Shown one piece after another: positions 1-64,000 of a stretch of DNA of 64,000 bases. The notes beneath the pieces are model-generated. The model saw only the letters and a list, made by a program, of their open reading frames with translations. It was not told the DNA's origin and did not search any database. The translations under genes were made by a program, and so were the position numbers. Origin of the DNA: an uncultured delta proteobacterium (GTDB lineage Bacteria > Desulfobacterota > Syntrophorhabdia > Syntrophorhabdales > WCHB1-27). How positions within the stretch are numbered: position 1 is the stretch's first letter; each line of letters opens with the position of its first letter. The stretch spans positions 480,001 through 544,000 of the forward strand of contig CAWEPK010000008.1 in the NCBI GenBank assembly GCA_963810935.1. Reading direction: 5' to 3'.

Positions 1-1279
1 GGAGAGACGTGTTCAGCTTGTCCTCGTCACCCTTCGACTTCGGATAGAGCGAGAACGAGATGGCCGGCGACGGCAGAGCGACTTCAGGATATGCAATCTG
101 CGATTTCTCGTCGCAAAGCGTATCGCCCGTAGCCGCTTCCTTCAGCTTTGCTACGGCCGCGATGTCGCCGACGGAGACAAAACCGGCGGGCTTCTGCTTC
201 TTGCCCACCAGGTAGAATATCTGTCCTATCCTCTCCTTTTCATCTTTCTTGACGTTCAGGACTACACTGTCCGGGTGCAGCTCGCCGGAATAGACTTTGA
301 AGAGCGTCAGTTTTCCCGCGAACGGGTCGGTGATCGTCTTGAAGACGAAAGCGCTGAACGGCTCGTTGACGGCCATCTTCCTTTCGACCGGCTTGCCCGT
401 CCTCGGGTCTGTGCCCTCTACTTTGCCGACGTACAGCGGATCGGGGAAATAGCGCACCAGGTTGTCGAACAAAGGCTGAATGCCTATAACCTTTGCGGCA
501 GCGCCTACCATTACGGGCGCGAGCCTGCGGCCCCAGATGCCGTCTTTCAGGCACGTCTCGATCTCTTCGTCCTTGATCGGGTCCCCGTTGAGGTAACGTT
601 CCATCACCTCATCGTTCATCTCGACGGCCGACTCTATCAGCTTCTCCCTGTAACCGGCCGCCTCGTCCGCGAGGTCCGCGGGGATATCGACGGTTTCGAA
701 GGAGCCCGACTGGTCCTCTTTGTAAAGATATGCCTTCATCGATATAAGGTCGATAACGCCCTTGAAGCTCTCTTCGCTGCCTATAGGCAACTGGATGACC
801 ACTATGTTCTTATCGGTGAAATTCTTCCTCAGGTCTTCGACGGTCTTCGCGAAATCGGCCCGCTCCCTGTCCATCTTGTTGATGAAAAAGCAGACCGGAA
901 CGGAAAACTCATTGGCGTAGTCCCACACTTTTTCCGTACCGACCCTTACCCCGGAAACCGCGCTGACCAGGATAACCGCCCCGTCTACGACCCTGATGCA
1001 AAGCTTGGCGTCGTATATGAAGTTGTCGTCACCCGGAGTATCGAGGAGGTTGATTTTGTACTTGTTCCACTCAAAGCAGGCAAGCGTGGATGATATGGTC
1101 GCCTTCCGATCTATTTCCTCGGGCTCGTAGTCCATGAGCGACGTGCCGTCGTCAACCCTGCCCAGCCTGGTGTTCTCGCCGGCCAGGAAAAGCATGGCAT
1201 CGACGATGCTCGTCTTGCCCTCGCCCCCGTGTGAAAACAGGCCGAGATTTCTTATGGTTTCCGTTTCGTACTTCTTCAT
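1..1279 (-). CDS. fusA: Elongation factor G paralog (EF-G2 type), 3' end runs off the window
   Basis: Manual translation from ATG at 1279: MKKYETETIRNLGLFSHGGEGKTS...INLLDTPGDDNF...FFINKMDRERADF (G1, G3 and G4 GTPase motifs). AAGGAG RBS upstream. Missing from the ORF track because there is no stop in the window. Confidence 0.93.
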   Translation of the reverse strand, partial: MKKYETETIRNLGLFSHGGEGKTSIVDAMLFLAGENTRLGRVDDGTSLMDYEPEEIDRKATISSTLACFEWNKYKINLLDTPGDDNFIYDAKLCIRVVDGAVILVSAVSGVRVGTEKVWDYANEFSVPVCFFINKMDRERADFAKTVEDLRKNFTDKNIVVIQLPIGSEESFKGVIDLISMKAYLYKEDQSGSFETVDIPADLADEAAGYREKLIESAVEMNDEVMERYLNGDPIKDEEIETCLKDGIWGRRLAPVMVGAAAKVIGIQPLFDNLVRYFPDPLYVGKVEGTDPRTGKPVERKMAVNEPFSAFVFKTITDPFAGKLTLFKVYSGELHPDSVVLNVKKDEKERIGQIFYLVGKKQKPAGFVSVGDIAAVAKLKEAATGDTLCDEKSQIAYPEVALPSPAISFSLYPKSKGDEDKLNTSL

Positions 1280-1494
1280 GCAGGCTCCTTTGCGTTCTGC
1301 TCGCCGGCTCTTGCCTTTATCGGTCAGCCGCTATAAAAGGTGGTTTGGAACGGAATGAATGAAAAATAATAACCATGCCCGTAGAAAAAATCAACAATTA
1401 TGATTAACTGCTGAGGACCGGCTGCTTTTTCAGCAACACCTGCACGACCCCGAAGCCGCTGGAATTTTTCTTTACTTTACGGTAGCGTTATGAC

Positions 1495-1518
1495 TATTAT
1501 GTCATTATAGACATAATA
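1495..1518. promoter_or_regulatory. Palindromic operator candidate upstream of fdh
   Basis: Perfect 9-bp inverted repeat TATTATGTC-N6-GACATAATA in the AT-rich divergent fusA/fdh intergenic region. Confidence 0.5.
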
Positions 1519-1642
1519 AATTGTCTGACCGGCCCTCGGACGGCCGCTTTCGGCGAGGGGGGCATTCGCGGGGAAGCCGTGGGAGGCCGGTTCAAGAGGT
1601 TACTTCACCGTGCGGCCGGCATATCATGCGAGGAGGCTAAGC

Positions 1643-4342
1643 ATGAGCGAGGTATCACTCTTTATTGACGACCGTCAAGTATCCATAACCCAGGGAGCAA
1701 CCGTACTGGAGGCCGCAAAGCGAGCGGGGGTCCACATCCCGACGCTTTGCGATTATAAGGCCCTCACCCCAGTCAGCGCGTGCCGGGTCTGTCTCGTCGA
1801 GGTGGAGGGAGCGAAGGCCCTTGTGGCCGCCTGCTCCTACCCGGTGTCGGCCGGCATGAAGGTCAAGACCGACACAGCGAGGGTACGGGCTGCCCGCCGC
1901 CTTGTCGTCGATCTGCTCCTCTCGGACCATCCACTCGACTGCATGACCTGCGACAAATCGGGAGAGTGCGAGCTGCAGGAGCTCGCCTATAAACTGGGCA
2001 TCAAGTCCTCCCGCTTCGAGGGTGAGCAACACCATTACCCGGTCGATCTTAGCAACCCTTTCATAACGCGGGACTACAAAAAGTGCGTCCTTTGCGGCAG
2101 GTGCGTACGCGCCTGCGAAGAAGTCCAGGGCGTGGGGGCAATCGATTTCATAGATCGGGGCTTCAAGGCAAAAGTGGCGGTCCCCTTCGACAGGGGGCTC
2201 AAGGAGAGTGACTGCCTTTTCTGCGGCCAGTGCGTCCAGTCGTGTCCGACCGGCGCCCTGACGGAGACGAAGGCCACGGGCCTGGCGCGGACATGGGAAA
2301 CGACGAAAATCCGCACCACCTGCCCCTATTGCGGCGTTGGTTGCCAGCTCTGGCTGCACACAAAGGACGGCCGGATAACAAAGGTGACCGGAGTGGCGGA
2401 CGGCTCGCCCAACAAGGGCCGCCTCTGCGTCAAAGGCAGGTTCGGCTACGACTTCATCTACTCGAACGAAAGGCTAACAACCCCGCTCATCAGGAAGGAA
2501 GACGGCACGTTCCGGGAGGCCTCCTGGGACGAAGCGCTCGACCTCGTCGCGTCGAAGATCAAAGAGACTGTCGCCAAATATGGGCCGGACGCCTGCGGGG
2601 GCGTAAGCTGCGCCCGAAGTATCAACGAAGATTCGTACCAGATGCAAAAGCTCTTCCGCGCAGCGATCGGCACCAATAACGTCGATCACTGCGCACGTAC
2701 CTGACACGCCCCGACAGTCGCCGGTCTGGCGACAAGCTTCGGCTCCGGGGCCATGACGAACTCTTTCGGTGAGTTTGCCGATGCGAAAATGTTCTTCGTT
2801 ATCGGCTCGAACATGACGGAGGCCCACCCGGTAGCTGCGACCTTCGTCAAGAACGCGGTAAGGAAAGGCGCGGAGCTTTACGTGGCGGACCCGCGCCGCA
2901 CGGCCCTGGCTGAGAAGGCCAAGGTCCACCTCCAGTTGAAGGTAGGCAGCGACATAGCCCTGCTTAACGGGCTTATGCACGTGCTCATCACCGAGGACCT
3001 TTACGACAAAGAGTACGTGGCCGGCTGCACGACGAACTTCGATGAGCTGAAGAAGGCGGTCATGAAATATACGCCGGAGGCGGCAGCGGAGATATGCGGC
3101 GTAGACGCCGGGACGATCCGGCAGACGGCCAGGCGGCTGGCCTCCGTCAAGCCCCTCATGCTCATTTACACGCTGGGCATCACCGAGCATACCAGCGGCG
3201 TCAATAATGTAATGAGCTGCGCCAACCTCCAGATGCTCCTCGGAAACGTCGGCTTCGAGTGCGGCGGCGTCAACCCCCTGCGGGGGCAGAACAACGTCCA
3301 GGGGGCCTGCGACATGGGCGCCCTGCCGAACGTCTTTCCGGGCTACCAGCCCGTCACCGACCCGAAGGCGCGGGCCAAGTTCGAAGCGGCCTGGGGCGTA
3401 GGGAAACTGCCCGACAAGGTCGGCAAGATGATGCCGACGATGATGAGCGGGCTGCTCGACGGCTCCATCCGGTTCTTTTACGTCTTCGGGGAGAATTTGG
3501 CGAACACGGAGCCGGACATCCATCATGTGGAGAAATGCCTTGCTTCGGCCGAGTTCCTTGTCTGCCAGGATATATTCCCGACGGAGACGACCCGCTTTGC
3601 CCACGTAATCCTGCCCGCAGCGGCATGGAGCGAAAACGACGGGACGTTCACCAACAGCGAGCGGCGCGTCAGCAGGGTGCGGACTGCGAGCGCCCCGCCC
3701 GGCGCGGCCAAGCCAAACTGGTGGATATTCAGGGAGATCGCGCGGCGGCTCGGACAACCATGGGCATCCGACAGCGCGCAGGAATTATGGGACAACGAGA
3801 TATCCGCCCTCGCCCCGAATTTCGGGGGCATCAAATATGCCCGCATCGAAGATGACGGCCTCCAGTGGCCCTGCCCCGATGTAAATCATAACGGCACGCC
3901 TGTGCTTCACCTGCAAGGGAAATTCACGCGCGGCCAGGGGCAGTTCATGCCGGTCGAGTGGACGCCGCCCGCCGAGGTCGCAGACGAGGAGTACCCCATG
4001 GTGCTCTCCACCGGACGCCGCCTCTATCACTACCATACGCGGACGCAGACGGGCCGGTCCGCGGGCCTGAACGAGATGCTCGGAGAGGAGACAGCCGACA
4101 TCTCGCCCGCTGACGCAGACGTGCTGGGCATCGCCCAGGGAGAGACGATCGTCGTCAAGTCCCGCAGGGGACAGGTGAAGGTAAAGGCGAAGGTGACGGG
4201 CGAGGTGCCGAGGGGCATGGTCTGGATGGCATTCCATTTCAGGGAGGCGTGCGCGAACTGGCTGACCAACCAGGCCTTCGACCCCATTAGCCAGACCGCC
4301 GAATACAAGGCGTGCGCCGTGAGGATCGAAAGGCTGCCGTAA
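1643..4342 (+). CDS. fdhF: Formate dehydrogenase alpha subunit, selenocysteine-containing, with N-terminal 2Fe-2S/4Fe-4S (NuoG-like) domain
   Basis: ORFs 1610..2704 and 2753..4342 are in frame across TGA 2702-2704, giving [27 protein letters not shown]. Also CPYCGVGC and RGQNNVQG motifs, and an AGGAGG RBS before ATG 1643. Confidence 0.95.
2705..2735 (+). promoter_or_regulatory. Bacterial SECIS element
   Basis: Hairpin GTCGCC-GGTCT-GGCGAC (2717-2733) starts 12 nt after the in-frame UGA. The apical GGTCT matches the E. coli fdhF-type SECIS. Confidence 0.85.
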
Positions 4343-4376
4343 GCTGCCGGGGCAGCCAAAGGAATATGTTTTTTCC

Positions 4377-5216
4377 GTGAAGAACGCCTCCACTCAAAAA
4401 GACTACCTCAGCGTAGAGGCCGCCTCCTTTTCGAAGGACAGGACGTGCATCGAAGAGGACGTCCTCGTCATTGTCGAAGAACCCCTGGAGATACGCATTA
4501 ACGGCACGGCTTACGCGGTGCTCATGCGCACGCCCGGCAGCGAGATCGAGCTTGCCGTCGGGTTTTGCCTCACCGAGGGCATAGTCGATTCGTTTGAAGA
4601 GATCGAAAGCGTCGGGTTTTGCCCCGATGCGGCGGCAGGCGCGGAGAACATTGTAAGCGTGCAGGTAAAAACAGCCGTGCGCCGGGACGGAAGGCCCGAC
4701 CTCCCCTCCCGCGCACGCGTGGCGAATACGAGCTGCGGGGTCTGCGGCGTGCGCACCATCGACGATCTGGAAATGCAGCTTACCAGACTTCCCGCGGGGT
4801 GCACCGTGCCCGCCCAAACGATCGTCGAGCTCCAGTACCTCATGTCCGACCGCCAGACCCTCTCCCGGCTCACCACCGGGACCCACGCCGTTGCCCTGTC
4901 CGGCATCGACGGCGGCCTTCATGTCGTAAGGGAAGACGTGGGGCGGCACAACGCATTCGACAAGGTGATCGGATACGCCATGCAAAGCGGCATAGACTTA
5001 AGCGCCTGCGTAACCCTCCTTAGCGGCCGCATCAGCTTCGAGATGGTGCAAAAGGCGATACGGGCCCGTATCCCCGTGGTCGCAGCGATTTCTGCGGCCA
5101 CCTCCCTTGCCGTCAGCCTGGCGAAGCGGTTCGACTGCACACTGGTCGGGCGCTTGCGCGACCGGAGCATGACCGTTTACACGTGCCCGGAAAGGATAGC
5201 CCCCTCCTGCAAATAA
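4377..5216 (+). CDS. fdhD: Formate dehydrogenase accessory sulfurtransferase FdhD
   Basis: EEPLEI, MRTPG, SCGVCG, EDVGRHNAFDKVIG and SGRISFEMVQKA motifs; directly downstream of fdh. Confidence 0.95.
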   Translation: MKNASTQKDYLSVEAASFSKDRTCIEEDVLVIVEEPLEIRINGTAYAVLMRTPGSEIELAVGFCLTEGIVDSFEEIESVGFCPDAAAGAENIVSVQVKTAVRRDGRPDLPSRARVANTSCGVCGVRTIDDLEMQLTRLPAGCTVPAQTIVELQYLMSDRQTLSRLTTGTHAVALSGIDGGLHVVREDVGRHNAFDKVIGYAMQSGIDLSACVTLLSGRISFEMVQKAIRARIPVVAAISAATSLAVSLAKRFDCTLVGRLRDRSMTVYTCPERIAPSCK

Positions 5217-5299
5217 ACCGTGCGATCGGCCCTGCCACAGCACCGAAGACAGCGCAGCTTGTCTATGCCCGCCCACTGTGCTATCATACAAGACATCAT

Positions 5300-5393
5300 G
5301 GAGAGATGTCCGAGCGGCTGAAGGAGCACGACTGGAAATCGTGTGTGCTGGCTAAAACTGGCACCGAGGGTTCAAATCCCTCTCTCTCCGCCA
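5300..5393 (+). tRNA. tRNA-Ser (anticodon GGA)
   Basis: GGAGAGA acceptor stem, anticodon arm CACGA-CTGGAAA-TCGTG, long variable arm, GGTTCAAATCC T-arm, encoded CCA. Confidence 0.97.
5371..5393 (+). repeat. Left copy of direct repeat (tRNA-Ser 3' end, putative att site)
   Basis: TTCAAATCCCTCTCTCTCCGCCA matches 63640-63662 at 20/23 positions. Confidence 0.65.
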
Positions 5394-5598
5394 GCTTCTC
5401 CCCCTTGCTCCACCCATTGTTCTGCCTTTTTTAGCCTTCTTTCGAATGCCCCTTACCTCACAACGCGCAAGACACCCTAAGGTAGATCCACTATCCCCTG
5501 CATAAGGCAAAGGCCATTTTAAGTAATTCGCCGCTCTTGACGATAAAAAGTATAGGAGAGTTTACGATCTGAACCTATGACCGAATGGGGAGGTACGA

Positions 5599-6312
5599 AT
5601 GGCCACTGAAAGCGCACGTCAAGAGGATGCCCAACCGGTAAATCTGAACGAATCCGAACATGCACCACTATTCTTCCCTCCGGGCCTGCCGCTTCAGGTG
5701 GAGGTAGAAGGCGTCTCCTTCAGGATGAGCAGCATCGCTGTCGGCATGATCGCCGAGAGGTTCCTTGTAATAAAGTATCCGAACACGGGGATCTACGGGT
5801 CGATTGACAGCAAGATGTTCAAGGGGAACAAGATTGTTGTCCGATACGTCAATCGCGGAGACGTTTTCGGCTTCCAGTCGGAGCTGATCGAGATGATAAC
5901 CAGCCCCCTCAAGCTCCTGTTCATCGCCTGTCCCTCACTGATTGTCCGCAAAAACCTGCGGTCTAACCGACGCGTGGAATGTTCCCTTCCTGCCCGCCTG
6001 AAGCCCCCCACGAAGGATGAAAATATGGTTTTTGAAGACGGCCTGATCACAGATATAAGCATGGCGGGATGCCGGTTCACGATGATGAAAGCAGCGGAGC
6101 AGGCACGTCACGAGATGAACGGCACTGTCATGCTCCACATAGAGATACCGGGTGTCGAGGGCGGAATCGAGCTGTCGGGAAGTGTAAAGAACGTGCAGCG
6201 CGACTCGCAAAGGGTGAGCATGGGCGTTCAGTTCGCTGAAATCGACGAGCAGAAAAAGGAAAAGTTCCTGGAATTCATCGCCACCCTGGAAAAGTTCGCC
6301 TGGGACAAATAG
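5599..6312 (+). CDS. Flagellar-brake (YcgR-like) PilZ domain c-di-GMP binding protein
   Basis: RSNRR (RxxxR) and DISMAG (DxSxxG) PilZ motifs plus an N-terminal PilZN-like domain; GGAGG RBS. Confidence 0.85.
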   Translation: MATESARQEDAQPVNLNESEHAPLFFPPGLPLQVEVEGVSFRMSSIAVGMIAERFLVIKYPNTGIYGSIDSKMFKGNKIVVRYVNRGDVFGFQSELIEMITSPLKLLFIACPSLIVRKNLRSNRRVECSLPARLKPPTKDENMVFEDGLITDISMAGCRFTMMKAAEQARHEMNGTVMLHIEIPGVEGGIELSGSVKNVQRDSQRVSMGVQFAEIDEQKKEKFLEFIATLEKFAWDK

Positions 6313-6456
6313 AGCACCAGGCCCCGCTACGCGCCCTGATGCACATCGTCTACCTGTTCGATCTGATTTTAGAAGGGATTATTCTTGCGCGATATTACTG
6401 CCGGCGAAGGGCTTGCGGATGCATCGCGTCGCCCCTCGCCCGTAAGTCTCGATATG

Positions 6457-6981
6457 TCAATGATGTGCGGTGGTTGTCGTTGACGATCCCTTGCCGCCGC
6501 TGGCGGCGATAATGGCTGCGGCTGCGGCTGCGGCAATCACTGCGCCGGCTGCTATTGTCCCTGCCCCTATACCGGCTGACACCTGTCCGCCGGCCACCAA
6601 ACCGGCCGTGTGGGCCGCCTCGGAGGCGGACTTGGCAGCGGCAGCGGCTTTGGCAGCGGCCGCTTTATCGGCTTCAGTTCCGGTGAGGGCGGCCTTTTGG
6701 GCGGCGAAGTCGGCCGCTTTATTGGCCTCTGAGGCGGCAATCCTGGCCTGTTCGGCAGCGATTTGTTTCTCCGCGGCTGCGGCAACCGTATCGCCTTTCG
6801 CCTCTGCTGCTGCAGCGGCTTTTTCTGCGGCTGCGGCCTTCTCCTCTGCTGCGGCTGCGGCCTTCTCTGCGGTTGCGGCTTCCCGGCCTAATTCCTCGGC
6901 CGTCTGTGCAAACACCTGGACGGGAGCCATAAACCCGATACATAAAACGAGGAAGCAACAAAGTACCAATTTGCCACTCAT
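6457..6981 (-). CDS. Secreted or membrane-anchored Ala-rich protein, GfcA/YjbE-like architecture
   Basis: GGGGAGG RBS before ATG 6981. Signal peptide, EKAAAAA repeats, hydrophobic C-terminal segment, then GGKGSSTTTTAHH tail. Confidence 0.7.
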   Translation of the reverse strand: MSGKLVLCCFLVLCIGFMAPVQVFAQTAEELGREAATAEKAAAAAEEKAAAAEKAAAAAEAKGDTVAAAAEKQIAAEQARIAASEANKAADFAAQKAALTGTEADKAAAAKAAAAAKSASEAAHTAGLVAGGQVSAGIGAGTIAAGAVIAAAAAAAIIAASGGKGSSTTTTAHH

Positions 6982-7312
6982 AATAGAACCTCCCCTACCA
7001 TACGTATTGTTCAAACCAAATGTTAAGAAAGCGTTAAACATCTTTACAATAGTCAGCCGCCTTTGTCAAGCCATTTTTTCTTTTCCGGACGGTTCAATCG
7101 TCCACTCCGCCGGTTGCAGCGGTGTGCAGGGCCGCTTTAATGCATCTCCGGCTTTGCGCTGTGATTCAGCCGCTCCTTCTTTCTCTGCGCCCCCAATCAA
7201 ACCATAGCCTTACGGACGAAAGGCGTCTTGACAGGCCGTCATAGCGTTCACAGATTGTTACAGATCGAGGATGAGAAGGGACCGGCACGAATACTAACAA
7301 CATCGAGGCTCC

Positions 7313-8020
7313 ATGCGCGCCTGGGCCTGCCTTCTTTGTCTGTCGATTATCACCTGTTCCGCCTGCTCCGGCGCACCGGCCGTCAAGGCCCCTCCTTCGG
7401 CGCACGCCCCCTCGTCAGCACTATATCCGGTACGGGAAGTCAGGATCGTCGTCCTGGCCTCCGACGCAGACGACTTCGCGGCTGCGGAAAGCCTGGTCCG
7501 CGAAGGCTCGGAAGCCTTGTCCGCCCAGGTCGGCATAAGCCTCAAGATCGTCGGCCGAAGGCAGATCGACTGGCAATCGGACAACAGGTCGGGCGTCCTG
7601 CGCGAGGTCCTTGAGCGGATGAGCCTCTACGAGCAGCCCTACGACATGGCCGTCGCGGTCCGCGGGTTCAGCCTCACGGGGTTCATAGGATACGTGCTTT
7701 ACGGCGGATGGGAGGCCGTCATCGACGACACCTACCGGCGGTACGTCGTCATAAGGAGGATGACCGTTCAGGTGCTGCTCCACGAGATATGCCACGCCTT
7801 CCTCCTCTCCGAGAACCACACATGGGGCATCAGGCACCTGATGACGCCCATTACCTTCTATGTCCTTCCCGGCATAATGCCCCTCAACCGCTCCACTCAT
7901 CTCAACAAGAAGGACAGGGAAGAGATCATCAGGAACAAATGGAGGGACTTCTCGGGGACGTTGAACCTCCCCCGGTCGCAGGTCTCCGACCCCCTCGACC
8001 CGGTCCGCCAGGTCCGATAG
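7313..8020 (+). CDS. Exported (possibly lipoprotein) zinc metallopeptidase, metzincin-like
   Basis: Signal peptide with Cys, HEICHAFLLSENH zinc motif, downstream Met-turn-like HLMTP. Confidence 0.7.
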   Translation: MRAWACLLCLSIITCSACSGAPAVKAPPSAHAPSSALYPVREVRIVVLASDADDFAAAESLVREGSEALSAQVGISLKIVGRRQIDWQSDNRSGVLREVLERMSLYEQPYDMAVAVRGFSLTGFIGYVLYGGWEAVIDDTYRRYVVIRRMTVQVLLHEICHAFLLSENHTWGIRHLMTPITFYVLPGIMPLNRSTHLNKKDREEIIRNKWRDFSGTLNLPRSQVSDPLDPVRQVR

Positions 8021-8222
8021 GACAGGCGGCACCGACCTTCGCCAACCTTTTCCTCCCCCGATCCAGCTAAGCGACCGCGATCGTCTAATCTATTAAAGTT
8101 TTCTTCACTTTTCTATTGCAATGAAGCAACAAATTGAAGTAACGTCTTCCGTACCGGACCAAAACAGTAAGCGGTTTGTAGTAATGCTTTGTGATTATGA
8201 ATAGCACCAACACCAATCAGGC

Positions 8223-8234
8223 GGCGGTAGCTTG
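8223..8234 (+). promoter_or_regulatory. ops (RfaH/NusG-paralog recruitment) element
   Basis: GGCGGTAGCTTG is an exact match to GGCGGTAGnnTG, in the leader of a long polysaccharide operon. Confidence 0.65.
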
Positions 8235-8419
8235 CCTTTTTGTCGTTAAAGCGCTTGCCGGGCGTTTTTTCATATACGATTTAAAACAAGGGGCACCACC
8301 GATGTTATACGGAAACAGCCGGCAAGCCGCGATGTAGCAGCTTAGGAACACTGATGTTTGACACTTAACGCTGGGAACAATCGTCCAGCACAATTTACAT
8401 CTTTAAATGCGGAGGACAA

Positions 8420-9388
8420 ATGAATAAAAGTGCTTTAGTGTGCGGCGCAGGTGGATTCATCGGGAGCCACCTTGTCACCAGACTTCGAAAAGAGGGCTAC
8501 TGGGTCCGTGGTGTTGACTTGAAATACCCCGAATTCACAGAAACCGATGCGGATGACTTCGTTATAGGAGACTTAAGAGACCAAGCCCTATGTAGACACG
8601 TCACAGACCGGCGATTTGACGAGGTCTATCAGTTAGCCGCTGACATGGGGGGGGCCGGATACATATTTACGGGCGAGCACGACGCCGATGTCATGCACAA
8701 TTCCGGGACGATCAATCTCAATATGCTCGATGCGTGTCATAAGCGCAACATAAGAAAAATATTTTATTCGTCCTCGGCATGTATTTACCCGCAGTATAAC
8801 CAAATGGACCCGGACAACCCAAAGTGCTCGGAAGACTCCGCCTACCCCGCTGCCCCGGATAGCGAGTACGGATGGGAGAAACTTTTCAGCGAGAGACTTT
8901 ATCTCTCTTACCAGAGAAATCATGGGATGGAGGTCCACATATCACGGTTTCATAACATCTTCGGCCCGGAAGGCACGTGGGACGGTGGAAAAGAAAAAGC
9001 GCCGGCGGCCTTGTGCAGAAAAGTTGCAATGGCGAAAGACGGCGGAGAAATAGAAATTTGGGGGGATGGTAAACAGACGCGATCCTTCCTTTACATCGAC
9101 GAATGTCTGGAAGGTGTGAGACGGTTGATGAGTTCGAACTTTTCCGGACCCTTCAACATCGGGTCGGAGGAAATGGTAACGATTAACCAACTGGCCGAAA
9201 TGAGTATGGGTATTGCGGGAAAGCGCCTGTCAATAAAGCACATACCTGGTCCTCTCGGTGTAAGGGGCAGAAATTCGGATAATCGCCTCATTCGAGAAAA
9301 ACTTGGTTGGGAGCCAACCATGAAACTGACGGAAGGGCTTTCTACCACTTATAAGTGGATAGCCGAACAGGTAAATAAACTTGCATAA
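8420..9388 (+). CDS. NAD-dependent epimerase, GDP-mannose 3,5-epimerase-like
   Basis: GAGGFIG, LAADMGGAGY, YSSSACIYP, YGWEKLFSE, EKAPAALCRK and GVRGRNSDN motifs typical of GME. Confidence 0.85.
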   Translation: MNKSALVCGAGGFIGSHLVTRLRKEGYWVRGVDLKYPEFTETDADDFVIGDLRDQALCRHVTDRRFDEVYQLAADMGGAGYIFTGEHDADVMHNSGTINLNMLDACHKRNIRKIFYSSSACIYPQYNQMDPDNPKCSEDSAYPAAPDSEYGWEKLFSERLYLSYQRNHGMEVHISRFHNIFGPEGTWDGGKEKAPAALCRKVAMAKDGGEIEIWGDGKQTRSFLYIDECLEGVRRLMSSNFSGPFNIGSEEMVTINQLAEMSMGIAGKRLSIKHIPGPLGVRGRNSDNRLIREKLGWEPTMKLTEGLSTTYKWIAEQVNKLA

Positions 9389-9434
9389 GCCCTGAAAAGC
9401 TCGACGAGCCTTGGGCTATCGAACGGAACGGATC

Positions 9435-10571
9435 ATGGGGGTTCACGTGTCAAAACGAGTGTGTTTGGTGGCAACAACGATCGGCAGCGGAGAATTTCTT
9501 GAAGACTACAGAAAAAATGCGGAAGCGGAAGGCGTGGAGAACGATATAACCTTCATTATTATCCCCGATCTCAAGACCCCAGCAAGCCTGTTTGAAAGCT
9601 GCGAGATGCTCCGAAAAAATGGGATCAAGGTAATCTGCCCCTCGGTCGATGAACAGGACAGTTATCTATCCGGGTTGGGGAGAGTCAGAAAAACGATTCC
9701 TTACAATTCAGACAATCGACGAAATATTGGCTACCTTATGGCCTGGGAACAAAACTGTGATGTGCTAATCTCGATTGATGATGACAATTTTCCGTCGGAG
9801 TCATTTTTTCATCAGCACTTAATTACGGGGGATACCCTGAAGGCGGAGGTAATAGAAAGCTGCTCAGGATGGTATAACATATGCGATTTGCTAGAAATCG
9901 AGCCGAAGACGACTTATCCGCGGGGGTTCCCGTATGAGCACAGACACAAACAACCGGCACTTAACACTCTTTCGGAAGAAGGCCAGGTCGGAATAAACGC
10001 AGGTCTATGGACAGGGCATCCGGACATCGATGCCGTGAGTTGCCTTTATGCGCCAGCGGAGGCCAAACGTTTGGTTGGGGGACCATACCTCCTAGGAAAG
10101 AGCACGTGGTCGCCAATTAACACGCAGAATACGGCATTAATGTGGGACGCCATTCCTGCCTACTATTTTCTTCGGATGGGCTACCCCGTGATGGGAATGC
10201 CGATTGACAGAGATGGTGATATTTTCAGCGGGTATTTTGTCCAGGCATGTGCCCGCCATCTCGGTTACCGTATAAGGATTGGACTTCCGATAACCCGCCA
10301 CGTCAGAAATACACACAACTACATGAAAGACTTAAGTTTTGAACTTGCTTGCATCTGGATCCTGGAGGACATTACTGCTTGGCTTTGCAGTGTCAAACTT
10401 GAGGGAAATAGTTTCTACGAAACATATCTTTGCCTGTCCGAAAAACTTGAGGATGCGGCCGAAACTTTCTCCGGGTTTATCTGGACTGATGCTACTAGAG
10501 GTTATTTCCACTATATGGCATACTGCATGCGTGCGTGGTTGGAGGCTATTCGTGTGCTGCATGGTTCTTAA
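9435..10571 (+). CDS. RGP/GT75/STELLO-like protein, putative nucleotide-sugar pyranose-furanose mutase
   Basis: RRNIGYL, IDDDN, PRGFPY, GLWTGHPDIDA and PINTQNTA motifs. Start uncertain (9411, 9435 or 9447). Confidence 0.7.
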   Translation: MGVHVSKRVCLVATTIGSGEFLEDYRKNAEAEGVENDITFIIIPDLKTPASLFESCEMLRKNGIKVICPSVDEQDSYLSGLGRVRKTIPYNSDNRRNIGYLMAWEQNCDVLISIDDDNFPSESFFHQHLITGDTLKAEVIESCSGWYNICDLLEIEPKTTYPRGFPYEHRHKQPALNTLSEEGQVGINAGLWTGHPDIDAVSCLYAPAEAKRLVGGPYLLGKSTWSPINTQNTALMWDAIPAYYFLRMGYPVMGMPIDRDGDIFSGYFVQACARHLGYRIRIGLPITRHVRNTHNYMKDLSFELACIWILEDITAWLCSVKLEGNSFYETYLCLSEKLEDAAETFSGFIWTDATRGYFHYMAYCMRAWLEAIRVLHGS

Positions 10572-10627
10572 GACGTCTAAAAGAGATTGACTCAGAAAAA
10601 TCAGGACTGATACGCCGGTCTTCAATA

Positions 10628-12169
10628 ATGGCAAGAGAGAGTTACGGTACTATAGTAGCCCGCGGCGCCTTCTTTAACATATTGGGCTGGTTATGGCCAG
10701 CGCTCTTATACCTCGTTTCCACGCCTATTATCATCGAGAAGATTGGAGTAGAGGCTTTCGGTGTACTCAGTCTACTGACTCTCATCACCGGGTACCTAAG
10801 CCCTATTGCCGCCCCTTTTGCACAGGCAAACATAAAATACATTGCCGAATATACTGCAAAGGGGAACACGGAAAGTGCTGCAGAGACCCTTGCGCTGAGC
10901 GTATTGACCCAAGCAACAATAGGAATAGCTTTTGGCTTTGTGGTTTTCCTGTTGTCCGGGTGGCTGTGCTCGTCCGTGTTTAACATTCCTCAAAACCTGC
11001 TTTCCACTTCGCACTTCATGTTTCGGATGTCGGGTGTTTTATTGCCTATTATAGCAATATCCGGGGCATTCGGTAGTGCCCTTCAAGGGACGTATAGATT
11101 TGACACGTTCAATCTAGTGAATGGAGGTCTTGCGACCGCCAGCGCAGCATTCTCGATAGGCATCGTGTGGTTGGGGTTTGCGCTTAAAGAGTTGGTGCTT
11201 GTCCAAGCCGGCGTAACTATAACCGGCATGTTTGCGTTTGCCTTTTGTTCAAGATTTTCGATTCTGAACAAGAAGTTCTTCCGCAGCGCTAATTTTTCCT
11301 TATTGTCACCTATGCTTAGTTTTAGCTCATGGGTGTTTATTAACCAGTCCATTTCGCTCCTCACTTTTCAACTGGGAAAAACGGCGGTCGGAATAACGCT
11401 GGACGCAAGAGAGTTGGCTTATTACACTATAGCCAACAACTTCGCTATCTATCTGCAATCGTTCGCGGCCAGATTATCTACGGTGTTCTTTCCCCTGAGC
11501 GCCGAATTATTTTCCGACGGCTCGTTTTCGAAGCTGAAGCTTATGTACGAAAGAGCCCAGCGGATAGTATTGTTTGTTGTAGGGGCCGCGGCTGTCATCT
11601 ACATCGGATTCGGCCGAATCGGGTTCCACTACTGGCTAGGGGCTGATTTTGAAGCCAACTCTTATCCGCTATTGTGCTGCCTGACGGGCTGGGGTTTGTT
11701 ACATGCTTTGGGCGCAATCCCTTACAATATAGTTAATGGGAGCGGGAAGCCTCGTATAAATGCCTTATTTGCTATATGGTTTGGCGCGGGCAATCTTCTT
11801 CTTATTTTACTGTTCTCCCGATGGGGCTCCGTAGGTATCGCGCTTGCGTCTCTCATAGCCGCTTTGATAATCGTCCCTATTTACATCTATTATATAGAGC
11901 ATCGGATCATGAAAATCAGTAAATCGAATTTACTACGGCACGCGATCATGCCCTTTATTATTTCCTCCGCGGTTGCTGTATTGGTTGGTCGGATTCTAAT
12001 CGTTTGGGTAACCGGCATTCATGGCCAACTGGCTGCTCTTTCTGCGGCTCTCGTAGCCTATGCATTGGCAAGCGCCTTGACCGGTCTTTTTCCGTTATCG
12101 GATTTAAAGTTTGTACTTGAGAAAGCCAGGACGCTCTTCAACATGTTCCACAGGAGGACATATCCTTGA
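10628..12169 (+). CDS. wzx: Oligosaccharide flippase (Wzx family)
   Basis: About 12-14 hydrophobic segments with a typical Wzx N-terminus; located in a polysaccharide locus. Confidence 0.85.
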   Translation: MARESYGTIVARGAFFNILGWLWPALLYLVSTPIIIEKIGVEAFGVLSLLTLITGYLSPIAAPFAQANIKYIAEYTAKGNTESAAETLALSVLTQATIGIAFGFVVFLLSGWLCSSVFNIPQNLLSTSHFMFRMSGVLLPIIAISGAFGSALQGTYRFDTFNLVNGGLATASAAFSIGIVWLGFALKELVLVQAGVTITGMFAFAFCSRFSILNKKFFRSANFSLLSPMLSFSSWVFINQSISLLTFQLGKTAVGITLDARELAYYTIANNFAIYLQSFAARLSTVFFPLSAELFSDGSFSKLKLMYERAQRIVLFVVGAAAVIYIGFGRIGFHYWLGADFEANSYPLLCCLTGWGLLHALGAIPYNIVNGSGKPRINALFAIWFGAGNLLLILLFSRWGSVGIALASLIAALIIVPIYIYYIEHRIMKISKSNLLRHAIMPFIISSAVAVLVGRILIVWVTGIHGQLAALSAALVAYALASALTGLFPLSDLKFVLEKARTLFNMFHRRTYP

Positions 12170-13089
12170 GTAAACAAATCGCGGTCAAAGCACTAAAGAA
12201 AGGAAGAGGCTTACTACTCCGGCCGTTTCTCAGACTTGCTGAACCGGCCAAGATAATAAGGAATTGGCAAGAGGGAGACAAGTGGGCGGACCAGAACAAA
12301 GATTTACTGAATAGTGGGCATAAACCGCTGATTAGCATAATAGTGCCGACGTACAAACGAATTGGACCCTTAGTAGACTGCATCGCGAGCATCAGGCGCC
12401 ATACTACGGATTACGAGATTATAGTTGTCAATAGCGGGAGTGGCCGCCTTGGCGACCAATGGCTCATAAAACAAAGGCAGGCCGGCGATGTCATTTTGAT
12501 CTTCGATAATGGCCGGCGGTTCGGCCGGCGTGTGATGTCTCAATCGTATTTCTATAATCTCGGATATCAAATGGCTAACGGGAAATATGTCGTGCATTTT
12601 GCGGATGATTGTCAAGCGTTGCCAGGATGGACAACGGACGTTATTTCGAAGTTAGACTCGGACCCCGACATCGGTCTCGCACTGTTCTTAGGTCAGCCAC
12701 ACGAATATGGAAAATTCCAGAACACTGTTTATACAGGAAAGGATGATACGTACTACCCCGTTGCTCATTGGTTCTGCGCACGTAAGACGGATTTGGCCTC
12801 AATTGGTTTTATGGATGAGGATTACAGCTATTATTATAATGATCTCGATCTGACCGTGCGGGTTATGCAACGGCTGAGAAAGAGAGTAAAATGCTCCACA
12901 AAAAGTAAGATACTCCATATTGACAAAGCCCTTACGTACAGAACACGACAGCCCGTCAATAGAGACCTAGAAAGATTCAATACGCTCTGGAAACATACAG
13001 TAGGTTTCGGAGCAGACGACAAACTCGCCAGCCATCTCCTCTCAGAGGAACAAACCGAAGATTGGATCAGAACCGGGAAGCTGCTCTAA
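12166..13089 (+). CDS. Glycosyltransferase family 2
   Basis: ISIIVPTYKR, EIIVVNSGS, FADD, and GFMDEDY..YYNDLDL motifs. Confidence 0.85.
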   Translation: MSKQIAVKALKKGRGLLLRPFLRLAEPAKIIRNWQEGDKWADQNKDLLNSGHKPLISIIVPTYKRIGPLVDCIASIRRHTTDYEIIVVNSGSGRLGDQWLIKQRQAGDVILIFDNGRRFGRRVMSQSYFYNLGYQMANGKYVVHFADDCQALPGWTTDVISKLDSDPDIGLALFLGQPHEYGKFQNTVYTGKDDTYYPVAHWFCARKTDLASIGFMDEDYSYYYNDLDLTVRVMQRLRKRVKCSTKSKILHIDKALTYRTRQPVNRDLERFNTLWKHTVGFGADDKLASHLLSEEQTEDWIRTGKLL

Positions 13090-13130
13090 AGAGATTATCT
13101 GTGTCTACCACTCCGAAACGGTGAACGGTT

Positions 13131-14391
13131 TTGCGCTCGATACAGAGAGGTGCGTTGTTTCCGAAGCTGGCCCGCCCTGAATGTCTCTTTCTTTTTGGCA
13201 CGATTCAGGCGCTATTCCCATACGTAACGTGGACTTTGTATGGGCTTAATGAAATGTACGATTATAGTTTGACGTATCTCCCTATAGCAATATGGGCGGG
13301 CGGATATTTGAGCTTCGTAGCGGGCGCGAGAATAATGGCGGTGCGCGTACCAAGGGCCGATAGCCGCTCTTCGCGACCCCTCAAAGTAAATGCGGCGTTC
13401 CTTGAAATGGCGATGGCGGTCGTTGCCATTGCCCTATGCGTTCAGCTATGGCTCGCCGTCCGCCTGTTTGGCACAATTCCTTTGCTGGCGTTTATATCAA
13501 ATTCTATGGACGTCATTGATGTAAACGACATGCAGGAGTCGAGCATGTTCGGCCAACTGGGTATGCTGCAGGCTGAGTCTTTGTTTTCTAACCGGTTTAT
13601 TCCTTCTCTACATTATGAGAAGCGTTGAATCCAATCGTAAGATTCGACTGAGCATCTGCCTTCCTGTGGCCGGGATTGCCCTACTATGTCATCTATTTAC
13701 GGGCAAGAGGCAATCACTCCTTATGTCAATGTTCTTTATATTTGTCGGCCTATCAATTTATTATCGGCGTGATCCTGTTGAAAGGATACTTAAGGCAATC
13801 AACCCAAGTGGCCGATTGAGAGTGATTGCGCCTTTCTGTTACCTGATCTGTATCGCAGCCGTGTCCATGATGTTTTCGGTTTTATACTTTATTAGGGTGG
13901 GCGGGGCAGCCTCTTACGACTTGTTACATGACGTGTTGTTCTATCTAGAGTTGCCTTTGATTAATTTAGAGACTCAATGCGCCTTGGTTGGATTAGGGCC
14001 GTATGAATATAGTATAGATCGAATCTTTCAGTCTCTTCTTCCTTACAAAGTAATGGCACCCGATCTATATTCAAGTATTCCCCGGTTAGAATCGACGATT
14101 GGTGCTGGATTCTTTGGCATGCTGCATTGGTACAGCGGACCGGCAGGTATTGTCATCGCTAGTTTCTGCTTCGGCCTTGTGTCTCAATTTTTTTACGCTA
14201 GAGCACAAAAGAGTGTTTTCTTTTTACTATCGTACTGTCAAATTTCATGGGCCTTACTTGTGGCACATAGTCATAATCACTTCTTAAATCTGGTGTTTGT
14301 ACCTGCACCTCTGGCGGCATTTTTCCTCTTATCGCTTGTTATACGGTTCTCGCCCTATTTCGGTGTAAGTCCGGTTGGCCGGAGAGCATGA
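13131..14391 (+). pseudogene. O-antigen polymerase (Wzy-like) with one frameshift near 13571
   Basis: Two consecutive hydrophobic ORFs. Removing one G at 13571-13572 joins them into a ~419-aa polytopic protein. May be an assembly indel. Confidence 0.65.
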
Positions 14392-15101
14392 AGATATTAC
14401 TCGACAAGTATTTCAGACCGAATCTCTATAACCGTGAACGATGGGTTGCAGAAAAACTGGAGGCTATACCGGCAGGCAGTTTGATCCTTGACGTCGGTTG
14501 CGGCGGGCAACCCTATAGGAAATACTGTTCGCACCTAATATATAAAGCTCACGATTTCGGAGAATTGGATGCCTCGAAACAGATCGTCGGAGGGCGATAC
14601 GGGCATATAGATTATCGATCCGATATCTGCGCTATTCCCGAGAAAGATGGTGCATTTGATGCCGTACTTTGCACTGAAGTAATTGAGCACGTGCCAGAGC
14701 CTATCAAGGCAATCAAGGAGTTCGCCAGGCTACTGAAGGGACAAGGCATCCTGATCCTGACCGTTCCTCTTGGCTCGTTCGTTCACCAAGCTCCGTACCA
14801 TTTCTACGGCGGCTTTAGTGAGTACTGGATCACAAGATTTTTGCCAGAATCGGGCTTCCGAAATATCACTGTTGAAACTAATGGTAATTTCTTCCTATAT
14901 CTCGGGCAGGAATGCCAAAGAGTATGCCGAATTTTATTCAGCCCTAAGACGGCGGCTAAAAGAGTGTTGATGCTGCCGGTTGAGATAATGCTGAAATCCG
15001 TTCTTACCCTCACGATTCCGCTGCTTTGTTACCATATTGACAAGTACGTAAAAACACCCTATTTCACGATAGGTTACCACGTAACGGCCAGGAAAGAATG
15101 A
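14388..15101 (+). CDS. Class I SAM-dependent methyltransferase
   Basis: ILDVGCG, FDAVLCTEVIEHV and LILTVP motifs. Confidence 0.88.
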   Translation: MKILLDKYFRPNLYNRERWVAEKLEAIPAGSLILDVGCGGQPYRKYCSHLIYKAHDFGELDASKQIVGGRYGHIDYRSDICAIPEKDGAFDAVLCTEVIEHVPEPIKAIKEFARLLKGQGILILTVPLGSFVHQAPYHFYGGFSEYWITRFLPESGFRNITVETNGNFFLYLGQECQRVCRILFSPKTAAKRVLMLPVEIMLKSVLTLTIPLLCYHIDKYVKTPYFTIGYHVTARKE

Positions 15102-16141
15102 TGGACATTCTTCGAATAGCAAACGCCGCAAGGGATAGGGCCGGGGCGCAATTGAACAAATTTTGGCCACCCCGGTCTCAAGTCTTTCGCGGACAAAACA
15201 AGACCGGCTTTGTGATCGCATTGGTGGCCCGCCGTTGGGAATATGGCTCTCGCTTGACTGGGGACGGATTCGAATATAGAAGGTTTCTTCCTGCGCTCTG
15301 TAGTCTAGCAAGTGAGGTGCATTTCATCCCCACAGAAGCACGAGGCGCAATTACGTCGTCTTTAAGAAATATCGCTGATCGCGTTATATCGCAGCATAAA
15401 CCGGTGATCGCGATTTCGGTTTTTCAAACCCAGACAGACATACCGGACGACTACTTTAAGCTTGCCGGTAATCAATTCTTTCTCGCTAATTGGTATACGG
15501 ACGACGACATGTATTTCCAATCATTTTCGAGTAAAGTTGCAGCCAATTTTCAGTTAAACGTCACTACTTACGAACCCAATGTGGAAAGATATCACACCAT
15601 GGGTTGGCCAGCTTTACTGTCTCAATGGGGTGGTATCTCGGGCCTCACATTCTTGAATAGACGTAAATATCTGGCCTGTTTTATCGGTCGCATGTACGGA
15701 GGCCGCAAGACACTCGCGCGCAGATTGAAACGCACGCTGGGAGAGGACGTTTTTATTCATGATACACGCCTCTGGCCGCTCAACGAAGGAACGATGCTCT
15801 CCGTCTATCAGAATTCATGGATAGCCATCGACGAGCCCATGGCCTACGATGGGATCACCATGCAAATAAAGGCCAGAATTTTTGAGAATCCGTCTATGGG
15901 ATGTGTTGTGCTGACCAGAGAAACGCCCCGGCTATCTCCGTATTTTAACGCAGGCAAGGAAATCTTGTTCTACAGCGATATCGATCATCTATTAAATATA
16001 GTGAAAAATTGTAGACTGAATACCAAAGATTACAAAGAAATGGCGTACCGGGCCTACGATAGGGTTACGAAAGAGCATCTCTACGTACATAGGTTTGCAC
16101 GTATATTGCAATCCATAGAAAGAATAATAGGGGCATCTTAA
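15098..16141 (+). CDS. CgeB/YkvP-like glycosyltransferase
   Basis: C-terminal IKARIFE..MG..VLT...YF..GKEILFY...EHLYVHRF signature. Confidence 0.75.
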   Translation: MMDILRIANAARDRAGAQLNKFWPPRSQVFRGQNKTGFVIALVARRWEYGSRLTGDGFEYRRFLPALCSLASEVHFIPTEARGAITSSLRNIADRVISQHKPVIAISVFQTQTDIPDDYFKLAGNQFFLANWYTDDDMYFQSFSSKVAANFQLNVTTYEPNVERYHTMGWPALLSQWGGISGLTFLNRRKYLACFIGRMYGGRKTLARRLKRTLGEDVFIHDTRLWPLNEGTMLSVYQNSWIAIDEPMAYDGITMQIKARIFENPSMGCVVLTRETPRLSPYFNAGKEILFYSDIDHLLNIVKNCRLNTKDYKEMAYRAYDRVTKEHLYVHRFARILQSIERIIGAS

Positions 16142-16906
16142 ATGTCACACAGACTATCGGTCCTCATGTGCGCATGTAATTCGGAACTTTTCATAGCAGG
16201 CGCGATTGATAGCATTTTGGCTCAGACCTATGGCGACTTTGAATTCATTATCGTGGAAAACGGATCAACTGATAAGACATGGGATATTATAACGTCATAT
16301 GCTGATACCCGAATTAAGGCATTCAAATCGGATCTAAAACAGCTCCCTTACAATTTGAATTTCGGTTTGCTGCAAACCAACGCCGAATACGTGGCAAGAA
16401 TGGATGCCGATGATATCGCTCAGCCTATACGGTTTGAAAAACAGCTTGCCTATTTAACACAAAATCCGACAGTGTCAGTGTTAGGCACTGGGTTTCGCAC
16501 ATTTGGCGATGGCATTACTGGCCGTTCCTTCATCTTGCCGGTGGATGATGAAACCATAAGGCGTAGACTGAAATACTCTTTTTTTTCAATATGTCACCCT
16601 TCAGTTATTTACAAGCGAGACGTCGTTCTGCGCAACAGGGGCTATCAGCATGTGCGTATGTGTGAGGATTTTGATTTATGGCTGAGGCTACTTCGTGACG
16701 AAGCGGTTAGGTTTGCGAATCTGCCAGAGATATTGTTGAACTATAGAGTACACGCTGATCAAGCCCGGAATGATAGGACCGGTTACTACATGGTGGCTAG
16801 TGTCCTTTTTAAGGAAGCCCTTATTCACAAAGACCTAAAATGCTTTGCAGGTATTTTCTTTGCGCTAGCTAAATCGATCAAGAGGCGAACGTTTGGTTTC
16901 TTATGA
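16142..16906 (+). CDS. Glycosyltransferase family 2
   Basis: FEFIIVENGSTD, ARMDADD, HPSV and EDFDLWLR motifs. Confidence 0.9.
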   Translation: MSHRLSVLMCACNSELFIAGAIDSILAQTYGDFEFIIVENGSTDKTWDIITSYADTRIKAFKSDLKQLPYNLNFGLLQTNAEYVARMDADDIAQPIRFEKQLAYLTQNPTVSVLGTGFRTFGDGITGRSFILPVDDETIRRRLKYSFFSICHPSVIYKRDVVLRNRGYQHVRMCEDFDLWLRLLRDEAVRFANLPEILLNYRVHADQARNDRTGYYMVASVLFKEALIHKDLKCFAGIFFALAKSIKRRTFGFL

Positions 16907-18033
16907 TCGTCCATCTCATGCACCATCCTATTAGTGCCAAACGGTTCGTTGAACCGCTTGTCAATTCATTGATAAACGCCGGAATCGAGGCCGAATTATG
17001 GGTAGAGCATAGAGAGGCCTTATCACACTTTGTCGCCGCTATTAGCTGCCCGAAGTCTCCGGCTTCTTTTGACCTATCAATTAATCCACTTAGGAACCTA
17101 ACTAGGCTATTTCGCTTATTACGGCGCATGTACACCAAGAGACCGACGGCTGTCTGTGCGCATCAAACACGCGGGGCTCTCTTACCGTTGGCAGCATCTA
17201 AAATGGCGGGCGTGAGAACCCGCATATACCACAATCACGGCACTCCTTATATCGGTTATTCCGGTACGCTAAGATTACTACTTTGGCTCGTTGATCGCCT
17301 AAACTGCATGCTCGCATCCCATGTTACGACCGTAAGCTTCCCGTTGCGAGAAAGAATGATAGCCAGTCATCTAGTCTCCGAGACTAAGTGTCATGTAATA
17401 GGTAAGGGCTCTGCGTGTGGAATAGACCTAACTGAATACAATGGATTAGGTCCACAGAACGCCGATTATGAACGTTTCAGGGAAGACTTGGGGATACCCT
17501 CCAATGAATACGTTGTGACATACGTCGGTCGTCCGGTGAGAAGAAAGGGGTTCTCAATGCTGCTTGACGCATGGAAAGGTAGCCAGCTGAATACACCAGG
17601 CAACCGATTACTTTTGATTGGGTGCACACCGGCAGATGTTGGTCGAGTGCTTGGTAAACTTCCTTCAACTGTGACGGCGGTGGGTTTTGTTGTCAATATT
17701 TCTTTGTACTATGCGGTATCCGATGTCGTAGTCTTGCCAAGCGAACATGAAGGATTCCCGTATGCCATTCTCGAGGCGGCAGCGGCGGGTAAGCCAAGCG
17801 TAGCAAGTAATATACCGGGTGTGTCGGACTTTATTAAGAATGAAATCAATGGACTACTATTCGATGCGCAGGATGTGGGTGCGCTTACGAGGGCTCTTAT
17901 CCGACTAAAGTCTGACGGGGAGTTAAGACGGAGACTGGGAATCGCGGGGCGACAGGTTGTAGATGAGTTCTATGACAGAGATGTATTTTTAAAAGACTAC
18001 GTGTCCTTCATTGAGAAAGTCGTTTTTACATAA
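16903..18033 (+). CDS. Glycosyltransferase family 4
   Basis: VGRPVRRKG and PSEHEGFPYAILEAAAAGKP (EX7E) motifs. Confidence 0.9.
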   Translation: MIVHLMHHPISAKRFVEPLVNSLINAGIEAELWVEHREALSHFVAAISCPKSPASFDLSINPLRNLTRLFRLLRRMYTKRPTAVCAHQTRGALLPLAASKMAGVRTRIYHNHGTPYIGYSGTLRLLLWLVDRLNCMLASHVTTVSFPLRERMIASHLVSETKCHVIGKGSACGIDLTEYNGLGPQNADYERFREDLGIPSNEYVVTYVGRPVRRKGFSMLLDAWKGSQLNTPGNRLLLIGCTPADVGRVLGKLPSTVTAVGFVVNISLYYAVSDVVVLPSEHEGFPYAILEAAAAGKPSVASNIPGVSDFIKNEINGLLFDAQDVGALTRALIRLKSDGELRRRLGIAGRQVVDEFYDRDVFLKDYVSFIEKVVFT

Positions 18034-18155
18034 ACTGGGCCAACCAGACTCAGACGGACGCGGACATGAAATCGCCATTACCGGCAAGCGGCTATATGGG
18101 AAGCATTACGGCCCAAAGGATATTGACTGCCTGAAAGCAGGCGATCGGCAAACTC

Positions 18156-18701
18156 ATGACCCGAATATTGACAATCTTTTTTGCGCTTTGCGTGTGTCTC
18201 GCCGGTCTCATTGGCGCGGCGAGCGCGGCGGATAACGAGACCAGCCGGCAGACGCTTGCGGGCCTGGGGGGCGTTTATGTTGTCGTCGAGGACTTGCAGC
18301 CGAACATTGTAAAGCTGTCCGATAGGTTCGGCTTCGGCAAAGACCAGATGCGGAAAGATGTGGAAGCGACGCTACGGGCAGCGGGGATAAGGCCGCTCGG
18401 CCGTGAGGAATGGCTTGCGACACCAGGGCGCCCTATCCTCTATGTAGCTCTGAACACCGATCAACAGGGGCGGTACCAGTGGGCATACAACATAAAGATA
18501 GAGGTCCAGCAGATTGCATCACTCGAAGTCAACCCCGCTAAAAAAGCGATGGTAGCCACGTGGTCGACCAATATGACGGGCGTCGTTGACCTCGGCGGCC
18601 TAAAAGGCCTGGGCGGGCAGGTGAAGGTATTGACGAACGTGTTCGTAAAAGCCTTCCTTTCCGCAAACTCCCCCGCAGCGCGGCCCGCGCCGGCACGATA
18701 A
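18156..18701 (+). CDS. Hypothetical exported protein
   Basis: Clean ORF with an N-terminal signal peptide (..GAASA), co-oriented in the locus. Confidence 0.7.
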   Translation: MTRILTIFFALCVCLAGLIGAASAADNETSRQTLAGLGGVYVVVEDLQPNIVKLSDRFGFGKDQMRKDVEATLRAAGIRPLGREEWLATPGRPILYVALNTDQQGRYQWAYNIKIEVQQIASLEVNPAKKAMVATWSTNMTGVVDLGGLKGLGGQVKVLTNVFVKAFLSANSPAARPAPAR

Positions 18702-18738
18702 CCCCCCTACCCCGCGCAATAGCATAACCTCAAAGCGC

Positions 18739-20121
18739 ATGCTGATAGGCCACATACCCAAGAAGAAGCTGTTTCTCGCGGCAGGCGACGTCGTCTTGCT
18801 TTCACTCGCCTATTTCCTGTCCCCGATCATACGGTTCGGCGTCTTCATTTTCGCCCCGTGGGACGGCATAGGTGAGTGGCTGGCCGTGCTCGTCCTGTAC
18901 CTTTTCTCCTTTTACATTTTCGACCTCTACGATACGGACCCGAGGCTGTCGAAGGCGACGGTGCTTGCCCGGTCGATAAGCGGGGTGCTCGCCGCTTCCG
19001 GCTTTTATATAATCGCGTCATTCTTGGTGAGAGACCTAGCGACGGGCCGGGGGCTCTTCGGGATCACGGCCGTATCGGCGGCTTTTTTCACTTATTTCTG
19101 GAGGATCTTCGTGCGCCGGTTCCTCCGCTACTATTATGCGCGCGGGGAAAGGAACCTTTTGATCGTGGGCGCGGGGCCGGCAGGCGTGGCCCTGTACGAG
19201 GCGCTCGGGGATTCGCCGTACAAGGTAGTCGGCTTCATAGACGACGACCCGGCATTGCTGGGTGTGTCGCATTCCCCGAAGGTCCTGGGCGCCAGCGACG
19301 CCCTCTGCGATCTTGTTGCCGACCGTCAGGCGGACGAGATCGCCGTTGCCGTGACGCACCTGGAAAGCGTCGAAAAGAGCGCGCTCTTGAGAGGGCTGGT
19401 AAGGTGCAAAATGCAGGGCGTGAGAATTCATACGATGTCCGCTCTTTATGAAATGGTGACCGGCAAGATACCCGTCACGCACATAAGCGACATCTGGTTC
19501 GTCAATACGGCCATGTCGGGCACAAGAAAGGGCATATACAACCCGAAGCTGAAAAGGCTGCTCGATATCGGCTTTTCCCTGGCCGGCCTCCTGTGCGGGC
19601 TTCCGTTCCTTTTGCCCCTCTGCATCGCGATCAAGCTCGATTCTAAGGGACCGGTTTTCTACAGGCAAAAACGGACGGGCGCCGACGACACAGTCTTCAA
19701 TCTGCTTAAGTTCCGCTCCATGATAGCGGACGCAGAGCAGAACGGCGCGGTCTGGGCACAGAAGCAAGACCCGAGGGTAACGAGGGTCGGAAGGGTAATG
19801 AGAAAGCTAAGGATAGACGAAGTCCCGCAAATTTATAACGTATTAAAGGGGGACCTGAGTTTCATCGGCCCCAGGCCGGAAAGGCCCGAATTCGTGGAAA
19901 TGCTCGAGAAGAAAATACCTTATTACGGCCTAAGGCACAGCGTAAAGCCGGGCATCACCGGCTGGGCCCAGGTGAACTACCCATATGGTGCGTCCGAGGA
20001 GGATGCACTGGAGAAATTGAAGTACGACCTCTATTACATCAAGAACCTGTCCGCTTTCCTGGACTTCCACATACTCTTGAGGACGCTGAGGGTGGTCCTG
20101 TTCCGGAAAGGGGCCCGGTAA
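18739..20121 (+). CDS. Priming undecaprenyl-phosphate sugar transferase (WcaJ/WbaP-like)
   Basis: N-terminal TM helices, Rossmann-like domain, and KFRSM, DPRVTRVG, RIDEVPQ, GPRPERP and KPGITGWAQV motifs. Confidence 0.93.
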   Translation: MLIGHIPKKKLFLAAGDVVLLSLAYFLSPIIRFGVFIFAPWDGIGEWLAVLVLYLFSFYIFDLYDTDPRLSKATVLARSISGVLAASGFYIIASFLVRDLATGRGLFGITAVSAAFFTYFWRIFVRRFLRYYYARGERNLLIVGAGPAGVALYEALGDSPYKVVGFIDDDPALLGVSHSPKVLGASDALCDLVADRQADEIAVAVTHLESVEKSALLRGLVRCKMQGVRIHTMSALYEMVTGKIPVTHISDIWFVNTAMSGTRKGIYNPKLKRLLDIGFSLAGLLCGLPFLLPLCIAIKLDSKGPVFYRQKRTGADDTVFNLLKFRSMIADAEQNGAVWAQKQDPRVTRVGRVMRKLRIDEVPQIYNVLKGDLSFIGPRPERPEFVEMLEKKIPYYGLRHSVKPGITGWAQVNYPYGASEEDALEKLKYDLYYIKNLSAFLDFHILLRTLRVVLFRKGAR

Positions 20122-20150
20122 AAACTGGCAATGTAAGGACAGGAGAGGAG

Positions 20151-21035
20151 ATGGAAGGGAAAGAACAATACGCTGAAATAAGCATGCTGGATTATTTAAA
20201 GGTGATCTGGAAGCACAGGAAGCTGATCGCCATTATCACCCTTTGCGGAGCGGTGGCAACGGCCGTGGTCTCGCTATTCATGGCGCCCGTCTATGAGTCG
20301 AAGGCCGTGCTCATCCCCGCCGGGGTGCTGTCGAAAGACCAGGGCGCGTCTACGGCCCTTCTTGCCATGCAGTTCGGCATTGCCCCGCCTACCACGCCTG
20401 CCTCGGTGGAGATCGTCAACCTCATGAAGAGCAATATCCTGCGCACGAAGCTCATCCAAAAGTACAACCTTCTTCCGTTTTTCTTCACGAGGAAAGAGAT
20501 GCGGGGCAAGACGACTAACGAGCTCGAATGGAAGGGTCTCCGCTACCTGCAAAAGCATATGGTCGTTACCTTCACCCAGAAGGACAACCTGATAACGCTT
20601 GCCTTTCAGTACGGCGATCCCAATAAAACAGCCGAGATAGTCGGCTATATGCTGAGCGAGCTGAACGACCATATGAGCGGCGAAGCCAAGCGCGTAGCCG
20701 ATATGAACAAGCATTATCTGGAAGCCCAGCTCGATAAAACGGCGGACCCGTTTATCAAGGCCAAGCTTTACGCTCTCATCGCCCAGCAGATAGAAACATC
20801 GGTGATGGCAGAGGTGAAAGAAAATTTCTCGTTCAAGGTGCTCGACCCGCCCCGAGTGCCCGATAAGAAGATCAAGCCAAAGCGGATCTCGATGATACTG
20901 ATTGCCTTTCTTCTCTCTTTGATCGCCGGCGTCTTCGCTGCCTTTGTCTTCGATTACGTCCGAACGATTAGAGAACGGTCAAATATGAAGGATGAACGGG
21001 GAGGTACGTTACGTGAAGCAACATCTGACAATTAG
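20151..21035 (+). CDS. Wzz/GumC-type polysaccharide co-polymerase
   Basis: EISMLDYLKVIW N-terminus, two TM helices, VLDPPRVPDKKIKPKR motif, no kinase domain. Confidence 0.85.
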   Translation: MEGKEQYAEISMLDYLKVIWKHRKLIAIITLCGAVATAVVSLFMAPVYESKAVLIPAGVLSKDQGASTALLAMQFGIAPPTTPASVEIVNLMKSNILRTKLIQKYNLLPFFFTRKEMRGKTTNELEWKGLRYLQKHMVVTFTQKDNLITLAFQYGDPNKTAEIVGYMLSELNDHMSGEAKRVADMNKHYLEAQLDKTADPFIKAKLYALIAQQIETSVMAEVKENFSFKVLDPPRVPDKKIKPKRISMILIAFLLSLIAGVFAAFVFDYVRTIRERSNMKDERGGTLREATSDN

Positions 21036-24000
21036 AAATCTCGCAATAGCGGCTATTTTCCTGACTGCGGCCGCAGGTTACGGATATGGACAAGCGCCGG
21101 GAGGTGCAGGCGGTTTTGCCCTTGCACCGCAGGGGCCGCCGATGACGGCGCCCGGAACAACGGTTGTCGGGCCGCAGGCGGCGGGCCCCTTCGCGCCGCA
21201 GGTCCTGACATTTCCCGGAGCGCAAGGAAGCCAGGCGTTGCAGCAGATGACGCCCGCCCAGAGGAGCGCAGCCGAGGCTGAGCTTGCAAGAACGGGCGGC
21301 CAGTTGACGCCCCAGGCGATAGATGCCTTAAGGGCCCGCCCGGACTTTAAAAACCTGAGCCCCGATGAGATTGTGAAAGGGAAGGAGCTGCTCGACAAAA
21401 AAGAAAACGAACCGGAAAAGAAAGAGGCGCTGGAAAAAGAAAAGACAGTCATCGGACAACAGCGGAAGATATCCTCCCTCTTCGACCGATACAGGATGCG
21501 GGGCAAATACCAGGAAATCTCTACAGACCTGCGGCCCTTCGGCTACGATTTCTTTGCCGGTGCGGGCGTATCGATCGCAACCGACAGGAAGGACGTACCG
21601 GTACCTTCTAAATATGTCGTAGGCCCTGGCGACGAAGTGAAGATTCTCATGTGGGGCAGGGTAAACGGCCAGTATAATCTCACAATCGACCGTAACGGCA
21701 ACATCACGCTTCCCCAGGTCGGTCCCCTTCACATAGCAGGCTTGAGCTTCGAGCAGATGGCGTCCTATCTCATCAAGCAGTCGGAACAGATCGTCGGCGC
21801 CAATATCGACATCACCATGGGCGCGCTCAAGACCATCCCCATTTTCGTGCTTGGGGACGTTGCAAGGCCCGGGGCTTACACGATCGGCTCTTTCGCCACC
21901 ATCACGGACGCCCTGATCATAGCCGGCGGACCATCAAACATAGGCTCGATGCGTAAAGTGCAGCTTCGCAGGAAGGATAAACTCATCACGACCTTCGACC
22001 TGTACGACCTGCTCATTAGGGGCGATAAATCGAAAGACATTATGCTGGAAGCGGGCGACGTAATCTTCGCCCCCGTGGTGGAATGCGTTGTCGGGGTGGC
22101 CGGAAACGTGAGAAGGCCGGCCATTTACGAGCTGAAAGATAAGAAGGACCTCCACAATCTTTTTGACCTTGCCGGCGGTATCATACCTACCGCCTACACG
22201 CAGCAGATCCAGGTGGAGAGGGTCGTGAAGAACGAGAGGGAGATCGTCGTTGACATCGACGATATGAACCTTACGAAGTCGCGCTCCACTCAGCTTCAGG
22301 ACGGCGATCTGGTCAAGGTCTTCAACATCGTGGAGAAAGACGTCAATGCCGTGATCATCAACGGGAACGTCAAAAGACCCGGCAAGTATGAGTACAGGCA
22401 GGGCATGAGGCTGAAGGACCTTTTGAAGTCGCCCGCCGACCTCCTGCCCGATACACATCTCGAGTACGGCCTTATCAAGAGGATGGCGCCGCCGGAGCTT
22501 AAGACCGAGCTTATCCCCTTCAGTCCGAAAAAGCTGCTCATCGACAATGACGGGCCGAGCAACATCGCGCTGATGCCGCTCGACCAGGTCTTTGTCTTCT
22601 CGAAGTGGTTCTTCAGGGACAGGCCCTTTGTCCGGGTTGAAGGAGAAGTAAGGAAGGCCGTGAGAAGGACCTTTCTCGATTTTACTGACGCCGATCAGGA
22701 ATACAAGCGGGCCTTCACGGGTGATTTCCCCAGCAGGATAAGGGGAGAAGCGCAGCCCGGAAGCGCGGGCGGCGAGGATGCAGGCTGGGTGCGGGACGTC
22801 AGGACTGAAGAGTCGGAGAGGGCAAGACCCGATTACGCGGAGAAGGGAGAGCCGCTCCCGGATAGGATAAAGGCCGACCTTGCGCAGAAGGGAGAGCTTC
22901 AGCCGGCAAGGACGCGGCCCGAATCCTCGCAAAAGGGGGAGCCGCCGGTGGAAGCAGCCAGACCCGGGATCAGGATCGACCTTACGGAAAAGATGACGAT
23001 CAGGGACGCCGTTACCGCTGCGGGCGGGCTTACGCGGGACGCATACCTGGCGGAGGCCGAGCTTTACCGGACCGACTGGTCGACGAAGCAGGTCACGCTC
23101 CTCAGGTTTAACGTAACGAAGGCGCTGGAAGGCGAGCCTGGGTCGAACCTGACACTCAAAGACCTCGACAGGATCGTTATCCACTCGCAGGCAGGGTATG
23201 CATACAAGAAGACGGTTTCCGTCGACGGAGCCATATTGAAGCCCGGCGTTTACCCTTACGCGGAAAAGATGACGGTTAAAGACCTCATATTTGCTTCGGG
23301 CAACGTGCTCGAATCTGCTTACCTCGCCGGCGCGGAAGTCTCTTCCCAGATCATCGTAGACGATAAACTTGTGAAGATCGAGCACAGGACGATCAACCTC
23401 AGAAAGGCACTGGAAGGGTCGCCCGAGGACAATATATTCCTTAGACCGTATGACAGGCTTTCGGTCAAGGCACTGTCGAACTGGGGCAAGGAAAGATTTG
23501 CCACGGTCACGGGTGAGGTCAGGTTCCCCGGCGCTTACGTACTCAGGGACGGCGAGAAGCTCTCCGACCTAATCGAGCGGGCGGGCGGTTATAAAGAGAC
23601 CGCTTATCTGCGCGGGTCAGTCTTTGTAAGGCAGAGCGTGAAGGAACTCCAGCAGAAGAACATGGAGGAGATGATCACGAGGATGGAGAGGGAGCTTTTG
23701 GCTGAAAGCTCGACGATAAACACCAGTTCGCCGGAAACCGTTCAAACGAAACAAATAGAACTCCAGCAGAAACAAGCCTTCATAGAATCCCTCAGGAGGC
23801 TGAAGGCGACCGGCAGGATGACCGTGAGGGTTGCCAACCTGCGGCTGCTGCGAGGAAGCGATTTTGATATCCCCCTGGAGAACGGCGACAGCCTTTTCAT
23901 ACCCATAGACAACAAGGTTGTAAACGTTATGGGCGCCGTAATGGCCAATGCCAGTCTTATCTACGCAGACAGGATTGCCCCCAAGGACTACATAAAGATG

Positions 24001-24285
24001 GCCGGCGGCTATTCACGCTATGCCGACTTGAAGCACACATACGTGCTCAAGGTCGACGGAAGCGCAACGAAACTATCCAGCGGTATGATTAACTGGAATG
24101 ACTCCAGGGACAGGTGGGAGATGGCGGGCTTCGGCACGGACGAAAGACCTGTTGAATCGGGCGATACCATAGTGGTGCCGGAGAAGCTAGAGCGCATAGC
24201 GTGGCTTCGCGAGATAAAGGACATCACGCAGATCCTTGCCCAGCTCGCAACCGCCACCGGGATTGTGTACCTGATCACAAAGTAG
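21013..24285 (+). CDS. Large polysaccharide export protein with multiple SLBB domains (Wza/KpsD/OtnA-like)
   Basis: PFGYDFF, YVVGPGDE, repeated V.G.V..PG.Y SLBB units and GDTIVVP. GTG start with GGAGG RBS. Confidence 0.9.
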   Translation: MKQHLTIRNLAIAAIFLTAAAGYGYGQAPGGAGGFALAPQGPPMTAPGTTVVGPQAAGPFAPQVLTFPGAQGSQALQQMTPAQRSAAEAELARTGGQLTPQAIDALRARPDFKNLSPDEIVKGKELLDKKENEPEKKEALEKEKTVIGQQRKISSLFDRYRMRGKYQEISTDLRPFGYDFFAGAGVSIATDRKDVPVPSKYVVGPGDEVKILMWGRVNGQYNLTIDRNGNITLPQVGPLHIAGLSFEQMASYLIKQSEQIVGANIDITMGALKTIPIFVLGDVARPGAYTIGSFATITDALIIAGGPSNIGSMRKVQLRRKDKLITTFDLYDLLIRGDKSKDIMLEAGDVIFAPVVECVVGVAGNVRRPAIYELKDKKDLHNLFDLAGGIIPTAYTQQIQVERVVKNEREIVVDIDDMNLTKSRSTQLQDGDLVKVFNIVEKDVNAVIINGNVKRPGKYEYRQGMRLKDLLKSPADLLPDTHLEYGLIKRMAPPELKTELIPFSPKKLLIDNDGPSNIALMPLDQVFVFSKWFFRDRPFVRVEGEVRKAVRRTFLDFTDADQEYKRAFTGDFPSRIRGEAQPGSAGGEDAGWVRDVRTEESERARPDYAEKGEPLPDRIKADLAQKGELQPARTRPESSQKGEPPVEAARPGIRIDLTEKMTIRDAVTAAGGLTRDAYLAEAELYRTDWSTKQVTLLRFNVTKALEGEPGSNLTLKDLDRIVIHSQAGYAYKKTVSVDGAILKPGVYPYAEKMTVKDLIFASGNVLESAYLAGAEVSSQIIVDDKLVKIEHRTINLRKALEGSPEDNIFLRPYDRLSVKALSNWGKERFATVTGEVRFPGAYVLRDGEKLSDLIERAGGYKETAYLRGSVFVRQSVKELQQKNMEEMITRMERELLAESSTINTSSPETVQTKQIELQQKQAFIESLRRLKATGRMTVRVANLRLLRGSDFDIPLENGDSLFIPIDNKVVNVMGAVMANASLIYADRIAPKDYIKMAGGYSRYADLKHTYVLKVDGSATKLSSGMINWNDSRDRWEMAGFGTDERPVESGDTIVVPEKLERIAWLREIKDITQILAQLATATGIVYLITK
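22825..22960 (+). repeat. Three degenerate 45-nt (15-aa) tandem repeats inside the SLBB protein
   Basis: RPDYAEKGEPLPDRI / KADLAQKGELQPART / RPESSQKGEPPVEAA, with cores at 22837, 22882 and 22927. Confidence 0.7.
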
Positions 24286-24335
24286 GAGGAAGATAAGAAA
24301 ACTGTTCCCCGGCAATGATGATTAGAGAATAGAAT

Positions 24336-26468
24336 TTGTTGTGTAATCCACGCCGCGGTCAACTCTGCCCGGCCGTACCGTTTTCCTTCCGTCTTATCCG
24401 CAATTTCCCGTTTCGTCTTGCAGCCCTCTCGCTCTTTCTGCTGTTCATCCATTACTCATCGTTCGTAACGGTCGCCTTCGGCGGCGACGACCCCTTCATC
24501 GGCCCTTCGAACTGGGGGGCGACGGGACTCATGGAAATCCCGACGGCGAGGGTATTGAATGAAAACACCTTCCGCGTGGGGGCCGGCCAAGTTTATCCCT
24601 ATCGATATTATTACGGGGCGATGAGCATCTTAAAGGGACTGGAAGTCGACGGAAAGATAACGGAGGTTATAGGGGTCAAGGCGTTGTCCTCAAACTACGG
24701 AGACGAGAAAGACAAGTCAATCGATCTCAAATACCAATTCCTGCCCGAAGGAAAGTTATTCCCGGCCGTTGCCCTGGGCATAAGGGACCCGACAGGAAAC
24801 CGCCTTTATACGGGCCAGTATATAGTCGCAAGCAAACAGATTTATCCCTTCGATTTCACCCTTGGCTTCGGAGACGGCCGCTTCGGGAAACAGCCGCTTA
24901 TAGTGAACTCCACTAACGGGTTAGGGGCGGAGATATTCAACCATCCGAAACAATGGGCAACGCAATCGCAGCCTTTCTGGGGCATCCAGTTCTCCCCGTC
25001 GGAGAAGTATTCCCTGATGATGGAGTATAACCCGACCAGATACAACCGTCAGACGCCCGACCCAGCGCAGCCGAAATATTTTATGCGGCCGGCCCCCCTC
25101 CAGTACGATTTCGGCGTTCGCTGGCGGCCGTTCTCCTGGACCGAGATTGATCTGAGCTACCAGCGGGGAAACGAGATAGGACTCAACGTCTCATTCGCGT
25201 TCGACATCGGGCAGCCCCTCATCCCCATTTACAACAAGCCATATAAGGAAAAGCCTCAACCCATAGCCCTTAATCCGGAGGACAGGATGGCCCTCGCCCT
25301 GAAGACGCAGGGCTTCAGCGACATCGGCATCGACCTGACCGGCGAAACGCTGACGATAAGGGCCCAAAACGACAAGTATTTCTACTCCATGACGGCAGTG
25401 GGGATGATCATGAAGACCATCACGCCCATGCTGCCCGCTTCCACCGGCAAAGTACGCATAGTCCTTACCAGGATCGGCATACCCGTGTTCGAGCTGACAA
25501 CCTCGCGGGAAGATATCATAGACCTTTATGCAAACCGCCTTACTAAGGGAGAATTCTTCTACCTGTCGAAAATAAACACCGACCTCAAAGAGGCGCCGGA
25601 CATACCGACAAAGGACAAGAAATTTTTCATCCCCGGATGGAAGCCGTCATTCGAGACCCTCCTTAACGACCCGTCGGGGTACTTCAAATACAGGCTGGGC
25701 CTCGAGGGCTGGGTGGCTTGTAACCCATGGCAGGGCGCTTCTCTGGTCGGCGCGCTATCCACCTACCCTATAAACAATATCTCGACGTCGAACATACCTC
25801 CCGCCGAAGCGGTGAGAAGCGATATTTTCGCGTACAAGAAAGAAAACGTTAACCTGGCCAGATTGATGTACGACCAGGTCTACAAGCCGACGGAGAGTAT
25901 ATATACGCGGTTCGCCGCGGGCCTTCTGGAGGTAGAGTACGCGGGCCTTGACGCGGAGTTGGCAACACCACTGGCCGATGGAAGGTTCCTCGTGGGTTTG
26001 CAGGCTTCCATTGTCAAGAAGAGGGACCCCGGCAACTTCTTCGACATGAAGAAATACGCCGTGAAAGATTATTATGACGTGGAATTCCTCAACACACGCC
26101 TTAATATACCTGAACAGAACATGGCGATAGATTTGAAAACGGGCAGGTTCCTCGGCGGCGATTTCGGGACGCGCATCACGGTGATGAAGTTCGTAAAGGG
26201 AGTAACGTTGTATGCCTGGTACGGCGTCACGAATACATCGGTCTTCCATGACCCGAGCAACGTGGGCTACCGTGACAAAGGCATCGGCATCTCCATCCCT
26301 ATCCGGCTCTTCGACGGGACCGATTCAAGAACTTCTTACGATTACGCGGTTACGCCGTGGACCAGGGATGTGGCGCAAGACCTGGACCGTTACCAGAACC
26401 TCTTCGATGTCATAAGCCGGGATTCGAAGGTCTTTCTGGATCGGGAGAAAGGGATGGTAGACTGGTGA
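24336..26468 (+). CDS. yjbH: YjbH/GfcD-family outer-membrane protein
   Basis: GATGLMEIPTARV, DKSIDLKYQ, GRFLGGDFG and DKGIGISIP motifs. Start codon uncertain. Confidence 0.82.
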   Translation: MLCNPRRGQLCPAVPFSFRLIRNFPFRLAALSLFLLFIHYSSFVTVAFGGDDPFIGPSNWGATGLMEIPTARVLNENTFRVGAGQVYPYRYYYGAMSILKGLEVDGKITEVIGVKALSSNYGDEKDKSIDLKYQFLPEGKLFPAVALGIRDPTGNRLYTGQYIVASKQIYPFDFTLGFGDGRFGKQPLIVNSTNGLGAEIFNHPKQWATQSQPFWGIQFSPSEKYSLMMEYNPTRYNRQTPDPAQPKYFMRPAPLQYDFGVRWRPFSWTEIDLSYQRGNEIGLNVSFAFDIGQPLIPIYNKPYKEKPQPIALNPEDRMALALKTQGFSDIGIDLTGETLTIRAQNDKYFYSMTAVGMIMKTITPMLPASTGKVRIVLTRIGIPVFELTTSREDIIDLYANRLTKGEFFYLSKINTDLKEAPDIPTKDKKFFIPGWKPSFETLLNDPSGYFKYRLGLEGWVACNPWQGASLVGALSTYPINNISTSNIPPAEAVRSDIFAYKKENVNLARLMYDQVYKPTESIYTRFAAGLLEVEYAGLDAELATPLADGRFLVGLQASIVKKRDPGNFFDMKKYAVKDYYDVEFLNTRLNIPEQNMAIDLKTGRFLGGDFGTRITVMKFVKGVTLYAWYGVTNTSVFHDPSNVGYRDKGIGISIPIRLFDGTDSRTSYDYAVTPWTRDVAQDLDRYQNLFDVISRDSKVFLDREKGMVDW

Positions 26469-27001
26469 TGACAGAAAGATTTTCCAACATTTTCAGACAT
26501 GAGAAGGTCCGCGGAAGAAAAGCTGCCCTGTTCTGCGCTATTTTCGCCTGCCTGCTTTTCCTATGGCCCCTTCCCTCCCCGGCTTCCGCCAGTGAGACCG
26601 ACCGCGTCCTCGAGTCCGCCGAATCGGCGTTTAAGGCAATGAAGCAGCGAGACTATCCGGCAATATGGACGAACCTTAGCGAGAAATCGAGGAGGACCAT
26701 AGCCGGGGATGTTCACAAGGCCATGAGGAACGAGGACCGGGCGAGATACTCCCTGGAGGTGATAAAACAAGACTTCGACACGGGCGGTCCCGTCTCAAAA
26801 GAGTACTGGGAAGCTTTCCTTCAGAATTTCAATCCCGATGACGTGCTGGAGCAAAGCACATGGGAGATAGACTACGTAAAGAAAGAGACGGCTGAGATAT
26901 CTATTTTGTATAAGAAGTCCGAAAGCCCGGCCAGATTAAGGATGTACAAAGAGGACGGACGATGGAAGACCGGACTGGTTGAGACTTTTTGGGGCAGGTA
27001 A
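26468..27001 (+). CDS. Hypothetical exported protein
   Basis: ATG overlaps the yjbH stop (TGATG); signal-peptide-like segment. Confidence 0.7.
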   Translation: MTERFSNIFRHEKVRGRKAALFCAIFACLLFLWPLPSPASASETDRVLESAESAFKAMKQRDYPAIWTNLSEKSRRTIAGDVHKAMRNEDRARYSLEVIKQDFDTGGPVSKEYWEAFLQNFNPDDVLEQSTWEIDYVKKETAEISILYKKSESPARLRMYKEDGRWKTGLVETFWGR

Positions 27002-27210
27002 TAGACTCAAGGAACAAAGCGGCCGCGGTCGATGGATCGACAGGCACAGGCGTTGCGCGCCGCTTTATCGCGCCCGCCGATGATAAGGTTAGGGGGAGAC
27101 AGGCAATAACAGTCATTTATTGACCTACTCGCCCTTCGTCGCTTTCGACAATTCCGTCCGTGGCCGCCAAACGGCTGTCCCAGACGGAATTCTTTTTTAG
27201 GAGGTGCAGC

Positions 27211-27276
27211 ATGACAGTGTCGGTTCTGGATGGTAAGAAGATTTTGATCGTAGATGTCGAGCCTGATGTGCTGACA
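27211..27276 (+). pseudogene. 5' remnant of a response-regulator receiver gene
   Basis: AGGAGG RBS then MTVSVLDGKKILIVDVEPDVL (receiver beta1 motif), after which similarity is lost. Confidence 0.55.
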
Positions 27277-27371
27277 CGGGCGGCGACCCCCTTTCCGGGG
27301 GGGCGCTCACCGCGAACGGAGCGGCAACCCTTAACGGCACGCTCGCCGTGCGTTCGGCCGATTTCGACGGT

Positions 27372-28232
27372 TCAACTACAGCCTGCTTTCTCCAATAGAT
27401 CAAGGACAAGACCTTTCGCAGCTTGCGTCTTGTAGGGGGCAGACGGTCTGTCCAGGATGCTTCTCACCACGGCCGCCGACGCGGCTTCGGCTATAGCCAG
27501 CCATTGATCGCGGACCGGTCCCTCTGCCTCAATAAGGCGTTCCGCCTCCGGGACCCGGAGAGGCGCCGCTGCAACGGCACCGAGTACGAGCCTGGCCTCG
27601 GTCCGGCCCTCGCGGTTTAGTGTGACGACAAGGGCGGCGCTGATGCGGGCAATGGCGAGTGCGTTCCGCCTGCCCAGCTTTGCAAATGCCGCCATTAATA
27701 TCTTGTCCTTCTTCGGTACGCATATTTCGGTTACAATCTCGCCGGAACCAAGGGAAGCGGGCCGGTTTTCGAGGAACCCGGCAACAGACAGCTCTCTCCG
27801 CCCCCTCGCGCTTTCCAATACCAGGATGGCGTCGTGGGCGACGAGGGCAGGCAATGAGTCACCCGCGGCGGACGCCGTTACGATGTTCCCGCCGATGGTG
27901 GCCGTCGACCTTATCTGCGGGGAACCGACCTCGGAGGCCGCCTGAGCCAGGGCGGGAGCATAACGCAGGACCGCATCGGCGTCCTCAAACTCCGCAAAGG
28001 GGAGGGCGGCGCCGAGCCGCAGACGGCTGCCGTTAGCGTCAAACACGTGTAGCTCGGCAATCCTCGATATATCGATGATTGCAGCAGGGTTTTTCTGCCC
28101 CCTCTTCATCTCGACGACGAGGTCAGTGCCACCGGCCAGAAGTGCCCCGCGGTCCGCCCATCGGGCGGCCAGCTCCATGGCGGCCTCAAGCGTTTCGGGC
28201 CGGTAATATTCGAGGTCTCCGTACATCGACAC
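27372..28232 (-). CDS. Xanthine dehydrogenase family FAD-binding subunit
   Basis: LAGGTDL, VGSPQIRSTATIGGN and KLGRRNALAIA motifs. No 4Fe-4S insertion. Confidence 0.92.
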   Translation of the reverse strand: MSMYGDLEYYRPETLEAAMELAARWADRGALLAGGTDLVVEMKRGQKNPAAIIDISRIAELHVFDANGSRLRLGAALPFAEFEDADAVLRYAPALAQAASEVGSPQIRSTATIGGNIVTASAAGDSLPALVAHDAILVLESARGRRELSVAGFLENRPASLGSGEIVTEICVPKKDKILMAAFAKLGRRNALAIARISAALVVTLNREGRTEARLVLGAVAAAPLRVPEAERLIEAEGPVRDQWLAIAEAASAAVVRSILDRPSAPYKTQAAKGLVLDLLEKAGCS

Positions 28233-28250
28233 CCTTAACCCCTTATCTTT

Positions 28251-29642
28251 TTAGCCAAAATACTTCTTTACGTCCACGGCCTTCACGAACTCCTCAGGCG
28301 GCTGAGCTTTGACGGAGTAAGGCCTGTCCAGGGGTCGCGTCGCGTCGATGATCATACCTGCGCCGCGTATCTCGTGCTCCAGGGACGGGTCGAGCACCTG
28401 CCCCTGCATCCCCTTCAATATGTTGACGTCTCTATCGGCCTGCACCCGGGTCGCCACGGCCCAGCCGACCTGCCTAAGGTTACCGGGGTCGATGTCGTCA
28501 TCAACCACGGTAATGTGCTTCAGAAAATTGCTCTGGGCAAAGGCATTCATAGCGGCCCTTACGGGTTCTCCTTCGGATTTTTTCTGCATGGCGATCACCA
28601 TGCTCAAGGGGCTGCCCGCGTCGACCCAGCTTATGTCCTTGATATTAGGCATCGTGGTCTTCAGGTTGGCGAAGATATCCGCCTGGATGGAAAAGTGGGC
28701 GTTCAGGTTGTCCATGTGGGCTCCGAACACGCCTATCATGATGCCGTCTCTGCGCGCGGTGATCGCCTTTACCTCAAGGAGCCATGAAAGTCGCTGCGGG
28801 CCCTCGTATCCCGTGAACTCCCCGAAGGGTCCCTCGATGGTCCGCTTGTCCGCCACAATCTCGCCCTCCAGGACTATCTCCGCATCCGCCGGCAGGAGCA
28901 GCTCGTCTCCCAACGTCTCCGACCCGACAACGCGCACTCCTTCACCCATGACGCCACCGGCTGTGCGGTACTCGTCCTGGTCCATCTTGGTCAGGCCGGC
29001 GCCGACGAGGTAGAAGGCAGGGTGGTAGCCCAGCACAAGTGCAACGGGCAGGGACCTGCCGAGCTGTTCTGCCTCCATGAAATAGCTCCAGAGATGTCGC
29101 GGCGACATCCATATGCCAATGTGCGTCTCGTCGATTACCATGCACCGATTCCACGATACGTTGTACCTGCCGGTGCTTGGATGGCGCGATATGATGATCG
29201 GAGAGAGATAGGGACCCCCGTCCATCTCGTTGACGCGGGGGACCGGCAGGCGACGTAAATCTACCTGGTTTCCCGTCAGGACGACCTCTTTAACAGGCGC
29301 CCCGGCGTTCGGGACTCTTACCGTATCGATAGGAGACGCCTGCCCCATGTTATACTGCTCCATGACGCGGCGGCGCGGAGCTTCGCTTTTCATGCCGAGG
29401 GCCACGGCGACCTTGGGAACCGTGGCGAAAGCGTTCATGACAAGCCCGAAGGGCGACTGGCCGCCCGCGAGGTCTATGGTATTCTGGAAATAGACGGTCG
29501 GGAACTTGTTCTCCCGCTCGTAATGCTCTAGCAACGCCGAACAGTCGAACTTCGACGGGTCCACCTTTTCCTTCGTCCGAAGGAACTCGCCCGGCAAATG
29601 TTGCTCCATATCCGCAATCCATGTGCGAAGGTCATTGCTCAT
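28251..29642 (-). CDS. UbiD family prFMN-dependent (de)carboxylase
   Basis: DGGPY, EGPFGEFTGY, VVDDDID, WAVATRVQADRD, LDPS and IIDATRP motifs. Confidence 0.93.
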   Translation of the reverse strand: MSNDLRTWIADMEQHLPGEFLRTKEKVDPSKFDCSALLEHYERENKFPTVYFQNTIDLAGGQSPFGLVMNAFATVPKVAVALGMKSEAPRRRVMEQYNMGQASPIDTVRVPNAGAPVKEVVLTGNQVDLRRLPVPRVNEMDGGPYLSPIIISRHPSTGRYNVSWNRCMVIDETHIGIWMSPRHLWSYFMEAEQLGRSLPVALVLGYHPAFYLVGAGLTKMDQDEYRTAGGVMGEGVRVVGSETLGDELLLPADAEIVLEGEIVADKRTIEGPFGEFTGYEGPQRLSWLLEVKAITARRDGIMIGVFGAHMDNLNAHFSIQADIFANLKTTMPNIKDISWVDAGSPLSMVIAMQKKSEGEPVRAAMNAFAQSNFLKHITVVDDDIDPGNLRQVGWAVATRVQADRDVNILKGMQGQVLDPSLEHEIRGAGMIIDATRPLDRPYSVKAQPPEEFVKAVDVKKYFG

Positions 29643-29650
29643 GTCCCACC

Positions 29651-29884
29651 TCAGCTCTTTTTCTTCGGTATATAGAGGATCTCAGGTATCGTCTTTTCGT
29701 TGAGCGGTTTTTTGATCCTTGTCAGAGCCGACGCCGCCGTGCCGCCCATCTGCTCCGCGTAGACGTCGTACCCGAAATACGCGTCGCATCCCGGACAATG
29801 GAGCGGCATCTTATTCTCGAAAAGGATCGTTTCCGCGTAGAAGCGTTTTTCGCAATAGGGGCACTTGATAAACAGGACTTTCAT
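29651..29884 (-). CDS. Small zinc-ribbon protein
   Basis: 77 aa with CPYC...CPGC. ATG overlaps the upstream stop; GGAGG RBS. Confidence 0.75.
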   Translation of the reverse strand: MKVLFIKCPYCEKRFYAETILFENKMPLHCPGCDAYFGYDVYAEQMGGTAASALTRIKKPLNEKTIPEILYIPKKKS

Positions 29885-32138
29885 GGTTTACCTACCTCCT
29901 CCGTATGTGCTGAGAGCCTGGCTACTTCTTCTAGGCTGAGCGGAAGGGCCGAGCAATCGCAATCCAGGGCCCTGGAGACCGCGTTTGCCACCGCAGCGGC
30001 GGTGGGCACGAGGGCCGGCTCACCTATGCCCTTCGCCCCGAATGGGCCTTCCTTATCGGGGACTTCCATCATGACGATCTTCATTTCCGGTATGTCCATG
30101 CTCGTAGGCACTATGTACGTATCAAAATTGGGATTGGTTACCTTTCCGTGAAAGAGCCTGATTTCTTCGGACAGGGCGTAACCCATGCCCATACCGACCG
30201 CACCCTCTATCTGAGCCGTGAGAAGGGTCGGGTTGACGACCGTCCCGGCATCAAAGACGGCAACGATCTTATCGACGCTTACCTTGCCCGTATACGTGTT
30301 TACCCGCGCCCTGGCGCACTGGATTCCGTAACTGTAAAATGCGTACGGACTCCCTTGGCCGTCCTCGTCCTGGTTGACCACGGGCGGGTCGTAGAAACCG
30401 CTCGCCTCCAGTAGCGCGTCTGCCTTCGTGAAGAGGTCGGACAAGGGGATGGACAGGTCTTCTCCCTTTACCTCAGGTCCTTCCGGACCGTAGACAAGCT
30501 CCAACAACCCCTTCGCGCGGTAAAGGAGTCGCGCCTTCTCAAGAACCACGCGTTTCAGCTCGGAAGCAGCGAGTTGCACAGACTTGCCCACTATGGCCGT
30601 GAGGCGCGTCCCGGACGTAGTGCCCGAATCGGGAGTACAGCGGGTGTCTGCGGTGACGACCCGGATCGAACTTACAGGAAAATCGAGGGTCGCGGCTGCT
30701 ATCTGCGCGAGGACTGTGTTCGACCCCTGGCCGATATCGGGCGACCCGACGAATACTTCCACGATGCCCTTCTCGCTCACCCGTGCCCAAGCGACGCCGG
30801 GGTTGGGAAGACCGGTCCTTCCGTTGCCGTAGTAAAAAGCGGCCATGCCCCAGGCCTGCCGCTCGTGGTGCTTCAGCGGCCCGCCGAGACCCTCCTCAAG
30901 CACAAGCTCGCGGGCCTTCTCCAGGACAGGCCGCATGGTGACGCCTTCCAATTTCTGTCCCGTCGCAGAGAGATCCCGGTCGACGAGCGCATTCTTAAGT
31001 CGCAGCTCGAAGGGGTCCATGCCCAGGGCGTTGGCCAGCTTGTCCATTTGCCGCTCGCATGCGAATGCCACCTGTGGCTGCCCAAAGCCGCGCATGGCCC
31101 CTGCAACGGGATTGTTTGTATGGACACCCCGGACCTCAAGCGTAACGTTCGGGACACGGTACGGCCCGGCCCCGAAGATCGACATGCGGGGAAGGACAAC
31201 GCTCGTATAATCGATGTAGGCCCCGGCGTCGGCGACAAGGTCCATCCTGACTGCGGTCAAAGTGCCGTCTTTCTTTGCGGCGTGGGTATGGCGGATAACA
31301 CAGGCGTGCCGCTTGGACGTGGCCTGGAAACTCTCCTCGCGGCTGTGTTTCATCACGACCGGTCTCCCTGCCCGCGATGCCACGAGGGCCGCCATGGCGA
31401 CTTGGGCAAGGTCCGATTTTCCGCCAAAGCTGCCGCCGATGGCTGGCGCAGCCACGTTGATCCTTTCAAGGGGCCAGCCCAGGACCCTTGCGATTTCCGC
31501 ACGGTCGAGGTGGACGCTCTTCGTCGTGCTCCAGACCAGGAGTCCCCCGTTATCCGGTTCAACCAGGACGGCCTCCGGCTCTATGTAGGCATGTTCGACG
31601 GGTGCACAGCGGTATTCGCCGTAGTATAACCAATGTCGGCCTCGGCCAGGCCCTTCTCCAGGTTGCCTCGCACGACCTTCTTGTAGACGCACAGGTTGCC
31701 TTTGTCGCCTATCACCGGCGCGCCCGGCTCCAAGGCACGCTCCGGCGTTTCCACCATTTCCAGCTCTTCGTACACTACAGTGACGGCTCTTACCGCTTTT
31801 TCTGCGGCCTCCTCGGATGCGGCCGCCACGACGGCCACCGCCTCTCCCAGGAAGCGCACCTTTCCATCGGCGAGGACGCGCTGGTCCTTGGCCCCAGTCA
31901 TCCCGACACGGTTCTGGCCGGGTATATCCGCAGCGGTCAGGACAAGCTCGACTCCGGGGATAGACAGGGCCGCCCCGGTCTCTATGCTCTTTACAAGGGC
32001 GTGGGCGCAGGGGCTCCTGACGGCCTTTGCATAGAGCTGCCCACGGCTGTGCAGGTCGCCAGCAAACCGGGCTTCGCCCGTCACCTTACTCCTGGCGTCA
32101 GGTTTAGGGGTGTTCTGGCCTATCGCCGTCCAGCCCAT
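29881..32138 (-). pseudogene. Xanthine/nicotinate dehydrogenase family molybdopterin-binding subunit, frameshift near 31630
   Basis: The N-terminal part (KVTGEARFAGD, in ORF 31581..32159) and C-terminal part (HAYIEPE, GGSFGGK, AMRGFG, DIGQGS, AKGIGE, in ORF 29881..31692) join into ~752 aa if one base is added. Confidence 0.85.
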
Positions 32139-32139
32139 C

Positions 32140-32613
32140 CTACCGCCCTGTCCTCTCACGGTCTGCCGCGTTTTCCACGGCCCGTATAATCTTCTCGTAA
32201 CCTGTGCACCGGCAGAGATTACCGGAGATCGCTCTGCGTATCTCGGCCCGAGTCGGCGAGGGGTTCTTTTCGAGGAGCGCCTTCGCCGACATGAGCATAC
32301 CGGGTGTGCAGAACCCGCACTGCACAGCGCCCTCCTCTATGAACGCCTGCTGGAGGCGGTCGAGTTCCTTTCCGGCCAGTCCCTCGATTGTTCTGACCTC
32401 GCGGCCGTCCACCGATGCGGCGAGAACGAGGCAGGCGTTTACCGGCCGCCCGTCAAGGAGGACCGTACACGCGCCGCATTCACCGATGCCACAGCCTACT
32501 TTTGTCCCCGTCAGGCGGAGCCGGTTTCTCAGGAGATCGGCCAGGACTTCGCCCGCCTCCGCGACCGTGCTGCAAGTCTTTCCGTTCAGGACAAAAGTTA
32601 TCTTACTTTTCAT
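32140..32613 (-). CDS. Xanthine dehydrogenase family 2Fe-2S subunit
   Basis: GCGIGECGACTV, QCGFCTPG and GNLCRCTGY motifs. Confidence 0.95.
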   Translation of the reverse strand: MKSKITFVLNGKTCSTVAEAGEVLADLLRNRLRLTGTKVGCGIGECGACTVLLDGRPVNACLVLAASVDGREVRTIEGLAGKELDRLQQAFIEEGAVQCGFCTPGMLMSAKALLEKNPSPTRAEIRRAISGNLCRCTGYEKIIRAVENAADRERTGR

Positions 32614-32657
32614 CCTCGACTATCCATCGCTTTACTCCCTAAGACTGCCGGGCCGTG

Positions 32658-34035
32658 TTATTCCAGGACCTTGCCGCGCGTCTCAGGCAGGAAATGGAGC
32701 ACGAACATGCCTCCCACGACGGAACACCCGACCACGATGAACGCGTTCGTAGTTCCCACGGAGGGCCAGAGGAGACTGCCGAAGACCAGCGATACGAGAA
32801 GGGCCAGGGTCAGGCGGGCGATCATCGAAGCGCAGCCGAATCCCGTCCCCCGCAGGTCCGTCGGGTAAGACTCCGAGATAAACGTATACAGCGTCGCGAT
32901 GACCGGCTCTGCCGTAAGGCCGTAAAGCATGATGGTTATCCGGGCATACCAGTCCAGGTTGAGCACTGTCGTGAAAATCACTATGAATACGGCGGCCGAG
33001 ATGGAGCTGACCATGAGAAATTTCTTACGGCCCATCGACATCGATAAGAAAACTGGAAATTATTATCCCTATGAAGCCCATGAAGGAGAGAATGCCGGCC
33101 GTCAGGAATGCCTTTTGATGCGTGTATCCTTCCTTTACGAGCACCGTGGGCAGCCACATCGTCACTCCGAAACGATGCAGGAAGATCACGATCACCACTA
33201 TCCACAAGCCTATCGTCATCTTCCAGTTGTACCTCAACACCTTGGCGAAGCGGGAGACAATGCTGTCTTTGACGACTGCCTCACTCGCCGAAGTCTGCAG
33301 CGTCCATTCCTCTACCTGTGCCCCCGTCCGCCTGATGAGCCACCTTATTACCGCGTCTGCCTCTTTGAGACGGCCCTTCCGGATAAGGAAAGAAGGCGAC
33401 TCCGGAAGGTAGAATATTACCCAGATCATCAGGAACGCCGGCACTATCATGAGCAGGAAGAGAAGGCGCCAGTTGTTGTAAGGCACGAGAAGGGTGGCCA
33501 CGATCGCGTTCACCGTAGCGCCGATTCCCCAGAAAACATCGAGCAGGTTAAGGGCCTTTCCCCGGACCCGCACGGGCATGAACTCCGCTACCATCGGATA
33601 GATCACGGGTACGGTGGCGCCGAGCCCGAGACCCACGATCAACCTCAGTATCAACAAACAATCGAACGATGGAGACAACGCGGAGACGAGGGAGAATAGG
33701 GAATACGTCAGAACGCAGCAAATGAACACGCGCTTGCGGCCGATGGCGTCCGCCAGGGAGCCTCCCACGACCGCACCGGCGGCCATGCCTATGAAAGTGA
33801 CCGTGCCGAAGAGACCTAGCTGGAGATTGCTCAAATGCCAGTATGGCTTGATCAGCGGCATTACAAATCCCACCAGCATAACATCCCAGGCATCGAACAT
33901 AAATGCCAGACCGGCAATGAAAAAGATCATTCCCTGAGTACGGACACGAAACGGTAAAGCTTGAATTGTCTCATCCGCGTTTCTCAAGCTCTCTCCCTTC
34001 AATCGATATGTGCGGACCGTGCCGGGCGTCTTCAT
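32658..34035 (-). pseudogene. MFS transporter (NiaP/aromatic-acid-symporter-like), frameshift near 33036
   Basis: FDAWD, LADAIGRKR, LPESP and ESYPTDLRGTG motifs. Removing one base near 33036 gives ...FLIDVMGRKKF... and a ~458-aa protein. Confidence 0.85.
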
Positions 34036-34351
34036 TCCTTCGTTGATCCGGCTGCAGGCTGGATAACCTGCCAAGTTCCAAAGTAATGCGCCCTCCTTCG
34101 TAGACGATTCCATTGCATCCGGCAGTTCCGTCTATCATATCTCGCAAGGAGGAAGCAGTTTCTATGTTTAGTTCATGCTGTCCGGCAAGTCAAGTACTTT
34201 TTCGAGTTTTTCCTTGCTGGCAACAGCGTCGTGAGGTATCATCAGTAGAACGAATCCTGTCGGATTGACCCGGGCGGTTAACAGATGTGAGCCATGGGGT
34301 CGCTTTCGGGATTATGTACAATCCGGTCAACCGGCCGTGCGGAGCTTGAGC

Positions 34352-37180
34352 ATGAGAAAAGACGAGGTGCGCATGATTGTCAACGGCGCGCCTGTGACCG
34401 CAATCGTTCAACCAAAAATGACCCTGTTGAGATTTCTCAGGGACCACCTAAGGCTGACCGGCACCAAATGTGGGTGCGGTGCCGGGGAGTGCGGCACCTG
34501 CGTTGTGATAGTGAACGGTGAGGCGAAAAAGTCATGCCTCCAGCAGATGAACAGGCTCGAAGGCGCCACCATACAAACTATAGAGGGGCTCTCGGTCGAT
34601 AGCTTGCATCCCCTCCAGCGGGCTTTTATCGACAAGGGTGCTATTCAATGTGGTTTTTGCACCCCTGGCATGATCATGACTGCCAAAGCGCTTCTGGATC
34701 GAGATCCTGTACCGACCAGGGACAACATCATAGAAGCTCTGACCGGCAACTACTGTCGTTGTACCGGCTATTTCGCGATAATCGAGGCCATCGAAGAAGC
34801 GTCAAGGGTCCTCTCGGGCCACGTCTCCCATAATGACCGATCGCCTGTGGGCGCAGGAACCGATATCATCGGCAAAGCCGTGCAGGACAGCTCGGACCTC
34901 CAGAAAGCCAAGGGGCGGCTGGTTTTCAGCGATGATCTCTATTTCGATGAAATGTGTCACGGCGCTCTTCTCTTCGGCGGCGTGCCGCACGCCTTGCTGA
35001 AAAGGGTAAACACTAGTCGGGCCGGACTGATGCCGGGTGTGATCCGGGTGTTGACCGCCGCCGACGTTCCGGGGATAAATAGGTTCGGCATCATCCAAGC
35101 CGATCAGCCGGTTTTTGCCGAAGATAAGATCCGTTTTGTTGGCGATCCCATTGCGCTAGTTATTGCCGAAACGGAAGAGATCGCTCGCGAGGCCGTCCGA
35201 TCAATCACGGTAGACCTTTCAGAGCTTCCCGTTATAGCTTCTCCTGAAGAGGCAATGAAACGGACGGACTTGCCTCCCGTCCATGATAAGGGAAACATCC
35301 TGAAGAAAGTCATCCACGAAAAGGGAAATGCCGCGAATGCCTTCGCCGAAGCCACGCTGATTGTCGAAGAGGATTACGAAACGCCTTTCGTCGAGCATGG
35401 TTATCTCGAGCCGGAGTCCGGCGTGGCCAGGGTAACAGAGGACGGCGGAGTAGATATATGGTGTTCCACCCAGGGCCCCTTTCTCATGAGAGGGCAGATA
35501 GCCCGGTGCTTGAACCTTCCGGAGGATAAGGTAAGAGTGCGGGGGCTTCCGGTCGGAGGCGCCTTTGGAGGAAAGCTCGATATAACCATTCAGATTCTGC
35601 TCGGCCTGGGAGCCCTTCTGACAAAGAGACCTTTCAAGATGACGTTGAATCGACGTGAATCCTTCAGAATAAGCACTAAGAAGCACCCTTTCAAGATGCA
35701 CTATAAGACAGGGGTTTCGGCTGAAGGTAAGTTCCTTGCTTTGGAGGCGAGACTGGTAAGCGACGCAGGTGCCTATGAAGGTTGGAGCACCGATGTTCTT
35801 GAGCAGGCTATCGTTTTTGCAGGCGGTCCTTATATCTGGCCGAACGTGCGTGTCGAAGGCATTACCGCTTACACCAATAACGTTCTCGGGGGGGCTTTTC
35901 GGGGGTTCGGGATGAACCAGGTCCACTTCGCGATAGAAAGCCAGATAGACATAATGGCCGGACGACTCGGTATGGAACCGTTAAAGCTGAGACAGGTCAA
36001 TGCCCTGGAGGAAGGAAAGGAGAATTTTTGCGGGGAGATAGTCCAATCCTGCGTCGCCATCAAGGAAACATTCCTGGAGGCCGAAAAGAGGATCAAGTCG
36101 CTCCGATCCATGCGTATGCCCTCCGATGAAAGAAAAAGGATCGGTGTGGGCATTGCAGGCGCTTACAAGAACATAGGCGGAGGGAGAGGTTTCGTAAATT
36201 CCGGGGGAGCGGCCCTGAAGCTTTTGGAGTCGGGCGGTGTAGAATTAAGAGCTTCCGTCTGCGACATGGGACAGGGGGCGGCATCCGTGCTGGCCCAGAT
36301 TGCGGCGGCCGTTACGGGCATATCGATCGATGCCTTCGCGGTAGTCGTAGCCGATTCCGATTTGGTGCCCCTCGGTGCCATGGCAATCGGACAGCGCCAG
36401 ACAATGATTTCGGGAAACGCCACGCTGGGCGCCGCAAAGGATTTCAGGCAGCGTATCCTTGAGTCTGCTTCCCGGCAAGTCGGGCTCCCCTTGAAGGATC
36501 TGGATATCATCGGGGACCGGGTAGTCAGAAAGAGCGGGGAACCGGCCATATCGCTCGATCAACTGGCCCGCCTCGCCGGAGCCTCAGCCATTGAAGCGAG
36601 CTGCGAATGGACTGCACCGCAAACCTATCCCCTCAGGAATGATCCGAACCCTACGTTCCCTATAGTTAAAGACGGAAAGATAATTACCGACTATGATCCG
36701 GAGGATTACAGAAACTACTTCGCCTATAATTATGCCTGTCAGATAGCCGTCGTCGAGGTGGACGTCGTCACGGGGGCGGTCGAAGTAAAGAAGGTTTTCG
36801 CCTTCCATGATGTGGGCAGGGTCCTCAACCCGCTCAAGGTCAAGGGGCAACTCGAGGGGAGCATAATCATGGGTATCGGTTATGCCCTGTCCGAAGAGTT
36901 CGTCGTGGAACAGGGAATACCCAGGACTAAAACGCTCAGGGACTGTGGCATTCCTGACATTCGAGTCAGGCCCGAGATCGAGATCGTTCTCGTGGAAAAG
37001 CCGGAACCCATCGGTCCTTTTGAGGCTAAGGGCATTTCGGAGATCGCCCTTGTTCCGACCGTCCCTGCAGTTGTTAACGCCATTTCTGATGCAATAGGAG
37101 TAAGAATTAGGTCTTTACCTGTCAGACCTGAAAAGGTACTAGCCGCCCTGGCGAGACTAACAGTAAGTGGCGGTTCTTAA
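34352..37180 (+). CDS. Single-chain molybdenum hydroxylase/aldehyde oxidoreductase (2Fe-2S fused to Mo-binding domain)
   Basis: CGAGECGTC, QCGFCTPG, CRCTGY, HGYLEPE, GGAFGGK, AFRGFG, DMGQG and AKGISE motifs. Confidence 0.92.
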   Translation: MRKDEVRMIVNGAPVTAIVQPKMTLLRFLRDHLRLTGTKCGCGAGECGTCVVIVNGEAKKSCLQQMNRLEGATIQTIEGLSVDSLHPLQRAFIDKGAIQCGFCTPGMIMTAKALLDRDPVPTRDNIIEALTGNYCRCTGYFAIIEAIEEASRVLSGHVSHNDRSPVGAGTDIIGKAVQDSSDLQKAKGRLVFSDDLYFDEMCHGALLFGGVPHALLKRVNTSRAGLMPGVIRVLTAADVPGINRFGIIQADQPVFAEDKIRFVGDPIALVIAETEEIAREAVRSITVDLSELPVIASPEEAMKRTDLPPVHDKGNILKKVIHEKGNAANAFAEATLIVEEDYETPFVEHGYLEPESGVARVTEDGGVDIWCSTQGPFLMRGQIARCLNLPEDKVRVRGLPVGGAFGGKLDITIQILLGLGALLTKRPFKMTLNRRESFRISTKKHPFKMHYKTGVSAEGKFLALEARLVSDAGAYEGWSTDVLEQAIVFAGGPYIWPNVRVEGITAYTNNVLGGAFRGFGMNQVHFAIESQIDIMAGRLGMEPLKLRQVNALEEGKENFCGEIVQSCVAIKETFLEAEKRIKSLRSMRMPSDERKRIGVGIAGAYKNIGGGRGFVNSGGAALKLLESGGVELRASVCDMGQGAASVLAQIAAAVTGISIDAFAVVVADSDLVPLGAMAIGQRQTMISGNATLGAAKDFRQRILESASRQVGLPLKDLDIIGDRVVRKSGEPAISLDQLARLAGASAIEASCEWTAPQTYPLRNDPNPTFPIVKDGKIITDYDPEDYRNYFAYNYACQIAVVEVDVVTGAVEVKKVFAFHDVGRVLNPLKVKGQLEGSIIMGIGYALSEEFVVEQGIPRTKTLRDCGIPDIRVRPEIEIVLVEKPEPIGPFEAKGISEIALVPTVPAVVNAISDAIGVRIRSLPVRPEKVLAALARLTVSGGS

Positions 37181-37199
37181 AGCAGAGGCGAGGAGGGGG

Positions 37200-38447
37200 A
37201 TGATGAGAAGGTTGTTTCTGGTTCTGGCAATAGCAGTTCTGCTGATCTCGGGCATAAGCGGGAGCGGCAACATTTACGCCCAAACGAAGAAGAAACCCAT
37301 AAAGCTGGGTATGGTGGCGGACAAGACGGGAGCGAATGCAGCCTACGGATACTCCCATGAAAAAGTGGTCAGGGCGGCAGTGGCAAAAGTAAATAAAGAA
37401 GGCGGCATCATGGGCCGGCAGGTAGAGCTCTACGTAGAGGACACGGAAAGCAAGCCACCCGTGGGAGCGCTGAAATTCAGAAAACTGGCTGAGACGTACG
37501 ATGTCGATTTTGTCATCGATTCGAATAACTCGGGTGTGGCCGTTGCATGCGCCCCTATAGCAAAAGAGCTGAGGGTGCCTTATTTCCCTTCCGCCTCAGC
37601 CACGGAGTTGTCGGGAGAGAAAGGGAACAGATATCTGTTCCCTGCGTGTACATCCGTACGGGAAGAGGCGAAGGGGGTAGCCAAGTGGGCGGTACGCAAC
37701 CTTGGAAAGAAATGGGTCACGGTAGTAGTCAATTTTGCCTGGGGATGGTCCAATGAGCAGGACTTCAAGAGATTCATCTCGGAGAACGGCGGAACGGTTC
37801 TGGAAACGATCCGGGTACCTGTGGGGGCAAATGACTGGCTGCGCTATCTCTCCGGCAAGATTCCCAAGGGCGCCGAAGCTGTCTATTTTGCCTGCTTCGG
37901 CTCTGATTTCCTCTCTTTCATAAGAGACCTGCATGCCGTCCGTCCCGACATCAAGAAACTTGGCTCCGTCTACTGTTTCTCGGCCCAGGATATAAAGGAG
38001 ATCGGGACCCCGGTCGAAGGGGCATACTGCCTCACGTCATATCCGACAAGACTGGAAGGGCTGAATACTAAGGCGAATAAGGCGTATCGCGAGCTCATAG
38101 GGGTAGACCCGGAAGGTAAGGAGATTGGAACGGGCACGCGGTTCGTTCTTGCTTATAACTGGGCTATGTGGGAATCGGTGTTTGCGCTGAAGGCGGCCAT
38201 GGAGAAGGTCGGATGGAAGGGCAAGGAGGATACCCCGAACGTGATCAAAGCACTCGAGACGATCCAGTTCAAGGAAGGCGTAGAATTTCCGCAGGGTGAC
38301 TTCCGCTTCCGCGCCCAAGATCATCTGTCTCTTGCCGGGCTTTATGTGGAACAGGTCGTGAACGGGGAGTTGAAGGTAGTGGCGAAGATCCCTGTGGCAG
38401 ATGTGGTATATCCGCCTATCGTCGACCGCTCGAGGGAGCAGTTCTAG
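37200..38447 (+). CDS. ABC transporter substrate-binding protein (branched-chain amino acid/LivJ-like)
   Basis: Signal peptide, PIKLG, GGIMGRQVELYVEDTESKP and PQGDFRFRAQDH motifs. Confidence 0.88.
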   Translation: MMRRLFLVLAIAVLLISGISGSGNIYAQTKKKPIKLGMVADKTGANAAYGYSHEKVVRAAVAKVNKEGGIMGRQVELYVEDTESKPPVGALKFRKLAETYDVDFVIDSNNSGVAVACAPIAKELRVPYFPSASATELSGEKGNRYLFPACTSVREEAKGVAKWAVRNLGKKWVTVVVNFAWGWSNEQDFKRFISENGGTVLETIRVPVGANDWLRYLSGKIPKGAEAVYFACFGSDFLSFIRDLHAVRPDIKKLGSVYCFSAQDIKEIGTPVEGAYCLTSYPTRLEGLNTKANKAYRELIGVDPEGKEIGTGTRFVLAYNWAMWESVFALKAAMEKVGWKGKEDTPNVIKALETIQFKEGVEFPQGDFRFRAQDHLSLAGLYVEQVVNGELKVVAKIPVADVVYPPIVDRSREQF

Positions 38448-38851
38448 CCGCTTACCTCTTCAGTATCTTATTGCAGTCCTGGGCAGATAGTCCCATCATC
38501 CTGTAAATCGAGCCTATCTGCCCTTTACACTAGGTCACTTATACCATTTGTAGTCTTCACTATTTTCGGCTTTAAGTAAATTGAGGAAGGAGCCGGCGGG
38601 CAGGAAGCAGTGAAGAATCAAAAAGTGGACTTCAGGAAGAACGGCTTTCTCCGCTCCTCCTCACCAAACGGTGCAGATTACAGCCTGGGCCTCCCATTAT
38701 TACCGCCCTCGCGATTAGTACCGGCATTCGTACGTGGCCGGCGTGGCGCTGTTTTTCTCATAAACGGCTGATCGCCGGGGAGAAGAAATCGTTTTCCTCT
38801 ACAGGCCTTATGCTATAATCGAGAAAAACATATTCATTTAGCGGGGACCCC

Positions 38852-40873
38852 ATGAGAGCGCTGGTAAGCTGTCTTTTGTTCGCATTTTCCCTATCATTAG
38901 TCTTCTTCGGTCCATCTTCATTCGCAGCTTCACCGGAGAACATGGCAAAGCCGGGAGAGCTGATCGTGGAGCCCCCGACCCTCATCAATCTCGGGTTCGA
39001 ATGGTACCTGGAGGGGGATAATAACCGGGATTCCGAGGTTGAGGTCCAATATCGCAAGAAGGGGGAAGCTGCCTGGAAAAGGGCATTACCCCTTCTCCGT
39101 CTCTCGCCTAACGAAAGAACCGTCTGGTGGTCCGTCGATTATTCACCGCGCAACATGTTTGCCGGGAGTGTATTCGATCTGGAGCCGGACACCGAGTACG
39201 AGTGCATATTCATTATGTCGGATCCGGATGGCGTTATAGGCGAAAAGCGAAGAACGGTAACGGTGCGTACTCGCCCGGAACCCAAGCCTTACCAGGCCGG
39301 CCGGACCTTTCACCTGTATCCTCCCGGTTACAAGGGCGATAAGAAGACGCCCAACTGTGAAAGCCTGTGGACCTGCTACTATACGGGAGGGGGCGGAGGT
39401 GACTGGAGCGAGGCGTTTGCCGCCAGGGTGCAGCCGGGCGACACGATCCTCGTCCATGCGGGCCTTTATTCGGTAAGACCTTCTCCTTATCCCGGCCTCT
39501 CCCCCTTCGACGGCACGTACTATCTGACCGTCAGCGGCACTCCGGGAAAGCCCATAGCTATAAAGGCGGCAGGGGACGGTGAGGTTATATTCGACGGAGC
39601 GGGCAAATTCAACCTATTTAATGTGGAGGCGGCCGACTACAATTACTTCGAGGGCCTTACGATCCGCAACACCGATGTCGCCTTCCTTGCGGGCCACAAG
39701 AGGGTGACGGGATCGAGCGGCCTGACGGTCAAGCGGTGCCGCTTCGAGAACATCGGCATAGGCGTCTGGACCAGTTACTCGGGGTCGAAGAACTTCTATG
39801 TAGCGGATAACGTAATGATTGGAAGGGGGGACCCGAACAGGCTCGTCGGCTATACAGGCACGCCCTGGGAGAAGCTCCCCGGCTACCCTCCTCCCCTTAT
39901 TTCTTACTTCGGTGTCAAGGTTTACGGCTCGGGTCATGTCATTGCCCACAACTACGTGGCTAATTTCTTCGATGGCCTGTGCCATGATACGTACGGCATG
40001 CCGGACGGCTATCCGAACGTACCTAGGGACAAGATGCCCGTTTCCATCGACTTCTATAACAACGATATTACAAACGTGCACGACAACTGCATTGAGGCGG
40101 ACGGAGCCATGCACAACATCCGCGTCATGCGCAACCGCTGCGTCAATATAGGTATGGAACCCTTGAGCGGCCAGCCGATCTTCGGCGGACCGGCCTATTT
40201 CATCCGCAATATAGTCTATCATGCGCCGGGCGGCAGCCAAAACGGGCCGGTACCGAAGGAAGGCGGCGCCTTCAAGAACCAGTATTCGGAGCCGGAAGGC
40301 CTAGTCATCCTGCACAATACGCTTCTCACGGAAGTCGCCCTTACCGTCGCCCCGATGCCTCCCGCCTCTACGAAGCAGGGCGGATGGCTCAACACGCACT
40401 TTTCGAACAACTTCGTCCTTGGGGAGGGCGTTTATCCGCAAATATTTCAAGTCCGCACATACACAAATTACACGACGTCCGACTATAACGGATTCAGCCC
40501 GAACCAAGGGAGCACCTACGCCTTCAGTTGGGTCTCTCCGCCGTTCGATATGCCCTACTCCACGCATGAGGATCCCCAATGGGTGGTGCGTAACTTCAAG
40601 ACCCTTCCTGAATACTGCCGCGTCACAGGAAAGGACTGTCACAGCAAGTTGGTGGGCTGGGATATATTTGCCGACCTCGCCCCGCCCGACCGGGAAGACC
40701 TTCAAAAGATTTATAACCCGGGCGACCTCCACTTCCAGTTGAAGCCTGCCTCCCGTGCCGTAGACGCGGGCTGTCTGCTGCCGAACGTGAACGATGACTT
40801 CACCGGCCTTGCCCCCGACCTCGGGGCGCTCGAGATAGGCCGCCCGGCCCCTGTCTACGGACCGAGGCCCTGA
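38852..40873 (+). CDS. Secreted right-handed parallel beta-helix protein with N-terminal FN3-like domain
   Basis: Signal peptide, DLEPDTEYE, PGDTILVHAGLY, repeated beta-helix strands, and C-terminal L...S.AVDAG...PDLGALE. Confidence 0.8.
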   Translation: MRALVSCLLFAFSLSLVFFGPSSFAASPENMAKPGELIVEPPTLINLGFEWYLEGDNNRDSEVEVQYRKKGEAAWKRALPLLRLSPNERTVWWSVDYSPRNMFAGSVFDLEPDTEYECIFIMSDPDGVIGEKRRTVTVRTRPEPKPYQAGRTFHLYPPGYKGDKKTPNCESLWTCYYTGGGGGDWSEAFAARVQPGDTILVHAGLYSVRPSPYPGLSPFDGTYYLTVSGTPGKPIAIKAAGDGEVIFDGAGKFNLFNVEAADYNYFEGLTIRNTDVAFLAGHKRVTGSSGLTVKRCRFENIGIGVWTSYSGSKNFYVADNVMIGRGDPNRLVGYTGTPWEKLPGYPPPLISYFGVKVYGSGHVIAHNYVANFFDGLCHDTYGMPDGYPNVPRDKMPVSIDFYNNDITNVHDNCIEADGAMHNIRVMRNRCVNIGMEPLSGQPIFGGPAYFIRNIVYHAPGGSQNGPVPKEGGAFKNQYSEPEGLVILHNTLLTEVALTVAPMPPASTKQGGWLNTHFSNNFVLGEGVYPQIFQVRTYTNYTTSDYNGFSPNQGSTYAFSWVSPPFDMPYSTHEDPQWVVRNFKTLPEYCRVTGKDCHSKLVGWDIFADLAPPDREDLQKIYNPGDLHFQLKPASRAVDAGCLLPNVNDDFTGLAPDLGALEIGRPAPVYGPRP

Positions 40874-41064
40874 GAGGTGACTTCGACCGTCGTCCCCCCG
40901 TGCTCGCCCTCTTCAGCTTACATGGCCAGCGTAGAGACGCCATGACCCCGACAGGTCCATCCCACCTGTCAGATCCTGACTTCGAGGGTTGCCGTTTCAA
41001 GTGCAGTATGAGCAGCTACTGCTTGAAAATGAGGAAGGAGGCCACGGGCACGAAGCAATTTGGA

Positions 41065-41409
41065 TTATGGGCATGAACCCTTGAAGGGCGTTCCAATGTT
41101 CATGGCCGGCGGGTTAGCCGTGTTGCTGCCGGTCAGGATTAGTATCCCTGCCGCAACTGCCGCTCCTGCCACAGCGGCTTTCGTAGCGGTGCCTGCGTGT
41201 ATCCCTTTCGTGACTACTTCCCCGAAACTGGCCCCCACAGCCCCTACCCCTGCAACCGAAGACTTGCACTCCGGGCCGAGAGCGGACGAACCGCCCTCCC
41301 CGTCTGTGGGGTTCCGGCCGAATGTGGGCGTGGTAAGAAGGCACGCGAGGAGGAGGAGCAGCGCCGCTTGCGCGCATAGCATAAGTTTCGTGCGCGCGAT
41401 CCGTTGCAT
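41065..41409 (-). CDS. Small Gly/Ala-rich exported or membrane protein
   Basis: Signal-peptide-like N-terminus and hydrophobic C-terminal GIHAGT...AVAAGILIL segment. Confidence 0.45.
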   Translation of the reverse strand: MQRIARTKLMLCAQAALLLLLACLLTTPTFGRNPTDGEGGSSALGPECKSSVAGVGAVGASFGEVVTKGIHAGTATKAAVAGAAVAAGILILTGSNTANPPAMNIGTPFKGSCP

Positions 41410-41826
41410 GGCTTTCTTTTGAATGTAATGTCGTGCATTGATCTGTCAATGGGGGGGTAAGACGAGAAATCGTAAGACCAAACGTATGTTGGGACAGATG
41501 GTTGTAACGCGGCAGTATTAAGAGTAGCGCCGATCGTGATCGCACAAGTTTTACGGGCAACCGGGAGGCACGGTAACAGCCTTGGATATGAGGAGTATAA
41601 AAAGCTTACATTTAAGGAGATGATCACTGAGGTGAAAGTGCGAAATGGCACGCGTGGAGCAGCCATATTTCTGGTAACGGGGATACCTTTCCCGGCCTGG
41701 ATTTCAACCTGATAAGCACGGAAAGAATCGTTATTCCTCAGGATCTAAGGTCCCTAAATCGGTGTCCCGAAAGCTGCCAAAAAGAGAAGGGTAAGATAGC
41801 CTATCATAAGCAGGATCGGAAGGCGC

Positions 41827-43047
41827 TCAAAGTCTGCCTGTCCCAAAAAAAGCCGATGCAGCTTCCACCACCGCTTGTGCGAACCTGGCGTCTTCTAAAT
41901 TGGCATCCACCTCGACGATCTCTATTTCCTTCCTTAGCTTCTTTCTTAATGTCTTGCAGAAAACAGCGTCTCCTTCCGGGTCATAGGTCGGGCCGCCCGG
42001 CTTGTCTACCGAGGACCAGCCGCGCATAGGCACGAGCACCCGGACAGGCCCTTTCGACCTATTCAATTTGAGGGCGAACGCCTCCGCGATCCGCCTCAAT
42101 TCCTCAGGGCTTGCGCGCAGCCATACCCGGAGCTTGTCCAGCTCGTATCGCGGCCGTCCGTACAACATGCGGCGGGAGCGGGACGGCGTTACATGGTTCA
42201 CGCTGCACGTCGACACGATTTGGGGGATGCCGCGGGCCCCCGCCGACTCCAGCCTCCCGGGCCCGGCGTCCCGTGCGAAGCCGTAGAGGTTCTCGCCCAC
42301 GCCTCCCGTCGCCAGGTCTATCACGCCCCGGAACATCCCCGACGCAATCATCTCCTCCATGGCGCGGTCGCCGGCGCCGTTGGCATGGAACCCGACGACC
42401 TCGCAGCCCGCCTTCTCCAGGGCGGACCGGACGAAGCTCGCGCACCTTTCACAGGGGCTCATCGTCGTCATGGCTAAGGCATTGCCTGCACCGGCCCAGG
42501 TATCGGCAACGCGCCGGCACGGCATGGCGCGCACGGCGTACGCCGCCCTTTCGAGGACGCTGCGCACGGGGTTGGAAAGACCTGCTATCTCGACTACGGA
42601 GTTGAACAGTATAATATCGCTCGTTTTAGGGAAAAAGCCGGAAAGTCCGCGCATGGCTGCGACGGACGAGACCATAAGCTTCGGGAAGCCGAACGGAAGG
42701 GCCTGCATCACCGCCGCAATCATAGATGTCCCGGTATAGCCGCCTATGCCGGTGATACCTTCGATCTTCCTTTCAGCCATCAGCCTTGATGCGATGCGCG
42801 AAGCTCCGACGATCATCGTCTCCATGTTTGAGGCCATGTTTCCGGAGCCGTTCAACGCTTTAAGGCTGCGTCCGCCGGCCCGCGCCACCTCGCTTGCTGT
42901 GATGTCCGCCTTGAAAACCGGCTTTCCGCAGCGCGTGGACAGGTCCATCGACAGAGACTCCGAGCCGAGGGCCTTCAGTTCCCCGTGCAGGTAGAGCGCT
43001 TCGGCGCCCTTCGTATCCATCGTGGCGAGGAGCAGGACAGACTTCAT
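41827..43047 (-). CDS. Tm-1-like ATP-binding domain protein (UPF0261), copy 1
   Basis: ATMDTKGAE, LPFGFPKLMVS, FHANGAGDRAME, R LESAGARGIPQ and PMRGWSSVD motifs. Confidence 0.9.
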   Translation of the reverse strand: MKSVLLLATMDTKGAEALYLHGELKALGSESLSMDLSTRCGKPVFKADITASEVARAGGRSLKALNGSGNMASNMETMIVGASRIASRLMAERKIEGITGIGGYTGTSMIAAVMQALPFGFPKLMVSSVAAMRGLSGFFPKTSDIILFNSVVEIAGLSNPVRSVLERAAYAVRAMPCRRVADTWAGAGNALAMTTMSPCERCASFVRSALEKAGCEVVGFHANGAGDRAMEEMIASGMFRGVIDLATGGVGENLYGFARDAGPGRLESAGARGIPQIVSTCSVNHVTPSRSRRMLYGRPRYELDKLRVWLRASPEELRRIAEAFALKLNRSKGPVRVLVPMRGWSSVDKPGGPTYDPEGDAVFCKTLRKKLRKEIEIVEVDANLEDARFAQAVVEAASAFFGTGRL

Positions 43048-43668
43048 ATTTGTACGTACTTCCATGAGACGGATGCCTTCCGTATCTTCCCTATGGGGAG
43101 GTCGGCGAAGTGGCCCCTGTCACGTAGATACTCGACGTTCGGCCTCCCGTCATCCGTGAAGGAAGGCAGCATGGCGTCGTCCTCTCCGTTGAACGGGACC
43201 GGGGTCACGCGCACCTTACGGCAGTAAGCGTTGTCGTAAGTGGGGGTCGCCTTGACCCATCGGCCGTCTATGTACAGGTCGGCCAGGCCGTGATACGCGA
43301 ATACGTTGCTCCCTCTCTTCAGAACAAGCTCCGGGGGCGTCAGGTGCGCGCGTATCTCCGCGAACCTGAGCCTCGCGGGTATGCCCGCGCAGCGCGCCAG
43401 AGCGGTCAGCAGGACCGCCTTCTGGACGCAGTAGCCTTCTCCGGCTGCAAGCACGCGGCTTGCCTTGAAGTGGGAATCGGTGGGCCTCTGCGCATAGACG
43501 TTATACCTGATCCCGTCCCTCACGAACAAGAAGAGGCGGACGGCCTTTTCCTTCGCGCTGCTGAGGCCGGTCGTCAGGCTCATCGGTCCTCCGGCAGACG
43601 TCCGGGTGGCCGCAATCGATAAAAAAGGTCGGCCGCAGGTAACGCTCTCTGCCTGTAAGTCTGCTCAA
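43044..43668 (-). pseudogene. Transglutaminase-like domain protein, frameshift near 43585
   Basis: YLRPTFFIDCGHP in one frame joins FVRDGIRY..GYCVQKAVLL..YHG..WVKATP in the next frame on removal of one base. Confidence 0.78.
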
Positions 43669-44033
43669 TCCTCCACCAGCGTAAGGGCGTTCGGGGCGCA
43701 CCACTGCACGCACTGCGGGTTAGGCGGCTCTCCGCAGAAGTCGCACTTGAGCGGGATGCCCGTGTCGGGTTCCTTATAGACCGATTTCGACGGGCACGAG
43801 GCCCGGCAAATGACGCAGCCGTCCACCTCGACGCCCTCCAGCATGCGGACGCCTTCCGAATTACAGGCGGCCTCCGTGTACGGGCCCGCGATGACGGGCA
43901 GGCAGAACTCCTCGCCCACGAATACCCTGATGCGCGACCGCCACGGGTTGACGGCCCCCGTGTGGGCCAGCGAACAGGCGATCTCGCACTGCTTGCAGCC
44001 GGTGCATACCTTATGGTCTATCTTTATCTTCAT
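43665..44033 (-). CDS. 4Fe-4S ferredoxin-like subunit, BamC-like
   Basis: CTGCKQCEIAC, AGPYTEAAC, CVICRASCPS and EPDTGIPLKCDFC..P.CVQWC follow the pattern I recall for BamC. Confidence 0.85.
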   Translation of the reverse strand: MKIKIDHKVCTGCKQCEIACSLAHTGAVNPWRSRIRVFVGEEFCLPVIAGPYTEAACNSEGVRMLEGVEVDGCVICRASCPSKSVYKEPDTGIPLKCDFCGEPPNPQCVQWCAPNALTLVED

Positions 44034-45847
44034 TCCGGGTCCGATCCTTCTTTGTCCAGCCCGATTTTATGGAGCTTCTCTTTGGTGGGCGCGCCTTTTT
44101 CGTCCCATTCCCTCAACCGGTAGTATTCGACGAGCAGCTTATCAAGCTCCACGACCCGGTTCTTCACGCGGGGCTCTTTGAGTATCCTCGGCGGCAGGGA
44201 GTCATCCTCGCCCGTGAGGCCTGCCCTCATATTGAAAAGGCGCTCGAGATTCCAAATCTTCTCTCCTAGCCTGTTGACCCCGTCCTGCGTGTATGCGGTG
44301 CCGGTCACGTACGTCAGCCACTCGGCGAGCTTCTCGCCCCAGAGCGGGCCATGGTAGACGATCCAGCAGAGTATCCCCGAATCGGCGGCCGCTATATAAT
44401 CCTGGTCCTTCTTCGTAAACTCTACAAAGCGGGCGGGGTCTTTCCGTCCCTCGTAGAACGGCATGGTCGATTTCGTGTGCGCGCCTCCCGTATTGGAGGT
44501 GGCGTACTGCAAGCCGAGCGCGTCGAACGCCTGCGGGTGCCAGGCCGGTATGCCCATGCCCTTAACGCCCATGAATAACTCCGGGTGGCCGTATCGCCCG
44601 GCAAAAGCCAGCCCGCCTTCCGCCATGAGGTCGCCGATCCCCTCCCTGTGGGCTATCTGCTTGAGCAGTTGGAACATGTTCGTGCTTCCGAATTCGAGCG
44701 GGTAGCCGAGGTCTTTTTCGGGCAGGTGGCCCTCCTCGAAAAGCTCCATGGCGCAGGAGACCATCGCCCCCGTCGTGATCGTATCCATGCCGAGCTCGTT
44801 GCACAGGTAATTGGCCCTGCAGATGTCCTCCATCTGCCCGAGACCGCAGTTCGCCCCCATAAGGGCCATCGTCTCATGCTCCGGCCCTTTTGCCGTCAAC
44901 GGGTATTCCGGGTCCTTGATGCGGCTCCTTTTCCCGCATGAGAAGGGGCAGGAGAAGCAGGCCTCGTCGCGCACCCGGATCAGGTCCCTGATCACCTCGG
45001 GGTCCTCATACTTCACGAAATCTTCGGAGTATCCCGATTTGAAATTGAACGCCGCCTGGCTCTTGCTTGCGTTCGCCCGGCCGGGCAGCGACCAGGTGCC
45101 GTATCTCCTACGCTTGTAGAATTCGCCGTTCTCGCGGGCTTCCTTGTAAAACTCCATGACCGCCTTCCGGAAGCCCTCCACGTCGGCGATGTTGACCGGT
45201 CCGGTCCCCAGGGCGGCCACCGCTTTGAGGTTCTTCGACCCCATGACCGCCCCCAGGCCCGAGCGTCCGGCGGCCCGCCCGCCGTCCGACATGATGCACG
45301 CGAACCTCACCATGTTCTCGCCGGCCGGGCCTATGTCGGCTACGCCCATGCTGTTGAGCGCCCAGTTATCGAAGCCGTATCTCTTTCTCATGTCTTCCCG
45401 GATCGTCTTTTCCGTATCCGCGGAGAGTTTGCCCCACAGGTGACCGGCCGGCAATATCTCCACCCGCTCGTTATTGATCGTCACGTAAACGGGCTCGGGC
45501 GACCTGCCCTCGAAGATAAGGAGGTCGTAGCCGGAATATTTCAGGTTCGATCCGAAATAGCCGCCGCAGCACGGACTCGACACGCAGTTGCTTAAGGGCG
45601 ACTTGGCGGAGACGATAAAGCGGCTTGCCGCCGGGGCCCCGCTTCCTGTCAGGGGGCCGGTGGAAAAGATAAGCTTGTTCGCCGGGCTTAAGGCGTCGAT
45701 CGCGGGGTCCACCTCATCGAAGAGTATCCTGCCGCACATGCCTCTGCCGCCGATGTAGTCGCTCATCAGGTAGGCCGGCAGCTCTTCTGTGCGGACTGTT
45801 GCCGCGGACAGGTCGATCCTCAGTATCTTCCCGTGCCACCCGAACAT
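44030..45847 (-). CDS. Aldehyde:ferredoxin oxidoreductase family tungsten enzyme
   Basis: GRSGLGAVMGSKNLKAV, CFSCPFSC, GPEHET, LGMDTIT, GGAH and ERLFNMRAG...DDSLP motifs. Confidence 0.93.
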   Translation of the reverse strand: MFGWHGKILRIDLSAATVRTEELPAYLMSDYIGGRGMCGRILFDEVDPAIDALSPANKLIFSTGPLTGSGAPAASRFIVSAKSPLSNCVSSPCCGGYFGSNLKYSGYDLLIFEGRSPEPVYVTINNERVEILPAGHLWGKLSADTEKTIREDMRKRYGFDNWALNSMGVADIGPAGENMVRFACIMSDGGRAAGRSGLGAVMGSKNLKAVAALGTGPVNIADVEGFRKAVMEFYKEARENGEFYKRRRYGTWSLPGRANASKSQAAFNFKSGYSEDFVKYEDPEVIRDLIRVRDEACFSCPFSCGKRSRIKDPEYPLTAKGPEHETMALMGANCGLGQMEDICRANYLCNELGMDTITTGAMVSCAMELFEEGHLPEKDLGYPLEFGSTNMFQLLKQIAHREGIGDLMAEGGLAFAGRYGHPELFMGVKGMGIPAWHPQAFDALGLQYATSNTGGAHTKSTMPFYEGRKDPARFVEFTKKDQDYIAAADSGILCWIVYHGPLWGEKLAEWLTYVTGTAYTQDGVNRLGEKIWNLERLFNMRAGLTGEDDSLPPRILKEPRVKNRVVELDKLLVEYYRLREWDEKGAPTKEKLHKIGLDKEGSDPE

Positions 45848-45848
45848 A

Positions 45849-46286
45849 TCAACCCCCGCCTGGACGGCCTGAATGCGTCTCTGCGTCCCGGAACGGACCG
45901 AGCGCCCTCACCGACTCCGTCATGCCGTTGACGATGCCCGCGAAGCGCAGCCCTTCCGATGCCGACACCCAGTCGAGCCGCACCCTCTCATCCTCTACCC
46001 CGAACTGCTCGAGCACCCTTTTCAGGAGCGCCATCCTGACGGCCGTCTTGTAGTTCCCTTCCAGGTAGTGGCATTCTCCCGGATGGCACCCGAGCACGAG
46101 CACCCCGTCGGCCCCGGCCTGAAGGGCTTCGAGGACAAAGGAAGGCTCGACCCTCCCGCTGCACATTACGCGGACGATCCTGATGTTCGGGGCGTACTGG
46201 GTCCTGGACGTGCCCGCCAGGTCGGCCCCTGCGTAGGAGCACCAGTTACAACTGAAAACGAGTATCTTCGGCTCGAACTGCTTCAC
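45849..46286 (-). CDS. mvhD: MvhD/FlxD-type 2Fe-2S subunit
   Basis: GTG start. FSCNWCSYAGADLAG, VMCSGRV, GCHPGECHY and WVSASEG motifs; Cys rather than Sec. Confidence 0.92.
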   Translation of the reverse strand: MKQFEPKILVFSCNWCSYAGADLAGTSRTQYAPNIRIVRVMCSGRVEPSFVLEALQAGADGVLVLGCHPGECHYLEGNYKTAVRMALLKRVLEQFGVEDERVRLDWVSASEGLRFAGIVNGMTESVRALGPFRDAETHSGRPGGG

Positions 46287-46294
46287 CTGCTGCC

Positions 46295-49200
46295 TCACGC
46301 GTCGAAGGCGGCGTGGATCTCCGCCAGGATCTGTTCCGTGGTGAAATGTTTTCCCTTCATTGCTCCGCCGGGACAGGCGGCCACGCAGACGCCGCACCCC
46401 TTGCAGAGCGCCTGGTTGACGTAGGAAACGCCTTTTTCTTCATCCTTCCGCACGGCGTCGTAGGGACACACCGCCTCGCAAACGCGGCACCCGCTGCAGC
46501 GCGATTCGTCCACCTGCGCCACGGCGGCCTGTCCCTCTATGCTCCCGCGCGTCAATACGGCAAGCGATCTCGATGCGGCGGCCTCGGCCTGGGCGATGCT
46601 CTCGTCGATGAATTTGGGACTGTGAGCGGCGCCGCACATGAAGATGCCGTCCGTCGAGAAATCGACGGGGCGCAGCTTCATGTGGGCCTCAAGGAAAAAG
46701 CCGTCCTCGTTCAGCGGGACCTTGAGCATCTGCGAGAGCGCCCGGTTTGCATCCGGCGCGACGGTGGCCGCGGCCAGGCAGACGAGGCCCGCGTCGAGCT
46801 GTATCTTACGGCCGAGGACAGGCTCGGTCACTGTCACCCTCAGGAAAGACTTCCCCTCCTCTTCCACGGCCGCGATATCAGGAGGGTCCTCCGGCTGGTA
46901 GCGGATAAAGACCACCCCTTCGTCCGAGGCCTTCCTGTAATAATCCTCCTTGAACCCGTACGTCCTCATGTCACGGTAGAGGACGTAGATGTCCATGTCG
47001 GGTCTCAGTCCCTTCAGCTTCAGCGCATCCTTTACGGAGTGCGAGCAGCAGACGCGGCTGCAATAGGGCCTTTCGTCATTTCTCGACCCGACGCACTGGA
47101 TAAAAACGGCCGCTTCGGTCTCCTTCACGCGGCCGGCGTCTTTCTCGATCATCTCATCGAGCTCCAGGAGCGTGACGACCCTCGGGTCCCGGCCGTACAG
47201 GTATTCGCCGGGTCTATGCTCCCCCGCGCCCGATGCCACTATGGTAACGCCGTGCTCTACCTGCCTCGGCGTATCGCTCCCCGCCACGCCGATCTTCGAC
47301 GAGAAGTTGCCCACGTAGCCCGAATGCTCCAGCAGCTCCGCGCCCGTAACGACCTCGATCATCTCCGTTGCGCGGACCTCCGAGACGAGGCGGTCCACCA
47401 GCGCGGCCACGTTGCCCCCCTCCAGCGTCTCGGGTATCCTCGCCGCCAATCCTCCCAGCTCGTCATTCTTTTCGATCAGGTGGACCTTGATGCCCTGGCG
47501 CGCCAGGGCCAGGCCCGCGGTCATACCGGCGACCCCGCCGCCGACAACCAGCGCCGCCTTCGTCACGCCGTATTCCGCCCGGTAAAGAGGCTGGAGTAGC
47601 AGGGCCCTTGCGGCGGCCATCCTGACGAGGTCCTTCGCCTTGCCAGTCGCGACCGCCTTGTCGCCCATATGGACGAAGGAGCAGTGCTCCCGGATATTGG
47701 CGAACTGGAAAAGGAAGGGGTTGAGACCGGCCTCTCTCAACGTGTCCTGAAAGACCGGCTCGTGGGTCCTGGGCGTGCATGCGGCCACTACGACCCTGTT
47801 GAGTCCCTCTTTCTTTATGGCCTCCACGATGTGCCTTACCGAATCGACCGAGCACGCGAAAGTCTCCTCAACGGCGCACGCTACGCCGGGAAGGTCCTTC
47901 GCGTATTCCACGACTTGCGGGACGCTCACGACCTTCGCGATATTTGTCCCGCAGTCGCATACGAATATGCCTATCCGCGGCTGCTCGCCGCCTACCTCGC
48001 GCTCCGCCGGGTAGACCTTTTCCGCGACCATTGTATGCCGCGCCTCGAAAAGGAGCCTGCGAGGCGAGAGACGCGGCCCCGCTCGCCATGGTGACGGTGT
48101 CCGGGATATCCATCGGGGCGTGGAAAACGCCGCAGGAAAAGATCCCCTTTCTCGATGTCTCCATGGGTGAAAAGTCGGGACTGCGGCAGAAGCCGTGGTC
48201 GTTCAGCTCTATTGCCAGGTTGCCGGCCAGGTCGCGGTTGCCTGCAGAAGGCGCCAGGCCTACGGAAAGGACAACGAGGTCGAACTCCTCATCCCTGACC
48301 CCGCTGCCGTTGACGCGGTACCTGAGCACTACGTTGCCGCTTTCGGCCCCCTCCCCCTTGATAGACGCCTTGGCCCATATGTAGCGCACGCCGGCCATCG
48401 CTTTGGCACGTTCGTAGAAGCGCTCGAAACCCTTGCCGTAGGCGCGGACATCGTTATGGAGGATAACGGCCTCCATCTCCGGATGGTGCTCTTTCGACAG
48501 TATGAGCTGCTTCGTGGCGTACATGCAGCATACGGCGGAGCAGTACGTACAACTCGAGCTTTCGTCACGTGAGCCGACGCACTGTATCCAGGCAATCCTG
48601 TGCGGAACACGGCCGTCGGACGGGCGGCGCAGCTCTCCCCCGTTGGGGCCCGATGCGCTGATCATCCGCTCAAACTCCAGGCTGGTTACGACATTCGGGA
48701 GCCGGTGGTACGCGTACCGGCTCTCCGCCGTGGGATCGAACGTATCGTATCCCGGCGCGAGGACCAGGCACCCGACACGTGCGGTCGTCCTTTTGGGCTG
48801 CATCCTGAAGTCTATGGCCTTGCCCTTACACGTCGGCACGCAGATCTGGCATATCTTCCTTTTCAGGAAAAGGCAATTCCCCGCGTCTATAACGGACACT
48901 GCCGGAACGGCCTGCGGGAAATGCACGTGGATGCACTTCTTTCTCGCCAGTTTTTCGTTGTACGTGTCCGGGACGTAGACGGGGCAGTATTCGGCGCAGG
49001 TGCCGCAGCCCGTGCATTTCTCCTCGTCCACGTAACGCGGCTCCTCGACAAGGCGGACCTCGAAATTCCCCGCCTCTCCCTCTACCCCTTCCACGCGGGT
49101 ATTGGTAAGGATCGTGATATTGGGGTTGGTCGCGCACTCGATAAACTTGGGGGAGAGGATGCACATGGAGCAGTCGTTGGTCGGGAAGGTCTTGTCGAGC

Positions 49201-49364
49201 TGTGACATCTTGCCCCCGATGGCGGGGGACTTATCGACAAGGTAGACCCTGAACCCGGAAGCTGCGGCGTCGAGGGCGGCCTGGATGCCGCCGACGCCCG
49301 CGCCCACGACCATCATCGCCCCGACCTTATCGGAGCGCCCGGGACTTTCAGGCACCGGACTCAT
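46295..49364 (-). pseudogene. hdrA: HdrA-like (BamE-like) double-FAD-domain flavoprotein, frameshift near 48056
   Basis: GGKMSQLDKTFPTNDCSMC, two IQCVGSR..YCS.VCC units and ferredoxin motifs. Removing one base at 48056-48057 gives ~1022 aa (..ASQLLFEARHTMVAEK..). Confidence 0.88.
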
Positions 49365-50530
49365 ATCACCTCGCCCACGATCTCCGAGATATCCCTGACC
49401 TCCAGCACGTCCCCCCTTTTCATCGTAAGGACGCTGTCCTTTAAGTTCAGGATGCAGTAAGGGCAGGCCGTAACGATGACTTCGGCTCCCAGGCTTATTG
49501 CCTGCTCGACGAGCGTATCGGAAAAGCGCTCTCCCTTTTTCGTCTCCATCCATATCCTCGCGCCGCCGCCGCCGCAGCACAGGCTGTTCTCCCTGGCATT
49601 CACCTCATCGATCAGCGTGAGGCCGGGAATGGCGGAAAGGACTTTGCGCGGCTCGTCGTAGACGCCGTTGTGGCGCCCCAGGTAGCAGGGATCGTGGTAG
49701 ACGACCCTCTTCGGAAAGGGCCTTTCGAATAAAAGGCGTCCTGCGTCGACCAGACCGGCCAGGTACTGGACGATGTGGACCACTTTGAAATCCGCGCCAA
49801 GCCGGGGATATTCGTTTTTGAACGTCTCGTAGCAGTGGGGCGAGCTGACGATAATCTCGCCGATCCCCGACGCGCGGAACGCCTTTATGTTGGCCGCCGC
49901 GAGGCTGTCGAAAAGCGCGTAGTTCCCCGCCTTCCGCACGCTCTCGCCGCAGCAGTTCTCATCGCTGCCGAGGAGCGCGAAGGCCGCGCCGGTCTGCTTC
50001 AGTATCCCGGCCGTCCGTCGGGCCAGATTCATCATCTTTGTGTCGAAGGCGGGCACGCAGCATGAGAAATAGGCCGTTGTCGCCCCGCCGCCGGGGGCAG
50101 GCAAGTCGAGGCCCGCCGCCCAGTCGGCCCGTTCCTGCCTCGCGCCGCCCCAGGGGTTTCCCGCGCTCTTCAGGCTCGCCATCGCGCTCCTGAGGCTCGC
50201 AGGGACCGCCCTGGCGACGCTCTCCACCGTGATATTGCGGACTGCGCGTATGACGTCCGTTATTGCGACGCCGCGCGGGCAGCGGCTCACGCACGCGTTG
50301 CAGGTTGAGCAGAGCCACCAGTCTTCCTCGCCGGGCTCCACCAGCCCGAACTTAGACTCCGTGATCTTCCTGTGGGGCGTGAAGGTCCGCACGTCGTTCC
50401 AGGGACAGCTCGCCGTGCAGAGGCCGCACTGGAAGCAGTTGCGGAACGCCTCCCCGCCGGCCTCCCTGATCATCTCTATCGCTTCTTTGAAGGGCGCCGT
50501 CGCTTCCGCTGCGGGTTTTTCCCTGCTCAT
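49361..50530 (-). CDS. HdrC/HdrD-like Fe-S protein with two CCG domains, BamD-like
   Basis: CFQCGLCTASCP, CSTCNACVSRCP, ENCCGE, YHDPCYLGRHN, CCGGGG and TACPYC motifs. Confidence 0.9.
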   Translation of the reverse strand: MSREKPAAEATAPFKEAIEMIREAGGEAFRNCFQCGLCTASCPWNDVRTFTPHRKITESKFGLVEPGEEDWWLCSTCNACVSRCPRGVAITDVIRAVRNITVESVARAVPASLRSAMASLKSAGNPWGGARQERADWAAGLDLPAPGGGATTAYFSCCVPAFDTKMMNLARRTAGILKQTGAAFALLGSDENCCGESVRKAGNYALFDSLAAANIKAFRASGIGEIIVSSPHCYETFKNEYPRLGADFKVVHIVQYLAGLVDAGRLLFERPFPKRVVYHDPCYLGRHNGVYDEPRKVLSAIPGLTLIDEVNARENSLCCGGGGARIWMETKKGERFSDTLVEQAISLGAEVIVTACPYCILNLKDSVLTMKRGDVLEVRDISEIVGEVI

Positions 50531-51794
50531 TGGGCTTCCCGTCCGATCCCGCCCCCGCCCGCCATCACCTTGCAGAGCTTACCGCATATGGAATCCGCGA
50601 GCGCCGCGTCGTCCATCGAGCACCCCATCTCGATAATCTCTATTCCGTCCCGTACCTTCAGGTAGCGCTTGAGGCCGTCGATGAAAACCGCGTCCGTCTC
50701 CGGCTCGTAAAGCGGGCCGCCCTCAACGCTCAGGGAAGAAAAACCCTTCAACGGGATGTAGACGAACGTGGGGCCTTTAGCCATGTTCAGCTTTTCGGCG
50801 AACACGCGCGCGATCTCTTCCATCTCGCGCCCTGTCGTCCGGGCCTGGACGCGCATCTCGTCCTGCACGTACAGCTTGCGCTTTTCTATCTCTTTCTCTC
50901 TCCAGAGGGGATCGCTCAGTCTGCGCGTGTAAGGCCCGCAGCTCAGCGCGTCGAACCCGCACGGCGTGAGTATTACGGGAATCCCCCTGCCGACTCCACG
51001 TCGAGCCTGTCGAGGCCCGCCGCGCGGTTGCCCCCCAGCATGGCCTCCGACAGGCCGGCCGGCACGAGGTCTATGACTGCGTCGAAAGCGCCGTCGCCTA
51101 TCATCTCTTCCATGATCCGGTCGCCCACTCCCTGCGCATGGAACGGGATCAATTCGAAGTCCTGCGAGGCGCATTGCGTGCGTACCATTCGGGCGCAGGC
51201 CTCCGAGAAGGCAAACTCGCTTATCGCCACCTGCTTTTTCGGATCGCCCCCGGAGAGCCGTTCCACGCCGGCCACACCGGCGATCATGCCTGCGAACCTG
51301 GCGAGCAGGTCCTTCACGAACCTGTTCAGGCCGTTGATGTCGAGGCATGAATGGAAGATCGCCATGTCCTTATATGCGAAGTAGCGGGCCGCGTAGGCGG
51401 GCATGGCGGCGGAGCTGGAGAGGATGAGCTTGGGAAAGCCGAAAGGCAGGGTCCTCATTACGGAGGAGATAAAAAGCGTATTGGTCGCCCCGCCGAAGCC
51501 GGCAATCGCGTCTATAGCCTTCTCTTTATAAAGCTTCCCGGCGATCTCGATACAGCCCGCCATCATCGGCCCGGTGATCGTCGCCGTGCCTTTGCTGGTG
51601 GATATCTCGTGAAAATCGGCGCCGCCCGAGCGGGCGACCTCGACGCACGTATAGTCGGCCCCCTCCCGGCTGTGCGCCCGCATCGCTATGTCGAGGAGGA
51701 TGACCTTGCAGCCGAGGGCTTCCAGCCGCCCTTTCAGGTAAAAGGCCTCTTCCCCCCTTGTATCGAGGGCCGTCAGCAACAGGACTGCGGACAT
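50527..51794 (-). pseudogene. Tm-1-like protein (UPF0261), copy 2, frameshift near 50990
   Basis: MSAVLLLTALDTRGEE, LPFGFPKLILS and FHAQGVGDRIME continue in another frame as GIPVILTPCG..PLKGFSSLS. Confidence 0.82.
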
Positions 51795-51831
51795 GCGCTT
51801 CCCTCTTCGTCTTGCGGGTATCGTCCGGTCT

Positions 51832-52496
51832 CTATAACCCCGGCCCCGAGTCAGCCCCTTGATCAGATAGGGCATCTCGACCCTCCTGGTAGGGGCGAGT
51901 ATCCTGCTCTGATAGTCCGTCACGTATTTCGATTTGAGGGTCCGGGTAAGGCCCCGGTACTCGTCGGTGGCAGCCACTTTCGCGATAGCCTCTATCGTCT
52001 GGCTCGTCCCTTCCACGAGGATGAACGGACCGGAGCCTATCGCCACCTTCCACACGTTCGTCACCCTTATCCCCAACTTTTCCATCCTGGGGACGAACTC
52101 GTTGTCCAGAAAGGTCCTGTAGCCCTTTTCCATGCCCGGGAGGATATTGAAATACTGGTTGAATTTCCAGACGCCGACCTGTACCTCGTATCGCTTGGCG
52201 TCGGCTGTCCCGTACGAGCTGTACAGCCTGCTCGCATAATTCCTGATAAGGGGTGAAAGCCCTTCCATAAGCTCGCTATACCCTTTTGACGTTACCGCCT
52301 TCTGGACCACGCCGGGGTCGTTCGTCGTCGATACGGCGACAATGCGGGGACCGGCGCCGACCACGACGTAGAATGCTCCGATTATCCGCAGCCCCGTTTT
52401 TTCCATGGTCGGTATGTATTTGCCAAGGATGAAGTCTTCGTATTCCTTCTCCTTGTTCTCGACCACGTCCCAGTACGTTGCAAAAAGTATAGCCAT
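51832..52496 (-). CDS. Tandem dimeric alpha-beta barrel (NIPSNAP-like) hypothetical protein; 3' end uncertain
   Basis: Two internal repeats (Y..F....(Y/F).P.MEK.G.R....(Y/W).V..G.GP). As sequenced it reads through in frame into Tm-1 copy 2. Confidence 0.6.
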
Positions 52497-52536
52497 CGGG
52501 TCCCTCCCTCTTTAGAAGATCCGCATATCCATGGGC

Positions 52537-53580
52537 CTACCTTCGGAAGAGCTGCAGCATAAGGTCGATCACGTATTGCTCGTCCTTTGCCGCCTCTTTT
52601 TTCGTATATTTCGCCCCCCTCGCCTGTACCCAGAAAATGTTCTCGGGAAAGGCAAAGCGCTTGTCGACTACCCATTCCATATCCTGCGGAGCACCGAAAT
52701 GCTCTTCGACTTGCTTGGCGACCCTCACGATCTCGAGTATCTCGGCGTCGTCTATGCACGGCGCCTGCCGGTGTTCCGGCGGCACGTCGCAGAAGACCGT
52801 CCCCTTCTCGCCGTAAACGACCATCTTCGTCTTCTGTCCTATGCTGCGGGACTCGACCGCCATCTCCTTCTTGTGCACGACGAATGAATCGGGCGTTATC
52901 TCCCCGCTGACCACGCTCTCGCCCAACCCGAAATTGCCCTCGACGATTGCCCGGTCCAGGTCCCCGACATTCGGCAGGACGGTCAGTATGACGCCCGCGG
53001 ACTTCGCCTCTATCATCATGATGACGGCGATGCCGATAGGCGCCCAGGAGACGGGCATCTTGTTGTTAAGCCGAAAGGCTATAGCCCTGGTCGTAAACGC
53101 GCTCCCCCATACCTTCTTTACGTGCTCGATGACCGCGTCCGTTCCCTGCACGTTGAGATAGCTCTCCATCTGACCGGGCATACTGACGGCCCCACTGGAA
53201 CGGACGGCGCAGGCCACGTCAGGCATCGCGACTTGTTCCTCCAGCCGCCTGTAATACATGTCGATCGACCGGCCGAGGTCGGGCGGCATGGACGCGCCTT
53301 CGATTACCTCGCGTATCCGCCCGCTTACCTCGATCAGCCGGTCAACGTCCCGGTCCATGTCTACTCCGCCGGCCAGCCTATCATCGACTATGCGGCCCAC
53401 CTCCCGGCCGAGGCCGGTGGCGTCCATGAAGTGCTCGTACGCCTTCACCGAAAGCGCAAACCCGTGCGGTACCCGCAGGCCCAGCTTTTTCATCTCGCCC
53501 AGGTTTGCGCACTTCTTGCCTACCAGGTCGTTGTATTCTTTCGAGAGCTCGTCCAGCCAGTAGATTTCCTTTGCTTCCAT
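52537..53580 (-). CDS. PEP-synthase ATP-binding domain protein, phenylphosphate synthase beta (PpsB)-like
   Basis: VGKKCANLGE, AVRSSGAVSMPGQMESYLNV, GLGESVVSG and PQDMEW..WVQAR motifs; stand-alone 347 aa. Confidence 0.88.
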   Translation of the reverse strand: MEAKEIYWLDELSKEYNDLVGKKCANLGEMKKLGLRVPHGFALSVKAYEHFMDATGLGREVGRIVDDRLAGGVDMDRDVDRLIEVSGRIREVIEGASMPPDLGRSIDMYYRRLEEQVAMPDVACAVRSSGAVSMPGQMESYLNVQGTDAVIEHVKKVWGSAFTTRAIAFRLNNKMPVSWAPIGIAVIMMIEAKSAGVILTVLPNVGDLDRAIVEGNFGLGESVVSGEITPDSFVVHKKEMAVESRSIGQKTKMVVYGEKGTVFCDVPPEHRQAPCIDDAEILEIVRVAKQVEEHFGAPQDMEWVVDKRFAFPENIFWVQARGAKYTKKEAAKDEQYVIDLMLQLFRR

Positions 53581-53602
53581 GGCCCCTCTCCGCGTTGCGC
53601 CT

Positions 53603-55288
53603 TTATTTGTTGAGGATGAAGACCGTCCCCATGTTAGCGTCCACCCGCACCTTCATGCCGTCTTTAAGGAGCTTCGTGCCCTCGAACACGTTCATCACGA
53701 CCGGGATGCCGTATTCCCTGCCGACGATGGCCGCGTGTGAGAGACTGGCGCCGCGGTCGACGACCACGCCGCCCAGGAGCGAGAAGACCGGCGTCCAGCT
53801 CGGCGACGTGGTCGGCGCCACAAGGATGTCGCCCTTTTCTATCTTCGACAGCTCGCTCTCGCTCCAGATAACCTTAACCGTGCCTTCGTAAACCCCGGGG
53901 GCCCCGCAGACGCCGTACAGGTCGGCCTTCAGCTCCGGCCGTGCAACCGGCATCGTGCCGACGACCACTTTAAGGGCAATCGGGTCGAGGGATTCGACGA
54001 GTCCCTTCATCGCCTCTTCAATCGAGAAGCCCTCCTTCATGATCATGGGTACATTGCCGCGCTCGCACCAACCCTGCCAGTCTGCCTTCCTGCGGTCCAC
54101 GATGTTCCGCAGGTTGAACATGGCCGGGTTGATCCCCGCCCTCCTTACCTCATCGGGGATGAGGAAGAAGATGTCTTCCGCACTGTCGATTGCCTTCTCC
54201 TTTGCGAACCGTTTCCCGACGCCCAGCGCGCTGCGTCTAAGGATTGCATGGGTATAGAGGTCGAGGTAATGGTTATGCTCCTCGCTGAACCACGCGCTGT
54301 TCTGGGCAAGGGTGAGGATCATCTTGAACCAGCTACGCTGCTCGGGCGCAACCTTTTCGAGCACCTCTTTTTCCATGGCCAGCCTTTCGGCCTCGTGCGC
54401 TTTCCTTTCCTCGTCCAGGTTGTAGTCGATCCCTTTATCGAGGCCCATCTTGATTACGTTGAAGGCGGGCGTGGGGTCCTCCAGCCAGGTCGGCACGTTG
54501 ATCTCCGCCATCCTCTCCATCCTCCACCCGGCTTCATTCTCCATGAAATAGTCGAACGACTTGAGGAACGCCGGCCCGTTCGGGGCGCCTTCGAGCGCGC
54601 TCCTCATTTTAGTCGCAGGGTTGGCAGTGAAGATATCCTTGAGCGCCAGCGACTCCGCCTGTTTGGCAAGATCGAAGAGCCCTTTGTCCACCTGGAAGCT
54701 TTTGTTATCGAAACCGCTCGTCAGCTTGTGGAACTGCGGGCTGGTATCGTCGAAGCCAAGGAGCTGCCGCGTCATCTGCTCAAACAGGACGAAGGCGGTG
54801 TAGACGCCGTACATCATGTACATATGGATTTCCCACATCCGCCGGCAGGTATCGATGGCCTGCTCGAAGTTGTCGAGGATCTCGATGTTCGTGGCCTTGT
54901 CCATATCGAGCGCCTTGACCTTATCGTACCGGCCGACCATCTCATTAACGAAACCGCGCCACATACCCTGGAAATCCTCGATGAACGGCCTGATGGCGGT
55001 CCTGAACCGCTCCTCCCTTTCGGCCCTCTCCTTCGGGTCCTTCACGATCAGCAACGCCAGGTAACCTGCCCCGTCCTTGAACCGCCAGTCCCATCCCTTC
55101 ACTGTCGGCAGCGAAAGCTTCTCCGCCCCGTACTGCATCCCGTGCCTGCAGAAGTTGACCCAGAACCAGCCGAACATCGGCGTCCAAGGCGGCACTGAGT
55201 GCGTCGCATCCTGGAACCAGCACGGTGATATGTCGAAATCCGTAGCTTCGTCGAACTCGAGACCCGGAACACAATCGTACATCTTCAT
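53603..55288 (-). CDS. PEP-utilizing phospho-His swivel protein, phenylphosphate synthase alpha (PpsA)-like
   Basis: N-terminal WFQDATH, C-terminal ILVAPTTSPSW and SHAAIVGREYGIP (catalytic His). Confidence 0.85.
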   Translation of the reverse strand: MKMYDCVPGLEFDEATDFDISPCWFQDATHSVPPWTPMFGWFWVNFCRHGMQYGAEKLSLPTVKGWDWRFKDGAGYLALLIVKDPKERAEREERFRTAIRPFIEDFQGMWRGFVNEMVGRYDKVKALDMDKATNIEILDNFEQAIDTCRRMWEIHMYMMYGVYTAFVLFEQMTRQLLGFDDTSPQFHKLTSGFDNKSFQVDKGLFDLAKQAESLALKDIFTANPATKMRSALEGAPNGPAFLKSFDYFMENEAGWRMERMAEINVPTWLEDPTPAFNVIKMGLDKGIDYNLDEERKAHEAERLAMEKEVLEKVAPEQRSWFKMILTLAQNSAWFSEEHNHYLDLYTHAILRRSALGVGKRFAKEKAIDSAEDIFFLIPDEVRRAGINPAMFNLRNIVDRRKADWQGWCERGNVPMIMKEGFSIEEAMKGLVESLDPIALKVVVGTMPVARPELKADLYGVCGAPGVYEGTVKVIWSESELSKIEKGDILVAPTTSPSWTPVFSLLGGVVVDRGASLSHAAIVGREYGIPVVMNVFEGTKLLKDGMKVRVDANMGTVFILNK

Positions 55289-55328
55289 AATTGCCCCCCC
55301 TGTTTAGGTTTTACCCCCTTAACCACCC

Positions 55329-56081
55329 CTAGTGCATTGCCCTACCGCCATTGACCAGTATGGTCTGGCCCGTTATAAAGTCCGCTGCATCCGACGACAG
55401 GAATACCGTGACCCCCACGATATCCTCCGGCATACCGACTCGTCTGAGAGGGGTTTTTGAGACGTCGTACTTCGTCACGTCGGCGATGGTCCTGCTGGCC
55501 TCGGTGTCCGTGAAACCGGGGGCCACCGCGTTGACGGTGACGTTGTCCGGCCCCAGCTCGGCGGCGAGCGCCCGCGTCAGGCCCAGGACGCCGCCTTTCG
55601 ACGCTACATAGTGAACGAAGCCGTTCGAGCCCGTGAAACATGTTTCCGACGATATGTTTACGATCTTGCCTTTTCCCTGCGCCTTCATATAGGGGTAGAC
55701 GGCCTTCGTGCAGAGCCACGGCCCCTTGACGTTGATGGCCATCATACGGTCCCATTCCTCGACCGTTATCGCCGTGAAGGCCTTGCGCTCGACCCCGAAG
55801 TAATAACCGGCGTTATTGACGAGCACGTCGATCCTGCCGAACTTCTCCACGGTCGCCTGGGCCATACCCTTCAGGCCCTCCGCGTCGGTTACGTCGGCCC
55901 GGAACCAGATGCACTCGCTGCCTTTCGCCGATATCTCTTCCGCCGTCTTTCTGACACCCTCCACGTCTATGTCGCTGAGTGCCAGCCTCGCTCCCTCTTC
56001 GGCGAAGGCCATCGCGAACGCCCTGCCCAGGCCCTTCGCTCCGCCCGTGATAACAGCAACCTTTCCCTCCAAGAGTTTCAT
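55329..56081 (-). CDS. Short-chain dehydrogenase/reductase
   Basis: TGGAKGLG, NNAG, YVASK and VNAVAPG motifs. Confidence 0.93.
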   Translation of the reverse strand: MKLLEGKVAVITGGAKGLGRAFAMAFAEEGARLALSDIDVEGVRKTAEEISAKGSECIWFRADVTDAEGLKGMAQATVEKFGRIDVLVNNAGYYFGVERKAFTAITVEEWDRMMAINVKGPWLCTKAVYPYMKAQGKGKIVNISSETCFTGSNGFVHYVASKGGVLGLTRALAAELGPDNVTVNAVAPGFTDTEASRTIADVTKYDVSKTPLRRVGMPEDIVGVTVFLSSDAADFITGQTILVNGGRAMH

Positions 56082-56118
56082 GGCTCCCGCTCCTTATCCT
56101 GAACAACGGGCCGGGGAA

Positions 56119-56982
56119 TCAGGCGACCTTCACCAGAAAATCCCCCCGGTCCAAGCCTGTCTGCCTGGCCAGGGGACGGCACTTGATTTTCAGCATGTAA
56201 ATCGCCTTCTTCCCCTGCGCCTCGCCCATCAGCGATTCATAGCTCCCGGTACCCTTGACGACGAGCAGGTCGCTCTCCAGGAAAGCCTGCTGCGCCCTCG
56301 TCTCTCCCTGTCCGGGCACGAAGACCTTGTCCGTCGTAACTACCTCGTCGACCGTATCTTCGAGGCCGAAGAAAGCGGCATCCTCGACGGTGGCGTCCTC
56401 GAAAAAGACGGGCTCCTTCACCACGAGCGTCACTCTCACGCCCATCTCCTTCATCATCCCGATGAGGAGCGAGTCGAAACCGATCTCGCCGGCGTTGTCC
56501 GTCACGTAAAAAACGCTTTGCGCCTCCCGGACCGCCTCGTACGGGTCTCCCACGACAACCGGGGGTGCGAGTCTCTCCTCGATGATGCCCGCCGCATCCG
56601 CGAAGGTGAAAGTCTCCGAGGGCCGGCCGATGGGCGCAATGTTGGCGGCCGCCGCGAGAAAACAGGCCCTTTCGAGCCTCTCCTTTGTCGTTTCTCCGTT
56701 CTTTATATACGCGCCTGCCGCATCGAGTAACTCCATCGCGCGGGCATCGGCGCCCTTCTTGAACTCATTCCAGAAATCGGGTGCCGGAGTCACGAATTCG
56801 TAGACAAGGGCAACTGCCCGGTTGCACAGACAGGCGAGGTTCGACGTGTCCGTTATCTCCTCCGAGACGAAGTCGATGACCTTCCGGAACAACCGGGGAC
56901 TGTCCCGGTCCCCGCTCCCAGCGGCGGCCCTTCCGTAAACCCAGCCAAGCAGGCAAACGCCGCATTCAAGCTCGGGCTTCAT
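56119..56982 (-). CDS. DUF89/ARMT1-like metal-dependent phosphatase
   Basis: N-terminal CxxC, DNAGEIGFD, EDAT and KGTGSYESL motifs. Confidence 0.8.
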   Translation of the reverse strand: MKPELECGVCLLGWVYGRAAAGSGDRDSPRLFRKVIDFVSEEITDTSNLACLCNRAVALVYEFVTPAPDFWNEFKKGADARAMELLDAAGAYIKNGETTKERLERACFLAAAANIAPIGRPSETFTFADAAGIIEERLAPPVVVGDPYEAVREAQSVFYVTDNAGEIGFDSLLIGMMKEMGVRVTLVVKEPVFFEDATVEDAAFFGLEDTVDEVVTTDKVFVPGQGETRAQQAFLESDLLVVKGTGSYESLMGEAQGKKAIYMLKIKCRPLARQTGLDRGDFLVKVA

Positions 56983-57007
56983 ATGCCTCCCGCTTTCCTG
57001 AAGTTCA

Positions 57008-58693
57008 TTACCAGCCGCGCTCTTCCCAGGGCCTGTACTTCAGGTCGAAATCCTTCGCGATGAGCTTGTAGCAATTGTAGCTGCTGCCCCGCCCTATGCC
57101 GTGCGCCGGGTGGCACGCCATGCCGGCCATGTAGTAGTTCCTGATAGGCATGCGCTGCCCCGAAAGCTCCGGCATCGGCCTGTTTCTCCCGGAACATTCG
57201 TAATGCGCGTCGAGACCGCCCCACCCGCCCTGCGGCATGCACGGGTTCCTGTTAACCACGTCGTCGGGGGTGGCTATCCAGCCGCCGATAAAGTTCTCTT
57301 TGGTCACGTTTGGGGCGTACTTGCCCCATTCGGCGACCATCCTGACCTCTATCTCCCTCTTCATCCTCAGCCAATCGCGCTCGCTGAAGTTCCTCCAGGG
57401 ACACGTAAATTCTTCAACGAGGGCCGCGAACCTGCCTTCAGGCGCGCGCGTCCTGTCCCACTGGACGTCCGGGGCGACGAGAAGGTAGAGCTTGTCGGCT
57501 ATGCCCTTGGCCCAGCGCTCCTGCTGGTAACGGCCGCTCAGGAAATATTCGGGGTCCGCCTCGCCGAAATAGAGCCTCGGGACGAGCCCCAGCTCCGGGT
57601 TCTGCGGGTATTTGGGCGGCTCCATCAGGGCAATGTTGCCCCAGAAAAGTTGTGTCCTTTCATAGCCCTTGTCGTCGTAAAGCGATTCCGGTCTTTCCTT
57701 CAGCCTCTGCCCCTTTGCCCAGACGTCGGCGGGCCAGTTGTCCCTGCCCGCAACGTCCATCGTCAGCTCGGTATTCAGGTCGCTCACGACCAGGTCGGCC
57801 AGGATCTTATTCCCGTCGGCCAACTCGACCCCGTAGGCCTTGTTGTTATCGACAAGCACCCTCTTCACTTCATTAAGGACGAAGAACTCGCCGCCATATT
57901 GCTGGAAGGCCCTGAGCAACGCATGGGTGATGCTATGGGTGCCGCCCGTCACTATGGCGGCCGCGTCCATCGACAGGATCAGGCCCAGCGCATGGATGTG
58001 CCAGTAAGGGCCCGGCCTGTCCTGCGGGAAGAAGCCCGTGGACGTCTGGATCGCCCTCATATAGAACGTCTGCATCTCCGGGCTTTTGAATAACGTCGTA
58101 GCGATATGGCCGACCGTCCCGAACGCGATATCCGGGTCGAGTCCGTCTTTCGGGTCGTCGGCAAGGGCCTCCAGCGGGTCGGGACCGTCCGGCCATTCGG
58201 CCGGCCCGGTGAAGCGGTACTTGTGCCAGGCCGACCGCCACCTGGTCTTGTACCTCCTGATTATCTCCTCGACGGTGTTGGCGTCGTCCTTGTTGATCTT
58301 GGCCACTTCCTTGATTGTGTAATCGGCGGCCGCCTCGGAGAATTCCGCCCTGCCGCTTATGGGGTCGACAACCGGGAAGATGGTCTTGCCGAGGATATAG
58401 TTGCCGTCCGGATATATCCATGCCTCGTTGTTCTCCGGGAAGAGGTAAACGAGGCCGTAGTCTCTCAAGTTGAAGTCCTGGTATGCCGGGTTCGTGTAGA
58501 ACCGCGTGAAGTGGGCGCACACATTCTGGATGAAGCCGGGCAGCGGAAGCTCCTCACCGCATGCGCCGCCGCCCATCTCGTGCCACCGCTCGAACATGGC
58601 CGTCTTGAGCCCCGCCCTCTGAAGGTAGCAGGCGATGATCGTAGCGTGGTGGCCGCCCCCGACTATGACGGCATCGTATTTCTTATCTGGCAT
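57008..58693 (-). CDS. FAD-dependent oxidoreductase, phytoene-desaturase/PYROXD2-like (copy B)
   Basis: IVGGGHHA (variant Rossmann motif), ERWHEMGGGA, GGTHSITHAL, YAPN, TPDD and ACHPAHG. Confidence 0.85.
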   Translation of the reverse strand: MPDKKYDAVIVGGGHHATIIACYLQRAGLKTAMFERWHEMGGGACGEELPLPGFIQNVCAHFTRFYTNPAYQDFNLRDYGLVYLFPENNEAWIYPDGNYILGKTIFPVVDPISGRAEFSEAAADYTIKEVAKINKDDANTVEEIIRRYKTRWRSAWHKYRFTGPAEWPDGPDPLEALADDPKDGLDPDIAFGTVGHIATTLFKSPEMQTFYMRAIQTSTGFFPQDRPGPYWHIHALGLILSMDAAAIVTGGTHSITHALLRAFQQYGGEFFVLNEVKRVLVDNNKAYGVELADGNKILADLVVSDLNTELTMDVAGRDNWPADVWAKGQRLKERPESLYDDKGYERTQLFWGNIALMEPPKYPQNPELGLVPRLYFGEADPEYFLSGRYQQERWAKGIADKLYLLVAPDVQWDRTRAPEGRFAALVEEFTCPWRNFSERDWLRMKREIEVRMVAEWGKYAPNVTKENFIGGWIATPDDVVNRNPCMPQGGWGGLDAHYECSGRNRPMPELSGQRMPIRNYYMAGMACHPAHGIGRGSSYNCYKLIAKDFDLKYRPWEERGW

Positions 58694-58724
58694 ATCGAAC
58701 CTCCTTGGGATCGTTCTTCATTCA

Positions 58725-59135
58725 TCACCTGCTCGGGATAGGCCGCGGGCCCTGGCTCGGTATGGGCTGCGGTCCCGCTTTCGCGGCCGAGGGGGCCGTC
58801 ACAGGAGGGGCCTGGGGTTGCAGGCCGCCCGCGGAAGCCTCTTCAAGCGGCGGGTAGACCGGAGATTTTGAAAAAAGGAACTTTATTCCACGCATGATCA
58901 GGACCGGGTTTTTAAGGACCGTCCAGACCATATGCCTGAGGTCGCCTGGATCCACGAAGGCCCTGACCGTCCAATGGACGGGGTGTTGGATCTCCATGAC
59001 CATCAGCATGCGCATCGGCTCGGCCGCACCGTTTGCGGGCGGCTCCAGCGTCGAAGGCACCATCCCGGTAGTCTCAATCGCGGCTATCCGTCCGCGAAGC
59101 AGCGTCCTGCCCAACCCTGTAGATCGTATGAACAT
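58725..59135 (-). CDS. Small hypothetical protein between the two flavoproteins
   Basis: AGGAGG RBS, MFIRSTGLGRTLL start, Pro/Ala-rich tail, short gaps on both sides. Confidence 0.75.
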   Translation of the reverse strand: MFIRSTGLGRTLLRGRIAAIETTGMVPSTLEPPANGAAEPMRMLMVMEIQHPVHWTVRAFVDPGDLRHMVWTVLKNPVLIMRGIKFLFSKSPVYPPLEEASAGGLQPQAPPVTAPSAAKAGPQPIPSQGPRPIPSR

Positions 59136-59153
59136 CCCGCCCTCCTGACAGTT

Positions 59154-60794
59154 TCAGAATAGTCCCAGGTCCCTGGCTTCTTTCACGCCCCTCGGCTCGG
59201 GCCACCACTTCTCTATGCCCAGGTCGTCCGCTATCCTTTCTGCCGCGTTGAAGCCGGGGCCGTACGTAATCATGCCGCCCGAGTGCGTGCATGCGCCCGC
59301 GAGATACAGCTTCCTGATCGGCGAATCGTGCTGGCTGCAATATTCGTTGGGCCTGAAGTAGCCCATCTGCAGCGGGAGATAGGCGCCCTGCTTGAAGCAG
59401 CCGTTCTTCATGTCCGGGAACTTGTTTTCCGTGTCGAGGGGCGTCCCGATGTAGTCCCACAATATGCTGTCGGAATTCATGTTCGGCGCGTATCTTTCGA
59501 GCATCTTCTTGCATTGCTCCGCGTAAGGCCGTCTCATTTTGTTCCACGCGAGAGCGCCGCCGTCCTTCAGCCTGTACGGCGCGCATTCCATGCTGATGAG
59601 GCCGACGTGCTTCACGACGCTTTCGGGCCGGCGGTGGACCCGGATGGGGTCGTGGATCGAAGGGAAGCAGCAGTTGAACCCGCCGTCGTGCAGCTCGCCC
59701 CGCTTCGACGCCTCGAAGTGGTCGATCAGGTCCTGCTCGCTTTCGTACCCGATCACGTAAATGAGGGATTCGGCCAGCTCGGGGTCGTTCTCTATGGCCT
59801 TGAACCGCGGCGCTTCGGTCAGGGCGAGATGGCACGTGAAGAAGCTCATCTCCGAGTATCGCCACTGGTCGAGCCTGGTGATAAGCTCCTGCTCCAGGTG
59901 TTGTTTGCCCACGTAATCATAGAACGTCTGGTGCGGGTTGAGTGCGCTGCAGACGAACTTGTTCGCCCTGATGACGGTGCCGTCGTCCAGCTCAACCCCC
60001 TTCGCCTCCCCGTTCTCGATGATGATCCTCTTTATGACGCAGCCGCTAATCACCCTGCTGCCGTTTTCCGATATATATTTTCCGAGGAGATGGGCCACGT
60101 GGTGAGACCCCATATGGCACAGGCGGAAGTGCCAGCCGCGGTTCATCATCAGGGGCACGAGGTATCCGAGGCCCTCCAGGTCGTAGTCAAGTCCCCACAT
60201 AGTGGCAAGATAAAGGAAGAGCGCGCGGACCCTGTCGTTCTCGAACCAGGCGTCGATGATCTGCCGGGGGGTGTATCCGGTCAGCTCGTCGTCCCATTTC
60301 GTCGCCGGGTGCCTTTCAAGCTTTGCGGCCTGCTCCAGACTCGGCAGCGGGTTCACATAGCTCGCCGGGGCAAGGAAGACATCCATCGCGTCGTCCGACC
60401 ATTTTACGAAGTTCCTGAAAGATTCCGCGTCGTTCGCGGAGAACTTGGCGATCGACTTCGCGGACCTCTCCGTGTCCCTGTAGAGGGCGAGATGGGTCCC
60501 GTCCTGAAAGGGCATCACCACCTGGACGTTGGGATAGATCCATTGCAGGTCGTACTTTGTCTCAAGCTCGAAGTCCCGCATCGGAGGGGCATATTCGACC
60601 ATCATGTGGTAGATCGCGTGGCTGTCCACGAGCATACCGGGAAGGAGCAGGTTCTCCGTCGCCAGGCCTCCCCCGATCTCGTACCGTCGCTCCAGGACCG
60701 CCACCTTCAGTCCCGCCTTGGCGAGATAGCCGGCGGTAGTCAGCCCGTTCGGACCCGCACCGATCACGATACCGTCAAACTCCAGTTCCCTCAT
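59154..60794 (-). CDS. FAD-dependent oxidoreductase, phytoene-desaturase/PYROXD2-like (copy A)
   Basis: IGAGPNGL, LERRYEIGGG, YAPNM, TPLD and LYLAGACTHSGG motifs. Confidence 0.88.
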   Translation of the reverse strand: MRELEFDGIVIGAGPNGLTTAGYLAKAGLKVAVLERRYEIGGGLATENLLLPGMLVDSHAIYHMMVEYAPPMRDFELETKYDLQWIYPNVQVVMPFQDGTHLALYRDTERSAKSIAKFSANDAESFRNFVKWSDDAMDVFLAPASYVNPLPSLEQAAKLERHPATKWDDELTGYTPRQIIDAWFENDRVRALFLYLATMWGLDYDLEGLGYLVPLMMNRGWHFRLCHMGSHHVAHLLGKYISENGSRVISGCVIKRIIIENGEAKGVELDDGTVIRANKFVCSALNPHQTFYDYVGKQHLEQELITRLDQWRYSEMSFFTCHLALTEAPRFKAIENDPELAESLIYVIGYESEQDLIDHFEASKRGELHDGGFNCCFPSIHDPIRVHRRPESVVKHVGLISMECAPYRLKDGGALAWNKMRRPYAEQCKKMLERYAPNMNSDSILWDYIGTPLDTENKFPDMKNGCFKQGAYLPLQMGYFRPNEYCSQHDSPIRKLYLAGACTHSGGMITYGPGFNAAERIADDLGIEKWWPEPRGVKEARDLGLF

Positions 60795-60935
60795 GTCGCC
60801 TCCTTCCCCCTTGTAATGCTTCGGCTAAAAAGACGTAACCAGTGAAAACTTCGCAAATGAATTAAATTATGTCGGGTTGGATGTTGACATATCAATACAA
60901 TTTAATTTATACTCGTGTTAGAATCGTTATGTTTT

Positions 60936-60954
60936 CTGTAAAGTTTCTTTACAG
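60936..60954. promoter_or_regulatory. LysR-type binding site (T-N11-A dyad)
   Basis: Perfect inverted repeat CTGTAAAG-TTT-CTTTACAG containing T(60939)-N11-A(60951), in the divergent promoter region. Confidence 0.7.
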
Positions 60955-60979
60955 CATTCGAGGTGGATAAGATTCTCGA

Positions 60980-61933
60980 ATGAACATAAATCTGAACCAA
61001 CTCAAGGCTTTTTACCTCGTTGCAAAGAACGGAACCTTCTCCAAAGCTGCCGATGAATTGTTCGTTACCGAGCCTGCGGTTTTCGTCCAGGTGCGCACGC
61101 TTGAGCGGTGCCTCGGGCTGAAGCTCCTCGATAAATTCGGAAAGGACCTGCGGCTTACGGAGATCGGGAGGCTGCTTTACGGGTACGCCGGCAGGATTTT
61201 CAGCATAGTCGATGAGGCCGAAACGGCGATAAAGGACATCGGGGCGCTCAATAAGGGGGAGCTGAGGGTTGGGACCACAAGCACCCTTGCCGAATATCTG
61301 CTGCCCCTCATACTCCCCGCTTTCAGCGCAAGCCACACGAAGGTCCAGGTGTACCTCGAAGAGACGAACTCCGGCCAACTGGTGAAAGGCGTCCTTGCGC
61401 ACCAGTATGAAATGGCTATCGTGGCAAGGGTAGCCTACCCCGACACTATCGAATACACGACGCTGAGCAGAGATGAAATCCTTCTCGTCGCCTCGCCGGA
61501 CGACAGCCTCGCACAGAAGCAGCGGTGCTCGCTCAAGGAGCTGAACGGTTACCCGATGATATGCCGCGACGTGAAATCTGCGACGAGGCAAGCGGTATGG
61601 AAAGAGTTCGTGAAGAGAGACATCAAGCCCTCCGCTGTCATAGAGGCAGCCAATACGGAGTTGATCAAGAGGCTCGTGGCGAGCGGCAGGGGCGTCTCTC
61701 TCCTTTCGGAGGTATGCGTCAAGAAAGAGATAGAGCGCGGCGAGCTGGCCGCCATACCCATTGCTGAAGGGCCTTTCTTCCTCGATATCGACGCGATCTA
61801 TCTGAGGGGCAGGACGTTATCGCCCGCGGCGGCTTCCTTCCTCAGCTTTCTCCTTAAAACAGGCACATCGGAAAACCTGAACCACTTCGTGGGGGTTATG
61901 AAGGGTAGGAAACCCCTGGTCGCTTTATCCTGA
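60980..61933 (+). CDS. LysR family transcriptional regulator
   Basis: N-terminal HTH (FSKAADELFVTEPAV..LE..LG.KL) plus substrate-binding domain; divergent from the operon. Confidence 0.95.
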   Translation: MNINLNQLKAFYLVAKNGTFSKAADELFVTEPAVFVQVRTLERCLGLKLLDKFGKDLRLTEIGRLLYGYAGRIFSIVDEAETAIKDIGALNKGELRVGTTSTLAEYLLPLILPAFSASHTKVQVYLEETNSGQLVKGVLAHQYEMAIVARVAYPDTIEYTTLSRDEILLVASPDDSLAQKQRCSLKELNGYPMICRDVKSATRQAVWKEFVKRDIKPSAVIEAANTELIKRLVASGRGVSLLSEVCVKKEIERGELAAIPIAEGPFFLDIDAIYLRGRTLSPAAASFLSFLLKTGTSENLNHFVGVMKGRKPLVALS

Positions 61934-61952
61934 CGAACACAAATCCCTTAGA

Positions 61953-63102
61953 TTATTGAGACATCTCCCACCTGCTTTCCATCAGATGGCGGAGGTGTTC
62001 CGACGCCAGAAGACCGAATTTCGGGTCGTTGACCGAGAGGTCGACGCTTATCAATTGGTCGGCCCTTACGAACCTCTTCAATTGCCTCTCGAAAACCTCC
62101 ATAATGGCCGGGTCATAGAACGACCTGCCCTCGTCGCCAGGCAAGGACCACCCCTTCAGTGGGATGAGAAAGAGCATATGCTCCGGCTTCGCCTCCATGA
62201 CGATCTGCCCTATCCATCGGGCGGCCCGGACCACTTCCTCCGCTGTCGCCTTGAAAGCCCATCTGAAATCATGCCTGAAAAGGTTCCTCTTCCTGAAGCG
62301 CGCGGGCGCTACGCCTGCCTTCGGCATACATGCCACTGCATCGAGCGCGCCCGGCGCGAGCACCGCCGGGATGTCATTCGACAGATAAGAGCGCAGCCTC
62401 TCCCGGTCGATCTTGCCGTAGTCCCCTCCTGCCACGAAGTCGATCACGTCGTGCAGCGTAAGGTCGAGGACGCCCGCAAAGAGGTCCGTCGTCCTCATCA
62501 GCTCGGCCATGGCCATTGTGCTCTCGCCCGCCGCATGGAAGGGGACGAGGTTGAAGTTCTTCTCCCGCCAGAAGGCCTTTACCTCTTTCGTGTAGACGTC
62601 CGTCAGCCCTATCGCAGTGATGGCGACGGACGTGCGGCCCACTCGCGGCAGGACGCCGTCCATAGCCGTGAGCGCCTTCGCCGCGTTCGACAGGACCGCC
62701 TTCGACAGGCTCGTTCAGGGAGCCGAAATCACACGGCGACTGTATGTACGTTATATCTTTGTGGTTCCTGAAGGCGGGGAGGCTGTTTGCGATCATGGTC
62801 GATACGATCACCTTCGGCATCATGAGGGGCAACCGTTCCATGACCCCGGCAGCCATGAAAAGCATCGTGCCGCCGCCCACGGCGATGGCGCCCGCCTGAG
62901 CCTCCCTCTTCATGACCTCGTTCAGCTCTTCAACGGCCGTGTTCCTCGCGGCCGCTATGGAAGCGTCCCTGGACTCGGACATTACCCGCGAGGAGGCGTC
63001 GATCTTAGTAGGGGTGTGACCCAATCGCCTGATTTCGTCGCAAAGAAAATCAAGCTCTTCGCCCTTCGTATTCCACGTCCCGAGGACCACGTAAGACGAC
63101 AT
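61953..63102 (-). pseudogene. Tm-1-like protein (UPF0261), copy 3, frameshift near 62703
   Basis: LGTWNTKGEE and LPLMMPKVIVST, then after a one-base shift KAVLSNAA..FHAAGE..PGALD..PLKGWS. Confidence 0.8.
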
Positions 63103-63248
63103 GATAAACAATATTAACAAATTTCGAAAAGAAAGTAACATAAATTACAAACACCTATGTATTTATTTTAATTCTATCCAGGTTTAACAATCGTCCAGAA
63201 GGACTACACTGGCCGTGCATAAAGAAATACCAGGCCCATTTCACGGAG

Positions 63249-63509
63249 CTAATTTTCCTTGGAGTCGCGCCTTGCTCCCGGGCTCAGCCAGTAGAAGCTG
63301 GAGACGTCGCCGGTGTTGCTGCCCAGGGCACTGAGATAACCGGTATAGATAGCATATGCACTGGAACCAGGGTCAAGACTGATGATTCCCGAGAGGCCGT
63401 ACGCACCCGTGGGCGTACCACTTGGACCGCCTGTTATTACGTTCCATATGGCCACCTGGAGGGCTACCTGTTGATTCCATGTGGTGGCTCCGGCGCCATT
63501 CCCTGTCAA
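63249..63509 (-). pseudogene. Fragment of a secreted surface protein (ALQxAIW motif, PEP-CTERM/TQXA-like)
   Basis: QQVALQVAIWNV and Gly/Ser-rich composition. No signal peptide or sorting signal, and an upstream in-frame stop. Confidence 0.4.
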
Positions 63510-63639
63510 TTTATGGCAAATCAGATAGCAACGCTAACTTGCCCGGCCGGCGCTTGTCCGCCCATCTCTGGTTCATGCTCTTTGCCTTTTCTTTACCGTT
63601 ATGTTAAAATTTCCGCATAGATGCCTGGAAAGTGCAAGA

Positions 63640-63662
63640 TTCAAATCTCTATCTTTCCGCCA
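63640..63662 (+). repeat. Degenerate copy of the tRNA-Ser 3' end (putative att site)
   Basis: TTCAAATCTCTATCTTTCCGCCA versus TTCAAATCCCTCTCTCTCCGCCA: 3 mismatches in 23. Confidence 0.65.
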
Positions 63663-63702
63663 TCTTATGCACCTCGCTCTGTAAGCGCGTTGATTTTAAG
63701 GT

Positions 63703-63797
63703 GGCCGGGCCCTGCGCAACGTGAAGGTTACAAACCCCGTCAGGTCCGGAAGGAAGCAGCGGTAGTAGCTTCTCCGTGTGCCGCAGGTCGCCTGGCC
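63703..63797 (+). ncRNA. ffs: Signal recognition particle RNA (small type)
   Basis: Conserved helix-8 sequence TCAGGTCCGGAAGGAAGCAGC within a long hairpin closed by GGCCGGGC/GCCTGGCC; upstream of dnaX. Confidence 0.95.
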
Positions 63798-63892
63798 TTT
63801 ATATTTAGATAGGGACCATCCGGCGCCGGAAAGGAAGGCGGCGACCGGTGTGGCGGCTGAGGGTATGCATGCCCGTCGCACTGTCTTAATCC

Positions 63893-64000
63893 ATGAAAGA
63901 TAAAGAAGACTATAAAGTAATCGCGCGGGAATGGAGGCCGAAGAAGTTCGAGGACGTGGTCGGGCAGCCGCATATCGTCACGACCCTCAGGAACTCCATC
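63893..64000 (+). CDS. dnaX: DNA polymerase III subunit gamma/tau, 5' end only
   Basis: [36 protein letters not shown] matches the DnaX N-terminus; follows ffs. Confidence 0.93.

Follow-up and report, generated by a model that had tools for sequence, protein, structure and literature searches.

A conserved operon of anaerobic bacteria that may oxidize the methyl group of cresol by way of aryl phosphates

The 16-gene minus-strand operon running from 60794 to 41827 of the window (the whole stretch of 64,000 nucleotides analyzed here) is real and widely conserved in strictly anaerobic bacteria, and on balance it probably serves to convert a methylphenol (most likely p-cresol) to the corresponding carboxylic acid by oxidation of the methyl group, without O2 and via a temporary phosphate on the ring. 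An earlier note on this DNA had proposed a CoA-independent peripheral pathway with a phosphorylated phenolic OH, which is supported as a conserved pathway; the operon's Tm-1-like proteins, unexplained there, are by homology related to MarK, a phenol kinase. The note's view that the substrate cannot be read from the sequence was too cautious, as it can be narrowed further. If true, the operon would represent a third, so far undescribed, anaerobic route for the breakdown of cresols, which are widespread in wastewater from coal or oil as well as in manure, sludge and peat.

Gene content and organization of the operon

All 16 genes were found in the order claimed (Table 1), with every intergenic gap between −4 and +40 bp, in agreement with the spacing of 40 bp or less given before. 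The earlier family labels agree with calls at the Pfam/NCBIfam level, which comprise two COG1233/CrtO-like flavoproteins, a 136-aa ORF of no family, ARMT1/DUF89, SDR, PEP-utilizer mobile domain, PPDK_N, two UPF0261, CCG/Fer4, HdrA, FlpD/MvhD, AFOR, ferredoxin, and transglutaminase core; the NIPSNAP-like label is valid at the fold level but not as a family, because there was no Pfam match and the structural model folds as a tandem dimeric alpha+beta barrel. CoA ligase, BamB and phenylphosphate carboxylase are, as had been noted, absent from the operon itself. No TAT signals were seen in the pathway proteins.

Table 1. Features of the operon and its surroundings (positions in the window).
Feature	Position	Strand	Basis or remark
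UPF0261/MarK-like kinase b	41827..43047	-	D-T-K and phenol-binding His kept; best PDB match MarK 9MPY, 185 bits
Transglutaminase-like accessory gene	43044..43665	-	Transglutaminase core; start approximate; assembly frameshift near 43577
BamC/AOR-beta-like ferredoxin	43665..44033	-	Ferredoxin family call
Tungsten aldehyde oxidoreductase (AOR clade, not BamB)	44030..45847	-	Bit scores; cluster cysteines, Glu and His motifs align with 1AOR
MvhD/BamF-like protein	45849..46286	-	Pfam FlpD
BamE/HdrA-like double-flavin protein, about 1020 aa	46295..49364	-	Two FAD motifs; frameshift near 48056
BamD/HdrD-like CCG iron-sulfur protein	49361..50530	-	48% identity to the genome's BamD
UPF0261/MarK-like kinase a	50527..51794	-	D-T-R; phenol-binding His kept; frameshift near 50993
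Tandem dimeric alpha+beta barrel protein (NIPSNAP/ABM fold; NIP)	51830..52496	-	65/80 loci; end approximate, stop lost by assembly error
Dikinase ATP-grasp subunit (PpsB/CreI/HpeI-like)	52537..53580	-	PPDK_N; PEP synthase structures; 72/80 loci
Dikinase substrate-binding and swivel subunit (PpsA/CreH/HpeH architecture, separate clade)	53603..55288	-	His518
Classical SDR	55329..56081	-	Catalytic Y-x-x-x-K at 158; 69/80 loci
DUF89/ARMT1 phosphatase	56119..56982	-	Family call; swaps with HD hydrolase
Flavoprotein B, COG1233 family	57008..58693	-	Cys59 at flavin position; CrtI/amine-oxidase fold
Small conserved protein, S-T-G-L-G motif	58725..59135	-	Alignment of orthologues
Flavoprotein A, CtmAB/delta24-SD (COG1233) family	59154..60794	-	His59 at covalent-flavin position
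Conserved palindrome	60884..60895	.	At most 2 mismatches in 21/24 LysR-flavoprotein spacers
T-N11-A dyad, candidate LysR site	60938..60952	.	Perfect 6-3-6 inverted repeat
LysR-type regulator	60980..61933	+	Pfam LysR_substrate and HTH_1
Third UPF0261/MarK-like gene (copy c), outside the finding	61953..63102	-	Convergent on LysR; frameshift near 62708

The LysR gene is indeed divergent from the operon, and flavoprotein A is preceded by a divergent LysR gene in 23 related loci. The T-N11-A dyad claimed for this region was recovered as a perfect repeat, which arises in 2.3% of mononucleotide shuffles of the LysR-flavoprotein spacer; its distance to the palindrome is 57 bp, compared with 36-37 bp for a similar dyad in 17 of the 23 relatives. 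The palindrome, absent from the earlier note, may consist of back-to-back −35 hexamers of a shared divergent promoter. Also absent from it was the third UPF0261 gene, whose pairing with LysR recurs in loci L006, L009 and L012, and so were five frameshifts: the four listed in Table 1 and one at 51827-51849, where the stop of the NIP gene is lost and a false fusion to Tm-1 results. These are assembly errors, because short-read contigs of runs X1-X3, near-identical to the window, show indels relative to it at these places (the one near 43577 being covered by X1 and X2 only).

Flavoproteins A and B (546 and 561 aa) are 24% identical to each other and adjacent, as expected of a CtmAB-type pair; their best NCBIfam match is CrtO-like, below the cut-off. 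The accessible part of PMC11061730 gives the covalent-flavin motif of CtmAB/delta24-SD (G-F-L/R-X-N/S-T/L-H-A), whose histidine is not shared by both subunits, A having His and B Cys. His occupies this position in 62 of 64 A-type sequences, and many orthologues match the published motif exactly; A of the window departs from the consensus (G-M-L-V-D-S-H-A), as does B with Cys, which is found in 59 of 65 B-type sequences. The putative link to CtmAB/delta24-SD was drawn by family and motif, and no PDB entry was found under the names of these enzymes. The small ORF accompanies flavoprotein A in 34 of 34 loci; it matched no Pfam/NCBIfam family and, in the Atlas, hypothetical proteins only. A is probably the electron-exit subunit, and B, the invariant subunit (56 of 80 loci), probably the catalytic one.

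The dikinase has two components, a separate ATP-grasp subunit and an RPH-like substrate/swivel subunit with the catalytic His518, and the phospho-His motif is kept in 78 of 78 main-clade kinases. The PpsA-like subunit shares 24-26% identity with phenol-type PpsA, whereas PpsA, CreH and HpeH share about 45%, and it reads V-D-R-G-A-S-L-S-H where these have T/S-x-x-G-G-x-x-x-H with a Met, parts of their motif thus being missing. The NIP protein appears to be an accessory of Pps-type kinases; it also adjoins the phenol pps genes of Syntrophorhabdus aromaticivorans strain UI. MarK (UPF0261) is a second type of phenol kinase, which phosphorylates phenols and possibly prefers aldehydes and ketones (PMC12624787). 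Both UPF0261 domains are present in the window's copies, residues of the ATP site are conserved, and D14-T15-K16 of MarK corresponds to D-T-K in b, D-T-R in a and N-T-K in c. With positions mapped by pairwise alignment, H219 of the phenol pocket is kept by each of the three copies and by 33 of 43 overall, G195 and H304 by copy c only; the phenol-binding His is not specific, because plant Tm-1 has it too.

The tungsten enzyme scored 467 bits to AOR 9MQX, 453 to 1AOR and 202 to BamB 4Z3W, and an identity as BamB was rejected; the genome's true BamB (1115 bits) is encoded on contig C12, within a bamBCDEFGH cluster. The BamCDEF-like labels are borne out by homology to the genome's own BamC, D, E and F, at 47, 48, 49-52 and 45% identity, respectively. 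All 15 loci carrying the BamC-like ferredoxin also have the operon's AOR clade.

Conservation and exchange of components

The gene set is conserved together in other genomes, its core being found in 80 loci, mostly of Desulfobacterota. Three slots vary among these, each accepting alternative proteins that are unrelated and mutually exclusive: W-AOR (39 loci) or a Mo-aldehyde oxidoreductase (Mo-AOR; 18 loci, or 17 without the distant L015), never both; DUF89 (29 alone) or an HD hydrolase (19 alone), with both in one locus; and flavoprotein A plus small ORF (33 alone) or EtfAB (21 alone), again with both in one. Among the 39 full-length loci, flavoprotein B was found in 37, SDR in 37, PpsB in 39, a phosphatase in 32 and an aldehyde oxidoreductase in 31; four of the eight without the latter have AOR just beyond the flank. 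The transglutaminase-like gene was found in just 3 of 80 loci, MarK-like kinases in 27, CoA ligase in 16 and Ppc genes in only two flanks; biotin carboxylase was absent from all 80.

Only 13 of the 80 loci contain the Hdr module, with no Hdr gene in the fetched stretch of the other 67, and it is not required, because strain UI uses Mo-AOR without an Hdr module in its cluster. The Bam/Hdr-driven reduction at very low potential envisaged earlier is not upheld: the W enzyme is AOR-type, and Mo-AOR replaces it in 17-18 of 80 loci. The main kinase clade occurs in 22 of 401 sampled genomes of the phylum (about 5%). A BamB-type gene is found in 21 of these 22, compared with 117 of 401 overall, a difference confounded by kinship (seven families, several BamB-rich).

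Proposed pathway and alternative readings

The pathway would be controlled by LysR and use neither O2, CoA nor a glycyl radical. The CtmAB-family flavoenzyme, with B as the methyl hydroxylase, would take a hydride from the methyl group and add water, giving hydroxybenzyl alcohol, and the electrons would leave via A and the small protein, or via EtfAB in other species; CtmAB itself hydroxylates a methyl group with water, as stated in the accessible part of PMC11061730. The SDR would oxidize the alcohol to the aldehyde, and the ring OH would be phosphorylated both by the dikinase, with ATP giving AMP, and by the MarK-like kinases, with ATP giving ADP. W-AOR, or Mo-AOR elsewhere, would then oxidize the aldehyde to the acid, and the DUF89 or HD protein, as aryl-phosphate hydrolase, would remove the phosphate, leaving hydroxybenzoate for a benzoyl-CoA route encoded elsewhere. 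AOR is probably wired here to the BamCDEF-like subunits, so that low-potential aldehyde electrons could be passed to the unfavorable hydroxylation or to NAD+/ferredoxin, and the Hdr-like module may perform flavin-based bifurcation. Phosphorylation after hydroxylation, at the aryl-carbonyl stage, is slightly favored over phosphorylation first, as in the Cre pathway, where the accessible literature describes phosphorylation by CreHI as essential for oxidizing the methyl group of 4-cresol. If phosphorylation came first, the flavoenzyme would need no quinone methide and could also oxidize m- and o-cresol.

The substrate is suggested by strain UI, which grows on p-cresol (PMC3916484). In its three-scaffold genome, no glycyl-radical enzyme was found, no PCMH-type flavoprotein (four PF01565 matches were three GlcD-like and one MurB-sized), and no type-II DMSO-family hydroxylase above the cut-off. 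Its only flavoprotein pair is that of the cluster, and the genes for phenylphosphate carboxylase and synthase are located 6-18 kb away. With the two known anaerobic entry enzymes not found, the cluster is a concrete candidate in a cultured strain. Sister clusters L139, L205 and L243 combine related flavoproteins and kinases with biotin carboxylase, ligase and thiolase, with no AOR in the fetched stretch, a layout that would be expected for ethylphenol degradation via hydroxyacetophenone (PMC9618137).

Against the cresol reading count the ATP spent on a tag that is later hydrolyzed, which is costly for a syntroph; the low identity of the dikinase to phenol-type PpsA; the missing MarK stacking His in copies a and b; the known members of the flavoprotein family, which act on allylic and not benzylic carbons; the matches to HcrA in five genomes, all of which stayed below the curated cut-off (at best 691 of 995 bits); the flavoprotein fold, which also includes amine oxidases; and a ligase in 11 of 80 loci that resembles PaaK rather than the benzoate ligases. 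The last two would suit the same chemistry with another entry substrate, either a phenolic derived from lignin or amino acids (methylguaiacol, vanillyl or hydroxybenzyl alcohol, vanillin) or a phenolic amine (tyramine, hydroxybenzylamine) deaminated to the aldehyde by the flavoenzyme, as would the several kinases per cluster and the acceptance of vanillin and hydroxybenzaldehyde by MarK and HpeHI. We consider this unlikely, as strain UI needs a p-cresol route for which no other candidate was seen, the frequent SDR points to an alcohol intermediate, and the sister clusters fit alkyl side chains.

It is improbable that the phosphate is accepted by an aromatic amine or a hydroxy-heteroaromatic (toluidine/aminobenzaldehyde as phosphoramidate, methylpyridinol, or a pyridoxine-like compound): MarK-like phenol kinases recur among the loci, the UI cluster adjoins phenol genes, and no deaminase or N-ring-cleavage gene was seen among recurring ORF clusters, even though identity to PpsA is similarly low, at 27-28%, for the subunit of the D. 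anilini aniline kinase (PMC7500099), hydroxylation of 3-hydroxypyridine needs a Pps-like pair, and the SDR matches pyridoxal 4-dehydrogenase below the cut-off (223 of 325 bits). Little credence is likewise given to a reductive function, in which the W enzyme with Hdr-type bifurcation would dehydroxylate or dearomatize an aryl phosphate, or the pathway would run backward, from aldehyde to cresol, and serve as an electron sink. The steps of AOR and flavin enzymes can in principle go both ways, the Bam-like subunits are close to true ones, and 13 of 13 Hdr-bearing loci carry the operon's AOR clade (four of them just outside the flank); against this stand the AOR type of the W enzyme, its substitution by Mo-AOR, BamB elsewhere in the genome, and the 67 loci without Hdr genes in the fetched stretch. 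Oxidation of a terpenoid or steroid allylic methyl group like CtmAB-GeoAB, with kinases acting on the alcohol, is very improbable despite the fact that the characterized members of the flavoprotein family, in the accessible part of PMC11061730, act only on limonene and sterols (allylic, not benzylic, carbons), since precedent makes phenol kinases of both kinase types, sterol 25-hydroxy dehydration gives mostly ADP, unlike the dikinase, nearly all holder genomes have BamB, and no beta-oxidation genes recur.

Cresol methyl oxidation may, more tentatively, be part of a wider scheme, in which covalent-flavin benzylic hydroxylases (with Cys-flavin B) would constitute a third anaerobic alkylphenol route, its methyl branch leading to an aldehyde oxidoreductase and its ethyl branch to biotin carboxylase, both via aryl phosphates; here, W-AOR would sit in a BamCDEF-like confurcating complex, and the low-potential electrons of the phosphorylated aldehyde would pull the uphill methyl hydroxylation. 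If the cresol reading is true, the CtmAB flavin family would gain a benzylic reaction and MarK-like kinases a physiological role in anaerobes, and there would be a new Hdr-linked aldehyde oxidoreductase.

Comparison with known systems

The pathway may best be read as an anaerobic counterpart of the Cre pathway. The Cre methyl hydroxylase is a cytochrome P450, none of which was found among the operon's 16 genes. Judged from protein families and exchanged slots, the functions of kinase, alcohol dehydrogenase, aldehyde dehydrogenase and phosphatase would be united in one cluster. Cre of Corynebacterium glutamicum (CreHI, CreJEF, CreG, CreC, CreD) likewise combines a two-component dikinase, conversion of methyl via alcohol to aldehyde, and a phosphatase, with no CoA step (accessible parts of PMC12167813, PMC9618137, PMC8796525 and the AcvAB preprint). 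Unlike Cre, the operon family has a presumed O2-independent flavoenzyme, a W/Mo aldehyde oxidoreductase, a DUF89 or HD phosphatase, a dikinase of a separate clade, extra MarK-like kinases, and an Hdr or ETF electron module. The claim that no described pathway has this combination holds insofar as a literature search, with key subscription papers outside its reach, found no publication on the cluster, but the same logic is known in the aerobic Cre pathway.

In the Hpe/Acv/MarK hydroxyacetophenone pathways and the EbN1 p-ethylphenol cluster, as far as the accessible parts of PMC9618137, PMC12167813 and PMC12624787 describe them, the phenolic OH is also phosphorylated by a dikinase or UPF0261 kinase, the side chain processed and the phosphate removed. 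The Hpe/Acv-type layout is found in sister clusters L137, L139, L205, L240, L243, L246 and L247; the operon family differs in having an aldehyde oxidoreductase in place of biotin carboxylase. With PpsAB/Ppc, the operon shares the split ATP-grasp and swivel-His architecture, and the phenol cluster of strain UI, too, is bordered by NIP and UPF0261 genes; unlike there, the A subunit is divergent and phenylphosphate carboxylase is missing from the operon. PCMH (VAO/PCMH family) and hydroxybenzylsuccinate synthase would act on the same substrate, and PCMH would give the same first product (accessible part of PMC13416013), but both belong to unrelated protein families and neither was found in strain UI. 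CtmAB and sterol delta24-desaturase are also heterodimers of two COG1233 flavoproteins with an N-terminal covalent-flavin position, their subunits being 26-27% identical compared with 24% here (accessible parts of PMC4109377 and PMC11061730); unlike CtmAB, the cluster's B has Cys for His and occurs without A in ETF-type clusters, and its presumed substrate is benzylic. Class II Bam and Hdr-Flx, finally, resemble the operon in having homologous C, D, E and F subunits adjoining a tungsten enzyme, with Flx genes between MvhD and AOR in several relatives, whereas the W subunit of the operon is an AOR and the true Bam cluster is encoded on the separate contig.

Layout and integrity of the operon

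The window belongs to contig C8 of the host genome (4.06 Mb, 21 contigs, 93% complete). Judged by kinase identity, the nearest named genomes are Syntrophorhabdales (87%). The 16 genes lie on the minus strand with intergenic gaps between −4 and +40 bp, as an earlier note on this DNA had described, and the family assignments agree with its gene list. The genome has one copy each of flavoproteins A and B and of the two dikinase subunits. Five reading-frame breaks are present, namely in the genes for transglutaminase, HdrA and Tm-1a, at the stop codon of that for the tandem alpha+beta barrel protein (NIP), and in a third Tm-1 gene outside the operon. Pseudogene decay was considered, as none of 22 control genes located elsewhere showed a split. 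It was rejected because short-read contigs nearly identical to the window, assembled from three DNA runs of a single study, depart from it by indels at the breaks; the genes are thus intact in nature. An RNA run yielded only short pieces of the cluster at low depth, several with many differences.

The spacer toward the divergent LysR gene does contain the claimed T-N11-A dyad, which is perfect (2.3% of shuffles yield one), and a palindrome is kept in 21 of 24 spacers. Comparing the window with 23 related loci, this 12-bp palindrome can be read as a −35 hexamer from either strand, and its distance to the dyad is largely fixed (36–37 bp in 17 of the 23 relatives, 57 bp in the window).

Coordinates of the operon, the spacer palindrome and other genes in the window
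Feature	Position	Strand	Remarks
Formate-dehydrogenase-like gene	1610-4342	plus	one in-frame TGA, probably selenocysteine
Exopolysaccharide/O-antigen biosynthesis cluster	8420-26468	plus	assigned from translations alone
Xanthine-dehydrogenase-family Mo enzyme and UbiD decarboxylase	27372-32613	minus	large subunit split in the assembly
Aromatic-acid MFS transporter, then 971-aa fused Fe-S/Mo hydroxylase and periplasmic binding protein	33025-38447	minus (transporter), plus (others)	
673-aa protein, signal-like N-terminus	38852-40873	plus	no Pfam/NCBIfam match; 56% paralogue on contig C18
16-gene operon	60794-41827	minus	
Palindrome in LysR spacer	60884-60895		

Conservation and exchange of genes among related loci

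One genome per species was scanned with the kinase A subunit; 149 places were confirmed and the best 80 analysed (at least 20 kb of sequence in 39), mostly from Desulfobacterota, with a few from Chloroflexota and Actinomycetota. Among these best 80 of 149 loci, PpsB occurs in 72, the SDR in 69, NIP in 65, flavoprotein B in 56, the small ORF in 35, flavoprotein A in 34, DUF89 in 30, UPF0261 (the Tm-1 family) in 27, ETF in 22, an HD hydrolase in 20 and HdrA in 13; a PaaK-like ligase occurs in 11, another ligase in 5, Ppc in 2 and biotin carboxylase in none. An ABM protein, absent from the window, is present in 33 of the 80. Matches to EMO were left out of the counts, because that comparison also hits BamD. 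Two loci (L001 and L007) come closest to the full set, and the transglutaminase gene is found in 3 of 80. A core of the proposed gene set is conserved together across genomes, but the exact set of 16 is not. The main kinase clade (at least 59% identity) is present in 22 of 401 genomes sampled evenly from the phylum; 21 of these 22 hold a BamB-type gene, compared with 117 of 401 overall, a contrast inflated by kinship. Plasmid searches returned distant matches only, below ∼31% identity among the matches listed.

Several genes replace one another among the 80 loci, in counts that take in kin and incomplete contigs and are not independent events: a W-containing AOR is found in 39 loci and a Mo aldehyde oxidoreductase in 18 (17 without the distant L015), never together; DUF89 occurs alone in 29, the HD hydrolase alone in 19 and both in 1; flavoprotein A (with the small ORF) occurs alone in 33, EtfAB alone in 21 and both in 1. 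The best NCBIfam model of the Mo enzyme (∼885 aa) is molybdopterin aldehyde oxidoreductase (838 of 1100 bits), and the mutual exclusion points to aldehyde oxidation as the function of this slot; the hydrolase exchange suggests that a phosphate is removed. The small ORF accompanies flavoprotein A in 34 of 34 loci. Complex prediction for the two proteins scored 0.01, which weighs neither for nor against an association. Flavoprotein B is common to A-type and EtfAB-type clusters, which suggests that B is probably the catalytic protein and that A with the small ORF, or EtfAB, accepts its electrons.

The W enzyme of the operon is AOR-type; the genuine BamB cluster lies on another contig (C12) of the same genome. 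The Bam-like character of the neighboring subunits was confirmed, the ferredoxin, CCG protein, HdrA and MvhD being 45–52% identical to subunits of that cluster. All 13 Hdr-bearing loci have the same AOR clade (inside the flank in 9, just beyond it in 4), and several relatives carry Flx genes between MvhD and AOR. The cluster of Syntrophorhabdus aromaticivorans UI lacks the Hdr module, which is therefore optional.

A putative route for methylphenol oxidation

Strain UI (locus L075) degrades p-cresol, phenol, 4-hydroxybenzoate, isophthalate and benzoate (PMC3916484). In its genome, no glycyl-radical enzyme was found (controls gave the expected signal), the four PF01565 proteins are of GlcD or MurB type only, and no type-II DMSO-family enzyme exceeded the cut-off. 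The cluster's flavoproteins are the only such pair there, encoded 6–18 kb from phenylphosphate carboxylase and synthase genes; the cluster occupies about 2,591–2,611 kb of NZ_KI867150.1. In the strain's phenol cluster (L133-L134), a NIP barrel gene and two genes of the UPF0261/MarK-like type flank ppsAB-ppc; at a further locus (L136), a lone PpsA-like gene adjoins a UPF0261 gene, without PpsB.

In the proposed mechanism, methylphenol would be converted to hydroxybenzyl alcohol by the flavoenzyme and to the aldehyde by the SDR; the dikinase and MarK-like kinases would form an aryl phosphate, AOR would oxidize the aldehyde to the acid, and DUF89 would remove the phosphate. Every step is proposed from sequence and gene context, and the mechanism as a whole is considered probable. 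Hydroxylating the methyl group takes place at high potential (about +80 mV), oxidizing the aldehyde at very low potential; this difference would explain a coupling module of ETF or Hdr type. In the Cre pathway, phosphorylation comes first; here, we lean slightly toward the carbonyl stage, because PCMH-type hydride abstraction requires a free para-OH (PMC13416013), because the most closely related kinases belong to ketone-carboxylase clusters, and because, on chemical grounds, a masked phenolate should improve the aldehyde as a substrate of AOR. Counting against the mechanism are the divergent kinase, the PaaK-like ligase, the failure to find HcrA above the cut-off in five genomes, a heavy expenditure of ATP for a syntroph, and a link between the flavoproteins and CtmAB made through family and motif.

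UPF0261 is MarK, a phenol kinase producing ADP that may favor aldehydes and ketones of the hydroxy-aryl type (PMC12624787). MarK is the best PDB match of Tm-1b; the UPF0261 copies keep the ATP-site residues and the phenol-binding His, but have mostly lost the stacking His. The dikinase phospho-His is kept in 78 of 78 sequences, and identity is 24–26% to phenol-type PpsA versus 32–45% to kinases in biotin-carboxylase clusters. The possibility that the dikinase acts as a 25-hydroxysteroid-kinase-like dehydratase was dropped, since such activity yields mainly ADP.

Limonene dehydrogenase CtmAB and the sterol delta24-desaturase have a published covalent-flavin His motif (PMC11061730). Among 129 flavoprotein sequences of at least 500 aa from related loci, His occupies this position in 62 of 64 A-type proteins, many matching the motif exactly, and Cys in 59 of 65 B-type proteins. 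Flavoprotein B is predicted to have a CrtI/amine-oxidase fold; PDB searches with the flavoproteins gave no close match. The abundant benzene flavoprotein of BzS1 was rejected as a relative, being of the unrelated VAO/PCMH type. Less closely related flavoprotein pairs are found in many different settings that lack kinases; taken as a whole, the family therefore has further substrates. At L200-L201 (G342:C2:851-891 kb), three pairs each adjoin UbiD-type carboxylases; an AOR is present in the stretch seen, but no Pps kinase. This would be a different pathway using the same family. That the operon itself acts on another phenolic alcohol, aldehyde or amine is rather unlikely; an amino- or heteroaromatic substrate and reductive chemistry are both quite improbable, and a terpenoid substrate is very improbable.

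Relation to known systems

Inspection of 48 wider regions around relatives in other genomes revealed sister clusters. Three (L139, L205 and L243, in genomes G004 (C11) and G262 (C14 and C4)) combine related flavoproteins with Pps-like and UPF0261 kinases, a biotin carboxylase pair, CoA ligase and thiolase; an SDR is present in the first two, and no AOR is in view in any. From their gene content, they are candidates for a PCMH-independent anaerobic ethylphenol route. Four others of the Syntrophorhabdales order (L137, L240, L246 and L247) hold the same set, minus any flavoprotein within the gene block; their conserved LysR, carboxyltransferase, biotin carboxylase, UPF0261, PpsB, PpsA-like, ligase, HMG-synthase-like and thiolase genes make a candidate anaerobic Hpe/Acv-like hydroxyacetophenone pathway. 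The biotin-carboxylase clusters are arranged like the Hpe/Xcc genes that serve hydroxyacetophenone and ethylphenol (PMC9618137). The natural reading is of two branches, ethyl groups being processed via ketone and carboxylation, and methyl groups via aldehyde and AOR.

The ani cluster of D. anilini was set aside as a counterpart, since a flavoprotein pair, an SDR and an aldehyde enzyme all go unmentioned in the passages on it. The operon is real and conserved, and apparently undescribed so far: no description was found in the open literature, although subscription papers or supplements may mention it. In line with the earlier note, it did not map to a characterized pathway: it belongs neither to Bam nor to the phenol pathway and, while it would work like the Cre pathway, it is not a member of that system either.

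Follow-up and report, generated by a model that had tools for sequence, protein, structure and literature searches.

An operon that probably places an aldehyde-oxidising tungsten enzyme on electron-splitting wiring otherwise known from ring-reducing benzoyl-CoA reductase

We found that an operon on the minus strand of the window, the 64,000-nt stretch of DNA analysed here, probably encodes an aldehyde-oxidising tungsten enzyme fitted to electron-splitting wiring of the kind described so far for benzoyl-CoA reductase, a ring-reducing enzyme. To our knowledge, class II benzoyl-CoA reductase (BCR II) is so far the only tungsten enzyme on an HdrA-type bifurcation module. The central idea of a first-pass annotation of this DNA, a tungsten subunit other than BamB on a Bam-like chassis, was upheld, as the chassis carries sisters of BamD and BamE that retain the Lys for bifurcation and a plugged heterodisulfide site. 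ORF and Pfam analysis confirmed five core genes in the same orientation (CCG, HdrA, MvhD, W subunit and ferredoxin), and all motifs quoted in that annotation were present in the translations. The operon and its downstream neighbour are as follows.

43044..43668, minus strand: transglutaminase-like protein (PF01841), with an assembly frameshift at 43577
43665..44033, minus strand: short BamC-type three-cluster ferredoxin (WorS), 122 aa, without BamC's C-terminal tail
44030..45847, minus strand: AOR-family tungsten (W) subunit, 605 aa, PF02730 and PF01314
45847..45849, no strand: empty cassette site, where relatives carry flxCBA or mvhG-mvhA-protease (about 2.9 kb)
45849..46286, minus strand: short MvhD adaptor, 145 aa, PF02662
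46295..49364, minus strand: fused two-FAD HdrA, 1022 aa, broken by a one-base assembly error at 48056
49361..50530, minus strand: CCG/HdrD-type Fe-S protein, 389 aa, two Pfam CCG domains plus Fer4

The two-FAD HdrA of about 1020 residues described earlier is correct as a protein (1022 aa), but no such intact ORF is present in the window, which has an extra base at 48056. Because this base was missing from the contigs of all three DNA runs spanning the site and hdrA is in frame in relatives, the split is an assembly error. Other assembly frameshifts lie at 43577, 50993 and 62708, with indels near 51827-51849, and contigs from independent DNA runs carried the in-frame form at these places; the contigs of runs X1-X3 ruled out a pseudogene. 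Expression was not evidenced by RNA run X5, in which the stretch was covered only by short, mostly divergent pieces.

In a tree of 78 HdrA domains that included non-W contexts, the HdrA clade (15 rows) was the sister of the BamE clade (36 rows; support 100/97) and did not fall within it. With residues numbered against bioRxiv 2026.04.10.717634, every one of the 56 distinct segments in which this motif could be read had the Lys280 equivalent, all 54 had the CxxC, and the Gln768 position was His; like BamE, the window protein is a fused HdrA dimer with Lys280 at the bifurcating FAD and the CxxC relay. The CCG clade was sister to BamD (support 99; 54 rows, quick tree without bootstrap), and the window protein matched the genome's own BamD at 48%. 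It shares with BamD the HdrBC-like fusion and the disrupted D4 cluster, whose Ser is kept, and equivalents of His230, Trp325 and Tyr356, which plug the heterodisulfide site, were found in 18, 17 and 16 of 18 cases, respectively. Since this plug is kept, the subunit is not a heterodisulfide reductase; by analogy with BamD, whose partner is ETF in the same preprint, it is predicted to be the high-potential terminal at which ETF docks. The proposal that the partners are Bam-like was thus borne out for the D and E subunits, to which nothing sampled was closer than BamD and BamE, but not for the F-type adaptor or the input side, which are generic Mvh/Flx parts. BamF is an MvhD lengthened by over 100 residues, whereas the short window MvhD was nested among those of mvhDGA operons (support 100, quick tree without bootstrap); it is of the hydrogenase-cassette type and not BamF. 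The elements of an HdrA-type bifurcating complex are all present (HdrA with the conserved Lys, an MvhD adaptor and three terminals, with candidates for the third only in trans). A true BCR II is encoded elsewhere in the genome by a separate bam operon.

The W subunit scored 467 and 453 bits against the AORs 9mqx_D and 1aor_A and 202 bits against BamB 4z3w_A, to which the genome's own BamB scored 1115 bits, and its fold gave TM values of 0.89 to 9mqx_D and 0.78 to BamB. The BamB clade (support 100) left it out and it grouped (support 97) with canonical-AOR proxies on its own long branch, in quick trees without bootstrap where the genome's BamB stood in for the PDB reference proteins, as did the AOR of locus L027 for canonical AORs (clade 87 of the published 92-clade tree). 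An AU test of W clade plus BamB as one clade gave p = 0.0575, with a log-likelihood 17.4 lower, which neither shows nor rejects this grouping, so that BamB may have arisen from such a subunit or have been recruited. Where BamB has its active-site segment with the W-ligating Cys, the subunit has GPEHE. The scores, trees and segment agreed with the earlier placement outside BamB; the label "conventional AOR" did not survive. Among 88 sequences Thr243 was kept in 88, Glu313 in 87 and His448 in 84, and the W subunit keeps the four Cys of the [4Fe-4S] cluster, but the Tyr427 position was Trp in 87 and Tyr in none (Trp436 in the window). PMC13328260 lists Tyr427 among the four conserved residues of WORs that oxidise aldehydes, and with none of the 88 keeping it, canonical AOR chemistry is not assured. 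Tyr312, Ala244 and Asp338 were likewise replaced, by His, Trp and Asn, giving a rebuilt pocket in which Trp252, His324, Asn350, Trp436 and Gln439 are invariant, and a relative's canonical AOR reached 783 bits against 9mqx_D, versus 467 for the W subunit.

The best PDB match of the ferredoxin was BamC 4z3w_E (110.6 bits; next, 58.7), and it carries BamC's three-cluster deletion. The suggested likeness to BamC therefore holds as to type, but this is a sibling lineage and not an ortholog, its clade being separate from true BamC and missing the C-terminal tail in a quick tree whose deep forks are open. In 78 of 79 loci the ferredoxin gene was the very next one downstream of W. Modelling of the two proteins together, a check that the first-pass annotation had proposed, gave 0.95 against 0.22 for the best control, with contacts agreeing at 98% and a partner pLDDT of 81-82; the mark is one reached by 116 of 157 solved pairs and 2 of 215 mismatched pairs, though like complexes are already solved. 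This model supports a single complex.

Loci were gathered as matches to proteins of the window, which biases the sampling, and removal of near-duplicates, done ahead of the trees too, reduced 117 loci to 81. The gene set is genuine and is conserved across these 81 distinct loci, of which 34 carried a FlxCBA cassette, 12 an MvhGA hydrogenase cassette and 6 MvhD alone, as in the window; in another 20 MvhD was absent and hdrA stood directly before the W gene, often with etfAB. A complete third terminal was kept in 46. The cassette lies between mvhD and the W gene in relatives, and the MvhD type travels with it: related bacteria swap the third outlet between NADH, hydrogen or nothing. The absence of an NADH module (BamGHI) noted earlier is true of the window operon but lineage-specific, as most orthologous operons have a Flx or Mvh cassette; these genes, and not bamGHI, occupy the gap in relatives, and none of 49 large orthologous loci had bamG/bamH. 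The window's lack of an input module reflects loss of the hydrogenase cassette in this lineage, whose genome has no third terminal in cis and candidates in trans (mvhAG at C2 and C16, flxCBA at C7). HdrA was present in 46 of the 49 large loci, etfAB plus a membrane CCG protein in 17, the transglutaminase-like gene in 23 and a PaaK-like ligase in only 8.

Around the operon lies a catabolic cluster, missed by the earlier annotation, whose gene content offers the best clue to function.

41827..43065, minus strand: UPF0261 (Tm-1-like) protein, by Pfam
50527..51790, minus strand: second UPF0261 protein, assembly frameshift at 50993, start approximate
51804..52496, minus strand: NIPSNAP-like protein, no Pfam match of its own (weak PF07978 in an ortholog), indels at the 3' end, end approximate
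52537..53580, minus strand: dikinase ATP-binding subunit (PpsB-like), PF01326
53603..55288, minus strand: dikinase phosphohistidine/substrate subunit (PpsA/RPH-like), PF00391
55329..56081, minus strand: short-chain dehydrogenase (SDR), by Pfam
56119..56982, minus strand: ARMT1-like phosphatase, PF01937
57008..58693, minus strand: FAD oxidoreductase 2 (FAD2; CrtO/phytoene-desaturase-like fold family)
58725..59135, minus strand: conserved 136-aa protein of no known family
59154..60794, minus strand: FAD oxidoreductase 1 (FAD1; same family as FAD2)
60980..61933, plus strand: divergent LysR regulator, by Pfam

Of 55 occurrences of FAD2 (duplicates counted), 53 had etfB or FAD1/the small gene ahead of it; its partner in the window is FAD1 rather than etf genes, and the window's cluster holds no ETF. 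For the dikinase and FAD enzymes, PDB, NCBIfam and the Atlas yielded family names only and no substrate clue, and the flavoproteins in the passages describing the benzene "Magic" cluster (PMC13101534, PMC13416013) were unrelated. The dikinase is divided into an ATP-binding and a phosphohistidine subunit, like that of the phenylphosphate synthase pathway (Thauera, Desulfatiglans; PMC6114531), but the conserved cluster showed no UbiD-type carboxylase, and the partners there are the SDR, FAD oxidoreductases, phosphatase and aldehyde oxidoreductase. A dikinase ortholog without a W-clade match above 43% was found in 16 genomes. Among 14 such W-less clusters fetched, 9 held another aldehyde oxidoreductase (a Mo enzyme at 584 bits to 1dgj_A in 5, a stand-alone AOR that has the four canonical residues intact in 4) and 5 had no replacement in the stretch fetched. 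Of the 49 large W-clade loci, conversely, only 2 held such an enzyme intact, with the Mo gene of L036 a remnant only; a stand-alone AOR was also found in eight W-clade loci, and at C7:292797 the genome studied here encodes an intact 60% relative of the Mo enzyme.

Compared with BCR II of Geobacter metallireducens, Bam(BC)2DEFGHI (PDB 4Z3W; bioRxiv 2026.04.10.717634), the window system shares the fused two-FAD HdrA with bifurcating Lys and CxxC, the BamD-type CCG protein with plugged site, the three-cluster ferredoxin and an AOR-family W subunit. It differs in that this subunit lies outside the BamB clade without the BamB active-site segment, a short MvhD replaces BamF, input comes from Flx, MvhAG or nothing instead of BamGHI, and the CxxC has no selenocysteine. 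The class IV bifurcating WOR1/WorABCSL of Acetomicrobium mobile (9MQX; PMC13328260, PMC9304861), which the W subunit matches best in both sequence and fold, likewise joins an AOR-like W subunit to a bifurcating module, but that is a HydABC/Bfu module working with ferredoxin and NAD, whereas here the module is HdrA-type with the W site on the low-potential branch; HydABC-like WorABC subunits, the mark of class IV (PMC13328260), were absent from the orthologous loci. Canonical AORs (Pyrococcus furiosus 1AOR; Aromatoleum AorABC 8C0Z) share the fold, Thr243, Glu313, His448 and Fe-S ligands, and differ by Tyr427, about 40% identity and a small subunit with four clusters rather than three. Methanogen HdrABC-MvhAGD and Desulfovibrio FlxABCD-HdrABC use an MvhD adaptor and an MvhAG or FlxCBA cassette to feed HdrA. 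The window family has these parts in common with them, but its low-potential branch ends in a W enzyme instead of free ferredoxin and its CCG subunit is not a heterodisulfide reductase.

Building on the observed gene content, phylogeny, marker residues, cassette swapping and co-occurrence, we favour, at about even chances, aldehyde oxidation with confurcation. The W subunit, three-cluster ferredoxin, fused HdrA, BamD-like CCG protein and MvhD would form one soluble complex, a sister system of the BamDE core of BCR II, whose tungsten site would oxidise a probably bulky, aromatic or phosphorylated aldehyde from the co-encoded pathway. Low-potential electrons would run from W through the ferredoxin to HdrA and high-potential electrons from reduced ETF to the CCG subunit; the HdrA flavin would confurcate both and pass the pair via MvhD to H+ (MvhAG) or NAD+ (FlxCBA), the BCR II wiring run backwards. 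The syntroph would thereby shed ETF electrons with no proton motive force spent, and in this genome, with its mvhGA cassette lost, the Mvh hydrogenase encoded elsewhere would most likely dock in trans.

Confurcation is supported by the sister positions of HdrA and the CCG protein, by their conserved Lys280/CxxC and plug, and by etfAB with the membrane CCG protein in 17 loci. The mean of the aldehyde (-560 mV; PMC9304861 Table 1) and ETF (+16 mV; bioRxiv 2026.04.10.717634) potentials is, by our calculation, -272 mV, close to NAD+ (-280 mV) and to H2 at 1-10 Pa (-266 to -296 mV by our Nernst calculation), which also supports it, as do the mvhAG and flxCBA genes in trans. The aldehyde reading draws support from the retained Thr243/Glu313/His448, a fold nearer 9mqx_D than BamB, and the other aldehyde oxidoreductases that W-less clusters hold and large W-clade loci rarely do. 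Counting against the favoured reading are the lost Tyr427, the FAD1 pairing and missing ETF in the window cluster, the five W-less clusters with no replacement, the AlphaFold model's low-confidence active-site loops (pLDDT <50 at 437-469), the reductive direction of the chassis's sole characterised use, and the twenty loci without MvhD, which a three-terminal model does not directly explain. Moreover, because of the AOR in eight W-clade loci and the genome's Mo-enzyme relative, aldehyde oxidation could be another enzyme's task.

The same complex might instead run forward, as its closest characterised relative does, bifurcating H2, NADH or ferredoxin so that high-potential electrons reach ETF/menaquinone and low-potential electrons drive a hard tungsten reduction (acid to aldehyde, non-CoA ring reduction, or reductive cleavage of a dikinase-made aryl phosphate). 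We consider this possible but doubtful: the rebuilt, invariant pocket, the separate AOR kept in some loci and the co-encoded ETF and membrane CCG oxidoreductase suit it, many loci of the latter kind lacking MvhD and being able to draw on ferredoxin, but these two partners are also present in clusters that lack the W/Hdr module (L274, L276-L278, L280), the BamB active-site segment is missing, and the pathway's presence in 16 genomes without the W clade makes the W step replaceable. Without the bamGH booster (0 of 49 loci), moreover, NADH or dilute H2 alone would barely reach -560 mV. Its more specific form, in which the rebuilt W site cleaves a dikinase-made aryl (or enol) phosphate reductively or dearomatises a non-CoA ring, seems unlikely. 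Quite unlikely is uncoupled aldehyde oxidation with HdrA as a wire from tungsten to the CCG subunit and ETF (or MvhD's partners), like the short circuit from dienoyl-CoA to ETF measured for BCR II (bioRxiv 2026.04.10.717634); the 20 of 81 loci with hdrA directly before the W gene are consistent with it, but the bifurcating Lys and CxxC are conserved throughout, 46 loci retain a complete third terminal, and a wire would need no 1022-aa two-flavin protein. It is improbable that a class II WOR (W subunit plus ferredoxin) merely neighbours a separate Hdr/Mvh/Flx module recycling pathway cofactors: one complex is modelled for W and ferredoxin and inferred for the rest, and the pair sits apart from or before the Hdr genes in L234, L235 and L246, but the ferredoxin, with the three-cluster deletion of BamC, is of the BamE-docking form, both a W gene and hdrA occur at 22 of 33 other loci with short BamC-type ferredoxins, and HdrA is present in nearly all large loci. 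Decay of the operon in this genome, as its frameshifts, indels and lost cassette might suggest, is largely refuted and highly improbable given the in-frame independent contigs and the recurrence of the MvhD-only layout at 6 distinct loci.

These findings indicate that a sister of the BamDE core serves another tungsten enzyme, and that across Desulfobacterota several AOR-like enzymes are linked to HdrA by ferredoxins of the BamC type; the operon family is a concrete outgroup for the assembly of BCR II. Compared with that 1-MDa complex, in which coupled turnover could not be measured, HdrA bifurcation is simpler to study in the variants of five to eight genes, which have one bifurcating flavin and end naturally in H2 or NADH. 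Were the reductive cleavage or dearomatising reading true, tungsten would have a second non-aldehyde chemistry, carried by an extant sister of the BCR II core that takes H2 or NADH as plug-in inputs. If instead the confurcating reading is true, the complex would give a membrane-independent route by which ETF electrons become H2 or NADH, a standing problem of syntrophs, paid for by aldehyde oxidation.

Five minus-strand genes, read in the first-pass annotation as a CCG protein, an HdrA, an MvhD, an AOR-family tungsten (W) subunit and a ferredoxin, were all found in the window. The HdrA, predicted there to be a two-FAD protein of about 1020 aa, does have 1022 aa and two FAD motifs on read-through, but its ORF is broken by an extra base at 48056. 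This base is missing from the contigs of three independent soil DNA runs, in-frame forms occur in contigs of the same runs at 43577 (two runs), 50993 and 62708, and relatives keep genes in frame where the window's are split. The frameshifts at 48056, 43577, 50993 and 62708 are assembly errors. Small indel errors splitting genes were seen at these positions, at 51827-51849, and elsewhere in the source genome (G000) in mvhA on contig C16, the second bamB on C8 and aor on C3; given so many, false pseudogenes are to be expected in gene calls on this genome.

The source genome comprises 4.06 Mb in 21 contigs, the window being C8:480001-544000; the named relatives nearest to it are recorded as Syntrophorhabdales and Syntrophorhabdus, syntrophs that degrade aromatics. 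It carries a true class II benzoyl-CoA reductase (BCR II) operon on C12, in which bamB (1115 bits to 4z3w_A) is followed by bamC, D, E, F, G and H; bamBC occurs again as a pair on C8, and bamEFGH again as a set on C1. Since the true operon lies elsewhere, the window's module is a paralogous system and not the organism's BCR. The second bamEFGH set (L065, C1:1-6397) stands at a contig end without bamBCD, and its bamG and bamH differ hardly at all from those on C12; the set could be either a genuine duplication or an artefact of assembly.

The W subunit scored 467 bits to the AOR 9mqx_D, 453 to the AOR 1aor_A and 202 to BamB; a canonical AOR from a relative scored 783 bits to 9mqx_D. The structure model of the W subunit (pLDDT 77.7, pTM 0.88) superposed with TM 0.89 on 9mqx_D and 0.78 on BamB. 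The first-pass annotation had held that the subunit is not BamB, and the phylogeny bore this out: in quick trees built without bootstrap, its orthologs (the W clade) formed a clade (support 100) separate from the BamB clade (100), inside a 19-row group (95) made up mostly of AOR-like subunits adjoining BamC-type ferredoxins; a forced sisterhood of the W clade and BamB gave a p-AU of 0.0575 and was not rejected. The description as a conventional AOR did not hold. Thr243, Glu313, Tyr427 and His448 are named as conserved in aldehyde-oxidising WORs in the available text of PMC13328260. Of 88 distinct full-length W-clade members, all 88 had Thr243, followed by Trp; 87 had Glu313 with His before it, and 84 had His448. 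Tyr427 was found in none, with Trp in its place in 87. Judged from these residues, the W subunit is AOR-like and not conventional, with an apparently rebuilt pocket. Modelling it with the BamC-like ferredoxin, as had been proposed, gave a predicted complex scoring 0.95 against 0.22 for the best control (contact agreement 98%, partner pLDDT 81-82), on a scale whose mark was reached by 116 of 157 solved pairs and 2 of 215 mismatched pairs. Because BamBC and AorAB have already been solved, this model shows likeness.

To compare the partners with Bam proteins, loci were gathered from 401 genomes of the phylum, of which 144 matched the ferredoxin query and 291 the first HdrA domain, and 80 of the matched regions were retrieved. 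In a careful 78-row tree built on the first FAD domain, the window's HdrA clade (15 rows, 100/100) was sister to BamE (36 rows, 100/100) with support 100/97, and the fused HdrAs of HdrABC and Mvh contexts fell outside this grouping. A 54-row quick tree joined the CCG clade to BamD as its sister (99); one member, L036, branched just outside. Marker residues of BamE and BamD are named in the available text of the BCR II cryo-EM preprint (bioRxiv 10.64898/2026.04.10.717634), whose numbering there maps exactly onto BamE and BamD of the retrieved loci. Each of the 56 distinct HdrA segments in which the motif was read carried the equivalent of the bifurcating Lys280, and the CxxC was always Cys (54/54 segments). 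CCG rows carried the plug of the heterodisulfide site (His 18/18, Trp 17/18, Tyr 16/18) and the D4 Ser (18/18). The window's ferredoxin is missing one cluster segment, as in BamC, and is without the BamC tail; true BamC formed its own clade (quick-tree support 96), and the window's protein belongs to one of several short BamC-type lineages. The MvhD has 145 aa and is without the BamF extension. These trees, residues and lengths indicated that the claim of Bam-type partners stands for D and E, true sisters of BamD and BamE, but that C is only a sibling of BamC and F a generic MvhD.

The genes between mvhD and the W gene varied among orthologous loci. When 117 W-clade loci, reduced to 81 distinct ones, were classed by the gene directly upstream of the W gene, 34 had a cassette of FrhB/Fer4, AsrA-like and AsrB-like FAD/NAD proteins, which we take to be FlxCBA-like; 12 had MvhG-MvhA-protease; six, the window included, had MvhD only; and 20 had HdrA without MvhD, the order being rearranged in three and a contig end reached in six. 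The ferredoxin directly followed the W gene in 78 of 79 loci. Neither bamG nor bamH was found in any of 49 W-clade loci of at least 12 kb. The earlier statement that the operon has no NADH module was upheld for the window, but orthologous operons with the FlxCBA-like cassette differ from it. Cassette labels required two changes on a 42-row MvhD tree, which is the minimum, versus nine on a 70-row W tree (minimum three), which argues that MvhD and cassette were swapped repeatedly as a block. The MvhD-only group was nested among hydrogenase-type MvhDs (quick-tree support 100), pointing to loss of mvhGA and the protease in G000. Elsewhere this genome has mvhAG on C16 and C2, flxCBA on C7 and four etfA-like genes.

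All 26 long-BamC loci adjoin bamB. Among 33 other short BamC-type ferredoxin loci, a non-BamB W gene occurred in 31, hdrA in 23 and both in 22; the partners there were of the Flx, BamGH-like or HdrBC kinds. The six W subunits inspected from Flx or partial-Flx loci (L118, L122, L127, L129, L132, L157) retain the four canonical AOR residues, while others have lost them. The layout AOR, BamC-type ferredoxin, CCG, single-FAD hdrA, mvhD and flx genes was seen in these six and in L131, and these seven loci are a second, independent AOR-Hdr/Flx system. In five loci (L123, L128, L130, L161, L162) a fused hdrA is flanked by two divergent AOR-family genes, a short BamC-type ferredoxin accompanying each of the two, and hdrC and hdrB come after this group; where the W subunits were inspected (L123, L161), the catalytic Glu and His are gone. 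Six more (L124, L125, L163-L166) combine an AOR-family gene without Glu313, a short ferredoxin, fused hdrA, mvhD and bamG/bamH-like genes, a BCR II-like layout but with a non-BamB W subunit and HydABC-type input.

Upstream of the module lie two FAD oxidoreductases (FAD1 and FAD2) with a small gene between them, an ARMT1-like phosphatase, an SDR, a two-subunit phenylphosphate-synthase-like dikinase, a NIPSNAP-like gene, UPF0261 genes and a LysR. In the 49 large W-clade loci, FAD2 recurred in 32, the SDR in 29, the dikinase subunits in 27 and 25, and ETF and a membrane CCG protein in 17 each. FAD2 adjoins either FAD1 with a 136-aa protein, as at 57008-60794 in the window, or EtfAB with the membrane CCG protein, but never both. 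The gene before FAD2 (55 occurrences, duplicates included) was etfB in 25 and FAD1 with the small gene in 28, the window being of the second kind, which suggests that FAD1 replaces ETF as redox partner of FAD2. Sixteen genomes had a dikinase ortholog (61-77%) and no W-clade match above 43%; of the 14 clusters retrieved from them, five contained a Mo aldehyde oxidoreductase scoring 584 bits against 1dgj_A, four a stand-alone AOR that keeps the four canonical residues, and five neither. In L273 the Mo enzyme lies between SDR and dikinase, the position of the W/Hdr module in L113. Against a clean replacement, a stand-alone AOR also occurs in eight W-clade loci of all sizes, and on C7 of G000 the Mo enzyme has a relative at 60%.

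The cluster has three UPF0261 (Tm-1-like) genes at its flanks, and in relatives these are found together with a transglutaminase-like gene; a further gene group lies apart from them:

41827-43065, UPF0261 gene
50527-51790, UPF0261 gene
61953-63141, UPF0261 gene
27372-37180, UbiD-family gene, xanthine-dehydrogenase-family set, MFS transporter and 971-aa Mo-enzyme, with no synteny with the W/Hdr cluster seen in relatives

Further paralogous two-subunit dikinases (L275, L284, L291, L292; 36-44% to the window's) stand in clusters elsewhere, in some cases beside UPF0261 and FAD oxidoreductase genes, and point to a larger, still uncharacterised family of anaerobic pathways that begin with a phosphorylation.

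Clusters like the W/Hdr module may be listed in a work on HdrA modules, Appel et al. 2021. In the available text of PMC13328260, HydABC-like subunits are the defining feature of class IV WORs, and BCR is the one case for which Hdr-like subunits are mentioned; its supplementary files, probably without the large datasets, gave no match to terms for the gene set. The set was likewise undescribed in the literature searched, mostly papers outside subscription, including the available text of PMC5109826, PMC13101534, PMC13416013, PMC10553843, PMC12054007 and PMC6114531.

According to the available text of the cryo-EM preprint, BCR II has its low-potential arm in the W branch and its high-potential arm in BamD-ETF, with BamF in the middle. 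Because the W pocket appears rebuilt and the behaviour of the BCR II chassis is known, we keep a forward, reductive reading of the W/Hdr complex as a tentative second choice. An uncoupled wire is improbable, and separate W/ferredoxin and Hdr modules are more improbable still; decay of the operon in G000 can be set aside as hardly credible. The reading we favour, to which we give about an even chance, is confurcation, in which electrons from an aldehyde and from ETF would be joined onto H+ or NAD+. An aldehyde at -560 mV (PMC9304861, Table 1, as available) and ETF at about +16 mV have a mean of -272 mV, which matches both NAD+ (-280 mV) and H2 at 1-10 Pa (-266 to -296 mV by Nernst calculation). 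Given this match, aldehyde/ETF confurcation would run near equilibrium; it would also use exactly the two cassettes found and fit the replacement pattern.
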